From Mobula hypostoma (taxonomy: Eukaryota): DNA of 64,000 nt. The notes under the pieces were generated by a model. The model made no database searches. It saw nothing but the letters and a program-made list of their open reading frames with translations, and was not told the origin of the DNA. The DNA lies in assembly GCF_963921235.1 (NCBI RefSeq), contig NC_086109.1, forward strand, positions 2,790,001-2,854,000. Direction: 5' to 3'. Positions 1-64,000 of this stretch are shown here, in pieces (the first letter of the stretch is position 1; every line of letters starts with the position of its first letter). The position numbers and the translations under genes were made by a program.

Positions 1-479
1 GGAATGAAGGAACAGTAGAGGAAATAACCATGGCTTTTTGTGTGTCTTTGTGGAACACACAAAAACCTGCCAGAAATACAGGATAGACAAGTGTTGAATA
101 AAAGTGTAGAAACAAAATCAATCAGCATCAATGATGAAATAACATCATGAAAATGGATAATTGACACAGGCCTGATGATCTCCATCCCGGAGTCTGTGAC
201 AAGGTGTCAGTAGAGTTACTGAACTTTCTGGTTATCACCTGGCAAACTCTAGTTTCAGGAATGGTTCCTACAGACTGTTTCAAAAAGGAGGGAGAGAGAG
301 AAAACTGGGAACCACACATCTCCCCAGCTGACACTGGGAGCGGGGACAATGTTGGAATCTGTGATAATGGGTGAGAAATGGATGCTGAGGGGGAATTATC
401 ACAAAGTTCACCAGACTGGTTTCTGATGTGGTGGGTCTGTCATGTCACTAGTGTGGGTAATAGACTAGGCCTCTATTCA

Positions 480-1300
480 AAAAGTTCAAAATAAGTTTTA
501 TCAGAGTACAGATCTGTCATCACATACAACCCTGAGATTCTTTCTCTGCGGGCATACTTAGCAAATCTATAGAACATGAACTGTAAACAGGATCAATAGA
601 CAACAAACTGTGAAAATGCAAATATAAATAAATATCAATAAATAACCTGTTCTTTAAGCTGGTGGTGTAAGTCCTGAGGCTCTTGTACCTTCTTTTTTTT
701 TTACAGTTTATCAATAATAATAAAAAAACAAAATGTTAAACCTTTTTTTATGGAAAAATAAAGAAAAAAAGAACCCCTACTAACTAAAACAGAAAAAAAC
801 CCCTAATAACAAAAAAAAGGGGGAAAAAAACCCATTTGGAGCACAAACCCAGAACTATATGCCATACAAGCTTCTATAAAAAAACAACATCAATCCGCCA
901 ACCACATTTATAAATTATAAATTTATAAATAATAAATTTATAAATTTTTAAATTATAAATAAATTATAAATAAATGCGTTCACCAGCAACTTTGATGTGT
1001 GTTACATTTATAAATTTATTAATTTAGTTATTTATAAATTAATTTAATTTTTATTTGTACCTTCTACCTGATGACAGCAGTGAGAAAAGAGCATGGCCTG
1101 GGTGGTGAGGATCTTTGATTATGGCAATGTTTCATGTAGATGCTCTCAGTGGTTGGGAAGGTTTTATCCATGATGTACTGGTCCGTATTCAGTACATTTT
1201 GTAGGATTTTCTGTTCAAATACATGGTGTTCCCATACCAGGCCAATACGAAGCCAGCCGGCATACTGTGGTAAATCACTGGGATTCTCCGGTGATCTGGA
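480..1300 (-). mobile_element. Rex1/Babar-like LINE 3' fragment, interrupted by a copy-A-specific insertion
   Basis: Minus strand encodes the (S)SGRRYKSLR motif; the uninterrupted counterpart is at ~29480-29930. Confidence 0.65.
694..1054 (-). mobile_element. Copy-A-specific poly(A)-tailed composite insertion with 11-bp TSD
   Basis: TTGTACCTTCT at 683-693 and 1055-1065, single in copy B (29690-29700). Begins with a T-run. Confidence 0.85.
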
Positions 1301-1829
1301 ATTTCTTCCTTCATTGATAGATTTCTAGATATTAAGGAGATCAAGGAAAATGACAAGAAAATGTTTCAGCCGGATCATTTGAACATGTTGTGTGGTTCAA
1401 TGGTAGCACGTCCGCTTCCCACTCCTGCTCGTCATGTTGACATGAGCTCAGCAAAGTGTTTGTGAACCCGGATCACAAAATGGAACAACAGAGCAGAGAG
1501 TGTGAGTGTTTGCATGAGAGTGTAAGTGCATCTGTGTCTGTGTGTGTGAGAGTGTGTGTGTGCGAGAGAGAGAAAGAACACGTATCACACAATGGGAAAC
1601 TTGAGTAAGGTGTATGTGTCAGAACTATGGGTTGTTTTTAAAGAAGAAAGGGATTTTATCAGTTTATATGTGGATTGTATTTTCTCAGTGTCACCTCATG
1701 GGTACGTAGTGTTCCTTCGACTGTGAACTTTCCATGTCTAATTGTTTCTCTTTGAACAAAGTGGGTTTTCACTTTGTGTTGCAGGTGTCTCATTTGGGAT
1801 CACGGGGATTGTTAAGCTCTGTTTGTGTT

Positions 1830-2720
1830 GCTCACTTTTATTCAATTTGGGTTGATGTGCTTTCTTGGTCACTGTCTGAGTTGGAGAGATGAGGAGACTA
1901 TGCTGTTGATAAGGATGTCTGCTTCAAATTTGTCAACCATCTCAACAGTAGCTGTTTTGATCAGGACAGGGTTGTGTATACACACACACACTTCCTTGGG
2001 TCAACAACTAGATCTTCTGTCTTGATTATGTTGAGGTCTATGTTGTTCTGACACCATGACAAAAGCATCATGATCACTTTCCTGCAGAGTGAACTCACAC
2101 ATACGATCTTCAGTAGTTTGTTTAGATTTAGACAAATTCAGTTTGTACTCCTCCTGGTTATCGAGACCCCTGTCCCCTTCCTTGTTGCTCCTCTTCAACC
2201 TTCCAGATTTCCCAGCATTGGGGTCCTCCTCCCAACACAGTTTTATGGAATTTAAACTCAGTCTACCTCCCTCGTGATTGGATTCAGTGGAATTCTGATC
2301 ACAGTCTGTCCCAGTGGAACTGTGCTCTCCTTCTCCAGTACTAATGCCAGTGTCACAGGAACTGAAAGCCACACCAGACTCTGAGTCACTCCTCCCTGAT
2401 CCCGTTAACTGCGTTAGGATGTGTTTGTGGGTTGGGTAATAATACAAAGATTAAGATGTTTGTGATCATGTTTGCAAATGTAACCCCGGTTGCTCAGTGT
2501 CTGGGGAGATTTTACACTCTGCAGCCATTTATTGATAACATCCTGTATCTTATAAAGTGGGCACTGAGGGTATGTTCATGGTCTTCTGCTGCTGTCGCCC
2601 ATCCACTTCAAGGTTCAAGGTGTTGTGCATCAGAGATGTTCTTCTCCACAGCACTGTTGTAACGTGTGGTTATTTGAGTTTCTGTCACCTTCCTGTCAGC
2701 TTGAACCACTCTGGCTATTC
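1830..2720 (-). mobile_element. Rex1-like LINE RT fragments (paralog at ~30425-31320)
   Basis: Minus strand reads WCQNNIDLN..KTEDLVVDPRK, a Rex1-type RT C-terminal motif. Confidence 0.6.
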
Positions 2721-4341
2721 CCCTCCAGCCTCTCTTATAAACAAGGCACGTCTGCACAAAGAAATGCAGCTCAGTGGATTTTTTTTAGTTTCAATCACCA
2801 TTATCTGTTGTATCTAGAGTTTGATGTGTGTGAAAATCCCAGCAGATCAGCATTGAGTTGCTGCCACATGATGGCTGATTTGGTATTTGTTAACGGGCAG
2901 GTGTCGGGTTGTATTGAATAAAGTGACTATTGAGTGTGATCCAGGCACAGCCCTGCAGTGGATTCAGTGACCAGCATCTCAGTGTGGAGAAGCCATCCGC
3001 AGTGAGACAGAGAGAGATACTGCAGGGAACTCGTACCTTCAACCCACCGAGTCTACGCTAACTATCAACCACCTGTTTACACTCATCCTACATTAACGTG
3101 TCTGGTCCAGACGGCGTACCTGGCCGAGTACTAAAGATCTGTGTGGTCCCACGAGCAGGAGTATTTAGCACTTTCTTCACTGTACAGCCGCACGTGGCTG
3201 GGAAATGGGTGAGAACCAGAGAAGCAGCCCCAAACACACTCTGATCCATTTTTTAAAATCTCTCCGTCTCCATCGTATGATACAGGAGAGGGAAGCAGTC
3301 AGCAGTTCAGGACACATTTGTGGAATGAGAAAAGAGCCAACATTTCAGGTCAAAGACTCTTCATTAGAACTGTGGAGAAGTAAAAACTATAGGGAAAGCG
3401 GGTGTGGGGGTGTCTCTGACAGGGTGCCATGGGGATAAGCTGGCTACAAGATTATCTGGTCAATGGCTGATTTGGAGCAGTTGGAACAGGGAGAACATGG
3501 ACAAAAGGATATTGATGACAATGTATAGACGTGAACTATTGAACAGGAAGCCTGGTCCTGTAGGTCAGGCTAGACACCATCTCCACTACCACATCCAGCT
3601 AGATTCTCTTACACCCTTCTGAAGCCAGTCACCCCTGGTGGGGGCACAGGCTGCTGACAACAGCTCACTAGACACCTCTATCCACCTAAACAGGGAATTC
3701 TGACCCTCTCGGACAACAGAAACTGTAGCATTGGACTGTTCACCCTCTTTGCTCCAAGGTCTGATGAGGAGTGGCAGAGTCCTCACAGACAGACTCTAAC
3801 TGGGACTCCACCCTCACCACCTGACTCTGGACGTCCAGGCAACAGGTGAGGGATGGACAGTGCAGAGTGTACAGGAGCAGCCAGTGCAAGGAACCCCCTG
3901 GGGACGGGAGGTGCAGCCTGTGGGACATTTCCCAGAGACGGCTCAAGTTGTGCTGGACCAGCTCTGGAGGAGAGCTTGGGGGTCCCAGATCCAGGGACAA
4001 TTCCGGCTGAGTGGTGGTCACCTTGAGTCTGATCAGTCGACCTCCTGACCCCTGCACACACACAGTGAGGTTATCCCAGTATCTCATCCGCCCCCCCCTA
4101 CCTGACCACTGATATCCGGCTGCAGGCTGCAACTTCATTTCTGAGGGCCGGGTACAGAGAGTCTGGAGTCCCGATGAAGGGTCTCGGCATGAAACAACAC
4201 TAACTTTGCGCTGTCTGTCTCACAGGGCTGGAACAACATGATGGGCCGCTTGGCTTCCTCCCATGTCTTTGATTTTCCCAGGTCTGATTCCTCTTCCTAT
4301 CACTGACCTCACCTACGGACTGTCTTGTCTTGTCTCCTCAG

Positions 4342-4662
4342 CTGGGACTGGGACTCCTCCCACCACTGTGACCGGAGCTCAGGGACACTCAGTCTCCTTA
4401 CTTTTTGGGATCCCAGTCAGTCCAGACTTTGAGGTTCATTGGATTCGGGTATCGCCCAGAATCAAGATTGTGAAGTACTTGAATGGGAACATCAGCTACT
4501 TCAGTAATGAGCAGTACAAGAACAGGATAACCTTTCACCCTGGGAGCATCAGTCTGGAAATCCATGATCTACGGAGAGAGGACTCTGGTGATTATGAGGT
4601 GATGTTTGCAGCTGCAAGTTCAGGAGCTGAAAATAAAACAACAGTGCGACTGGAGGTGTACG
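4342..4662 (+). CDS. CD2/SLAM-family-like receptor A, IgV exon
   Basis: Polypyrimidine acceptor tctcctcAG at 4340-41, donor GTGAGT at 4663, 321 bp, phase 1/1. V-set motifs VTGAQGHSVSL, VHW, RITF, LEIHDLRREDSGDYEV with no B/F-strand Cys, as in CD2/SLAM N-terminal domains. Confidence 0.9.
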
Positions 4663-5889
4663 GTGAGTGAGACCTGTCCCTGAAACACCCCTAATGGATG
4701 GGTGAGGGCAGATCCTGTGTGTTTCCCTGTTTACTGAACCTCACTGACTACCCGTGTCCAGAGCTGGGCTCATGGTCCCAGTGTAGTGAGGCTGAGTCAG
4801 TGTGAGTTTGGAGGATACACCCGCCACATCCACCAAGACTGAGACAGGAGCCAGAAGGGATCGAACCAACATTGGGGAATCTCATGTATCTGAGACAGAG
4901 GGAGCTCAGCACACAGGGAGAATGGACCTGGTGTGAATGGCCTGAACAGTCTGTATCTGTGGGTCACAGTTACACACTGTATCTCCAGTCAAAGGCCTAG
5001 TCTGTCATGCTCAGGGATCCCAGTTATCCAGTCTGTTTCCCAGGACACTGCTTGTTAATTGTCCAGACTGAGGTCTGAGCTCAGCAAGGTGTTTATTCCT
5101 CAGCCTTCATGCTGTGCTGTGCTGAGTGAGACCCTGTGTGTTCATTACACTGAATATAGTGTCCCAGTGAGTGACACAGTACACGGACACAACAGTACAC
5201 GGACACAACAGTACACTCACACACAGCAATATGGTTCCTGACTCACTCTAACAGTAATATCACATTCACAATAATCTCACTCAGCAATGTTTGGCTGAGA
5301 AATCCTCTCTCCTCTGTTAGGACGTATTGTGTAGTTAGGGAATACACAAATATTAATCTCACCAGAACCCATCTTCAGACATGAAGGTGGATTGTAGATT
5401 GAATTTAAAATGCAGCTCTGAACAGTAGTTTTCCTGTAGCTGTGGACTGGAGCTGATTGCAATCCAGACAATTCTGATTAACATTCATTTTGTGTGTCTG
5501 GAGTGTGGGTGTGAACGACAAGGTAGGTGAAAAATATATGTAGGGCCAAGGAAGCATTGTTGGTACATTGTAACGGTACAATTATCCAGCATTTACCACT
5601 GATCTTTAGCATGTCAAATTATCATGTAATATTGAATCGGGAGTCTGCTTCATCCAAGATTGTCTCAATATGATGCCTGTTTTTGGTGAATCAGACATTT
5701 CTATATCCACCGGCTTTGGTGTCTCTCCGTTGACTTCACGTTACAACGTCCTCCATCCCAGTGTTAATGTTCCCCAGTTGAAGGAGGAGAACATCAGAAC
5801 ATGGGAAATAGAACACAGAAGATAGAAAATCATGAACATGGGTTGGAGACAAAGACCTCCTCTGGGATCGAGTAGGGGAAGAAAGGGAC

Positions 5890-6257
5890 TGAGGTTTACA
5901 AAATTATGAGGGATACAGATCATGTAAATGCAAGCAGGATTTTTCCACTGAGATTGGGTCAGAGTAGAATTAGACGTCATGGGTTTAGGGTGAAAGGCAA
6001 AATGTTTAAGAGGACATGACGGGGAACTTTCACGATGCGTGCTGAGCATGTTGTATGATCTGCCAGCAGAAGTGATGGATGTGAGTTTGATTTCAAAATT
6101 TAAAAGAAATTTGGATAGGTACATGAATGGAATGGTTATGGGGGGCTATGTTTTGTGTGCAGGTTGAGGTGACAAGGCAGATTAAGTAATCGGCATGGAC
6201 TAGATGGGCTGAAGGGCCTGTTCCTGTTCTGTAGTATTCTGGGAGTCTATGACTCTC
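5890..6257 (+). mobile_element. CR1 LINE 3' end (paralog 34487-34854)
   Basis: Typical CR1 3' ORF2 remnant and tail gatgggctgaagggcctgtt...ctatgact. Confidence 0.75.
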
Positions 6258-6829
6258 TGAATCAGACAGTAGTCAACAAAACCTTTCAGACAATGAACCT
6301 GTTCTGAATATCATCTCTACAAAGGAGGGAGATCCGCAAGTTCTGCATCAGATCCAGCTGGAGATGGGCTCTTGTCTATACATTGGTCTCACTGGAATAG
6401 TGTCAAGAGTTAGAATCAGTGTGTCAGAGTGGGAGCAGGATGGAGAATCAAAGTGACAGCGACCAGAACTTCTGAGTCACAATTGTGCCTGAACTGAGAT
6501 GTCCCTCAAGGTGGTTAGTGACACTGTGCCTGGTTTCTCAGTGGAGAGGAGGCCACCGTGTGAACACTGAGTGCAGTTCACTGCATTGGGAGTGCTTGTC
6601 AATCACTGTTTCAGCTTTTGGTTCCCTGCATGGAGGGAAGGGAAAATGTGAAAGTTCATATGAAGCCCCCCTCCCGTGGATGTCCAGAAAGTGGAGTGGG
6701 TCGTGGAGTGGTGGGAGTTGTGGGTTTGGCAGAAGAGCAGAGCGAGGTGTTACTCAGGGAGAAACTGGTCAAAATATGTAAGAAAGAGGGAAGGGAGTGG
6801 AATGTCAGTGGATCATCAAATTTGCGGAT

Positions 6830-7495
6830 GACAGTAGTTGTGGGTATAGTGGACAGTGAAGAAGACTATCAAAGCCTGTAGCAGGATCGGGACCAGCGGG
6901 AATAATGAGCCGAAAATTTGCAGGTTGAATTTAATGCAGACGAGTACGAAGCCTTGACCCTTGGAAAGTAAACCAGGGTGGGACATAAATGATGAGTGGT
7001 TGGGCACTCAGGAGTGTAGTAGAATAGAGACATCTGGGAATACAGATCCATAATTTCTTAAAAGTGGTATCACAGGTAGATAGGGTCATAAAAAAAGCTT
7101 TTAGCACATTGGCCTTCATAAATCAAAGAATTGAGTCCAGGAGTTGGGATGTTATGTTGAAATTGTATAAGACCTTGGAGAGGCCTAATTTGCAGTATTT
7201 GTGCAATTCTGGTCACCTACGTACAGGAAAGGTATCAATTAGGTTGAAAGAGTGCAGAGTATCAGGACTCAAGGACCTGAGTTATAGGGGAAGGTGGGGA
7301 AACTTCTTCACTCAGAGGGTGGAACAAGGTGCAGGTGGAAGGGTTGGAACCAGGTTCGATTTCAATGTCTAACAGAAATTGGGATAAATATTGAAAGGGA
7401 TGTGGAAGGTGATGTCCAGATGAGTATCAATGGGACTAGGAATGGACTAGATGGACTGAAGGGTTTGTTTTGGCACTGCAATGCTCTATGATTCA
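6830..7495 (+). mobile_element. Degenerate CR1 fragment (paralog 35427-36092)
   Basis: VSQVDRVIKKAFSTLAFI..DVMLKLYKTL motif, shared with other CR1 copies here. Confidence 0.75.
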
Positions 7496-8069
7496 ATGGA
7501 GTCTCATTGAAAGGACCAGGAAGCATAGATGTTGATGCACTGAATAGGGAGACGAGTGGGGTAGAAGGAGACGGACAGATGAACCTTACTGTTACTTTTG
7601 GTTGGAGAGGGTATGAGAACAGAGATGAAAGAAATGACATAGACTCAAACCTTCATCATAATCTGGGCAGGCAGTGTGGAGATGGAGAGACTGACAGAAT
7701 AGACTGGGCTGTGTCTTAGGTTGGACCAGGTTCAGGGCAGGTCAAGGCTGGGGCTCAGTCAGATTTCAAAGGGAAGCTGGCACCACACAGAGGAAGAACT
7801 AAAGACATGGAAATGGAGAGAATTCCTGGAATAGAGAGCTATAAACAGGAAATGGAGGAGAGTTTGTAGATGAGTGTGGGTAGTGCACGTGGGAACATCC
7901 CCCGGCAGCAAGTGAATGGTGAGGGAAGGTTTAAACCGTTGGGTAAAATTGAGGTGGGATTGGCTTGAAGTTCACTCTGGAGTGTTGGGGATGGGATGGG
8001 GGAGTTGGGGATTGAGGTGTCCACAAGGATCTCCTTTATTCATCTTCTATCTCTCCCTCACACCCTCAG

Positions 8070-8354
8070 AGCCCGTGTCAGGAGCAAACATCATGGTTCA
8101 GAACATCACTGGGACTTGTAACCTCACCCTGACCTGCTCCGTGACCTCTGGCAACCACACCAGATTCAGTTGGTGGAGAGGAGAAGTTACAGGAGACAAC
8201 AGCAGCCAGCACTTCTGGAAAGACGGAAAGACGATACAGGTTGATTGCATAGCAGAGATGGAGGATGTTGTGTACAGGTGTGAGGCCAGCAACCCCATCA
8301 GTGAGGACACCGCACAGGTCCGGCTGGGGGACGTCTGTAATCTGGACACATGTC
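8070..8354 (+). CDS. Receptor A, IgC2 exon
   Basis: Acceptor ccctcAG, donor GTGAGT at 8355, 285 bp, phase 1/1. Reads EPVSG...TCNLTLTCSV...FSWW...YRCEASNPIS...DVCN, a SLAM-type C2 domain. Confidence 0.9.
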
Positions 8355-8435
8355 GTGAGTGTCTGACGAAGATGTTGCAATTTAGTTAGGTCCCCCATCG
8401 CAGGAGTGTGAGACGGGACAGCATAGAAGAGCTTC

Positions 8436-8985
8436 ATAAAAACATAAAAAATTTACAGCAGATTACAGACCTTTTGACCCACAATGTTGTGCTGACCATG
8501 TACCTACTCTAGAAACTGCCTAGAGATTCCCTACAGCATAGCCCTCGATTTTTCTAAGCTCCATGCACCTATTGAACGATCTCTTAAAAGACCATATTGT
8601 ATTCACCTCTACCACTATTGCTGGCAGTTCCATGCACCCACCACTTTCTGTGTGAACACTTACCTCTAACATCCCCCTTGTACCTACTTCCAAGCACCTT
8701 AAACGATGCCCCTTTGTGTTAGCCATTTCAGTCCTTCGAAAAAGCCTCTGACTATCCACACGATCAATGCCCCTCATCATCTTATACACCTTTATCAGGT
8801 CACCTCTCATCCTCCGTCGCTCCAAGGAGAAAAGGCCAAGTTCACTCAACCTATTCTCATAAGGCATGCTCCCCAATCCAGGCAGCATCCTTGTGAATCT
8901 CCTCTGCACCCTTTCAATAGTTTCCACATCCTTCCTGTAGTGAGTGAGGCGACCAGAACTGAGCACAGTACTCCAAGTGGGATCT
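8436..8985 (-). mobile_element. CR1 3' fragment (paralog 37033-37582)
   Basis: HYRKDVETIERVQRRFTRMLPGL..LERRRMRGDLI motif. Confidence 0.9.
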
Positions 8986-9315
8986 AACTAAGTGTATCAC
9001 CACTGATTTTAATCCAGCTCCCTCACATTGGCCCTCATAACCCCCCTCCTCAAGCTCAGCCTCCACCTCCCTGACCACTCAGTGCCTCAGCTATCCTAAA
9101 TAATCCTTCCCTCCAATCTAATCACTCCCTCCCTCCAGCGACAGTGCACAGTTGATTCAGTGTGGACCTTCTGCAAAATGCACTGTAGTTCCTCACCCAG
9201 GCTGTGCTGACAAATATGAGTGGAGGCTTAAGTATAAAATCCAAAAACAAAGGTTACCTACAAAGTTAATAATCCTCTACAGTATCCTGTCAGACAGAAT
9301 ACATACAAACTGGAG

Positions 9316-9958
9316 TTGCTAAGAAGGCACATGCTACATTAGCCTTCATCAACCACGGGATTGTGTTCAAGAGCTGAGAGGTAATGTTGCAGCTATATAG
9401 GACCCTGGTCAGACCCCACTTGGAGTACTGGGCTCAGTTCTGGTCACCTCACTACAGGAAGGATGTGGAAACTATCGAAAGGGTGCAGAGGAGATTTACA
9501 AGGATGTTGCCTGGATTGGGGAGCATGCCTTATGAGAATAGGTAGAGTGAACTTGGCCTTTTCTCCTTGGAGTGACGGAGGATGAGAGGTGACCTGATAG
9601 AGGTGTACAAGATGATGAGAGGCATTGATCGTGTGGATAGTCAGAGGCTTTTTCCCAGGGCTGAAATGGCTAGCACAAGAGGAGACAGTTTTAAGCTGTT
9701 TGGAAGTAGGGACAGAGGAGATGTCAGGAGGAGGTTTTTTACGCAGAGAGTGGTGAGTGCGTGGAATGGGCTGCCAGCGACGGTGGTGGAGGCGGATACG
9801 ATAGGGTCATTTAAGAGACTCCTGGACGGGTACATTGGAGTTCAGAAAAATAGAGGACTATGGTACGCAAGGTAATTTCTAAGGTAAGGGCATTTTCGGC
9901 ACAACTTTGTGTGCCAAAGGGCCTGTATTGTGCTGTAGGTTTTCTATGTTTCTATGTT
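9316..9958 (+). mobile_element. CR1 3' fragment (paralog 37913-38555)
   Basis: MRGDLIEVYKMMRGIDRVDSQRLFPR; ends in ctatgtttctatgttt. Confidence 0.9.
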
Positions 9959-10612
9959 TGAGAAGATGGGCAATCACAGTTTTGATTCCTCCTCCATTTC
10001 CTTAATTCCTGCCACAAACATTTCCAAATGTGTCCGTCAACAGTATCCTTCTTTTGTGTCCCTCTGGGAGCACCATGGAGTAGGAGGGGTTGGAGCGGAG
10101 TGTTGTGATCGTTACTGGAGGAAATAGGGGATGAGGGGACTGAGGAGTATTGGAGGGGAGGGGTGCGGGTCAGTGATGTAATGTTGATTAGAGGGAATGG
10201 GGAATGAAGGGACTGACGGGTATCAGGGGGGAGGTGATGGGTTTCGAGGTGAGTGATTTGATGGTGATTGGAGGGAATGGGGATGGAGGGATTGAAAGGT
10301 ATTGGAGGGGAGGGGTGGGGTGGAGGACAGTGAGGTGATGGTGATCGGAGAGAGTGGGGACTCAGGGGACTGAGGGATATTGGAGGGAATGGGGTGGAAG
10401 GACTGAGGGATGTTGGAAGGGAGAGGAGCAGGGTGGAGAGGTGGGGTTTGGAGGGTAGCTACGTGATGGTGATTGTAGGGTACTGAGGGACGGTGTTGAG
10501 GTGACAGGGAGTTTTCTGCAACTGAGGAGGGATGGGTGAATTCATCAATCCTGTGTCACTGGGAGCGTGAGGACTGGATTCATTAGGAAACCTCTTCTAC
10601 TCTCTGTTACAG

Positions 10613-10747
10613 CAGTGCCAGATGCAGTGATCCTGGTGATCAGATTGTTCGTGGTGGGGACCCTCCTGATCTTTGCTCTCACTGTGATCCTCATGGTCAC
10701 ACGGAGGAGAAGACCTGAGGGAAGGGAAGTAACTTCAGGGACTGAAG
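10613..10747 (+). CDS. Receptor A, transmembrane exon
   Basis: Acceptor gttacAG. Encodes PVPDAVILVIRLFVVGTLLIFALTVILMVTRRRRPEGREVTSGTE (hydrophobic span plus RRRR stop-transfer). Donor is AG|GCAAGT (GC type); 135 bp, phase 1/1. Confidence 0.8.
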
Positions 10748-10905
10748 GCAAGTCGATCTGACACCCTGTCGTTGAGTCTGGTATTTGGGGGAGGGAGAGA
10801 GAGGGGATGGGCAGGGGGGTGACAACAGGGGTGGGAGAGAGGGGTTAGATAAAGTGGGGAATGGTTTTAGTACAGACCCTGTCACCTCTCCTTTCTGTCC
10901 CACAG

Positions 10906-11063
10906 ACCAAGCGGAGACGGACATCATTTACACAAATCTTCAGAGGATGCAGAAGAATCACAGTGTCTGGCAGCCCCCCAAGGGGAATGACAGGGTAATG
11001 ACAGACACGTTACCCCTGGAAAGAGGCCACTCCGGGTCACTCTCCCTCCTCGGGGCAGACTAA
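10906..11063 (+). CDS. Receptor A, cytoplasmic exon (3' end uncertain)
   Basis: Acceptor ctttctgtcccacAG. Phase-1 reading DQAETDIIYTNLQRMQK...GAD* contains the ITIM-like IIYTNL. An internal donor at 10995 is possible. Confidence 0.7.
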
Positions 11064-11269
11064 ACATAAGGCCTACATGTAATCTGCACAATCCCAGGAT
11101 CAACCACAGGTCCCCGTCACCGGAGATCATTCCAACCACCACTGTGGAACTCAGCAGCGCACACACGGGGGCACAGCAAGATCCCACGTACCACTGAGGA
11201 GTCAACTGAAACTTTGCCTCAGTGATCTCCAGGCCTGGTCAGGCAGATCGAACAGCAATTGTACACACT

Positions 11270-11520
11270 GCACAGTCACTGAGTGCACTGTCCCCTCACA
11301 CCCGGTCACTGTCCCTCACACACAGTCACTGGGGTACACTGTCACCCCACACACAGTCACTGGGGAACACTGTCACCCCACACACAGTCACTGGGGTACA
11401 CTGTCCCTCACACACCCGGTTACTGGGGTACACTGTCACCCCACACAAAGTCACTAGGGTACACTGTCCATCACACACATCCAGTGACTGGGGTACTCTG
11501 CCCCCACACACCCGGTCCAC
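11270..11520 (+). repeat. ~30-bp minisatellite (CACACAGTCACTGGGGTACACTGTCACCCC-like) in the 3' region; diverged paralog ~39870-40140
   Basis: Tandem copies visible directly. Confidence 0.85.
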
Positions 11521-11689
11521 CCGGTGTGTACATTTCCGATGATCAGTCGTGGATTTAATATTTGTGTCGTTGGCAGTGTGTGAGTTCATTCCGAATGCAC
11601 TGAGAATGAGACCGTGTTGATGCTGGGTTAGTATCACTGTTTGTCAGTTGATTGGTGCTGATGGGGTGATCTGAGTTTCCATCATTGTG

Positions 11690-12130
11690 TGTCGCTTTGC
11701 ATGTCCAGGTCTTTTGTGTCCATGTGTCACGTGTCGATGTGCCCAGTCTCAATGTCTCCCCTCTCCAGAGTCCTTGTCTCTGTATCCAGTCTCCATGTCC
11801 TGTCACTAGGTCCTGGTCTATATCTCCCTGTCTCTGTGTCTTGTCTCCTGGTCCCGGTCTGTATCTCCTTGCTTCTGTGTCCTCGTCTAAATCTCCCTGC
11901 CTCTGTGTCCTCATCTGTATCTCCCTGTCCCAGGGTCCTGGTCTGTATCTCCCTATCTCGATGTCCTGTCTCCGGCTCCCAGTCTGTATCTCCTTGTTTC
12001 TGTGTGCTGTCTCCAGGTCCTGTCTCTGTGTTCTGGTCTCGATCTCCCTGACTGGGTCCTGGACTCTATTTCCCTGTCTGTGTTTCCCAGTCTCCAAGAA
12101 TTCCTGACACAGTGTGTCCTGTCCCTGTTT
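11690..12130 (+). repeat. Pyrimidine-rich degenerate tandem repeat (GTCCTGGTCTGTATCTCCCT-like); paralog ~40330-40770
   Basis: Low-complexity repeats generate the overlapping spurious ORFs at 11555-12107. Confidence 0.7.
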
Positions 12131-12290
12131 CCCTTAAGTTGCCCAGAGCTGACAGGTTCTGTTTCTTTTGTAGTTTGCTGGTCCGGAGGTCGTTGCCGAG
12201 ACTAATCCCATTGAGTATGCTGCAGTGATGCACCATGCCAGACCCCCCATGGATGGGCTGAGGACAGAACCCCTGGACAGTATCCTGTAG

Positions 12291-12906
12291 CAGGATCTCC
12301 CTGTGGCCACACATTTTAATTGCCAGTGCCATTCCCATTCTGATACGTCTATCCACGGCCTCCTCTACTGTCAAGATGAAGCCACACTCAGGTGGGAGGA
12401 ACAACACCTTATATTCCGTCTGGGTAGCCTCCAACCTGATGGCATGAACATCGACTTCTCTAACTTCCGTTAATGCCCCTCCTCCCCCTCATACCACATC
12501 CATTATTTATTATATATATATATACATATTCTTTTTCTCTCTCTCCTTTTTCTCCCACTATCCATCTCACTATACTCCTTGTCCATCCTCTGGGCTTCAC
12601 CTCTCCACCTTTCTTTCTCCCTCAGTCTCCTGTCCCATGATCATCTCATATCCCCTTTGCCAATCACCTGTCCAGCTCTTGGCTCCATCCCTCCCCCTCC
12701 TGTCTTCTCCTATCATTTTGGATCTCCCCCTCCCCCTCCCACTTTCAAATCTCTTACTAGCTCTTCTTTCAGTTAGTCCTGACGAAGGGTCTTGGCCCGA
12801 AATGTCGACTGTACTTCTTCTTATAGATGCTGCCTGGCCTGCTGCGTTCACCAGCAACTTTTATGTGTGTTGCTTGAAATCCCAGCATCAGCTAATTTCC
12901 TCATGT
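12291..12906 (+). mobile_element. Copy-A-specific 5'-truncated Penelope-like element with 8-bp TSD
   Basis: TCCTGTAG at 12283-90 and 12907-14; empty site in B (~40925-32). The open frame QDLPVATHFN..HGLLYC..EEQHLIFRLGSLQPDGMNIDFSNFR* matches the end of the GIY-YIG ORF at 50351-50677. Confidence 0.9.
12775..12810 (+). ncRNA. Minimal hammerhead-ribozyme-like motif in the Penelope pseudo-LTR
   Basis: AGTC-CTGACGA-AGGGTCTTGGCCC-GAAA-TGTC-GACT: helix I AGTC/GACT plus the CUGANGA and GAAA cores. Confidence 0.5.
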
Positions 12907-14240
12907 TCCTGTAGTCTAGGATGGATCGTCCGTCTCTCGGCACCGGTACTAGGAGGGTACGGACTCTTTGAGAAATCTGCATGTGGAACGGTGGCTTGGA
13001 GATGCAGGTTTCCTCTGGGTCCCACTGTTGTGGTGAGGGGTGAGGTCTATGGGACAACAGCATGGCTGCTCTTTGCTGCTGTGCTTTGTAAGTGTTGAAT
13101 GTTAGTTCAATAATAGTCTCCAGTTTTGTCTGGTGGAAGAGATTTTGTCAGAATATTCCCCTGTAGAGTATCACCTTGATTAATCCTACTCAAACAGTAG
13201 TTAATAATTAAATGAATAATGTGAGCCTGTGCCCAGTTTCCAAGTGCTTACCACTCTCCCACCTTGAGTGAATTGTTCTCAAACACTGGTTCACACCGAG
13301 GGTGCGGAATTATCACTGGGGAAAGATGGGGATCCAAGAGACTCTGTCAAGCTTCTACCAGAAATCAGGAAGGGAAGGAAGAGTGTGGAGGGGAGCAGAT
13401 TTCAGGCTGCCATTGGTTTTACGAGGAACGGCTATGAGGTGGGACTCAGTGGAGAACAGGGATTTAAGGGAGGGAGAAAAATGGAAAGGTTTAAGGGAGC
13501 AACAACACACACCAAGTGCTGGAAGAACTCAACATGTCAGACAGCATCTCTGCAGGAGAATAATAGTCAACGATTCAGCTGCCTGCTGCCTGAACTGCTC
13601 AGTTCCTCCAGCATGGAGTGTGTGTTGCCCAAGTTTCCCAGTATATGGGTGTGTCTCGGGTTTAAGGGAGAGGGAGTTGTTGGAAAGTGAGGAGAACGAG
13701 AGACAGGGATTTAATATAAACGATGCAGGGATACAGCATAGACAGGGAGTGACCGTGTTGTTCAGGATCTGGTCCAGTGATCTCATACACCCACATGACC
13801 ATTCGAGCTCTCTACACCTCACTAGGATGTGGAAGGCATGTCCAAAAGTTTAATCTTCTGAGATCCAAGGCAAGTTGGTACATTAATTACAAAGTGAGCT
13901 TGGTAATAGCAGGCAGAGAGTGATAGTGGGCTGTTGCTTTTGTGATTGGAAGCCTATGGCCAGTTTTGACCAATAGGGGTTGTTGCTGGATCCTATTTAT
14001 GTGCGTTGGATGTGATGTTTCATTGATTCGATTGTGTTTCTTGGATTTACTGACTGTGCCCTCAAGAGAATTAATCTCATGTTTGTATATGGTGACATAT
14101 ATGTACATTGATAATAAATTTATTTTGAATTTTGAATGTACATTAATGATTTTTGATATTAATGCAGGAGAGATCCAAAGACCTTGATGGAGATCTACAA
14201 TAGGGCAGGCAGAATAGACATGGAGGTCTGCAAATTTTTC

Positions 14241-14829
14241 ATAGAACCATAGAAACATCGCAAACCTACAACACAATACAAGCCCTTCAGCCCACAATGC
14301 TGTGCCAAACATATCCTTACTTTAGAAATTATCTAGGGTTATCCATAGCCCTCTATTTTTCTGAGCTCCATGTACCTATCCAGGAGCCTCCTAAAAGACC
14401 CTATTGTATCCGCCTCCACCAACATCGCTGGCAGCCCATTCCACGCACTCACCACTCTCTGCGTAAAAAACTTACCCCTGACATCTCCTCTGTACCTACT
14501 TCCAAGCACCCTAAAACTGTGTCCTCTCGTGTTTACTATTTCATCCCTGGGAAAAAGCCTCTGATTATCCACACAATCAATACCTCTTATCATCTTATAT
14601 ACCTCTTTCAGGTCACTTCTCATCCTCCGTCACTCCAAGGAGAAAGGGCCAGGTTCACTCAACCTATTCTCATAAGGCATGCTCCCCAATCCAGGCAACA
14701 TCCTTGTAAATCTCCTCTGCACCCTTTCTATAGTTTCCACATCCCTCCTGTAGTGAAGTGACCAGAATTGAGCACAGTACTCCAAGTGGGGTCTGACCAG
14801 TGTCCTATATAGCTGTAACATTACCTCTC
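14241..14829 (-). mobile_element. CR1 3' fragment, absent from copy B
   Basis: LQLYRTLVRPHLEYCAQFWS.. and MRSDLKEVYKMIRGID motifs; A/B similarity breaks at 14240/42263. Confidence 0.9.
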
Positions 14830-14832
14830 AGG

Positions 14833-15551
14833 TGTGGGGTTGACTACAGGGAACATTCTCAGCCTACTGAGAATGCCTACTCAGCCTACTCAGCCAACTT
14901 TGGCTCTCCACAGGTACACTTTAGCATTAAGCAACCAGTGATGTAAGAGCAAAAACCAGCTCAGAACTTAAATTAACAGCTGAATGACCTATTAGACTTT
15001 TCACATCAGCCAAAATCTTCAACTCACTTCGCAGAAAATAGAGCATCTTGCCATTAAAATATTCACCCTCTATGTCTAGAGATATGAACTGGCCATGGCC
15101 TGCCTTTCTAGGTACCCCTATTCTAACGGTCAGCGTGACTTCAGTCACATCACTGGTATCGCATTGCACCTGACCTTAATCTCTTTGGTATGCATAATAA
15201 AATATCTCACACCATGGCCTAGACAGACAATTAAGCAGCTTAATCAATCCTTACACAGCATTCATACAGCATTCCAATCCCAGAAGAGCCCCCAAAAATT
15301 GAACCCTCTCACTGTGACTTGTAACAAACTTGGCTGGTTAACTAACTCTGGCTAATAGCCACGTGACTCAGCTTTGCATGGGTAATGGTGAGAAAGCCAC
15401 CCTCAATAAGTTTCATACGACTAAGGTCGATATGATTTGGTTTCAGCAGATACTACAACTTTGACACTCACAGAAAAACGGCTAAAATGAAAATACGTCA
15501 CAGCATAGCCGTAGAAATATAGTAAAATAGGGCCTTAGCCTGGTCATTACA
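14833..15551. mobile_element. Solo LTR (TG...CA, 4-bp TSD CAGG)
   Basis: cagg|TGTGGGG ... CATTACA|cagg; splits a CR1 3' tail. Confidence 0.65.
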
Positions 15552-15670
15552 CAGGTAAATATGTCGAGTGTGATCAGGTGTTGGATGGTCATCATGGATA
15601 TGATGGGCTGAAAAGCCTGTTTCTGTGCTGTGTGTCTCTATGACTCCATCCTATTTGACTCCTTTCACGA

Positions 15671-18600
15671 TGTTACACATCCCGTGAGCTTGATGTAATT
15701 ACCTTGTGAGCATTATGTCATTATCTCGTGATGGTCATAATTTAATGGTGTCATGATAGCGGGGTGATGTGATGTCACTTGATAGCATGCTCCAGACGGT
15801 ATTTAAACATAGTCCGCCAGTGTGACGCAGTTCTCATTTTTATTTTTAGTGCGACGTTGTTGTTGCCGGTCGGATGTTTGTTGCACTTTTATTTTTCCTT
15901 TACCGTCCAGTATCAGAGACTAAAGGCATGACCAGAGTTCTCCAAGTTCAAAGGATTGGGTAAAGTTAATGTCGTTCAGCGTCTTGGGAATGATCAACCT
16001 TTTTGAATCTTTGTTCAGGAATTGTGGCATGCACATTTGAATGAAACTGCTGCAAGGTTGGGAAGATTTTGGAAAGGAGCAAAAATAACAGGGTTGTTAT
16101 CATGGGTGACTTTAACGTCCCTAATATTGATTGGCACCTGATTAGTTCCAAGGGTTTAGATGGGGCAGAGTTTGTTAAGTGTGTCCAGGACGGATTCCTG
16201 TCACAGTATGTGGACAGGCCGACTAGGGGGAATGCCATACTAGATCTAGTACTAGGTAAGGAACCGGGTCAGGTCACAGATCTATCAGGGGGTGAGCATC
16301 TGGGGGACAGTGACCACCACTCCCTGGCCTTTAGCATTATCATGGAAAAGGGTAGAATCAGAGAGGACAGGAAAATTTTTAATTGGGGGAGGGCAAATTA
16401 TGAGGCTATAAGGCTAGAACTTGTGGGTGTGAATTGGGATGATGTTTTTGCAGGGAAATGTACTATGGACATATGGTTGATGTTTAGAGATCTCTTGCAG
16501 GATGTTAGGGATAAATTTGTCCCAGTGAGGAAGATAAAGAAAGGTAGGGTGAAGGAACCATGGGTGACAAGTGAGGTGGAAAATCTAGTCAGGTGGAAGA
16601 AGGCAGCATACATGAGGTTTAGGAAGCAAGGATCAGATGGGTCTATTGAGGAATATAGGGAAACAAGAAAGAAGCTTAAGAAGGGGCTGAGAAGAGCAAG
16701 AAAGGGGCATGAGAAGGCATTGGCGAGTAGGGTAAAGGAAAACCCCAAGGCATTCTTCAATTATGTGAAGAACAAAAGGATGACAGGAGTGAAGGTAGGA
16801 CCAATTAGAGATAAAGGTGGGAAGATGTGTCTGGATGCTGTGGAAGTGAGGAAGGTCTTCAATGAATACTTCTCTTCGGTATTCACCAATGAGAGGGAAC
16901 TTGATGATGGTGAGGACAATATGAGTGAGGCTGATGTTATAGAGCATGTTGATATTAAGGGAGAGGAGGTATTGGAGTTGTTAAAATACATTAGGATGGA
17001 TAAGTCCCCGGGACCTGATGGAATATTCCCCAGGCTGCTCCACGAGGCGAGGGAAGAGATTGCTGAGCCTCTGGCTAGGAACCTTATGTCCTTGTTGTCC
17101 ACGGGAATGGTACCGGAGGATTGGAGTGAGGTGAATGTTGTCCCCTTGTTCAAAAAAGGTAGTAGGGAGAGTTCGGGTAATGATAGACCAGTGAGCCTTA
17201 CGTCTGTGGTGGGAAAGCTGTTGGAAAAGATTCTTAGAGATAGGATCTCTGGGCATTTAGAGAATCATGGTCTGATCAGGGACAATCAGCATGGCTTTGT
17301 GAAGGGCAGATCGTGTCTAACAAGCCTGATAGACATTTGAGGAGGTGACCAGGCATATAGATGAGGGCAGTGCAGTGGATGTGATCTATATGGATTTTAG
17401 TTAGGCATTTGACAAGGTTCCACACAGCAGGCTAATTCAGAAAGTCAGAAGGCATGGGATCCGGGGAAGTTTGGCCAGGTGGATTCAGTATTGGCTTGCC
17501 TGCAGAAGGCAGAGGGCGGTGGTGGAGGGGAGTACATTCAGATTGGAGGATTGTGACTTGTGGTGTCCCACAAGGATCTGTTCTGGGACCTCTACTTTTC
17601 GTGATTTTTATTAACGACCTGGATGTGGGGGGTAGAAGGGTGGGTTGGCAAGTTTGCAGATGACACAAGGGTTGGTGGTGTTGTAGATAGTGTAGAGGAT
17701 TGTCAAAGATTGCAGAGAGACATTCATAGGATGCAGAAGTGGGCTGAGAAGTGGCAGATGGAGTTCAACCCGGAGAAGTGTGAGGTGGTACACTTTGGAA
17801 GGACAAACTCCAAGGCAGAGTACAAAGTAAATGGCAGGATACTTGGTAGTGTGGAGGAGCAGAGGGATCTGGGGGTACATGACCACAGATCCCTGAAAGT
17901 TGCCTCACAGGTGGATAGGGTAGTTAAGAAAGCTTATGATGTGTTAGCTTTCATAAGTCAAGGGATAGAGTTTAAGAGTCGCGATGTAATGATGCAGCTC
18001 TATAAAACTCTGGTTAGGCCACACTTGGAGTACTGTGTCCAGTTCTGGTCGCCTCACTATAGGAAAGATGTGGAAATATTGGAAAGGGTACAGAGAAGAT
18101 TTACCAGGATGCTGCCTGGTTTAGAGAGTATGGATTATGATCAGAGATTAAGGGAGCTAGGGCTTTACTTTTTGGAGAGAAGGAGGTTGAGAGGAGACAT
18201 GATAGAGGTGTACAAGACATTAAGAGGAATAGATAGAGTGGATAGCCAGCGCCTCTTCCCCAGAGCACCACAGCTCAATACAAGACGACATGGCTTTAAG
18301 GTATAAGGGGTGGGAAGTTCAAGGGGGATATTAGAGGAAGGTTTTTTACTCGGGGAGTGGTTGGTGCGTGGAATGCACTGCCTGAGTCAGTGGTGGGTGC
18401 AGATACACTCGTAAAGTTTAAGCGACTACTAGACAGGTATATGGAAGAATTTAAGGTGGGGGCTTATATGGGAGGCAGGGTTTGAGGTTCCACACAACAT
18501 TGTGGGCCGAAGGACCTGTACTGTGCAGTACTATTCTAAGGTAGGTTTGTGCAGTGACCACCCTCCAGTCAAAAGGTCAGCTCCTTTATTTCCCCGTGAT

Positions 18601-18928
18601 TTCTTCGTACAAGACATCTCTCGTCTATGATCGGCAGATTCGTCATTACTTCGAAGGAATCGTTGTTTCGGGGAAGTCTCTCCTTAATGACTGTATAAAT
18701 CACATGGACTTTTGAATTTACCACCTTAAGTCTGTGCTTGGTTGAGAAATCATTAAGAACAGTTTATAAGTTGGATTGTTTTTTCGATACAGTCGCCTAA
18801 CTGTTAACTTCCGGTTAAGTTAGTCTTTCATTTACTTTTCGATGTTTTGAGCATAGGTTAATAAATGTTGTTGTTTATTTTGTAAAAACTTGACTGAAAT
18901 TCATCTCCATTGCTGCTGGTTCATAACA
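15671..18928 (+). mobile_element. Solo LTR interrupted by a 2.5-kb CR1
   Basis: Termini TGTTA...TAACA, flanks acga/acaa, empty site cctttcACAAgcacc in B (~42541-42555). TATA-like tatttaaa near 15800 and AATAAA near 18861. Confidence 0.75.
16062..18537 (+). mobile_element. CR1 LINE ORF2 (APE C-terminus plus RT), frameshifted
   Basis: ORF 16069-17340 contains IMGDFN, LDLVL, HLGDSDH, KSPGPDG, QHGFVKGRSC; then [15 protein letters not shown] and ORF 17623-18306. Confidence 0.95.
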
Positions 18929-20425
18929 ACAAACGCCTCAAAGTTCAGAGTACATGTATGATCAAAGTGTGTGTTATATAACCTTGAGATTTATCTTTTT
19001 ATGGACAGTCACAAAACGAGAATCTCAAAAGAACCCATGAAACAGAATGACAACAAGCACCCAATGTGCAGAGAGAGAGAGAAACAACACACCAATCGTG
19101 CAAACAATAAAAGGCAGCCAAAGCATTCAGAATGAAAGTGAGCCCAGAGAGCATCCGGAGCAGGCCACAGCCTCAGCCTCAGTTCATCACACAGCAGAGC
19201 AAAACATCACGGAGCTGGCATACATGAACCCTGGACCACTCGGAGCAGGCCCAAGCCTCAGTCTCAATATGCAACAAAACATGTGACACTCACCTCCAGA
19301 CCCAACGCACGGCCTTTTCAATCCATCTGGCTCAGCGTTTAAATCATCCAAACATCGCTCGAAGACCAGGCCCTGTCACATCAACATGATGTAGCCTGGA
19401 CCCTGCCACCTCGTACCCGAGCTTTCAACGTTGGCCCAGTGCTAGAACGATCAGACGTCGCTCTTGGCTGAGGTGGGCGGTCTCTGCACCCCCTCCACTC
19501 CAACTTTTCTCTGTTTTGCCGACCCCAACTCCATCTCAACCATGTCTCCACCTCACTCCAACCACCTCTCCCCAACCATGTCTCCACCTCACTCCAACCA
19601 CCTCTCCCCAACCATATCTCCACCTCGCTCCAACTTCTCACTCCTGCACGCCTCGACCCTCGAGTCAGCCTTGTCTTCCTTGTGTGCGGAGATCATTTAC
19701 CACACTCACCTGACAAATAAGACAGCTTTCATTCTTGTCCATAGCCTCATGTCTGGGAAACCCTCCCGTTCCAATGCAGACAAACATCCCACAATTTATA
19801 GAACTTCATATGATGATAACTGCAGCACCCCATTTCTGTTGCCATCTCCTCCAAAAGCAGAGGGATGTAGATCATTGTGTCCTTGGGATTTATCGACGTC
19901 AGCCTGTTTCAATGGACATTGAATCATACCCTATTCCCATCAATTTTTCATTCTCATGTGACTCTTGCTTCTCTGATATTTGCAGGTTTGATTTTGCCTT
20001 TACCCTTAAAACAGATACAAAGTAAATGTTTAACGCCTCTGTCCCACATCCCTGCCCCTGTCCCTGTGACTGATCCCCTATTCTGCTCCTTGTTTCCCGT
20101 CTCAGAATGTGTCACATCACCAGATTGGAATTAACTTCCTGATTCCACCCCCGATCTGTGAGCCGATGAATGTCCCTGTAGGGGAGAGGGTGTGTGACCC
20201 AGTGCCAGGTTCACACTGAAGCATTGCACCCAGTCCCAGTCACAGTCTGGGCTGATCACAGTCCTGGGTCTGCTGCTCCTGGACCAGATTCAGGGATGGT
20301 CTGGGCTGGGTCACACCTCGGTGTAGAAGGGAAACAGGGACCACTTACAATAGTGACAACAGATGTGAGCCGAAGAGGATCGCTGGGAATCAAAGTCATA
20401 AACAGGGCACTGTGGATTTTTTATG

Positions 20426-20743
20426 TAGGCAATTTTTCGATGAGATCCCCCATCATTCTCCTGAACTCCAGGGAGTACAGCCCAAGAGCTGCCAAATGGT
20501 CCTCATATGGTAACCATTTCATTCCTGGAATCATTCTCGTGAATCTTCTCTGAACCCTCTCCTCTGTCAGTATATTCTTTCTAAAATAAGGAGCCCAAAA
20601 CTGCACACATTACTCCAAGTGTGGTCTCATGAATGCCTTATAGAGCCTCAATATCACATCCCTGCTCTTATATTCTATACCTCTAGAAATGAACACCAAC
20701 AATGCTTTCACCTTCTTCACAACCGACTCAACCTGGAGGTTAC
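20426..20743 (-). mobile_element. CR1 internal fragment between two copies of an ~83-bp host segment
   Basis: QFWAPYFRK..ERVQRRFTRMIPG motif; flanks 20343-20425 and 20744-20827 are direct repeats. Confidence 0.85.
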
Positions 20744-21041
20744 ACTTACAATAATGACAACAGATGTGGGCCTGGAGAGGATTGCTGGGAATCAAAGCCA
20801 TAAACAGGGCACTGTGGATTTTTTATGGATGTTTGCGGGCAGTGGGTGGGGAAGTGGGAACTTAGTCCAGCAACAACTGCTGAAATGAAGGTTCAGGGAA
20901 GAGTTAACGTGATGGGTGAAATGAACTGGGACTGGCTTAAAGTTCACTTGGGGCTGTTGGGGATGGAATGCAGGAATCGGGAATCGAGGTGTCCATGAGG
21001 ATCTCCTTAACCCATCTTTCATTGTTCCTGCTCAACCTCAG

Positions 21042-21300
21042 ACCCCGTGTCAGGAAGATACATCATGGTTTATTCATTTTCATAGGCACTGCCTGACCCA
21101 TTGAGATCCTATAGCATTTTGTGTGTGTTGCTCATGGTTCTGAACATTACTGAGACCTTTGACCTCACCTGGACCCTCTCCTTGACCTTGGGCGTCCCAC
21201 CAGCTTCAGGTGGTGAAGGCGAGGAGAATCTGTGAGAGACGCCAGCATACATTACTTCTGGAATCATGGAGAGATGGAAGAGGTTCATCACACAGCTTAA
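21042..21300 (+). pseudogene. Decayed IgC2 exon of a third paralog
   Basis: Acceptor aacctcAG, then DPVSGRYIMV..LNITETFDLT..TSFRW*R..HYFWNHGE aligns with EPVSGANIMVQNITGTCNLT..TRFSWWR..QHFWKDGK. It has a 61-bp insertion, a frameshift and a stop; the upstream intron (~20270-21040) also aligns to 7730-8069. Confidence 0.85.
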
Positions 21301-21344
21301 CCCATGCATTAACAATATGATGGGACAGTATAGATGGAGCTTCA

Positions 21345-21600
21345 CTTTATATCAAACATGTGCACATTTATTTTGCAAAGAGTGGTTTACAATAATTACA
21401 CTGCTCACAGTTCACTCCTTATAAATATTCATGCAATTAAAACATCAAATTAAATCATGATCATCCTTGCCCAGGATGCAATCCAGCCCTTGTAATGTCC
21501 ACTGATACCTGAACGCATCCAAGGTGCCAGTGAACAGTATGTACTCCCTTTCCAAACCCCCATCAAAGGATTGAGCTGAGTTACTGATTCTCAGCAGATC
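21345..21600 (-). mobile_element. L1/Tx1-like LINE 3' remnant
   Basis: LEREYILFTGTLDAFRYQWTLQGLDCILG resembles Tx1-clade ORF2 C-termini. Confidence 0.45.
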
Positions 21601-21749
21601 TGCTGTACTGGAGCCAGAAACAAAAATATAGCCCAAGTCTTTGAGTTGTCTTGGTCCAGCTTGTTCTTCCACCAAGTGAACACTGGAGGGCAGCACAGAC
21701 AAGAGGGCTCAGACCCCAACCCAGTATGAAATCTGATTTGGACAATCCA

Positions 21750-24700
21750 CATAGTGTAGTGAGAATGGTTGAAGGGACAGTGTATTCTGTGTGGTATGTG
21801 GGAAGTCTGGGACACCTCCAGTCTCCCAGATAAACACAACTGCACCAGGTGCACAAGTTTCAGCTCCTGAGAGAATATATTCAGGAACAGAACTAAAGGT
21901 GTCATATTTAAATGCGGGCAGAATATGGAATAAGGTCGATGAACTTGTAGCACAGTTACAGATTGGTAAATATGATGTTGTAGGCATCACTGAATTCAGG
22001 CTGAACGATGATTATAGCTGCATTTTATGTCCAAGGATATACAATGCATTGAAAGAATAGGCAGGAAGGCAGAGGTTGTGGTGTGGCTCTGTTGGCAAAA
22101 GATGAAATTAAATCATTAGAAGGAAGTGATTTAGGGTCAGAAGACAATGAATCATTGTGGATAGAGCTAAGGGACTGCAAGGGTAAAAAGACCCTGATGG
22201 GTGTGATCTACAGACACCCAAACAGTAGTCAGGATGTGGTCTACAAGTTACAATGTTAGATGGGAAATGGTTGCCAAAAGGGCAATGTTACAGTCATCAT
22301 GAGGGATTTCAATATGCAGGTAGATTGGGAAAAACAGGATTCCAAGAGGGGGAATTTCTAGCATACGAGATGGCTTTTTACAGCAGCTTGTGTTTGAGTC
22401 CAGTAGGGGATCAGCTATTCCGGATTAGGTGTTGTTCAATGAACCTGAATTGATCAGAGAGCTTAAGGTAAAAGAAACCTAAGGGGAAAGTTATCATAAT
22501 ATAGATACGTAAAGTGTAAAAGAGAGGTGAGAGTGGATATTGACCACTGAATAATGATACTGTAATTGGGGACAAGGAAATGGCAGACAAACTGCATAAG
22601 TAATTTGCATCAGTCTTACTGTGGAAGAGTCTAGCAGTGGGGTGGAATTTCCAGGTATCAGGGGTCATGTAATGTGTGAAGTTACCACGAGTAGAGAAAA
22701 GGTCCTTGGGAAACTGAAAGGTCTGATGGTAGATAAGACACCTGGAACAGATGGTCTACACCCCAGGCTTCTGATAGAGGTGGCTGAAGCGATTGTGAAG
22801 ACATTAGTGATGATCTTTCAAAAATCACTGGATTCTCTAAGGATTCCAGAAGACAGGAAAATTGCAAATGACACTTCATTCTTCAAGAAAGGATGAAGGC
22901 AGAAGAAAGGAAATTATAGGCCAATTAATCTGACCTCAGAGGTTGGGAAGATGTTGGATTTGATTGTTAAGGATGTGTTTTTGAGCTACTCAGAGGCACA
23001 TTATAAAATATGCCGTAGTCAGCATAGTTTTCTCAAAGGAAACTTTGGCCTGACATATCTGTTGGAATTCTTTGAAAAAATAACAAGCAGGACAGACAAA
23101 GGAGAATTGGTTGATGCTGTAAACTTGTGTAACACCCTGGGAAAGGGTTCACTGCTAACGTAATGGTCTTTCTGTAGAAGCAGTGTTTGGGTGATGGTCA
23201 GAGATAACGGGTGTTTTGGAATGAGAGACGTCTAATGAAGGGAGTGAGTTTTCGTGTTGTGTGCCTGACACCGGTGTGAGCTGGGTCTTTGGTTTGGTGG
23301 GAGATGAAGGGAGAAGACGCCGGAGAGAAGGGGTCGTAGGACTCAATCCGCAGCGGGGCCATGATTCAACGAAGCCCGGGGAGATCGAAGGAAGATCGGC
23401 AAAGAGGAAACCGTGAGCTCCAACTTGTGCACATTAGGCTGTTTCAATAAAATGGGTCGTCTCTTTTTTTTTGCTTTTTCTTTACGAACCCTTTAGTCAA
23501 TTAAGAATTATAAATTTAAATCATTTAATTGTATGCAGTGTACTGTCTGTTATTTCGTGGTACTTATTTGCAACAGGGTAACAGCTCACGCAGCATCCAC
23601 TCAAACGGGGTTTTGGGGTCGGCGTGCACCTCAATCTCACACGTTTGCCGGGGCTGGAGATTGTCTTCCCTAGACTTACGTAGCCGACAGAACCAAAGTG
23701 TTTCACGTGGATTTTCAGAAGGCCTTTGAGAAGGTGCCACTCATCTGGCTGCTTAACAAGGTATGAGCCCATGGTATTACAAGAAAGACTCGTGCATGTT
23801 GAAAGCAATGACTGATAGGCAGGTGGCAAAAAGTGGTAGTAAAAAGAGCCTTTTCTGGGTGGCAGCCAGCGACTATCGGTTTTCCACAGGGACCTATGTT
23901 GGGTCTAATTCTTTTTACATTATATGTCAATGATTTGGATGGTGGAATTGATGGCTTTGATGCAAAGATTGAATATGTTATGAAGATAGATGGAGGGCAG
24001 GTAGTTTTGAGGAACTATAGAGTTACAGAAGAACTCAGATTAGGAGAATGGGCAAAGAAGTGGTAGATAGCGTGCAGTGTTGGTATGTGCATGGTCATGC
24101 ACTTTGGTAGGAGAAATGAATGGGCTGACGATTTTCTAAATGGAGAGAAAATACAAAAATCTGAGGTGCTGAGAGATTTATGAGTCCTTGTACAGCATTC
24201 CCTAAAGGTTAATTTGCAGGTTAAGTTTGTCAGCATTCATGTTAAAAGGACTACAATATAAAAGGAAGGATAAAATGTTTAGTCTTCGTAAAGCCCTGGT
24301 GAGACCACACCTGGAGTATTGTGAGCAGTTTTGGGGCCTTTATCTTAAAAAGGATGTGCTGAAACTGTAGAGGGAACAAAGGAGGTTCATGAAAATTGTT
24401 CCAGGATAAATTGGCTTTGTCATATGAAGAGTGTTTGATTGCTCTGTTCCTGTAGTCAATGGAATTTAGAAGAATGAGGGATGACCGAATTGAATCCTAC
24501 CAAATGGGAAAAGGCCTAGACAGAGGGGATGTGGAGAGGATCTTTTCTAGGGTTGGAGATTCGAAAACCAGAGGGGACAGACTCAAAATAGATTGGCGTC
24601 CATTTCGAATGGAGTTGAGGAATTAGTTCAGCTAGAGAGTGGTGAATCAGTGGTATTTGTTGCTACAGGCAGCTGTGGAGACTAATTCATTATGTTTAAG

Positions 24701-24830
24701 GTAGAAGTTGACAGATTCTTGATTGGTCAGAACATGAAGGGATACAGGGGAAAGACAGGTAATTGGGTCTGAAAGGAAAAATGGATCAGCCATGATGAAA
24801 TGACAGAGCAGACTCGATGGGCCAAATGGC
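21750..24830 (+). mobile_element. Old, near full-length degenerate CR1
   Basis: LKVSYLNAG..NKVDELVAQLQIGKYDVVGITE (APE start), DKTPGTDGLHPR, FPQGPMLG, and a CR1 3' tail. Confidence 0.85.
23128..23705 (+). mobile_element. Solo LTR inside the CR1
   Basis: TGTAACAC...GTGTTTCA (7/8 inverted match), flanks cttg/cgtg; the CR1 reading resumes on both sides. Confidence 0.75.
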
Positions 24831-25639
24831 CATCTGGAGATCCAGCAGCACATCTTGTTCACGTAACAACCAAGTCAATGCAACTCCCCGTCATTGGTCT
24901 CTCCAAAGAATGAGTAAACTAAACTTGCAGTATTTGTTGTCCAACAGGGTCTTGCGATCACTATACGAAATGTCCAAGGCAATCGACTGTACCTTTTTAG
25001 GACCGCGCACAGTCTGGGCACAAATGTACGTGACAAGTCCAGCTCCATCAATATCGAGCAAGTCGCTGATAGGGTAGTCCTGCAGTAACTGATGTTCTGA
25101 GTCTCCGGCAGTGACTTGTGGATGTAAAATAGACGTACAGGATGAACAAATACACCGGAGTGGCTGCTGTGTCTGAGCACGCCGCCATTGTTCCAGAAGC
25201 AGATGTAGAGTCTGTACGTGGTGGGGCTCCTCCCTCCTATGTGCTCTCTCATGTCTGTTTGGTGGGCAAGACCAGTTGTAATGGGGGACTCTGAGTAGAG
25301 AGCTGGAACATATGTTTGAGACTTGTTGAGTGGGTGTGCAGACCCTTCATCATTGTAGTCACTCCTGGGTTCTCTGCTTGTCCACACCCTGAATCAGAAA
25401 GCACTGACAACTCCATTCCTCCCGCTGTTTCTTTCTTCTCCGCAGACATTCTGGAGCTCTCTCACTGGGAATTCCCATCCATGAAGCTCCTTGTCTCCTT
25501 CAGCGTCTCTGTCTGCTGCTCTTTCAGCTGCCTTGTCCGTTCTCTGACTTCCTCTGCCGTCCATGGGGTCAAACAGCACCGAAACCGGCCCTTTGATCAA
25601 TGAGTGAACACCGATCATCAAACACCACTTTACAGCAAT

Positions 25640-25880
25640 ACCATTTCATTAATCCCATCACCTCCCCCACATTCTACCCCTCACCCTCTCAGTGGGGGCA
25701 ATTTATAGTGGCCAATTAACCCACCACCCTTGTATCTTTGGAATCTGGGAGGAAATGGGAGCACCCGGGGTAAACTGAGTCTTCACTGGGAGAACATGCA
25801 AACTCCACACAGGTGGAATCTAAAACCAGGTTTAAACTGGGTTTGCTGGAGTTGTGAGACAGCAGAACTTCCTGCTGCCC
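25640..25880 (-). mobile_element. tRNA-derived V-SINE (HE1-like) copy
   Basis: Minus strand contains tgtgtggagtttgcatgttctccc...ccccgggtgctccc, the V-SINE core-like segment. Confidence 0.55.
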
Positions 25881-27049
25881 ATCTGTATGTGTTTTCTCTC
25901 TCACTCCAGAGACAGCTGGACTCCAGCACCATTTTCTGTTTCACAGCCTCAACCACTTCCTGCCACCATGTTACAACTTTGCAAGGCTTTCACCAAGGTC
26001 ACACACTTCTTGTGTCACTGAAACCCTTCATTCGTATTCTCTGCCTTGTCGATTAAACTGTTGTTTTTTGATTTCAGTGGCTCTGTTTCATCTGACTGAC
26101 CTGTGCCAGCCTCTCACTGGATCCGGCACAAGGCCACAAACAGTATTAATTTATTGCTCTTACCCCATGTCACTTCCTTTGTTCAACCCAGTTCATCCAA
26201 ATACGCAGCTCAGTCTTCCTCAGATCACACAGGCTGTTTCTTTGATAAGCCTGTCAGTCCGACGAAATCAAAAACAGCTTTTTATTTGGAAATGATCTCT
26301 TATTTATCAGATTGTCAACCCCACTGCATCTACTTTTTGCTGCTCTGATCAAACCGTCCCCGGGGGTAGCCAGCTCACAAAATGGTGGCCACAGAGAACA
26401 CACATAAAATGGCAGCCTCCATTCCTTCCACTACAAAGAATATATTTGTTTTTACTGCTTCCCCTGTCCCTGGCTCATTCAGTGTTCTACAGTTTTTTAA
26501 ATCCTTCATGACTGACAATCCACAGGGCCAGCATTCAATTCCTTGCTTTGTTGTACAAAAGCTTCAGACTTCTGGGAGATGAGATTGTTTGATCAGGTGG
26601 GCAGAGGAAGAGGCAAATGGACAATAAAATAGAGTTTGTGTCAGATCAGGGTAAATTGACATTCTTCTTCTTCGAAGGAACTATTCCTCTATTCCTCTGT
26701 TGGTTTTTGGTCGGGCGCTGGACGCTCAGAGAGATTAGGCTGGGGGCAGGTGCCTGGCACTGGTACTCATGACACGGGTCTATCACTATATAACAACGAG
26801 GTATAGCTCTGCTGGGGACCTGTTTGTCACGATAACAGGGTAGAGGACTTGGCCGGCCGCCCCACCAGACTTCGTCTGTTGAGGAGGGTGTGAGGACACC
26901 CAGCAGGACTAAAAAAAAACAAGACCTGACAAAGGGTGGATGAGCTCCTTGTGAGCCAACGGCCATCTTCCGTGGAAGAGATTAAAGCCTCACCACGTAT
27001 CTACAAATCGTATGCTATGCACCTAGTTGGAAGAGACATGAACTCGGGC

Positions 27050-27227
27050 GCTGCACCGTGTGCCTGGAACTGCCCAAGGCCTCCACCTAAGGAAGGGCTG
27101 AGCTCGAAGAAGCGGCCGCGGCTGGAGGCCGACACGGCCTCGGGCACGAGTTCGGCGGGGGCGGTGGCGGGCAGTGCCAAGGCGGCCAGCGAGAACAAAC
27201 TGGAGGAGAGGCTGTACTCAGTGCTGT
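27050..27227 (+). pseudogene. ZFTRAF1: Circularly permuted fragment of a ZFTRAF1 (CYHR1) coding exon
   Basis: 27080-27227 reads PPPKEGLSSKKRPRL...[13 protein letters not shown] and 27052-27084 reads [11 protein letters not shown]. ZFTRAF1 as I recall it reads KKRLR...[25 protein letters not shown], so the order here is reversed. Confidence 0.85.
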
Positions 27228-28085
27228 CACAAGATGGAAGAAGATGGAGGTGCATAGCTGCCAACCCCAGATTCGAATGGCACCCACTGACTGACTGACA
27301 GATTCGGAGGCTGTGTCCACTGGTCCTACACCCCTACACCATAAGAAGCGTTCTCTTATGTCCTCTGTCGAGGTCTTTCAACATTCGATAGGTTTCATTG
27401 AAATTTACACTCATTCTTCTAAATTTCAGTGAGTACAGACCCAGAGCCATCAAATGCTCCTCATATGCTCTACAACATGAAATCCTTGAAAGTGAGTCCA
27501 TAGGTTGTGGAATCAATTCAGAGTGGCGGTGTGTGAAGTTATCCACGCTGGTTCAGGAGTCTGATGTGTAACTGTTCCTGAACCTGGTGGTGTGGAACCT
27601 GAGGTCCGTACCTCCTTTCTGACAGCAGCAATGAAAGGAGATTATGGACTGGATGGTCGGGGTCCTTGATAATGCACATTGCTTTCTTGTCGCAGTGCTC
27701 CTTCTAGATCTGCTCAGTGGTGGGGAGGGTTTTTCTTGTGATGGACTGGGCCATATCCACCACTTTATGTTGGCTTTTTCTATTCTTTTGGTCAGGACTG
27801 TGGTGATGAGATAAAAGATCAGTCATAGTTTCATTGATTGTGGAGCAGGAACGAGGGGCCAAAAATCCTCCTGATTTTATTGTTCTTATTTGGTGTGAGG
27901 TGAAATACTGACATCAGTCTGTCCGCTCATGACGTCGAGCGCTGTGGCTTTCTGCTTCTGATCACACCTCTGTATTTCACCTTCTGCACAACACCTACTT
28001 TCTTGTCGACTGCTCTTGACAACGTACCGACTAGGAGAGGAAGCTTTGTTCAGCCCACCAACGTCTACACTGTTCTGTGAGAACA

Positions 28086-28140
28086 ATGAACACCAGGCAT
28101 CTGCTGATCTCCTGCTGGCTAACTCTCTGCAACTCACTCT
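28086..28140 (+). CDS. Candidate signal-peptide (leader) exon, possibly exon 1 of receptor B
   Basis: acaATG, reads MNTRHLLISCWLTLCNSL + 1 nt, consensus donor GTAAGT at 28141. Phase 1 matches the IgV exon at 32939. Confidence 0.5.
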
Positions 28141-28189
28141 GTAAGTTTGATTCAGAGCAAGTCTTTGTCTTTAAAATCCTTCTCTCCAG

Positions 28190-28440
28190 GTTCTCTGTTA
28201 CTTTGTGGACTTGGGCATTTCTGGGTCCTTCACTACCAGTGCACGGAGAGTGTAGGTTGGACACAGTGAAGCTGCCTCTCCTGTCGCACTCTCATAAAAC
28301 ACGAGTTTGACATGGAGAGCAAGAAAAGTTTGGTTACTGGTGGGTATTGAGAGAGAGGATTGGATTTTTCTGTAACCATGGAACCATCCTGCTTCTAATT
28401 CTGGAAACGGAGCTTAAGAAACAGGTATCAGTTGTTCACA
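28190..28440 (+). pseudogene. Possible decayed IgV-like exon
   Basis: Across frameshifts: PSLPVHGE..DTVKLP, SLTWRARK, ERIGFFCNHGTILLLILETE, KKQVSVVH resemble the A', B, C, D/E and G strands of the intact V exon. Weak, by eye. Confidence 0.35.
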
Positions 28441-31400
28441 GGATTGGGAAGGATTGGCAGAGATGTGGAATTAAGTACATGTGACCCAGGATCCCTCAGA
28501 ACCCAGGAACTGGGATCTGGTCTGGAGGTGTTTCATGGGAAAAGATCCTGATGGGAAATCGCTGTAGGAATGATGGATGGTGGGGGCAGGAAGTGGTGGA
28601 GGGGCACTGGAATGGAGAAAGAGAGTGGAAATTGTTAACAGTCATCTCCCTTTTTGGCATCCACGCGCTGGTTTTCACTCTCTCTCGGCAGACAGACTGT
28701 CGATCTGTCAATAGCCCAAATCACAAAATTGGACATACAAGCAGTGAGAGAGAATGATAAAGAAAATCCTGATATCATTGCCAGAATCGGTTGTTAACCT
28801 GTAGAATGAGTCATAAACCTGAGGATTGAGATTGAGTACGAACACAGCAAAGGGTAACAGATATATCGTTGAAGAAAGCGAAAATGGAAAGTTGAAGGAT
28901 ATTAAGAACAGACTGTGAGAGCCGGAATCAGGACATGAAACAAACACAGCAGCAGGTACAACTGTAGTTCCCTTACAGACAGACGTGGGTCTTTGTAATG
29001 GGGAATGAAGGAACAGTAGAGGAAATAACCATGGCTTTTTGTGTGTCTTTGTGGAACACACAAAAACCTGCCAGAAATACAGGATACACAAGTGTTGAAT
29101 GCAAGTGTAGAAACAAAATCAATCAGCATCAATGATGAAATAACATCATGAAAATGGATAATTGACACAGGCCTGATGATCTCCATCCCAGAGTCTGTGG
29201 CAAGGTGTCAGTAGAGTTACTCAACTTTCTGGTTATAATCGGGCAAACTCTACAGTTTCAGGAATGGTTCCTACAGACTGTTTCAAAAAGGAGGGAGAGA
29301 GAGAAAACAGGGAACCACACATCTCCCCAGCTGACACTGGGAGCGGGGACAATGTTGGAATCTGTGATAATGGGTGAGAAATGGAAGCTGTAGGGGAATT
29401 GTCACAAAGATTCACCAGACTGGTTTCTGATGTGGTGGGTCTGACATGTCGCTAGTGTGGGTAATAGACTAGGCCTCTATTCAAAAAGTTCAAAATAAGT
29501 TTTATTATCAGAGTAGAGATATGTCACCACATACAACCCTGAGATTCTTTCTCTGCGGGCATACCTAGCAAATCTATAGAACAGTAACTGTAAACAGGAT
29601 CAATGAACAACAAACAGAACAAATGCAAATATAAATAAATATCAATAAATAACCTGTTCTTGAACCTGGTGGTGTAAGTCCTGAGGCTCTTGTACCTTCT
29701 ACCTGATGACAGCAGTGAGAAAAGAGCATGGCCTGGGTGGTGAGGATCTTTGATTATGGCAATGTTTCATGTAGATGCTTTCAGTGGCTGGGAAGGTTTT
29801 ATCCATGTTGTACTGGACCGAATTCGCTACATTTTGTAGGATTTTCTGCTCAAATACATGTTGTTCCCATACCAGGCCATAATGAAGCCAGCCAGCATAT
29901 GGTGGTAAATCACTGGGATTCTCCTGTGATCTGGAAATTCTTCTTTCATTGGTAGATTTCTAGATATTAAGGAGATCAAGGAAAATGGCAAGAAAATGTT
30001 TTAGTCACGATCAACTGAATATGTCGTGTGGTTCAATGGTCGCACGTCTGCTTCCTGCTCCTGCTCGTCATGTTGACACAAGCTCGGCAATGGAACAGCA
30101 GAGCAGAGAGTGTGAGTGTTTGCATGAGAGTGTAAGTGCATCTGTGTCTGGGTGTATGTGTGTGCGAGAGAGAGAAAGAACACGTACCACACAATGGGAA
30201 ACTTGAGTAAGGTGTATGTGTCAGAACTATGGGTTGTTTTTAAAGAAGAAAGGGATTTTATCAGTTTGTATGTGGATTGTATTTTCTCAGTGTCACCTCA
30301 TGGGAATGTAGTGTTCCTTCGATTGTGAACTTTTCGTGTCTAATGGTTTGTCTTTGAACAAAGTGGGTTTTCACTTTGTGTTCAGTGTCTCATTTGGGAT
30401 CAAGGGGATTGTTAATCTCTCCTTGTATTGATCACTTTTATTCAATTTGGGTTGATGTGCTTTCTTGGTCACTGTCTGAGTTGGAGAGACCAGGAGACTA
30501 TGCTGTTGATAAGGATGTCTGATTCGAATCTGTCAACCATCTCTACAGTAGCTGTTTTGATCAGGACAGGGTTGTCTACACACACACACTTCCTTGGGTC
30601 AACAACTAGATCTTCTGTCTTGATTATGTTGAGGTCTATGTTGTTCTGACACCATGACAAAAGCATCATGATCACTTTCCTGCAGAGTGAACTCACACAT
30701 ATGATCTTCAGTAGTTTGTTTAGATTTAGACAAATTCAGTTTGTACTCCTCCTGGTTATCGAGACCCCTGTCCCCTTCCTTGTTGCTCCTCTTCAACCTT
30801 CCAGATTTCCCAGCATTGGGGTTCTCCTCCCAACACAGTTTTATGGAATTTAAACTCAGTCTACCTCCCTCGTGATTGGATTCAGTGGAATTCTGATCAC
30901 AGTCTGTCCCAGTGGAACTGTGCTCTCCTTCTCCAGTACTAATGCCAGTGTCACAGGAACCGAAAGCCACACCAGGCTCCGAGTCATTCCTCCCTGATCC
31001 TATTAACGGTGTTAGCATGTGTTTGTGGGTTGTGTAATAATACAAAGTTCAAGACGTTTGTGGTCATGTTTGCGAATGTAACCCCGGTTGCTCAGTGTCT
31101 GGGGAGATTTTACACTCTGCGGCCATTTATTGATAACATCCTGTACCTAATAAAGTGGCCACTCAGGGTATGTTCATGGTCTTCTGCTGCTGTCGCCCAT
31201 CCACTTCAAGGTTCAAGGTGTTGTGCATCAGAGATGTTCTTCTCCACAGCACTGTTGTAACGTGTGGGTATTTGAGTTTCTGTCACCTTCCTGTCAGCTT
31301 GAACCACTCTGGCTATTCCCCTCCAGCCTCTCTTATAAACAAGGCACGTCTGCACAAAGAAATGCAGCTCAATGGATTTTTTTAGTTTCAATCACCGTTA

Positions 31401-32938
31401 TCTGTCGTATCTAGAGTTTGATGTGTGTGAAAATCCCAGCAGATCAGCATTGAGTTGCTGCCACATGATGGCTGATTTGGTATTTGTTAACGGGCAGGCG
31501 TCGGGTTGTATTGAATAAAGTGACTATTGAGTGTGATCCAGGCACAGCCCTGCAGTGGATTCAGTGACCAGCATCTCAGTGTGGAGAAGCCATCCGCAGT
31601 GAGACAGAGAGAGATACTGCAGGGAACTCGTACCTTCAACCCACCGAGTCTATGCTAACCATCGACCACCTGTTTACACTCATCCTACATTAACGTGTCT
31701 GGTCCAGACGGCGTACCTGGCCGAGTACTAAAGATCCGTGTGGTCCCACGAGCAGGAGTATTTAGCACTTTCTTCACTGTACAGCCACACGTGGCTGGGA
31801 AATGGGTGAGAACCAGAGAAGTTGCCCCAAACACACTCTGATCCATTTTTTAAAATTTCTCCTTCTCCATCGTATGATACAGGAGAGGGAAGCAGTCAGC
31901 AGTTCAGGACACATTTGTGGAATGAGAAAAGAGCCAACTTTTCAGGTCAAAGACTCTTCATTAGAACTGTGGAGAAGTAAAAACTATAGGGAAAGCGGGT
32001 GTGGGGGTGTCTCTGACAGGGTGCCATGGGGATAAGCTGGCTACAAGATTATCTGGTCAATGGCTGATTTGGAGCAGTTGGAACAGGGAGAACATGGACA
32101 AAAGGATATTGACGACAATGTATAGACGTGAACTATTGAACAGGAAGCCTGGTCCTGTAGGTCGGGCTAGACACCATCTCCACTACCACATCCAGCTAGA
32201 TTCTCTTACACCCTTCTGAAGCCAATCACCCCTGGTGGGGCACAGGCTGCTGACAGCAGCTCACTAGACACCTCTATCCATCTAAACAGGGAATTCTGAC
32301 CCTCTCGCACAACAGAAACTGTAGCATTGGACTGTACACCCTCTTTGCTCCAAGGTCTGATGAGGAGTGGAAGAGTCCTCACAGACAGACTCTAACTGGG
32401 ACTCCACCCTCACCACCTGACTCTGGACGTCCAGGCAACAGGTGAGGGTCGGACAGTGCAGAGTGTACAGGAGCAGCCGGTGCAAGGAACCCCCTGGGGA
32501 CGGGAGGTGCAGCCTGTGGGACATTTCCCAGAGATGGCTCAAGTTGCGCTGAACCAGCTCTTTAGGAGAGCTTGGGGGACCCAGATCCAGTGACAATTCC
32601 GGCTGAGTGGTCGTCACTGTGAGTCTGATCAGTCGACCTCCTGACCCCTGCACACACACAGTGAGGTTATCCCAGTATCTCATCCGCCCCCCCCCTACCT
32701 GACCACTGATATCCGGCTGCAGGCTGCAACTTCATTTCTGAGGGCCGGGTACAGAGAGTCTGGAGTCCCGATGAAGGGTCTCGGCATGAAACAACACTAA
32801 CTTTGCGCTGTCTGTCTCACAGGGCTGGAACAACAGGATGGGCCGCTTGGCTTCCTCCCATGTCTTTGATTTTCCCAGGTCTGATTCCTCTTCCTATCAC
32901 TGACCTCACCTACGGACTGTCTTGTCTTGTCTCCTCAG

Positions 32939-33259
32939 CTGGGACTGGGACTCCTCCCACCACTGTGACCGGAGCTCAGGGACACTCAGTCTCCTTACTT
33001 TTTGGGATCCCAGTCAGTCCAGACTTTGAGGTTCATTGGATTCGGGTATCGCCCAGAATCAAGATTGTGAAGTACTTGAATGGGAACATCAGCTACTTCA
33101 GTAATGAGCAGTACAAGAACAGGATAACCTTTCACCCTGGGAGCATCAGTCTGGAAATCCATGATCTACGGAGAGAGGACTCTGGTGATTATGAGGTGAT
33201 GTTTGCAGCTGCAAGTTCAGGAGCTGAAAATAAAACAACAGTGCGACTGGAGGTGTACG
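32939..33259 (+). CDS. CD2/SLAM-family-like receptor B, IgV exon
   Basis: Same splice sites and, by eye, identical sequence to 4342-4662. Confidence 0.9.
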
Positions 33260-36200
33260 GTGAGTGAGACCTGTCCCTGAAACACCCCTAATGGATGGGT
33301 GAGGGCAGATCCTGTGTGTTTCCCTGTTTACTGAACCTCACTGACTACCCGTGTCCAGAGCTGGGCTCACGGTCCCAGTGTAGTGAGGCTGAGTCAGTGT
33401 GAGTTTGGAGGATACACCCGCCACATCCACCAAGACTGAGACAGGAGCCAGAAGGGATCGAACCAACATTGGGGAATCTCATGTATCTGAGACAGAGGGA
33501 GCTCAGCACACAGGGAGAATGGACCTGGTGTGAATGGCCTGAACAGTCTGTATCTGTGGGTCACAGTTACAAACTGTATCTCCAGTCAAAGGCCTGCTCT
33601 GTCATGCTCAGGGATCCCAGTTATCCAGTCTGTTTCCCAGGACACTGCTTGTTAATTTCCCAGATTGAGGTCTGAGCTCAGCAAGGTGTTTATTCCTCAG
33701 CCTTCATGCTGTGCTGTGCTGAGTGAGACCCTGTGTATTCATTACACTGAATATAGTGTCCCAGTGAGTGACACAGTACACGGACACAACAGTACACGGA
33801 CACAACAGTACACTCACACACAGCAATATGGTTCCTGACTCACTCTAACAGTAATATCACATTCACAATAATCTCACTCAGCAATGTTTGGCTGAGAAAT
33901 CCTCTCTCCTCTGTTAGGACGTATTGTGTAGTTAGGGAATACACAAATATTAATCTCACCAGAACCCATCTTCAGACATGAAGGTGGATTGTAGATTGAA
34001 TTTAAAATGCAGCTCTGAACAGTAGTTTTCCTGTAGCTGTGGACTGGAGCTGATTGCAATCCAGACAATTCTGATTAACATTCATTTTGTGTGTCTGGAG
34101 TGTGGGTGTGAACGACAAGGTAGGTGAAAAATATATGTAGGGCCAAGGAAGCATTGTTGGTACATTGTAACGGTACAATTATCCAGCATTTACCACTGAT
34201 CTTTAGCATGTCAAATTATCATGTAATATTGAATCGGGAGTCTGCTTCATCCAAGATTGTCTCAATATGATGCCTGTTTTTGGTGAATCAGACATTTCTA
34301 TATCCACCGGCTTTGGTGTCTCTCCGTTGACTTCACGTTACAACGTCCTCCATCCCAGTGTTAATGTTCCCCAGTTGAAGGAGGAGAACATCAGAACATG
34401 GGAAATAGAACACAGAAGATAGAAAATCATGAACATGGGTTGGAGACAAAGACCTCCTCTGGGATCGAGTAGGGGAAGAAAGGGACTGAGGTTTACAAAA
34501 TTATGAGGGATACAGATCATGTAAATGCAAGCAGGATTTTTCCACTGAGATTGGGTCAGAGTAGAATTAGACGTCATGGGTTTAGGGTGAAAGGCAAAAT
34601 GTTTAAGAGGACATGATGGGGAACTTTCACGATGCGTGCTGAGCATGTTGTATGATCTGCCAGCAGAAGTGATGGATGTGAGTTTGATTTCAAAATTTAA
34701 AAGAAATTTGGATAGGTACATGAATGGAATGGTTATGGGGGGCTATGTTTTGTGTGCAGGTTGAGGTGACAAGGCAGATTAAGTAATCGGCATGGACTAG
34801 ATGGGCTGAAGGGCCTGTTCCTGTTCTGTAGTATTCTGGGAGTCTATGACTCTCTGAATCAGACAGTAGTCAACAAAACCTTTCAGACAATGAACCTGTT
34901 CTGAATATCATCTCTACAAAGGAGGGAGATCCGCAAGTTCTGCATCAGATCCAGCTGGAGATGGGCTCTTGTCTATACATTGGTCTCACTGGAATAGTGT
35001 CAAGAGTTAGAATCAGTGTGTCAGAGTGGGAGCAGGATGGAGAATCAAAGTGACAGCGACCAGAACTTCTGAGTCACAATTGTGCCTGAACTGAGATGTC
35101 CCTCAAGGTGGTTAGTGACACTGTGCCTGGTTTCTCAGTGGAGAGGAGGCCACCGTGTGAACACTGAGTGCAGTTCACTGCATTGGGAGTGCTTGTCAAT
35201 CACTGTTTCAGCTTTTGGTTCCCTGCATGGAGGGAAGGGAAAATGTGAAAGTTCATATGAAGCCCCCCTCCCGTGGATGTCCAGAAAGTGGAGTGGGTCG
35301 TGGAGTGGTGGGAGTTGTGGGTTTGGCAGAAGAGCAGAGCGAGGTGTTACTCAGGGAGAAACTGGTCAAAATATGTAAGAAAGAGGGAAGGGAGTGGAAT
35401 GTCAGTGGATCATCAAATTTGCGGATGACAGTAGTTGTGGGTATAGTGGACAGTGAAGAAGACTATCAAAGCCTGTAGCAGGATCGGGACCAGCGGGAAT
35501 AATGAGCCGAAAATTTGCAGGTTGAATTTAATGCAGACGAGTACGAAGCCTTGACCCTTGGAAAGTAAACCAGGGTGGGACATAAATGATGAGTGGTTGG
35601 GCACTCAGGAGTGTAGTAGAATAGAGATATCTGGGAATACAGATCCATAATTTCTTAAAAGTGGTATCACAGGTAGATAGGGTCATAAAAAAAGCTTTTA
35701 GCACATTGGCCTTCATAAATCAAAGAATTGAGTCCAGGAGTTGGGATGTTATGTTGAAATTGTATAAGACCTTGGAGAGGCCTAATTTGCAGTATTTGTG
35801 CAATTCTGGTCACCTACGTACAGGAAAGGTATCAATTAGGTTGAAAGAGTGCAGAGTATCAGGACTCAAGGACCTGAGTTATAGGGGAAGGTGGGGAAAC
35901 TTCTTCACTCAGAGGGTGGAACAAGGTGCAGGTGGAAGGGTTGGAACCAGGTTCGATTTCAATGTCTAACAGAAATTGGGATAAATATTGAAAGGGATGT
36001 GGAAGGTGATGTCCAGATGAGTATCAATGGGACTAGGAATGGACTAGATGGACTGAAGGGTTTGTTTTGGCACTGCAATGCTCTATGATTCAATGGAGTC
36101 TCATTGAAAGGACCAGGAAGCATAGATGTTGATGCACTGAATAGGGAGACGAGTGGGGTAGAAGGAGACGGACAGATGAACCTTACTGTTACTTTTGGTT

Positions 36201-36666
36201 GGAGAGGGTATGAGAACAGAGATGAAAGAAATGACATAGACTCAAACCTTCATCATAATCTGGGCAGGCAGTGTGGAGATGGAGAGACTGACAGAATAGA
36301 CTGGGCTGTGTCTTAGGTTGGACCAGGTTCAGGGCAGGTCAAGGCTGGGGCTCAGTCAGATTTCAAAGGGAAGCTGGCACCACACAGAGGAAGAACTAAA
36401 GACATGGAAATGGAGAGAATTCCTGGAATAGAGAGCTATAAACAGGAAATGGAGGAGAGTTTGTAGATGAGTGTGGGTAGTGCATGTGGGAACATCCCCC
36501 GGCAGCAAGTGAATGGTGAGGGAAGGTTTAAACCGTTGGGTAAAATTGAGGTGGGATTGGCTTGAAGTTCACTCTGGAGTGTTGGGGATGGGATGGGGGA
36601 GTTGGGGATTGAGGTGTCCACAAGGATCTCCTTTATTCATCTTCTATCTCTCCCTCACACCCTCAG

Positions 36667-36951
36667 AGCCCGTGTCAGGAGCAAACATCATGGTTCAGAA
36701 CATCACTGGGACTTGTAACCTCACCCTGACCTGCTCCGTGACCTCTGGCAACCACACCAGATTCAGTTGGTGGAGAGGAGAAGTTACAGGAGACAACAGC
36801 AGCCAGCACTTCTGGAAAGACGGAAAGACGATACAGGTTGATTGCATAGCAGAGATGGAGGATGTTGTGTACAGGTGTGAGGCCAGCAACCCCATCAGTG
36901 AGGACACCGCACAGGTCCGGCTGGGGGACGTCTGTAATCTGGACACATGTC
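36667..36951 (+). CDS. Receptor B, IgC2 exon
   Basis: Same splice sites and translation as 8070-8354. Confidence 0.9.
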
Positions 36952-39209
36952 GTGAGTGTCTGACGAAGATGTTGCAATTTAGTTAGGTCCCCCATCGCAG
37001 GAGTGTGAGACGGGACAGCATAGAAGAGCTTCATAAAAACATAAAAAATTTACAGCAGATTACAGACCTTTTGACCCACAATGTTGTGCTGACCATGTAC
37101 CTACTCTAGAAACTGCCTAGAAATTCCCTACAGCATAGCCCTCGATTTTTCTAAGCTCCATGCACCTATTGAACGATCTCTTAAAAGACCATATTGTATT
37201 CACCTCTACCACTATTGCTGGCAGTTCCATGCACCCACCACTTTCTGTGTGAACACTTACCTCTAACATCCCCCTTGTACCTACTTCCAAGCACCTTAAA
37301 CGATGCCCCTTTGTGTTAGCCATTTCAGTCCTTCGAAAAAGCCTCTGACTATCCACACGATCAATGCCCCTCATCATCTTATACACCTTTATCAGGTCAC
37401 CTCTCATCCTCCGTCGCTCCAAGGAGAAAAGGCCAAGTTCACTCAACCTATTCTCATAAGGCATGCTCCCCAATCCAGGCAGCATCCTTGTGAATCTCCT
37501 CTGCACCCTTTCAATAGTTTCCACATCCTTCCTGTAGTGAGTGAGGCGACCAGAACTGAGCACAGTACTCCAAGTGGGATCTAACTAAGTGTATCACCAC
37601 TGATTTTAATCCAGCTCCCTCACATTGGCCCTCATAACCCCCCTCCTCAAGTTCAGCCTCCACCTCCCTGACCACTCAGTGCCTCAGCTATCCTAAATAA
37701 TCCTTCCCTCCAATCTAATCACTCCCTCCCTCCAGCAACAGTGCACAGTTGATTCAGTGTGGACCTTCTGCAAAATGCACTGTAGTTCCTCACCCAGGCT
37801 GTGCTGACAAATATGAGTGGAGGCTTAAGTATAAAATCCAAAAACAAAGGTTACCTACAAAGTTAATAATCCTCTACAGTATCCTGTCAGACAGAATACA
37901 TACAAACTGGAGTTGCTAAGAAGGCATATGCTACATTAGCCTTCATCAATCACGGGATTGTGTTCAAGAGCTGAGAGGTAATGTTGCAGCTATATAGGAC
38001 CCTGGTCAGACCCCACTTGGAGTACTGGGCTCAGTTCTGGTCACCTCACTACAGGAAGGATGTGGAAACTATAGAAAGGGTGCTGAGGAGATTTACAAGG
38101 ATGTTACCTGGATTCGGGAGCATGCCTTATGAGAATAGGTTGAGTGAACTCGGCCTTTTCTCCTTGGAGTGACGGAGGATGAGAGGTGACTTGATAGAGG
38201 TGTACAAGATGATGAGAGGCATTGATCGTGTGGATAGTCAGAGGCTTTTTCCCAGGGCTAAATGGCTAACACAAGAGGGCACGGTTTTAAGGTGTTTGGA
38301 AGTAGGTACAGAGGAGATGTCAGGGGTAAGTTTTTTACGCAGAGAGTGGTGAGTGCATGGAATGGGCTGCCGGCAATGGTGGTGGAGGCGGATATGATAG
38401 GGTCTTTTAAGAGACTCCTGGATAGGTACATGGAGCTCAGAAAAATAGAGGGCTATGGGTAAGTCTTGGTAGTTCTAAGGTAAGGGCATGTTCAGCACAA
38501 CTTTGTGGGCCGAAGGGTCTGTATAGTGATGTGGGTTTTCTATGTTTCTATGTTTGAGAAGATGGGCAATTACAGTTTTGATTCCTCCTCCATTTTCTTA
38601 ATTCCTGCCACAAACATTTCCAAATGTGTCCGTCAACAGTATTCTTCTTTTGTGTCCCACTGGGAGCACCATGGAGTAGGAGGGGTTGGAGCGGAGTGTT
38701 GTGATCGTTACTGGAGGAAATAGGGGATGAGGGGACTGAGGAGTATTGGAGGGGAGGGGTGCGGGTCAGTGATGTAATGTTGATTAGAGGGAATGGGGGT
38801 TGAGGGGACTGAGAGGTATCAGAGGGGAGGTGATGGGTTTCGAGGTGAGTGATTTGATGGTGATTGGAGGGAATGGGAATGGAGGGATTGAAAGGTATTG
38901 GAGGGGAGGGGTGGGGTGGAGGACAGTGAGGTGATGGTGATCGGAGAGAATGAGGACTTAGGGGACTGAGGGATATTGGAGGGAATGGGGTGGAGGGACT
39001 GAGGGATGTTGGAAGGGAGGGGAGCGGGGTGGAGAGGTGGGGTTTGGAGGGGAGTTATGTGATGGTGATTGTAGGGTACTGAGGGACCGTGTTGAGGTGA
39101 CAGGGAGTTTTCTCTGACTGAGGAGGGATGGAGTGAATTCATCGATCCTGTGTCACTGGGAGCATGAGGACTGGATTCATCAGGAAGCCTCTTCTACTCT
39201 CTGTTACAG

Positions 39210-39344
39210 CAATGCCAGATGCAGTGATCCTGAAGATTGTACTGTTAGTGGTGGGAACCGTCCTGATCTTTGCTCTCACTGTGATCCTCATGGTCACACG
39301 GAGAAGAAGACCTGAGGGAAGGGAAGTAACTTCAGGGACTGAAG
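39210..39344 (+). CDS. Receptor B, transmembrane exon
   Basis: Encodes PMPDAVILKIVLLVVGTVLIFALTVILMVTRRRRPEGREVTSGTE; canonical donor AG|GTAAGT at 39345. Confidence 0.85.
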
Positions 39345-39502
39345 GTAAGTGGATCTGACACCCTGTCGTTGAGTCTGGCATTTGGGGGAGGGAGAGAGAG
39401 GGGATGGGCAGGGGGGTGACAACAGGGGTGGGAGAGAGTGCTCAGATAAAGTGGGGAATGGTTTTAGTACAGACCCTGTCACCTCTCCTTTCTGTCCCAC
39501 AG

Positions 39503-39660
39503 ACCAATCGGAGACGGGCATCATTTACACAGATCTTCAGTGGGTGAAGAAGAATCGCAGTGTCTGGCAGCCCCCCAAGGGGAATGACAGGGTAATGACA
39601 GACACGTTACCCCTGGAAAGAGGCCACTCCTGGTCACTCACACTCCTCGGGGCAGACTGA
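39503..39660 (+). CDS. Receptor B, cytoplasmic exon (3' end uncertain)
   Basis: Reads DQSETGIIYTDLQWVKK...GAD*, with ITIM-like IIYTDL. Leader+V+C2+TM+cytoplasmic exons sum to 954 nt = 317 aa plus stop. Confidence 0.7.
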
Positions 39661-42600
39661 ACATAAGGCCTACATGTAATCTGCACAATCCCAGAATCAA
39701 CAACAGGTCCCCATCACCGGAGATCGTTCCAACCACCACTGTGGAACTCAGCAGCGCACACACGGGGGAACAGCAAGATCCCATGTACCACTGAGGAGTC
39801 AACTGAAACTTTGCCTCAGTGATCTCCAGGCCTGGTCAGGCAGATCTAACAGCAATTGTATTCTCCACACAGTCACTGAATGCACTGTCCCCTCACACCC
39901 GGTTACTGGGGTACACTGTCACCCCCCACTCCCAGGCACTGGGGTACACTGTCCCCCACACCCAATCACTGGGATACACTGCACCCACACACACAGAGTC
40001 ACTGGGGTACACTGTCCTCCACACACCCTGTCACTGGGGTACAGTACCCACACACCCAGTCACTGTGGATCCCTGTCTCATATATCCTGTCACCAGGATA
40101 CACAATCCCTCATTCACCCAGTCACTGGGATACACTGTTCCTATTCATGCAGTTCTGCCCAGTAGTGTGTGCACTTCTGATGATCAGTCATGGTGTTAAT
40201 ATTTGTGTCGATGGGTAGTTAGTGAGTTCATTCAGAATGCACTGAGAGTGAGACCCTGTTGATGCTGGGTCAGTATGTTTGTTTGTCAGTTGATTGGTGC
40301 TGACTGGGTGATCTGAGTTTCCATCATTGTGTGTCGCTTTGCATGTCCAGGTCTTTTGTGTCCATGTGTCACATGTCGATGTGCCCAGTCTCAATGTCTC
40401 CCCTCTCCAGAGTCCTTATCTCTGTCTCCAGTCTCCATGTCCTGTCACTAGGTCCTGGTCTATATCTCCCTGTCTCTGTGTCTTGTCTCCCGGTCCTGGT
40501 CTGTATCTCCTTGCTTCTGTGTCCTTGTCTAAATCTCCCTGCCTCTGTGTCCTCATCTGTATCTCCCTGTCCCAGGGACCTGGTCTGTATCTCCCTATCT
40601 CGATGTCCTGTCTCCGGCTCCCAGTCTGTATCTCCTTGTCTCTGTGTGCTGTCTCCAGGTCCTGTCTCTGTGTTCTGGTCTCGATCTCCCTGACTGGGTC
40701 CTGGACTCTATTTCCCTGTCTGTGTTTCCCAGTCTCCAAGAATTCCTGACACAGTGTGTCCTGTCTCTGTTTCCCTTAAATCGCCCAGAGCTGACAGGTT
40801 CTGTTTCTTTTGTAGTTTGCGGGTCCGGAGGTCGTTGCCGAGACTAATCCCACTGAGTATGCTGCAGTGATGCACCATGCCAGACCCCCCATGGATGGGC
40901 TGAGGACAGAACCCCTGGACTGTATCCTGTAGTTTAGGATGGATCGACCCTCCCTCGGCACCGGCACAAGGAGGGTACGGACGCTCAGGGAAATCTGCAT
41001 GTGGAACGGTGGCTTGGAGATACAGGTTTCCTCTGTGTCCCACTGTCGTGGTGAGGGGTGAGGTCTATGGGACAACAGCATGGCTGCTCTTTGCTGCTTT
41101 GCTTTTTAAGTGTTGAATGTTAGTTCAATAATGCTCCCCAGTTTTGCTGGTGGAAGAGATTTTGTCAGAACGTTCCCCTGTAGATTATCACCTTGATTAA
41201 TCCTCCTCAAACAGTAGTCAATAATTAAATGAATGATGTGAGCCTGTGCACAGTTTCCAAATGCTCACGACTCTCCCATCTTGAGCGATCAACTGTCAAA
41301 CACAGGTTCACACTGAGGGTACGGAATTATCACTGGGGAAAGATGGAGGTCCAAGAGACTCTGTCAACCTTCTGCCAGAAATCAGGAAGGGAAGGAAGAG
41401 GGCGGAGGGGAGACGATTTCAGGCTGGTATTGGATTTATGAGGAATGTTTATGAGGTGGGACTCAGTGGAGAACAGGGATTTAAGGGAGGGAGAAAAATG
41501 GAAAGGTTTAAGGGAGCAACAACACACACACAGTGCTGGAAGAACTCAGCACATCAGCATCTCTGCAGGAGAATAATAGTCAACGATTCAGCTGCCTGCT
41601 GCCTGAACTGCTCAGTTCCTCCTGCACGGAGAGTGTGTTGCCCAAGTTTCCCAGTATATGGGTGTGTCTCGGGTTTAAGGGAGAGGGAGTTGTTGGAAAG
41701 TGAGGAGAACGAGAGACAGGGATTTAATATAAACGATGCAGGAATACAGCACAGACAGGGAGCGACCATGTTGTGCAGGATCTGGTCCAGTGATCTCATA
41801 CACCCACATGACCATTCGAGCTCTCTACACCTCACTAGGATGTGGAAGGCATGTCCAAAAGTTTAATCTCCTGAGATCCAAGGCAAGTTGGTACATTAAT
41901 TACAAAGTGAGCTTGGTAATAGCAGGCAGAGAGTGATAGTGGGCTGTTGCTTTTGTGTTTGGAAGCCTATGGCCAGTTTTGACCAATAGGGGTTGTTGCT
42001 GGATCCTATTTATGTGCGTTGGATGTGATGTTTCATTGATTCGATTGTGTTTCTTGGATTTACTGACTGTGCCCTCAAGAGAATTAATCTCATGTTTGTA
42101 TACGGTGACATATATGTATATTGTTAATAAATTTACTTTGAATTTTGAATGTACATTAATAATTTTCCATATGGATGTAGGAGAGATCCAAAGACCCTGA
42201 TAGAGGTCTACAATATTGTAGGCAGAATAGACATGGAGGTTTGTAAATTTTTCCTCAAGGCCTAGTTGTTTAAGGCCCCACATGATATAAAGGTGGGAAA
42301 TAGGAGGTTCAGGGGGACATTTAAGAAGAAGGTTTTCACTCAAGAGGTGAAAAATCTGTAACACTCTACCTGAGGGTATGGAGAAGGCGGAAATGCGCAC
42401 AATATTTCAGAAGTGTCCGGACAAGCAATAGAAAACTACAGACCTGTTGCAGTCAAGTGTAATCGGGTACTCATAGGTTATCACAGATAGTAAGGGCATG
42501 TTTCTTTGTTGTGTGTCTGTGACACCATTGTATTCGACTCCTTTCACAAGCACCTCACAGTTCAAACTACATTTATTATCAAAGTGTGTATACATGATAC

Positions 42601-43919
42601 AACCTTGAGATTCATCTCCTTATAGGCAGCCACAAAACAAGGAACCCAAAAGAACCCATAAAGAGAAAAAGACCAACAAATGTGCAGAGAGATTTAAAAA
42701 AAATACTAATCGTGCAAACAATAGGAGATGCAACAGTATTTAGAACGAAAGTGAGTTCACACATACAAAGTCTGGATCAGCTGGAGCAGGCCGCAGCCTC
42801 AGCCTCAGTTCATCACACAGCAGGGCAAATCATTGCAGAGCTCACAGGCACAAGGCCCTGAGAAGCCAGAGCAGGCCGCAGCCGCAGCCTCAGCCTCAGT
42901 TCGTCACACAGCTGGGCAAATTATTGCAGAGCTCACAGGCACGAAGCCCGGAGCACCCAGAGCAGGCCGCAGCCGCAGCCTCAGTGCAGCGAAGAGTGGA
43001 GCAAACGTCACGGAGCTGTAAGCAGAACTGGCCTGACACTCACTTCCAGTCCCAACACCCCTGCCTCTTCAATCTATCTGGCCTGGCATTTAAATCATCC
43101 AAACATCAGATCATTCCTCATTCTCAGGCAGGGGCCCTGTTGCATCGATACGCTCTGTGCCTGGATCCCACCGCCACATTCCGGCCCAGACCTGACCTTT
43201 CCCAACTGACCCAGTGCTTAGATCGATCAGACCTCGCTCTTGGTTTAGGTGGCCAGTCTCCAAAGCTCCTCCGCTCCAACTTTTCTCCATCTCGCATGCC
43301 CCGGCTCCATCCCGACCGTATCTCAACCTCACTCCAACTTCCTCTCCTCGAACATCCCTCGACCTCGCTCCGACTTTGCATCACAGCTGAACGCCTCGAC
43401 CCTCAAGTCAGCCTCGCCTTCCTTGTTTGCCGTGATCGTTTATCTGACAAATCAGGCAGACAGCGGGATTGCCCATGTCCCACCATAGCCTTATGGCCAG
43501 GGCACCCTCCCCGTTCCATGCTCCAGCAGCCATTGTTGAAGCGTTAATACACAGATGCCACCCACGCAGGAAACAGGTCATTGGTCTGAGCGTGGTACCG
43601 ACCACCGAGACACAGAAGAAGCATATCTGTGAAGCATATAGACAATCAATCCGGGAGCTTCTCCTCCTCCAGACATCCCCCTCCTTGAGATTACAATTGA
43701 AACCCATATCCCCATACCCTCCCCCCCCGCCCCGTGGATAAATCAGTAACTGTGGTAGATAAAGAGAGTGAACACCTCTTGTACAAACTTATCTCATCAC
43801 ATCAGGCCTGGGGGTGGGGGGGGAGCATACAGATTCACAAATTGTGATAGAACACTATGCGGGTGCACGGTGAGGTGAAACGAGTGACCTGGTACAAGTG
43901 GAAGGTCCCAGGCTTTTTC

Positions 43920-44220
43920 CCAATTTTCCCAGGGCTGAAATGGCCAGCAGGAGACAGCACAGTTTTAAGGTGCTTGGAAGCAGGTACAGAGGGGATGTCA
44001 GGGGTAAACTTTTTACGCAGAGAGTGGTGAGAGCGTGGAATGGGCTGCCGGCGACGGTGGTGGAGGCAGAAATGATAGAGACTCTTGGATAGGTACATGG
44101 AGCTTAGAAAAATAGAGGGTCATGTGTAACCCTAGGTAATTTCTAAAGTAAGTATATGTTCGGCACAGCATTGTGGGCTGAAGAGCCTGTATTGTGCTGT
44201 GGGTTTTCTATGTTTCTATA
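43920..44220 (+). mobile_element. CR1 3' end
   Basis: FPRAEMASRRQHSFKVLGSRYRGDVRGKLFTQRVV plus the ctatgtttctat tail. Confidence 0.85.
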
Positions 44221-45169
44221 TACAATATCCTGGACTTTTAGACTCCCTGGCAGGAAAGAGGGGGCCAACAGGATGGAAACTTCATGGCCAGTGGAGCTGA
44301 GGTGTCTCATGTAGACCCTCCAGAGGATGCACCTAGCATATTCTCGGCACCCGCCACCTCTGGTGGGGGATGGCGAGGAGGTAGTGGTACCATCTTGGTC
44401 CTTGCAGGTGTGGTACTGTGCATGGGCTGTGGTCCAGTGGATGAGGAGGGTCGTCCCTCAGATTCCTCTTCCCACAACAGTTGCATGAACAGCTGGCATC
44501 AGAGAGAGGAGAGGTAGTGGAGATCGAGCAGGACTGGAGTGATCCCAGCCTCATCTGCTCCGGAAAGTGCAGGTGGGGGGGGGGAAAAGAAACTCACCAA
44601 GAATGAAGAGCAGGACACTGGGAAGGATGACTCACTGCACGCTGATCTTGAGGATCCACGACAAGAAAGATCCTATTCATAGACCAGAGACACTACTCGG
44701 TCTGTCTTCTGGGAGACCAGACATCTGTGAGGTTGTGACAGCCCCCAAAGGGGACAACCTTGACAAGTCCCCATGTACAGACTTCATTGGTTACGTCTCG
44801 CGAAGACAGCTTTTCATCCCAGACATTGATGTGATCAGGTCAAAGGGAGACAGGGCCACAGGAACGCCTGAAGCTGCCACAGTGGTGTAACTGTGGGAGG
44901 GGCACAGCATCAGAGAGGGTGAGGTGTTCCACTGGCAGAAGCCATCACAGCACAATCCAGCAACAGAAGCACTGGGGCTGGGGGAGAGATAAAATGAGGT
45001 GGGACGGGGAGAAGGGACTTGCTTTGGCCTGATGGTGTTGAACTTCTGGAGAGTTGTTGGAGCCGCACTCACCCAGGTAAGTGGAGACTGTTCCATCCCG
45101 CTCCAGATGTACCTTGTGGAGTGCTGAAATGCTTGGGATGTAAGGATGTGAGTTACTCCCCATAGGATC

Positions 45170-46020
45170 CCCAGCCCCCCAGGGCTCTGTCCTTACCCCC
45201 CCCCCGCCTTTACTCTCTCTATACCCATAACTGTGTCACCACCCACAACTGCAATCTGCTAATTAAATTTGCAGATGATACCACACTGATTGGCCTTATC
45301 TCAAATAATAATGAGGCAGCCTACAGAGAAGCCCTCACCCTGACACAGTGATGTCAAGAAAGTAACCTCTCCCTCAATGTTGCAAAAACAAAGGAGCTGG
45401 TTGTGAACTAGGAATGGAGACAGACTAATAACCCCTATTAACAGCAATGGATCTGGGGTTGTGAGGGTGAACAGCTTCAAGTTCCTCGGTATACACATCA
45501 CGGAGGATGTCACTTGGTCTGTACAAAGTGGATGTGCGGTGAAAAAAAACACAACAGTGCCTCTTTCATCTCAGACGGTTGAAGAAGGTTAGCATGAGCC
45601 CCCAGATCCTAAGGACTTTCTACAGGGGCACAATTGAGAGCATCCTGACTGGCTTCATCAATCTGTACTTCCCTCAATCGCAGGACTCTACAGAGAGTGG
45701 CGCGGACAGCCTGGCGCATCTGTGGATGTGAACTTCCCACTATTCAGGACACTTACAGTGACAGGTGTGCAAAGAGGGCCCGAACCAACAGGCTCCGGGA
45801 CAGCTTCTTCCACCAGGCCATCAGACTGATTAATTCACGCTGACACAATTGTATTTCTAAGCTATATTTACTGTTCTATTGTACATCTTACTCTACATGC
45901 TATTTACTACAAATTACTATAATTTGCACATTACACATTCAGACGGAGACATAACATAAAGATTTTTATTCGTCGTGTATGTGAAGAATGTAAAAAACAA
46001 AGTCAGTTCAATTCAATTCA
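45170..46020 (+). mobile_element. Rex1-like LINE RT 3' part
   Basis: PQGSVL, KFADDTTLIGLIS, LSLNVAKTKELVV; ends in a ttcaattcaattca tail. Confidence 0.85.
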
Positions 46021-47129
46021 TGAGGCTCTCCACAATCTCGAAGAGACTCTTCGAGGATGACAATTGATACAGCCACTAGGGATTTATTGTCTGTCATTTC
46101 CACAGGATTTTTAACCAGTACCACTGTCCTGCAGTTCTCTTTTTCTTTAGACCCTTGTTTCCCCAATATATCTGGAAGTTAATTATACCTTCTGCGTGAA
46201 GACTGAACCCAAGATTTAGTTAACCGGTTGTACATTGTTTCATCTCGCACTCACAAATCTTTTCACTTGATCAACAGAAGTATTCTGAACTTTTCCGTTT
46301 CCTGCCACCTGTGGGCACAGTGCTTCACTAACACCTTAACCTGTGACAATCAGGCCATCACATCTCGACAGCAGCTCTCGTCCTGCACAGGAGCTCAGGG
46401 TGTCAAATGGTGGCAGGAAATGAGTGAGGCTCAGATCATGTCCGGTCAACAAGTGGAGAAATGTGTGAAGCGGAGAATGTAGCTGGGCTCAGGGTGGGTG
46501 GTTGGATAGAGACAGACAGACAGAGAGAGAGAGGGGGAGATACACAATTAGGAACAAACACATAAGCTGAGACAGATAGATCAGCAGGGAGAGACTAAAT
46601 GTACTGAAAGGCCAGAGACAACGTGAATGAGGGGAAATGACAGGAACACAGAGAGAAAGAGTAAGAAATGCTGACAGATCTAGAGACTGGACAGGGCCCA
46701 AGAACGGTGAACATAGAACTGTACAGCACAGAAACAGGCTCTTTGGCCCACAGTGACCATGTCAATCAAAATTATTACCACCTACCTATGTCTGGTGCCT
46801 GTCCCTCCATTCCCCGCATGATCCCATGCCTATCTAAACATTGTTATCAAATTTGCTTCCACCACTCCATCTACCACTCACTGTGCAGAAAATCTTGCCT
46901 CAAATCTCCTTAACTTTTCCTACTCAATTTGATGCTATCCTGTCTGGTATTTGATATTTTGCACTGGGAAAGAAATCTATGGCCATCTGCCCTGCTTGTG
47001 CCTCGTTATTTTATAAAACTCCGTCAGACGTCTCTTCAGTCTTTGATAATCCAGAGGAAAAAAATCCAATCCGTGAAAGCTAGCACTCTGTACTTCAGAC
47101 AAGATTTTGGTGATCATCGTTATTACCAG

Positions 47130-49330
47130 CTGGAAAAATGGGCTGAAAAATGGCAGGTGGAACTTAATACAGACAGGTGCGTTGTTTTGCACTTTGGTAG
47201 GACCGACCAGTGTAGATCTTACACAGTGAATGGTAGGGCATTGAGGAGTGTGGTAGAAGAAAATGATCTGGGAATACAGGTACATAATTTGTTGAAAGTG
47301 GTGTCGCAGGTAGACAGAATCGTGAAGAAAGCTTTCGGCACATTGGCCTTCATGAATCAATGTATTGAGTACAGAGGATGGGATGTTATGTTGAGGCTAT
47401 GAAAGACAATGGTGAGGCCTAATTTGGAGTATTTTGTGCAGTTTTGATCACCTATCTACAGGAAAGACTACAGAGAAAATTTACAAGGATGTTACTGGGT
47501 CTGGAGGACCTGAGTTATAAAGAAACTTATAACTTATAACAGGCAGTGAAGAAAGCTAATGGCATGTTGGCCTTCATTACAAGGGGAGTTGAGTATAGGA
47601 GCAAAGAGGTCCTTTACGTTATTTTTGTTTTTTTTTCTCACGGGTACACGTTGAAGCTGCACCCTCTCTAACGTGCTGATAGAGAGTTTTATTTGGGTTT
47701 TCTTTAGCGCTGGAAATGGTTACATCCTGACACGCGGGACTGAAGCAAGGTTGCGTTGTGTATTCCACGGACCAACAAAGACCGGCCAGTTTAGCTAACA
47801 GAGCAGCCGACACCCCTGCTGAAATCCGGAGGAAAACACACAGAGGATGCAGAGGGGGATCACAAAGCCGAGGAAAGAGGACCGGGTCGAGACAACAGAG
47901 ACTTTTGGAGCAGAGGAGTTCGGTGGGTAATACCGTTCTGGCTGACCGGAAGTGCACTGAGAGCGGTAAGCGTAAAGGAGTTGGGTGCTTACTGATCTGG
48001 TTAAAAACGGATGGTGCAATCCGGGGTATATTACGATCGAGGAACGTGTTTGCAAACTGAATATTGAACTTTTTACTGTTGGACTTCGGCCACATTCCAT
48101 TGTGATACAACACTTGGTGGCACGGGAGGTCGTTCCTGCCTGTGGCCATCGAACGTGCAGCTCCTCCCGTGGAGGGTCAGACACCCTGAGCCAATAGACT
48201 GGTCCTGGACTTATTTGCCATCTGGCATAGTTTGCATTTTGTTGTTTGATTGTTGGGATTTTTTGTATTGCTATATTTACGCTCTATTCTTGGTTGGTGC
48301 GGCTGTAACGAAACCAAATTTCCCTCGGGATTAATAAAGTATATCTATCTATCTATCTATCTATCTACAGGGCCCTGGTGAGACCCCACCTGGAGTATTG
48401 TGTGCAGTTTTGGTCTCCAAATTTGAGAAAGGACATTTGTGCTGTGGAGGGAGTGCAGCGTAGGTTCACTGGGTTAATTCCAGGGATGGAGGGAATGTCA
48501 TATGTTGAAAGATTGGAGCGACTGGGCTTGTATACACTGGAATTTAGAAGGATGAGAGGGGATCTGATTGAAACATGTAAGATTATTAAGGGATTGGACA
48601 CGCTAGAGGCAGGAAACATGTTCCAGAACCAGAGGCCACAGTTTAAGAATAAGGGGTAGACAATTTAGAACAGAGTTGAGGAAAAACTTTTTCACACAGA
48701 GGGTTGTGGATCTGTGGAATGCTCTGCCTCAGCAGGCAGTGGAGGCCAATTCTCTGGATTTTTTTCAAGAAGGAGTTGGATAGAGCTCTTAAAGATAGCG
48801 GAGTCAAGGGATGTGGGGAGAAAGCAGGAACAGGGTACTGATTGTGGATGATCAGTGAATGGTGGTGCTGGCTCAAAGGGCCGAATGGCCTACTCCTGCA
48901 CCTATTGTCTATTGAAACATTGAATTGGTTATGACTGTAGTCTTTAAAATGTAGAAGATTGAGAGTAGATTTTATAGAGGTATACAAACTTATGAGGGGT
49001 ATAGGTAGGGTAAATACAAGCAAGCTTTTTCTACTAGGTTAGATGGGATGACAACCAGAGGTCATGGGTTAAGGGTGAAAGGTGAGAAGTTCAAGGAGAA
49101 TCTGAGGTGAAAGTTCTTCACTCAGAGGGTCATGAGAGTGTGGAATGAACTGCCAGATCAAGTGGTCCATGCAAACTTGATTTCAGCATTTAAGAGAAGT
49201 TTGAATAGGTACATGGATAGTAGGGATATGGAGGGCTACAGTCAGGTCAATGGGAGTATGCACTTTAAAGAGTTTCAGCATGGATTAGATGAGCCAAAGG
49301 GCCGGTTTCTGTGCCGTACCTCTCTATGAC
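47130..49330 (+). mobile_element. Cluster of CR1 fragments
   Basis: LEKWAEKWQVELN, RPHLEYCVQFWSPNLRK and MRVWNELP motifs. Confidence 0.85.
47615..48365 (+). mobile_element. Internally deleted Rex1-like element inserted in a CR1
   Basis: AEIRRKTHRGCRGG (5' region), ESGKRKGVG..WCNPGYITIEERVC (APE piece), RSFLPVAI (3' end), AATAAA and an (ATCT)n tail; the CR1 text gaggtcctt|...|tacagggccctgg is split. Confidence 0.6.
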
Positions 49331-50047
49331 TCTATGTGTTGTGTCATATTGTTCTTGGCAAATTTTTCTACAGCAGTGGTTTGCCATTGCCTTCTTCTGG
49401 GCAGTGTCTCTACAAGACGGGTGACCCCAGCCATTATCAATACTCTTCAGAGATTGTCTACCTGATGTCAGCAGTCACATTACAAGGACTTATGATATGC
49501 ACCAGCTGCTCATACGACCATCCACCACCTGCTCCCATGGCTTCCCGTGACCCTGATCAAGGGGCTAAGCAGGTGCTACACCTTGCCCAAGGGTGACCTG
49601 CCGGTTAGTGGAGGGAAGGAGCTCCTTACCCTTTTTTGGTAGAATAGTATCTCCATCTTGCCATGAGAAATTCTGCCTGTGCTGGAAATCCAAAGTAACA
49701 CACACAAAATGCTGGAGGAACTCAACAGGTCAGTTATGCAACTACAGTACATAAATGAACAAACAGTTGACATTTTGAGGCGAGATCCTTCTTCAGGACT
49801 AGAAAGGAAGGGGGAAGACAACAGAATTCAAAGGTGGGGGGGGATGGGAGAAGGTGATAGATGAAGCTAGGCGGGTAGGAAAGGTAAAGGGCTGGAGAGG
49901 AAGGAATCTTGTTAGGACGGGAAAGTGGACCATAGGAGAAAGGAAAGGAAGAAGGGATCCATTGGGAGGTGGTAGGGTAGGTGAGAAGAGGTAAGGGGCT
50001 AGAGCGGGGAAATAGTAGAGGCAAGGAGGAAGGAATTTTTTTTAAAG

Positions 50048-51400
50048 CAACACTTTCAGTACGCTGGATGAACTCAGCAGGTCGGGCAGCATCAGTCAGA
50101 AACGATGAGTCGACGTTTCAGGCCGGAACCCTTCGTCAGGACTGAAGAATGAAAGATGGGGAAGGATTTGAAGAATGCTTGTGGCTTCAGTTGAAAGACC
50201 AGTAATTTGAAAGACAAAGGGGTGGGGGAGTGGAAGCATTGACGTCATAGCCCTGAAAACAATGGGTGGTAGAAGAAGGAGGCGGAACCATGAGGGAGCT
50301 GGGGGAGGGGGTAGAGTGAAATAGGGATAGAGGAAGGGAGGAGGAGGGAATTACCGGAAGTTGGAGAATTCTATGTTCATACCAAGGGGCTGGAGACTAC
50401 CTAGACGGTATATGAGGTGTTGCTGCTCCATCCTGAGTTTAGCCTCATCATGGCAGTAGAGGAGGCCATGTATGGACATATCTGAATGGGAATGGGAAGC
50501 AGAGTTGAAGTGGGTGGCTACCGGGAGATCCTGTCTGTTGTGGCGGACAGAGTGGAGGTGCTCGACGAAGCGGTCCCCCAATCTGCGTCGGGTTTGACCG
50601 ATGTAGAGGAGGCCGCACCAGGAGCACCGGATGCAATAGATGACCCCAACAGACTCACAAGTGAAGTGTTGCCTCACCTGGAAGGACTGTTTGGGGCCCT
50701 AAATGGTTGCAAGAGAGGAGGTGTAGGGACAGGTGTAGCACTTATGCTTACAGGGATAAGTGCCGGGTGGGAGATCCGTGGGGAGGGACGTATGGATAAG
50801 GGAGTCGTGGAGGGACCGATCCCTGCGGAAAGTGGAGAGGGGTGGAGAGGGAAAGATGTGCTTAGTGATGGGGTCTTCTTGAAGGTGGCGGAAGTTGCGG
50901 AGGATAATGTGCTGGATCCGGAGGCTGGTGGGGTGGTAGGTGAGGACAAGGGGAACTCTGTCCCTGTTGTGGTTGCGGGAGGATGGAGTGAGGGCCAAAC
51001 TGCGGGAAATGGAGGAGATGTGGGTGAGGGCATCATTGATGACGGTAGAAGGGAAACCACGATCCTTAAAGAAAGACGACATTTGAGATGTGAATTTTTT
51101 TTACCAGATGGAGAAATTGATATTCACGTCATCAGATTGGAGGCCATCCAGATAGAATACAAGGTGTTGGTCCTCCACCCTGAGTGTGGCCTCATCATGG
51201 CACAAGGGGAGGTCATGGATCAACATGTCAGAACGGGATTGGGAATTGGAATTAAAGTGTTGGGCCACCAGGAAGTTTCACTTTTGGCAGGTGGAGTGGC
51301 GGTGCTAAGCAAGGCTCACCAATGTAGGGGAGACCACATCGGGAGCACCAGACACAATAGACCACCCCAGCAGATTCACAGGTGAAGGTCTGTTTGGGGG
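50048..51400 (-). mobile_element. Penelope-like element (RT C-terminus, GIY-YIG endonuclease, pLTR) plus an older tandem fragment
   Basis: ORF 50699-51082 (FFKDRGFP..RVPLVLTYHP) and ORF 50351-50677 (GVIYCIRC..LYIGQT.RRLGDRF.EH); a second degenerate GIY piece lies at ~51250-51400. Confidence 0.9.
50108..50143 (-). ncRNA. Minimal hammerhead-ribozyme-like motif
   Basis: Minus strand AGTC-CTGACGA-AGGGTTCCGGCCT-GAAA-CGTC-GACT, with palindromic ACGT at helix III. Confidence 0.55.
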
Positions 51401-52074
51401 CCTGAATGTCTTCTTGAATGCAGTGCATGAATACCCTGTATTCCAGTGCTCCGAAGGATTGTACCATTTATCGCATACTTTCCCCTTACATTTGACCCCA
51501 CAAAATACAAAACCTGACACTTGTCTGGATTAAACCATCTGCCATTTCTCAGCCCATATTTCTAACTGGTCTATATCCTGCTGAATCTTTTAACAACCTT
51601 CCACACCATCCACAATTCCACCAACTTCCAAGCCTACAATTCAGCTCAACGACATTTTTGTCCAAATCATTTGTACATATCTCATAACCGATCCTTGCAG
51701 AACACCACTGGTCACAGGCCTCCAGTCAGATAAATACCCTTCAGCTTTCCATCTCATATCACCAAGCCAATTTTGTAACAGCAAGTTTGAGCAGAAAAGG
51801 GGTGTGGAGTAGCAGGTGGACAGTGAGTGCCCAAGTTGGGCTGAGAACATTGCACACTATACACTAACATGACTGACACACATCGCTCTGCTCTAGAACC
51901 AGTCAATCACTAAAATATGACCCTTTGCAATTTTGGGCTTAGTATTTCCTCTCTCAATTGGTACAGCCTTATCTACTGACACCAGAACACCAAAGCATAC
52001 AAATCAGAATCACCCTCTACCTGCCCAATTAACCCATCTGACTTGGTCTCACCCTGACATCGACGTTGCCTTTT

Positions 52075-53290
52075 CCATAGAAACATAGAAAACCTACAGC
52101 ACAATAAAGGTCCTTCTGCCCACAATGCTGTGCTGAACATGTCCTTACTTTAGAATTTACCTCGGGTTACCCATAGCCCTCTATCTTTCTAAGCTCCATG
52201 TACCTATCCAAGAGTCCCTTATAAGATCCTATCGTATCCACCTCCACCACCGTCGCTGGCAGTCCATTCCATGCTCTCACCACTCTCTGCGTAAAAAACT
52301 TACCCCTGACATGTCCTCTGTACCTACTTCCAAGCACCTTAAAACTGTGCCCTCTCGTGTTAGCTATTTCAGCCCTGGGAAAAAGCCTCTGACTATCCAC
52401 ACGATCAATGCCCCTCATCATCTTATACACCTCTATCAGGTCACCTCTCATCCTCCGTCGCTCCAAGGAGAAAAGGCCAAGTTCACTTAGCCTATTCTCA
52501 TAAGTCATGCTCCCCAATCCAGGCCACATCCTTGTAAATCTCCTCTGCACCCTTTCTATGGCTTCCCCATCTTTCCTGTAGTGAGGCAACCAGAATTGAG
52601 CACAGTGCTCCAAGTGGGGTCTGACCAGGGTCCTATATAGTTGCAACATTACCACTCGGCTCTTAAACTCAATCCCACGGTTGATGAAGGCCAATACACC
52701 GTATGCCTTCTTAACCACAGAGTCAACCTGCACAGCAGCTTTGAGTGTCCTATGGACTCGGACCCCAAGATCCCTCTGATCCTCCACACCGCCAAGAGAC
52801 TTACCATTGATACTCTATTCTGCCATCATATTTGACCTACCAAAATGAACCACCTCACACTTATCTGGGTTGAACTCCATCTGCCACTTCTCAGCCCAGT
52901 TTTGCATCCTATCGATGTCCCATTGTAACCTCTGACAGCCCTCCACACAATCCACAACACCCCAACCTTTGTGTCATCAGCAAATTCACTAACCCATCCC
53001 TCCACTTCCTCATCCAGATGATTTATAAAAATCATGAAGAGAAGGGGTCCCTGGGGCACACCACTGGTCACCGACCTCCATGCAAAAAATGACCCATCTA
53101 CAACCACTCTTTGCCTTCTGTGGGCAAGCCAGTTCTGGATCCACAATGCAAGGCCCCCTTGGATCCCATTCCTCCTTACTTTCACAGTAAGCCTTGCATA
53201 GGATAATTTATCAAATGCCATGCTGAAATCCATATACACTATATCTACTACTTTACCCTCATCAATGTGTTTAGTCACATCCTCAAAAAT
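52075..53290 (-). mobile_element. CR1 RT 3' half
   Basis: ORFs 52826-53278 ([24 protein letters not shown]) and 52167-52787. Confidence 0.92.
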
Positions 53291-54994
53291 TGCAATCAGC
53301 CTCGTAAGGCACTACCTGCCTTTGACAAAGCTATGCTGACTATTCTTAATAATATTATGCCTCTCCAAGTGTTCATAAATCCTGCCTCTCAGGATTTTTC
53401 CCTCCCTTCTGCCCACCATCTTCTTCAGCACCTTAAAATCATTCTTTCCCAGTGACAGAGTTTGTATAGTGCAGAAATGGGCCTTTCAACCCACTATAGT
53501 GACATTGTACTTATCAGTACATCCTGTTTGCCTGTATTGTCTCCAGAGCCTTCAGTATTTTGGTGTTTCAAGTGCTTGCCCAGATGTTTTTAAATGTTGC
53601 AAGAGTCTCTGCTTTAAGCAGTGCATTCTGGACTCCAGCCACCCTCTAGGTGAAATAGTTCCTCCTCAAACTCCTCTAAACCTACCTCTCACACTAAACC
53701 TGGCCTCTCTTATTTTAGACATCTTCAGAATGGGGAAAAGATTCTTCCTATGTACCCTATCTACCCTCTTTATAATTCAATATAGTTCCCGCAATCCAAT
53801 GCCCGTTATAACTGAAATGCTCCAATCCAGGCAACATCCACAAAATCACCTGTGGCTGGAGAAGAGGGAGGAATTTGCCAGGCCCTTTGCCTCCTCACAA
53901 CATCCTGGGGACATCTTACCGGATCCTAATGAAATCCATCCCAGTGTTCTAAAGCACATAACACCTACCTAAATGTTAACATGCCTAGAATATCAGCATC
54001 ACTTTCCTTGAACTCTCCATCCACCAACACTTTCTCCAAGAGAATGCAGATGAAATGTTTTTTTCCCCCCACTTCTCTCTTTTTTCCCTCTGGGTGAAGA
54101 GCACATCCCTAATATGATTTGCCAGGCAGGCCTGCTCTATATTTCACATCTACTCCATTTCTGTCTATAAGGAGCACACTCAATGGGCCAAATGGCCTAA
54201 TTCTGCTCCTATACCTTATGGTCTTATGTCATCACTCCCTTTCAACTGACCTTGTTTTCACCTTATCCCCATTGTCACCCTGGCTTTACCTTATCAGAGG
54301 CATTTCCTCTCCCTACTCACCCTGCAGCTTAACAAGTTCTTCAGCAGACAAGGCTGACTTGCAAATAGACAGTCAGTGTTTCAGCTCGAGACATTTCACC
54401 TGCACTGGAAGACACAGGGGCACTGGGCACTATAAAAAGCACAAGGGGAAGGAGTGGAGTACAAGCTAGCAGGTGACAACCGGGTGAAGAGAGCAATGGG
54501 TAGATGGTGAGGGGAGAGTGAGAATAGGGCCAGAAGCAGGGAGGAGACAGATGGAAGTGACGGAGGATTGAGATAATGGGATCAAATTGTAGATGGATGT
54601 GGACAGGGTGGATCACCCTCCTGACACTTATCACTGCAACTGTGCAAAGTGCTACTCTTTGTGTTACACCACCTCCTTCACCATTGGCTCACAGCGCCCA
54701 GTTAACAAAAACATTTCCTCAGGAGAACTTCACTCCACAAACTTGTGGTTTCCCAGTCCCTCACAACCCACTTCCCCCTGCTCCCCAGAACCCACAAGCA
54801 GGACTGATATATCCAGTCATCCAGCCCACACTTCCCCATCAAGCTTATTCCAACAGACTCTTTCCAATCTCTTCCCACCTACATCAGTGCAGTTTCCCTG
54901 ACGGTCATAGGTACTTGAGATTTCCATTCAGCATCTCCCACTGCTACAGTTCACAGATTTCAGCAGCATGTGTGGACAGTTGTTCACACACTGG

Positions 54995-56800
54995 GTCCCT
55001 GATTCTCTATGTGTCTGACCCGTACACTGGCAGTATGTAATGGGACAGTGTCGAGGGAGCTTCACTCTGTGTCTAGCCCATACCCCGGGAGTGTGTGATG
55101 GGACAGTGTAGAGAGAGTTTCACTCTGTGTCTGACCCATGTCCTGGGAGTGTGTGATGGGACAGTGTAGAGGGAGCTTCACTCTGTGTCTGACCCCTGTC
55201 CTGGGAGTGTGTGATAGGACAGTGTAGAGGGAGCTTCACTCTGTGTCTGACCCATACCCTGGAAGTGTGTGATGGGACAGTGTAGAGAGAGTTTCACTCT
55301 GTGTCTGACCCAGACCCTGGAAGTGTGTGATGGGACAGTGTAGAGAGAGTTTCACTCTGTGTCTGACCCGTGTCCTGGGAGTGTGTGATGGGACAGTGAA
55401 GAGGGAGGTTCACTCTGTGTCTGACCCATACCCTGGAAGTGTGTGATGGGACAGTGTAGAGGGAGTTTCACTCTGTGTCTGACCCCTGTCCTGGGAGTGT
55501 GTGATGGGACAGTGTAGAGAGAGTTTCACTCTGTGTCTGACCCGTACCCGGGGAGTGTGTGATGGGACAGTGTAGAGGGAGCTTCACTCTGTGTCTGACC
55601 CGTGTCCTGGGGGTGTGTGATGGGACAGTGAAGAGGGAGGTTCACTCTGTGTCTGACCCATACCCGGGAGTGTGTGATGGGACAGTGTAGGGGGAGCTTC
55701 ACTCTGTGTCTGACCCGTGTCCTGGGAGTGTGTGATGGGACAGTGTAGAGGGAGCTTCACTCTGTGTCTGACCCATACCCTGGAAGTGTGTGATGGGACA
55801 GTGTCGAGAGAGTTTCACTCTGTGTCTGACCCCTGTCCTGGGAGTGTGTGATGGGACAGTGTAGAGGGAGCTTCACTCTGTGTCTGACCCGTGTCCTGGG
55901 GGTGTGTGATGGGACAGTGAAGAGGGAGGTTCACTCTGTGTCTGACCCATACCCGGGAGTGTGTGATGGGACAGTGTAGGGGGAGCTTCACTCTGTGTCT
56001 GACCCGTGTCCTGGGAGTGTGTGATGGGACAGTGTAGAGGGAGCTTCACTCTGTGTCTGACCCATACCCTGGAAGTATGTGATGGGACAGTGTCGAGAGA
56101 GTTTCACTCTGTGTCTGACCCCTGTCCTGGGAGTGTGTGATGGGACAGTGTAGAGGGAGCTTCAATCTGTGTCTGACCCGTGTCCTGGGAGTGTGTGATG
56201 GGACAGTGAAGAGGGAGGTTCACTCTGTGTCTGACCCATACCCTGGAAGTGTGTGATGGGACAGTGTAGAGGGAGCTTCACTCTGTGTCTGACCCCTGTC
56301 CTGGGAGTGTGTGATGGGACAGTGTGGAGGGAGTTTCATTCTGTGTCTGACCCCTGTCCTGGGAGTGTGTGATGGGACAGTGCAGAGGGATCTGCACTCT
56401 GTGTCTGACCCGTGACCGAGGAGTGTGAGATGGACAATGTAGGGAGCTTCACTCTGTCTCTAACCTGTACCCTGGGAGTGTGTGATGGGACAGTGTAGAG
56501 GGAGCTTCACTCTGTGTCTGACCTGTGCCCTGGGGGTGTGTGATGGGATAGTGTAGAGGGAGTTTCACTCTGTCTCTGACCTGTGTCCTGGGAGTGTGTG
56601 ATGGGACAGTGTAGAGGGAGCTTCACTCTGTGTCTGACCCGTGTCCTGGGAGTGTGTGATGGGACAGTGTAGAGGGAGCTTCACTCTGTGTCTGACCCGT
56701 GCCCTGGGGGTGTGTGATGGGACAGTGTAGAGGGAGTTTCACTCTGTCTCTGACCCGTACCCTAGGAGTGTGTGATGGGACAGTGTAGAGAGAACTTCAC
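54995..56800 (+). repeat. 58-bp tandem minisatellite, ~31 copies
   Basis: Unit GGGAGTGTGTGATGGGACAGTGTAGAGGGAGCTTCACTCTGTGTCTGACCCGTGTCCT with minor variants. Confidence 0.95.
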
Positions 56801-57829
56801 GCTGTGGCCAAGCTGAGCAGACACTGCCTGCCATGGAAGTAATGAAGGCCCCAGAAAGAGGCAGAGAGGGAAATGAAACAAAGGCTTCCACCCTTCCACT
56901 TTTTTTTGCTGGTAGGGGAGGGGTATTGTTGCTCTCAGCCGCTTGTGCGCGGGAGGGGGGAGCTGAAGGGGTACTTTGGGGTTCTCACATTTAACTGTCA
57001 TTCATTCTTTGGGGCACTTCTCTGTTTTCGTGGATGTTTTTCAAAGAAAAAGCATTTCAGGATGTATATTGTATACATTTCTCTGACATTAAATTTGACC
57101 TTTGAACCTTTGAGCTTGACCTGAGTGAAACTCATAGACTGAACCATGCAAGCCAGTCAGGAGCAGACACTCTGTGTTCATTTGCTCAGGTAACAACAGC
57201 TTTAACATCAGCAAACAGTCTGTACTTGGAACTAAAAGTGCAGAAGTGCAGAGCGTGACAAAAGCCGGGCAGGAGCAGGTGTGATCACACTCAGAAGGTC
57301 ACCACTAACGGTGTCAGGGCTGAAGCGGTGCTGTGACAGGGTGAGGTGAGAGAGTACCTGCTTCTCCCCACAACCCACAGGGTCACCACACAAGTTCAAG
57401 TGCTCTGTCATCTGACCATATAACCAAACAAAACAATGTTCCTCCAGACAACTGTGTATCTACAAAACAAATACCACTCAGAGCACATAAGACAAAATAT
57501 CACCACAAATAATAAAATAGAATTCAAAGTCCATGTAATGCACAGTGCAGGTAAACAGCTCGCTGCCTAGTGACGAGACCTCGGTGATGACACAGTATTC
57601 ACTAGTCTCACAGCCTGAGGGAAGAAGCTGTTACCCAGTCTGGCAGTCCTAGTCCTGATGTTGCTGAACCTCCTTCCTGACTGTAGTGGGTTAAAGAGCT
57701 TATGGGAGGGGTCAATGCTTCAGGCCCTTTGTGTACAACCCTCCAGGTAAATGTCACACTTGGGGTGGGGGGGAGACCTCTGTGATCCTTTTGGTGCCTT
57801 TTATTATCCTAACAGGTGCTGAAGTGAGT

Positions 57830-58870
57830 CATCCCAACCTTCGCTCTCCCTCTCACCCCACCCTCCCTCCATCTTTCCATCCATGTCCTACCCCTTACCA
57901 CCCCATCATACAAATCTTCTCTCCCCTTCCCCTTTCATCCTCCACACACTCTTTCCTGCTTCGCCTAACCCCAATCCCAAATTTCTCTACTACCCCTAAC
58001 ACTTCGCCCTTTCTCCTACATCTTACGACCTCCACCCCACTCCCTCCCCAATTCCTCCACTCTTCCACTTTCCTGCCTCCACATGCCCCTTCCCCTTGCT
58101 TCCTACCCACCACCATCTCCTTCCCACACACCTTTCCTTCTCTACTGCTTCCCTTCCCTCTCACACCCCCTCCCCTTTGTTCCCCTTCCTCCTTCCATTT
58201 CCTGTTTTCTTCTCAATTCAACCTCCCCCTCTCTCATTACCCCTTCCCTTCGAACCACCCCTACTCCTGCACCCTTACCTTCCTCCCCTCCCCTTCACCT
58301 CATATTCCCCTACTTCCGTCCTCCCCTTCACCTCCTATTCCCCTACTTCCTCCCCTCCCCTTCACCTCCTATTCCCCTACTTCCGTCCTCCCCTTCACCT
58401 CCTATTCCCCTACTTCCTCCCCTCCCCTTCACCTCCTATTCCCCTACTTCCGTCCTCCCCTTCACCTCCTATTCCCCTACTTCCTCCCCTCCCCTCCACC
58501 TCATATTCCCCTACTTCCGTCCTCCCCTTCACCTCCTATTCCCCTACTTCCGTCCTCCCCCTCACCTCATATTCCCCTACTTCAGTCCTCCCCTTCACCT
58601 CCTATTCCCCTACTTCCGTCCTCCCCAACCCCTCCATCTTCACCTCTTTCCCTCTTCTTGCACCGTACTCATCCTCCTTCCACTCATCCATTCCCTTCAT
58701 CTCTCCCCCTTGCCCACACCCCTACAACCTCCTTCCCTTTCCCTTACTTTTCCTCACTCTCTCTATCTACCCCAAAACTCCCCATCCTCCAATCCCCTAC
58801 CTCCACCCTCAACCTCACGCCTCCCCCCCCCCCCCCCCACCGCAGCTCTCTCTTGCTTCTCTCTTCCCCT
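57830..58870 (+). repeat. ~1-kb polypyrimidine tract containing a ~33-bp tandem repeat (~58280-58625)
   Basis: Strongly C/T-biased strand; units such as CCTCCCCTTCACCTCCTATTCCCCTACTTCCGT. Confidence 0.9.
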
Positions 58871-58899
58871 CCCCTTGCTTGAGGAAGGCGACCTGCAGC

Positions 58900-59300
58900 C
58901 TCTGTCAGCTCGTTGGGGGGTCCGCGGCTGATTGGCCGTTCTCGGAGACCGCACACAAGGATTGGCTAAAGTCCTAGCAATGTCATCCAATTGAATACCG
59001 TTATGATCGCAGACTGATTTCCTAATTGGTCACTGTGAGCGACGCCCTCTCTGATTGGATGGGCGGATGAGAGCGCTATGTGCCGATGATTGGCCAGTTA
59101 AGGAGCTGCCGGATTGGTTCGCCGATGACAATGACCGCGACGCTGCGGAGCTCGGCTCGCCATGTGAGCGGGTGTAAGGGTCTGGGATACCGGTCCCCCC
59201 GGTCTGTCCCCGCAGCGGCTCCCGTCACACCGGCCCTTCCCACCCCGCCTGTTAGATTCTTAACGGGGCTAACACAGGAGAAACTATACTGGTGCTTAAT
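58900..59300. promoter_or_regulatory. CpG-island promoter with seven CCAAT boxes and a GC box
   Basis: ATTGG at 58931, 58961, 59025, 59054, 59089, 59113; CCAAT at 58987; GGGCGG at 59061; locally CpG-rich. Candidate first-exon donor GTGAGC at 59164. Confidence 0.7.
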
Positions 59301-60093
59301 GAAGTGGCGTAGGAATTAAACGAATATTTAATGTCCGTGTTGGTCGGAGATGTCGAGAACTTCTCGGACAGAGGGGGGAAACAGATCTACAGTGAATATG
59401 CAGCTGAAGGAAATCTGTGATAGGAAGCTGAGTGAGAGACTCGGAAATTTGTAAATAAAACATGCTAGAGTTGTTTTATGAGTTTAACAAAAGCCGCAGC
59501 CCTTCCATTATGAACAAAAGCCGCAAGTTTGACCGACGTCATCGTGTCAGACAGCGCCTCTGAAAGTGAACACAACAGCTCGATGGCCGTGTTTATGCAT
59601 CATGTCGAACCGTTTCTATCATGAACAATATGTGACATCGATCGCCTATTGCCTAGCCCACCCCACAGGAATTCAGCAAAGCCGGCATTGTCAGTCTGTC
59701 TGGCTCGGCTCCTGTGAGCCTGGTTGAAGTGACTGCGGGTGGCTCAGCCCGTCCAGATTGTGCGGACTCGCACACGGTCACGTCGCGATGCATGGGCCGT
59801 GGCCGCGGAACCATCCAGGCTGAAGGGCCGGTTTAAGGCCGTTTTTTAATATACAGTATTTCTGTTTTTGCACATTTTTAAAAAGATCTATTCAATATAC
59901 GTAATTGATTTACTTGTTTTATTTATTATTAATTTTTTTTCTCTGCTAGATTATGTATTGCATTGAACTGCTGCTGCTAAGTTAACAAATTTCATATCGA
60001 TGCCGGTGACAATAAACCTGATTCTGATTCTGTGTGGAAGGAGACCTGAGGACGTTTATAAAATCACAAACACAAGAGGTTCTGCAGATGCTG

Positions 60094-60586
60094 TGTCAGG
60101 AGGCTGAAGCAGGGACCCAATCGCAGACCACGTACTGTGCGCACTGTGATATTTATTGAGTAGCAAATCCAGTGGGGGGCAACAAAGTTGGCGTCCAAGT
60201 TCAGGCGGAGATCAAAAATTCCAGAGAAATCCAAAAACCAGAATCGGGAAACAGGCAGAGACAATATTCGGGCAGACAGAGTTCTGATACAAATGCTGGA
60301 AAGACTCAGGAAAATTCACTGGCACAATCTGACAACAAACAGGTGAAAACACAGGACTGAGATACACTGACAATAAACAGAGAGGCAAATGATAGGTGGA
60401 GCACAACGAGACACGTGGCAGCAATACAGGTAATAATGAGAAACAGGTGAGAGAGACGGAGTACTCAGTAATACAGGCGCTGGAGTAGAGCAGGAGCGGG
60501 GACAGGAGCTCATGGCAATACAAAACCACAGACTGACATCTAGGGGGGAAACACACAAAAAGACAGTTCAACTGAAGGTACTGACA
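60094..60586 (-). mobile_element. Solo LTR with 5-bp TSD
   Basis: tgctg|TGTCAG...CTGACA|tgctg: perfect 6-bp inverted termini and perfect TSD. TTTATT near 60151 suggests minus orientation. Confidence 0.85.
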
Positions 60587-61010
60587 TGCTGGAAATCTGG
60601 GGCAAAACAAGATCCATAGATGCTTCGTGATCTGTCGAGTTCCTCCAGCATTTTGTGTGTTTTATGAAATCACAAGGGGCATAAGTAATGTGGATGATCA
60701 CAGTCCATTTGCCGCCAGGGAAAGGAAGTCTAAATCTACAGGGTACAGGTTTAAGGTGAGAGGGGGAAAATTTAAGGAGGCGAGGGTTGTAAAGATGCAG
60801 AACGAGGTGCTAGGGGAAGTTGGAGATGTGGGTATAATTAAAAGAAATGTCACATACATCGATAGAAAAGGGCAAGCACGAAGTTTGTAGATGCTGGAAA
60901 TCCAAAGCAATACACATAGAGGGCTGGAGGAACTCAGCAGGTCAGGCAGCAACTGTAGAAAACAGTAAACAGTCGACGTTTCGGCCCGACACCCGTCCCT
61001 CTACCAGTGA

Positions 61011-61495
61011 AATTTTCCCCATGCCACTGGCTGCAAGACAAGCCTTTAGCGTGATCGATCCACCCCCGTGCTTAACAGTTGGAGAGGTGTTCCTTTCATG
61101 AAATTCGGCACCCTTTTTTCTCCAAACATACCTTTACTCATTGCGGCCATAAAGTTCTATTTTAACTTCATCAGTCCACAGGACTTGTTTTCAAAATGCA
61201 TCAGGCTTGTTTAGATGTTCCTTTGCAAACTTCTGACGCTGAATTTTGTGGTGATGACGCAGGAAAAGTTTTCTTCTGATGACTCTTCCATGAAGGACAC
61301 ATTTGCGCAAGTGTCGCTGCACAGTAGAACAGCTCACCACCACTCCAGAGTCTGCTAAATCTTTCTGAAGGTGTTTCGCAGTCAAACGGGGGTTTTGATT
61401 TGCCTTTCCAGCAATCCTACGAGCAGTTCTCTCGGAAAGTTTTCTTGGTCTTCCAGACCTCAACTTGACTTCCACCTTTCCTGTTAACTGCCATT
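61011..61495 (-). mobile_element. Tc1-like transposase fragment
   Basis: RSGRPRKLS..ANQNPRLTAK..DLADSGVVVSCSTVQRHL..GRVIRRK..RQKFAKEHL is the Tc1 DNA-binding region. Confidence 0.88.
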
Positions 61496-62835
61496 TGTTG
61501 GGTTTTGCTTTGTAGGAAGCAATGGCCTTCAAATCCTGCCAGAGTTGATGTGCATCCATTGTCGCCTCTAACTCTCACAGGGGTTAACCTTTCCCTTATC
61601 AGGATTAAGTTCCACTTACCATTGTTCTACCCAATGTCACAGTGCATACTCACATGAACGGACCCAAGAGCAGAGGAACTCTGGTCATGGTGACCACTGG
61701 CACAAGGTCAACCCAGGAGCACAGGGTGGCAGGTTCTGTCACGGTGAATCCTAGCGACATCTCAATCCAGGTGCCAAAGAACAGCAGATTGCCCATGAAG
61801 AGATGGAAACAAGTGGACATAAGTATACCAACAGAGCACAGGAGGCACGACCGAGCGACACCATGAGACAGGTCATTCTCCGCAAACACACTGGAGGATT
61901 CCACTTATACAGCACAATGAGACCCCTTTAAATAATTGTAGAATCCGGGAAACATGTGCCAATCATAATTAACTTGACAAGGCTAAACCAAAAGTACCTG
62001 AGCTTAGCGGCTTGAACGATTCGTAAATATAAGTGCTTGAGAAGCCAAGAAGTCCAATGCTGTACGGTGAGCCACAGAGGTCTGCAGGTCTCATGAAACC
62101 CAACTTACCAAGTCCTCACTTTTCCTTATGATGCTGGTGGAATAAATTAAACCCACTGAGTTTCTGTCACCTTATCTGATCCCATCATTCTAGTCATTTC
62201 CCTGTATCTGTCTCACATTCAGGTGCTATTCCTTGCCCAAGGGTGACCTACAGGCTAGTGAAGGGGAGGAGCACCCTACACCTCCTCTGGCAGAGACGTA
62301 TCTTCCCCCATGCCACCCTTATCAATAGGGTAGGCATTCAAAAAATATTTTTCATGGTTTAGAAATGTCTGGAGGATGTGTATTTAAAGTGAGAGGTTGG
62401 AAGTTTAAATCAAATCTTTAGATTGGGTATCTTACACAAAGATACCTGGGATGGATGGCCAGGTATAGTGGTGGAAGTAGATATGACAGTGGTATTTATG
62501 AGGAAATGTGATAGACACACAAGTATGCATAGAATGGAGAGATATGGATCACGTGAAGGGAGAAGAGATTTAGTTTAATTCAGTATCATGTTTGACACAG
62601 ACTTCATGGCTGATGGACCTGTTCCTGCGCTGTACTACCCTGTGTCCTGTGTTCTAATAGGTTTCTTGAACTGGGTCCATGATTAATAAGGCTGACTCAA
62701 AACTGACCTCAACACCAATTTCTTGCTCTTTCCCCATACCTGACAATTCCTGAGCTGGTTAAGGTTATCTGCTGTCCATCTCGGCCTCTGCCAATCCCTC
62801 TGGGTTTTTCCTCTTCTGGCCATTTTTTACAGATG

Positions 62836-63201
62836 TACCAGGGACAGCATTCTAAGTGGGTGAATTACTGTCTGGTATGAGGTTGGGATGGGGGACCATT
62901 GCTGCAGAGAGTTGTAAGTTTAGTCTTGGGCACTGGCCTCCCCAGTATCCAAGGCATTTTCAAGGAGAGTTGCCTCAAAAAGGTGGCATCTGTCATTAAG
63001 GACCACCATCACCTGGGTCATGCGTTGTTCTCATTGTTACCATCAGGAAGGAGGTACAGGGGCCTGAAACCATGCACTCAGTAATTCAGGAACAGCTTCT
63101 TCCCCTCTGCCATTTGGTTTTTATGTACTACAGTGTACTACTGCTGCACAATAACAAATTTCATGACATATGTTAGTGATATTGAACCTGACTCTGATTC
63201 T
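62836..63201 (+). mobile_element. Rex1-like LINE 3' end
   Basis: IKDHHHLGHALFSLLPSGRRYR motif and a ctgactctgattct tail. Confidence 0.8.
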
Positions 63202-63708
63202 CTCTTCTCGATGAAGTGCATTTTCCTAGTTTTAGCTAACTCTCATGAGAGGAAACATACAGTTAGCATCCCTGCGGGCAACCGCTTCATACAGTCATAC
63301 AGCCCTGTAACAGGCCCTTTGGTGCAGGTTGACCATGCAGGCCACAGTGCCTACCTGAGATAGTCAATTGTCCATGTCTTTCCCTATCTATGTACCTGTC
63401 CAAAGGTCTCTAGTAACTCATTCCACCTACCCCTCACCCTGTGTTCCTCAGGTTTTGTTATTTATCCTTCTGGGATGCAGAGAAAGGGGAAAATGCTGTC
63501 AGTTTGTCAGCCGGAAGTGATTGCTTTATGTTCAGTGATTATGCAACGGAGGCAAAGCCACTCAAGAGTACGTTAGTTTTATGGTTAATGAAAACATACT
63601 AAAGGCAGCTTTTTAGTCAGTACTCATTTTTGATTTTGACATCTCTGGTGATGGTTTACTGCATGGAATTGTGGAAAATAACGTTTGGCGTGTTTGGAAG
63701 TTTTTTCC

Positions 63709-63999
63709 TCACACACAGCTTTCATCGTCTGAAGAGCAGACTTCATGTTTCACTTGTTTTCTTCGATGCCTGATGCGTTGAAGCACGCTGGACCGACGCA
63801 TTATCTCCATACAATCTCTCTCTGTTATTTTAATGATGAAGTACAGAGTGATTGCACCTAAGATTGTGGAACTAAAATATCCAAAAAAAACACCCCAAAG
63901 TACTGTCTTGAATCCTTCTGTGAGTTTTCTTGGATATGGTGGGAGCTTTTCCATTTCAACAATGAGTTCCAGTTCATCCCAGTTGATTTCCAGAGCTGA
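63709..63999 (-). CDS. C-terminal coding exon of an unidentified single-pass membrane protein (continues beyond window)
   Basis: Frame is open from the window edge: SALEINWDELELIVEMEKLPPYPRKLTEGFKT-VLWGVFFGYFSSTILGAITLYFII-KITERDCMEIMRRSSVLQRIRHRRKQ...SSDDESCV*. TM span followed by a basic tail, in non-repetitive sequence. Confidence 0.65.
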   Translation of the reverse strand, partial: SALEINWDELELIVEMEKLPPYPRKLTEGFKTVLWGVFFGYFSSTILGAITLYFIIKITERDCMEIMRRSSVLQRIRHRRKQVKHEVCSSDDESCV

Positions 64000-64000
64000 A

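What the first reader, a model, noticed from the sequence alone, without database searches (positions are those of the whole stretch)
10613..39344. Twin receptors with identical ectodomains but a relocated transmembrane basic residue (Arg in A, Lys in B)
Seen: the TM starts VILVIRLFVVG in A (AGA 10642-44) and VILKIVLLVVG in B (AAG 39233-35). Seven of the 11 differences I count in the 135-bp exon fall in these five codons, including two double substitutions (GTG/AAG and AGA/GTA) that leave each protein with exactly one basic residue, two positions apart. Known: an N-proximal TM Arg (NLIRM/NLVRI-like) recruits FcRgamma in FcalphaRI, GPVI, NKp46 and LILRA; a TM Lys typifies DAP12-coupled receptors, though usually deeper in the helix. 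Mammalian CD2/SLAM members do not signal this way. Inference: a paired-receptor system with the same ligand and different adaptor coupling on a CD2/SLAM scaffold in a cartilaginous fish.
Basis: partly seen in the sequence, partly recalled or inferred. Interest (0 to 1): 0.8.

Follow-up and report, generated by a model that had tools for sequence, protein, structure and literature searches.

The report
Devil-ray twin SLAM-like immune receptors
Two neighbouring immune-receptor genes of a devil ray share an identical outer part, kept so by DNA copying between them, but each has gained its own positively charged residue in the membrane anchor; this looks like a young activating/inhibitory receptor pair in a family where mammals have none.

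Summary
The two 135-bp transmembrane (TM) exons (10613-10747 and 39210-39344) differ at 11 bases. Seven of these lie in five codons and give VILVIRLF (A) versus VILKIVLL (B).

The genes are tandem CD2/SLAM-family receptors of Mobula hypostoma, already in RefSeq as automatic models. My six-exon model of B translates exactly to XP_062922454.

The identical ectodomains come from a 5.3-kb gene-conversion tract that includes introns. The TM and tail exons lie outside it and differ by about 6%, with dN/dS about 1.

Uncharged paralogs (LVIVLS) show that both basic residues are derived and were gained separately; neither was relocated. M. birostris has the same Arg-type and Lys-type pair, with its own homogenised ectodomain, so the split predates the two species.

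B is transcribed and spliced and carries an ITIM (IIYTDL) and an ITSM (TEYAAV). Its Lys sits at the outer edge of the helix, so DAP12 coupling is unlikely.

A has a GC splice donor after the TM exon, and RefSeq gives it a short tail without tyrosine motifs. No A transcript was found. A also lacks the NxxR motif of receptors that bind the signalling adaptor FcRgamma.

A paired-receptor reading is plausible. Coupling to specific adaptors is untested.

The parts
4342..4662 (+). Gene A, V-set exon (no cysteine); identical to B 32939-33259
   Evidence: AG acceptor and GTGAGT donor, phase 1. Pfam V-set 1.5e-10. 100% match to P0160/P0213.
8070..8354 (+). Gene A, C2-set exon; identical to B 36667-36951
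   Evidence: Splice sites read. An RNA contig of run X1 covers 8069-8354 with no differences and joins it to the TM exon.
10613..10747 (+). Gene A, TM exon (VPDAVILVIRLFVVG...RRRR), Arg codon at 10642-44; followed by a GC donor and an in-frame TGA at 10759-61
   Evidence: Identical to the TM of RefSeq XP_062922453 (P0160), whose model reads through the donor and ends GTEGKSI.
10906..10994 (+). Gene A, cytoplasmic exon 1 with ITIM-like DIIYTNL; 7 differences from B, all amino-acid replacing
   Evidence: Joints 10747|10906 and 10994|12174 are seen in RNA contigs, which carry B-type letters. Alignment.
12174..12290 (+). Gene A, last coding exon (NPIEYAAV; Ile where B has the ITSM Thr) with the stop codon
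12291..12906 (+). Retroelement insertion present only in A, directly after the stop codon, with an 8-bp target-site duplication (TCCTGTAG)
   Evidence: Very high repeat depth in all runs.
4024..9329 (.). Low-divergence (gene-conversion) tract A/B: 17 differences in 5.3 kb, introns included, against 3-6% divergence in the flanks. Corresponds to B 32620-37926.
   Evidence: Runs of 534 to 1011 bp have no difference.
28086..28140 (+). Gene B, signal-peptide exon (MNTRHLLISCWLTLCNSL). A's counterpart lies left of the window.
   Evidence: tblastn of P0160/P0213. GTAAGT donor.
32939..33259 (+). Gene B, V-set exon
36667..36951 (+). Gene B, C2-set exon
39210..39344 (+). Gene B, TM exon (MPDAVILKIVLLVVG...RRRR), Lys codon at 39233-35, GT donor
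   Evidence: The RNA contig of X1 carries the B-type letters at 10650, 10659, 10663 and 10707.
39503..39591 (+). Gene B, cytoplasmic exon 1 (ITIM GIIYTDL)
   Evidence: The RNA contig shows B-type letters.
40816..40932 (+). Gene B, last coding exon (ITSM NPTEYAAV) with the stop codon
   Evidence: The six B exons together translate exactly to P0213 = XP_062922454/5.

Best explanation
A and B are two tandem CD2/SLAM-family receptor genes (signal, V, C2, TM and two tail exons) of the devil ray Mobula hypostoma. They lie in a duplication of at least 14 kb that is older than the split from M. birostris.

Repeated gene conversion keeps the V and C2 exons and the intron between them identical. The TM and tail exons lie outside the tract and stay distinct.

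Starting from an uncharged ancestral anchor (DAVTLVIVLSVVG), each copy gained its own basic residue: Val to Lys in B and Val to Arg (plus Ser to Phe) in A.

B is an expressed inhibitory or switch-type receptor. It should signal through its ITIM (IIYTDL) and ITSM (TEYAAV). Its Lys most likely sits at the outer membrane edge.

A is the candidate activating partner. Its Arg lies 19 residues above the cytoplasmic RRRR. A weak GC donor after the TM exon favours a tail that stops four codons later and carries no tyrosine motif. By inference only, the Arg would dock on an acidic TM residue of an ITAM-bearing signalling adaptor.

Shown: gene structure, conversion tract, family membership, derived state of both charges, presence of both types in two species, and transcription and splicing of B.

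Inferred: that the Arg lies in the membrane, that A has a short tail, that A binds an adaptor, and that the two genes signal in opposite directions.
For: - The duplication spans 1-14240 vs 29002-42253. It holds a 5.3-kb tract at 0.3% divergence inside flanks at 3-6%.
- The six-exon B model equals XP_062922454/5 exactly. A equals XP_062922453 apart from that model's alternative splice sites.
- Ectodomain identity is 200/200 for M. hypostoma A vs B and 196/199 for the M. birostris Arg-type vs Lys-type. It is only 87% between species for the same type.
- The TM exon groups by type instead: 40/43 for Arg-types and 41/43 for Lys-types across species, against 39/43 for A vs B within M. hypostoma and 35/43 within M. 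birostris.
- Uncharged paralogs in Mobula and Hypanus carry LVIVLS or LVIGLS at these positions.
- An RNA contig joins the C2 exon to a B-type TM exon, and the tail joints 10747|10906 and 10994|12174 are seen in RNA.
- All 19 annotated relatives with an Arg near the N-terminal end of the TM lack tyrosine motifs in the tail; this count includes splice isoforms of single genes and truncated models. They include two older groups, one shared with stingrays and a sawfish (LLIR) and one also with skates (CGC[WR]LRA). The Lys-types keep both motifs.
- The M. birostris Arg-types have a second basic residue deeper in the helix (RLFKM, RLFVVR). This makes unaided membrane insertion marginal.
- The fold is that of the CD2/SLAM family.
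Against: - dN/dS of the TM and tail exons between A and B is 1.03 (16 replacing and 5 silent changes). The average pattern fits neutral drift.
- Nineteen (A) or 21 (B) apolar residues follow the basic residue. That is enough to span the membrane with the charge at the interface.
- No A-type TM exon was seen in any RNA contig or indexed run.
- A keeps intact ITIM-bearing tail exons. Its short tail is known only from an automatic gene model. Uncharged paralogs such as P0159 and P0011 have read-through models too.
- The two Mobula species are close relatives, so keeping one codon between them is weak evidence of constraint.
- Similar mismatch clusters occur in non-coding DNA.
- No adaptor could be examined.
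Confidence: 0.5

Rival explanations
1. One reading: both twins are adaptor-coupled. A's Arg would recruit FcRgamma and B's Lys would recruit DAP12, so one ligand would feed two different ITAM pathways.
For: Each protein has exactly one basic residue in the first third of a continuous predicted helix; in the B model the helix spans 223-252 and includes Lys229. Both types are kept in M. birostris. Receptors with a charged TM and a long ITIM tail are known, such as CHIR-AB and KIR2DL4 (PMC3601082).
Against: - A has LVIR, without the Asn of the NxxR motif shared by FcRgamma partners (PMC2413239).
- B's Lys is residue 5 of 26. The most favourable 19-21-residue span starts just after it.
- From general knowledge, DAP12 partners carry the Lys near the middle of the helix and have short tails. 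B has an ITIM + ITSM tail that is spliced in RNA.
- FcRgamma was not found in shark genomes in a 2014 survey (PMC4016189).
Confidence: 0.12
2. Neutral divergence: the cluster is one or two complex mutations outside the conversion tract. The basic residues sit at the membrane-water interface and have no signalling role. Both proteins act through their tyrosine motifs and are largely redundant.
For: - dN/dS is 1.03, with dS close to the intron divergence.
- Comparable clusters occur at 9862 and 13272 in non-coding DNA.
- The heptamer AGATTGT is present in both copies but offset by 5 bases, which would fit two compensating 5-base indels (read).
- The apolar stretch after each charge is long enough to span the membrane.
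- A keeps ITIM-like IIYTNL and IEYAAV.
Against: - Both double-hit codons produce a basic residue.
- Charges were gained again and again in the same helix segment among Mobula paralogs: R, K, R+K, R+R and E.
- Across the family, Arg goes with tails that lack tyrosine motifs.
- The ectodomain was homogenised while the TM stayed distinct, in two species independently.
Confidence: 0.2
3. A is a silent or decaying copy. Its ectodomain only looks intact because conversion from B keeps overwriting it.
For: - No A-type TM words were found in any run, and only B-type letters appear in RNA contigs.
- A has a GC donor.
- A retroelement is inserted at A's stop codon.
- The ITSM Thr is replaced by Ile.
- The Arg-type TMs of M. 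birostris have picked up further radical changes.
Against: - All five A exons in the window are open, with usable splice sites.
- RefSeq models a protein for A and for both M. birostris Arg-type genes.
- Contigs cannot show absence, and few tissues have been sampled.
Confidence: 0.15

Closest known systems
CD2/SLAM family (CD48, SLAMF6/NTB-A, CD2, CD58)
   Same: V domain without a disulfide followed by a C2 domain with extra cysteines, with phase-1 exons. The best fold matches have target-normalised TM-scores of 0.74-0.82. Profile E-values are 7.5e-16 for SLAMF6 and 3e-15 for CD2. B has the ITSM TEYAAV, and many relatives carry TIYAQV or TVYATV. NCBI names the relatives SLAM- or CD48-like.
   Different: By general knowledge, mammalian members have uncharged TMs and no activating/inhibitory twins. 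The membrane-proximal motif here is an ITIM. CEACAM1/CEA score almost as well by sequence profile.
Paired receptors with a gene-converted ectodomain (Siglec-11/16, CD300A/C, CEACAM1/3, KIR, LILR)
   Same: Neighbouring paralogs with a near-identical ligand-binding part and different TM/tail parts. The conversion tract stops in the intron before the TM exon, so the TM exon lies outside it (PMC5701461, PMC12447643, PMC5112662).
   Different: The pair sits on a CD2/SLAM scaffold in an elasmobranch. The ITIM-bearing member also carries a basic residue. The putative activating member still has intact ITIM exons downstream.
FcRgamma-coupled NxxR transmembrane class (FcalphaRI, NKp46, GPVI, LILRA2, PIR-A, OSCAR, Xenopus XFL TM1)
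   Same: An Arg a few residues into the N-terminal end of the TM. Annotated tails are short and lack tyrosine motifs (PMC2413239).
   Different: There is no Asn at position -3 (LVIR here; LLIR in the older ray subfamily). The helix is longer, with 19-20 apolar residues after the Arg. The TM sequences are not homologous, so any likeness is convergent.
Bifunctional receptors (chicken CHIR-AB, turkey TILR-AB, human KIR2DL4)
   Same: A basic TM residue combined with a long tail carrying ITIM/ITSM, as in B and in A if A is spliced (PMC3601082).
   Different: Those are C2-only receptors of the leukocyte receptor complex with a proven FcRgamma link (CHIR-AB1). Here the Lys is at the very edge of the helix and no partner is known.

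Membership tests
CD2/SLAM family | N-terminal V-set domain without the canonical disulfide, followed by one C2-set domain | tested here: met
   The V exon has no Cys. Pfam V-set scores 1.5e-10 and Ig_3 3.6e-06 on the C2 exon. The AF2 model has two beta-sandwich domains.
CD2/SLAM family | Two-domain fold closest to solved CD2-family ectodomains | tested here: met
   Foldseek ranks 1-6 are CD48, SLAMF6, CD2 and CD58, with target-normalised TM-scores of 0.74-0.82. CEACAM1 is rank 16 at 0.68.
CD2/SLAM family | Sequence profile closer to CD2/SLAM than to other Ig families | tested here: inconclusive
   SLAMF6 7.5e-16, CD2 3e-15 and CD48 8e-15 each match in one stretch. CEA (9e-18) and CEACAM1 (9e-17) score as well, over several domains. 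Pfam Receptor_2B4 matches 17 of 30 relatives.
CD2/SLAM family | ITSM (TxYxx[V/I]) in the tail (SLAM subgroup) | tested here: met
   B has TEYAAV. In A the Thr is Ile (IEYAAV). Relatives carry TIYAQV or TVYATV. Binding of SAP or EAT-2 cannot be tested here.
FcRgamma-coupled NxxR transmembrane class | Asn three residues before an N-proximal TM Arg (NxxR) | tested here: not met
   A reads V-I-L-V-I-R, with Leu at -3. Motif definition from PMC2413239.
FcRgamma-coupled NxxR transmembrane class | Short cytoplasmic tail without tyrosine motifs | tested here: inconclusive
   The RefSeq model of A stops at GTEGKSI by reading through the GC donor. The genome keeps open ITIM exons at 10906-10994 and 12174-12290. 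No A transcript was seen.
FcRgamma-coupled NxxR transmembrane class | Physical association with FcRgamma through its TM Asp | not testable with these tools
   No adaptor sequence of this species was available. A 2014 survey found no FcRgamma in shark genomes (PMC4016189).
DAP12-coupled receptors | Basic residue in the central part of the TM helix | tested here: not met
   B's Lys is residue 5 of 26 and 21 apolar residues follow it. The lowest-energy 19-21-residue span excludes it (the hydrophobicity scale values were recalled from memory).
DAP12-coupled receptors | Short tail without inhibitory motifs | tested here: not met
   B's tail has IIYTDL and TEYAAV, and both tail introns are spliced in RNA contigs.
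Paired receptors homogenised by gene conversion | Adjacent paralogs with a converted ectodomain and distinct TM/tail, maintained across species | tested here: met
   The tract spans 4024-9329 with 17 differences, against 3-6% in the flanks. The same Arg-type/Lys-type pair with its own ectodomain exists in M. birostris.
Paired receptors homogenised by gene conversion | Opposite signalling potential, with both members expressed | tested here: inconclusive
   B is expressed and has an ITIM/ITSM tail. A's tail form and expression are unknown.

The most novel reading that the evidence does not exclude
Elasmobranchs have built an activating arm inside the CD2/SLAM family, which mammals lack. On this reading, receptors with an N-proximal TM Arg and no tail tyrosine motifs pair with ITIM/ITSM receptors that share a gene-converted ectodomain. 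The Mobula cluster would then catch the birth of such partners from inhibitory genes: repeated new gains of TM charge (R, K, R+K, R+R, E) and loss of the tail through a weakened splice donor.
Probability: 0.35. Interest if true: 0.65.

Novelty: new variant of a known kind. Interest (0 to 1): 0.5.

Why it matters
Paired activating and inhibitory receptors are a recurring answer to pathogens that exploit inhibitory receptors. They are known for KIR, LILR, Siglec, CEACAM, SIRP and CD300, but not for the CD2/SLAM family, and they are poorly charted in cartilaginous fish.

If A is a working Arg-coupled partner of B, three things follow:
- The solution arose independently on another scaffold in the oldest jawed vertebrates.
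- We would have a very young example in which the steps can be read directly: a charge gained by a two-base change, a splice donor weakened, and an ectodomain kept in step by conversion.
- It would raise a testable question about which acidic-TM adaptor rays use, given that FcRgamma was reported missing from sharks.

If the charges are neutral, the locus is still a clean case of exon-bounded concerted evolution.

Tried and rejected
- **M. birostris DNA:** Polarisation therefore rests on proteins only.
- **RNA evidence for A:**
  - The single read-laying run showed only B-type contigs.
  - The second run search found no run holding more than half of A's TM-exon words, and none from the same species. 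This is no proof that A is silent.
- **Signal exon of A:** a scan for one upstream of 4342 gave only weak candidates. The real one, by homology to 28086-28140, lies left of the window.
- **Adaptors:**
  - Literature searches for ITAM adaptors or SLAM-family charged TMs in cartilaginous fish found nothing specific.
  - The scan's own notes gave no adaptor gene.
- **'Relocation' of one residue:** rejected, because the outgroups carry neither charge.
- **Purifying selection as the cause of identical ectodomains:** rejected, because the introns are identical too.
- **CEACAM membership:** considered and not excluded by sequence profile, but disfavoured by fold.
Full report
**1. Observation**

A is 10613-10747 and B is 39210-39344. 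Both are 135 bp, follow TTACAG, and start and end in phase 1.

They differ at 11 bases, and seven of these lie at 10636-10650:
- GTG/AAG gives Val/Lys.
- ATC/ATT is silent.
- AGA/GTA gives Arg/Val.
- TTG/CTG is silent.
- TTC/TTA gives Phe/Leu.

The peptides read VPDAVILVIRLFVVGTLLIFALTVILMVTRRRR (A) and MPDAVILKIVLLVVGTVLIFALTVILMVTRRRR (B).

Against the local non-exon divergence of 4.6%, seven differences in 15 bases has P about 2e-6 per position. That is about 0.02 after scanning the whole alignment. Two comparable clusters lie in non-coding DNA at 9862 and 13272. Clustering alone is therefore not proof of selection.

**2. What the locus is**

A self-comparison shows a tandem duplication, 1-14240 against 29002-42253. 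Binned divergence is 3-6% in most of it. It falls to 17 differences in 5.3 kb between 4024 and 9329, with runs of 534 to 1011 bp that have no difference at all. The V exon (4342-4662) and the C2 exon (8070-8354) lie inside this tract together with their intron. The 'identical ectodomains' therefore come from recent gene conversion. They do not come from purifying selection on the coding sequence. A patch of eight differences at 4773-5140 suggests at least two conversion events.

I derived the gene structure from splice sites and reading frames and checked it against public reads. In run X1 a 500-base contig joins 8069-8354 directly to the TM exon. The joints 10747|10906 and 10994|12174 are also present. 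That makes X1 an RNA data set. The contig carries the B letters at 10650, 10659, 10663 and 10707 and in the next exon, so the transcript seen is B's.

The six B exons are 28086-28140, 32939-33259, 36667-36951, 39210-39344, 39503-39591 and 40816-40932. Together they translate exactly to P0213, which is RefSeq XP_062922454/5, 'SLAM family member 8-like' of Mobula hypostoma.

A corresponds to P0160, XP_062922453, 'SLAM family member 9-like'. That model uses an alternative donor and acceptor pair (8358|10587) that adds REKPLLLSVTA. It also reads through the TM-exon donor to an in-frame TGA and ends GTEGKSI. A's signal exon lies left of the window.

**3. Family**

- *Domains:* the V exon matches Pfam V-set (1.5e-10) and has no cysteine. 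The best single-sequence match in the PDB is CD48.
- *Sequence profile:* a 30-member family profile hits SLAMF6 (7.5e-16), CD2 (3e-15) and CD48 (8e-15), each in one V-C2 stretch. It also hits CEA and CEACAM1 over several domains. Sequence alone is therefore not decisive.
- *Fold:* an AlphaFold model of B (mean pLDDT 74.7, ectodomain mostly above 90) has CD48, SLAMF6, CD2 and CD58 as its six best Foldseek matches, with target-normalised TM-scores of 0.74-0.82. CEACAM1 comes at rank 16.
- *Size of the family:* it is large in rays, skates and sharks. A search of 1.8 billion representatives gave 65 hits below 1e-10, though some are long unrelated multi-Ig proteins. NCBI calls the close relatives SLAM-, CD48- or Ly-9-like.
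- *Tails:* many relatives carry TIYAQV and TVYATV motifs.
- *Verdict:* a CD2/SLAM scaffold is supported.

**4. The tails**

B's tail has an ITIM-type motif (GIIYTDL) and an ITSM (PTEYAAV). A's downstream exons are open and encode DIIYTNL and PIEYAAV, so the ITSM Thr is Ile in A.

Over the 111 codons outside the conversion tract there are 16 replacing and 5 silent changes. This gives dN/dS = 1.03, with dS (0.065) near the intron divergence. The replacing changes are patchy: 6 amino-acid differences fall in the first 17 TM-exon codons and 7 in the first 18 tail codons. The 27 codons LIFALTVILMVTRRRRPEGREVTSGTE have no replacing change.

**5. Polarity and age**

Relatives with the same exon structure show the ancestral anchor. 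M. birostris P0165 and P0163 and Hypanus P0158 read DAVTLVIVLS. Hypanus P0011 reads LVIGLS. M. hypostoma P0159 reads LMIVLS. Neither basic residue is ancestral. Lys replaced Val in the B lineage. Arg replaced Val, and Phe replaced Ser, in the A lineage. 'Relocated' is therefore the wrong word; there were two independent gains.

M. birostris has both types:
- P0214/P0164 is the Lys-type (VILKIVLSVVG) with a long tail carrying IIYTDL and TEYAAV.
- P0215 is the Arg-type (VILVIRLFKMG) with a model that ends GKWI.
- P0166 is a second Arg-type gene (LVIRLFVVRT).

Ectodomain identity is 200/200 within M. hypostoma and 196/199 within M. birostris. It is only 87% between species for the same type. The TM exon groups by type instead, at 40/43 and 41/43 across species.

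The duplication and the Arg/Lys split therefore predate the two species. The ectodomains were homogenised independently in each species, and the TM exon escaped both times. This is the pattern of paired receptors such as Siglec-11/16, CD300A/C and the CEACAMs (PMC5701461, PMC12447643, PMC5112662). One caveat applies. The two species are close, so retaining single codons between them says little about constraint.

**6. Are the charges in the membrane?**

The model of B gives one continuous helix from residue 223 to 252, which includes Lys229. With a simple biological hydrophobicity sum (scale values recalled from memory, so a rough guide only), B's best 19-21-residue span starts just after the Lys, at about -4.5 kcal/mol, and is about 1 kcal/mol worse with the Lys included. 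A's spans with and without the Arg are equally good, at about -3.5 to -3.7.

So B's Lys is most likely at the outer interface, and A's Arg is ambiguous. The M. birostris Arg-types carry a second basic residue deeper in the helix. Their summed values are near zero or positive. They would need a partner, or they are decaying.

**7. Comparison with known adaptor-coupled receptors**

The FcRgamma-binding TM class is defined by an NxxR motif at the N-terminal end of the helix (PMC2413239). A has L-V-I-R, so that feature is not met. Any likeness is convergent.

By general knowledge, DAP12 partners carry a Lys near the middle of the helix and have short tails. B meets neither feature. A charged TM combined with a long ITIM tail does exist in the 'bifunctional' CHIR-AB, TILR-AB and KIR2DL4 receptors (PMC3601082).

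A 2014 survey reported no FcRgamma in shark genomes (PMC4016189). I could not examine any adaptor of this species.

On the positive side, 19 annotated relatives with an Arg near the N-terminal end of the TM all lack tyrosine motifs in the tail (this count includes splice isoforms of single genes and truncated models). They fall into three groups: the Mobula Arg-types, an 'LLIR' group shared by Mobula, Hemitrygon and Pristis, and a 'CGC[WR]LRA' group also found in skates. The Lys-types keep both motifs. This correlation is what an activating arm would look like.

**8. Is A alive?**

Against:
- No run holds more than half of A's TM-exon words, and none of the same species holds any.
- Only B-type letters appear in RNA contigs.
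- The donor is GC.
- A 616-bp retroelement with an 8-bp target-site duplication sits directly after A's stop codon.

For:
- All five A exons in the window are open and have splice sites.
- RefSeq models proteins for A and for both M. birostris Arg-type genes.

Contigs cannot show absence. Read-through models also exist for uncharged paralogs (P0159, P0011), so the short tail is not established.

**9. Verdict**

The sequence observation is correct. The genes are real and already annotated automatically as SLAM-like. The paired-receptor idea gains real comparative support. The proposed couplings (Arg to FcRgamma, Lys to DAP12) are not supported by the features that could be tested.

My best reading, at about 0.5, is a young inhibitory (B) and candidate activating (A) pair on a CD2/SLAM scaffold, with ectodomains kept in step by gene conversion. 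The rivals are:
- neutral drift with the charges at the membrane interface (0.2);
- a silent A copy refreshed by conversion (0.15);

This is a new variant of a known kind. The scan also noted other CD2/SLAM-like genes up to 1.4 Mb upstream and a Lys-plus-ITSM receptor elsewhere in this genome. I did not check those notes.

Noticed in passing
window 21131-21297 (+): A decayed C2-like exon with a stop and a frame break, 40-57% identical to the C2 exon. It lies between genes A and B and looks like a relic of a further family member.
   Followed up: partly
window 12291-12906: A retroelement fragment inserted only in copy A, with an 8-bp target-site duplication (TCCTGTAG) that includes A's stop codon. 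It has extremely high depth in all runs, so it belongs to an abundant repeat family.
   Followed up: partly
window 8355-8360 and 10585-10613: RefSeq models of the Arg-type genes in both Mobula species use a donor 4 bases downstream and an acceptor 26 bases upstream of the ones seen in B's RNA. This adds REKPLLLSVTA to the stalk. Both copies have all four sites, so why usage would differ is unexplained.
   Followed up: partly
window 10679-10696, contig of run X3 (a related species): An RNA contig of a relative lacks 18 bases of the TM exon. This matches the M. birostris paralog P0165 (LIFALTWRRR), whose anchor is six residues shorter.
   Followed up: no
proteins P0163, P0215 and P0166 (M. birostris paralogs): Further charges appear in the same helix: Gly to Glu in P0163, Arg plus Lys in P0215, and two Arg five residues apart in P0166. 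From memory, the last spacing recalls the Arg/Lys pair of the T-cell receptor alpha chain.
   Followed up: partly
window 55003-56806 and 58279-58626: A tandem array of 31 copies of a 58-bp unit (88% matches) and a 33/67-bp CT-rich array.
   Followed up: partly
window 11250-11550 and 11660-12100: The intron between the two tail exons holds degenerate short tandem repeats. These explain the high apparent A/B divergence there (13-17%).
   Followed up: no
window 13272-13276 and 9862-9872: Two more tight clusters of A/B mismatches in non-coding DNA. Multi-base events therefore occur at this locus without coding consequences.
   Followed up: partly
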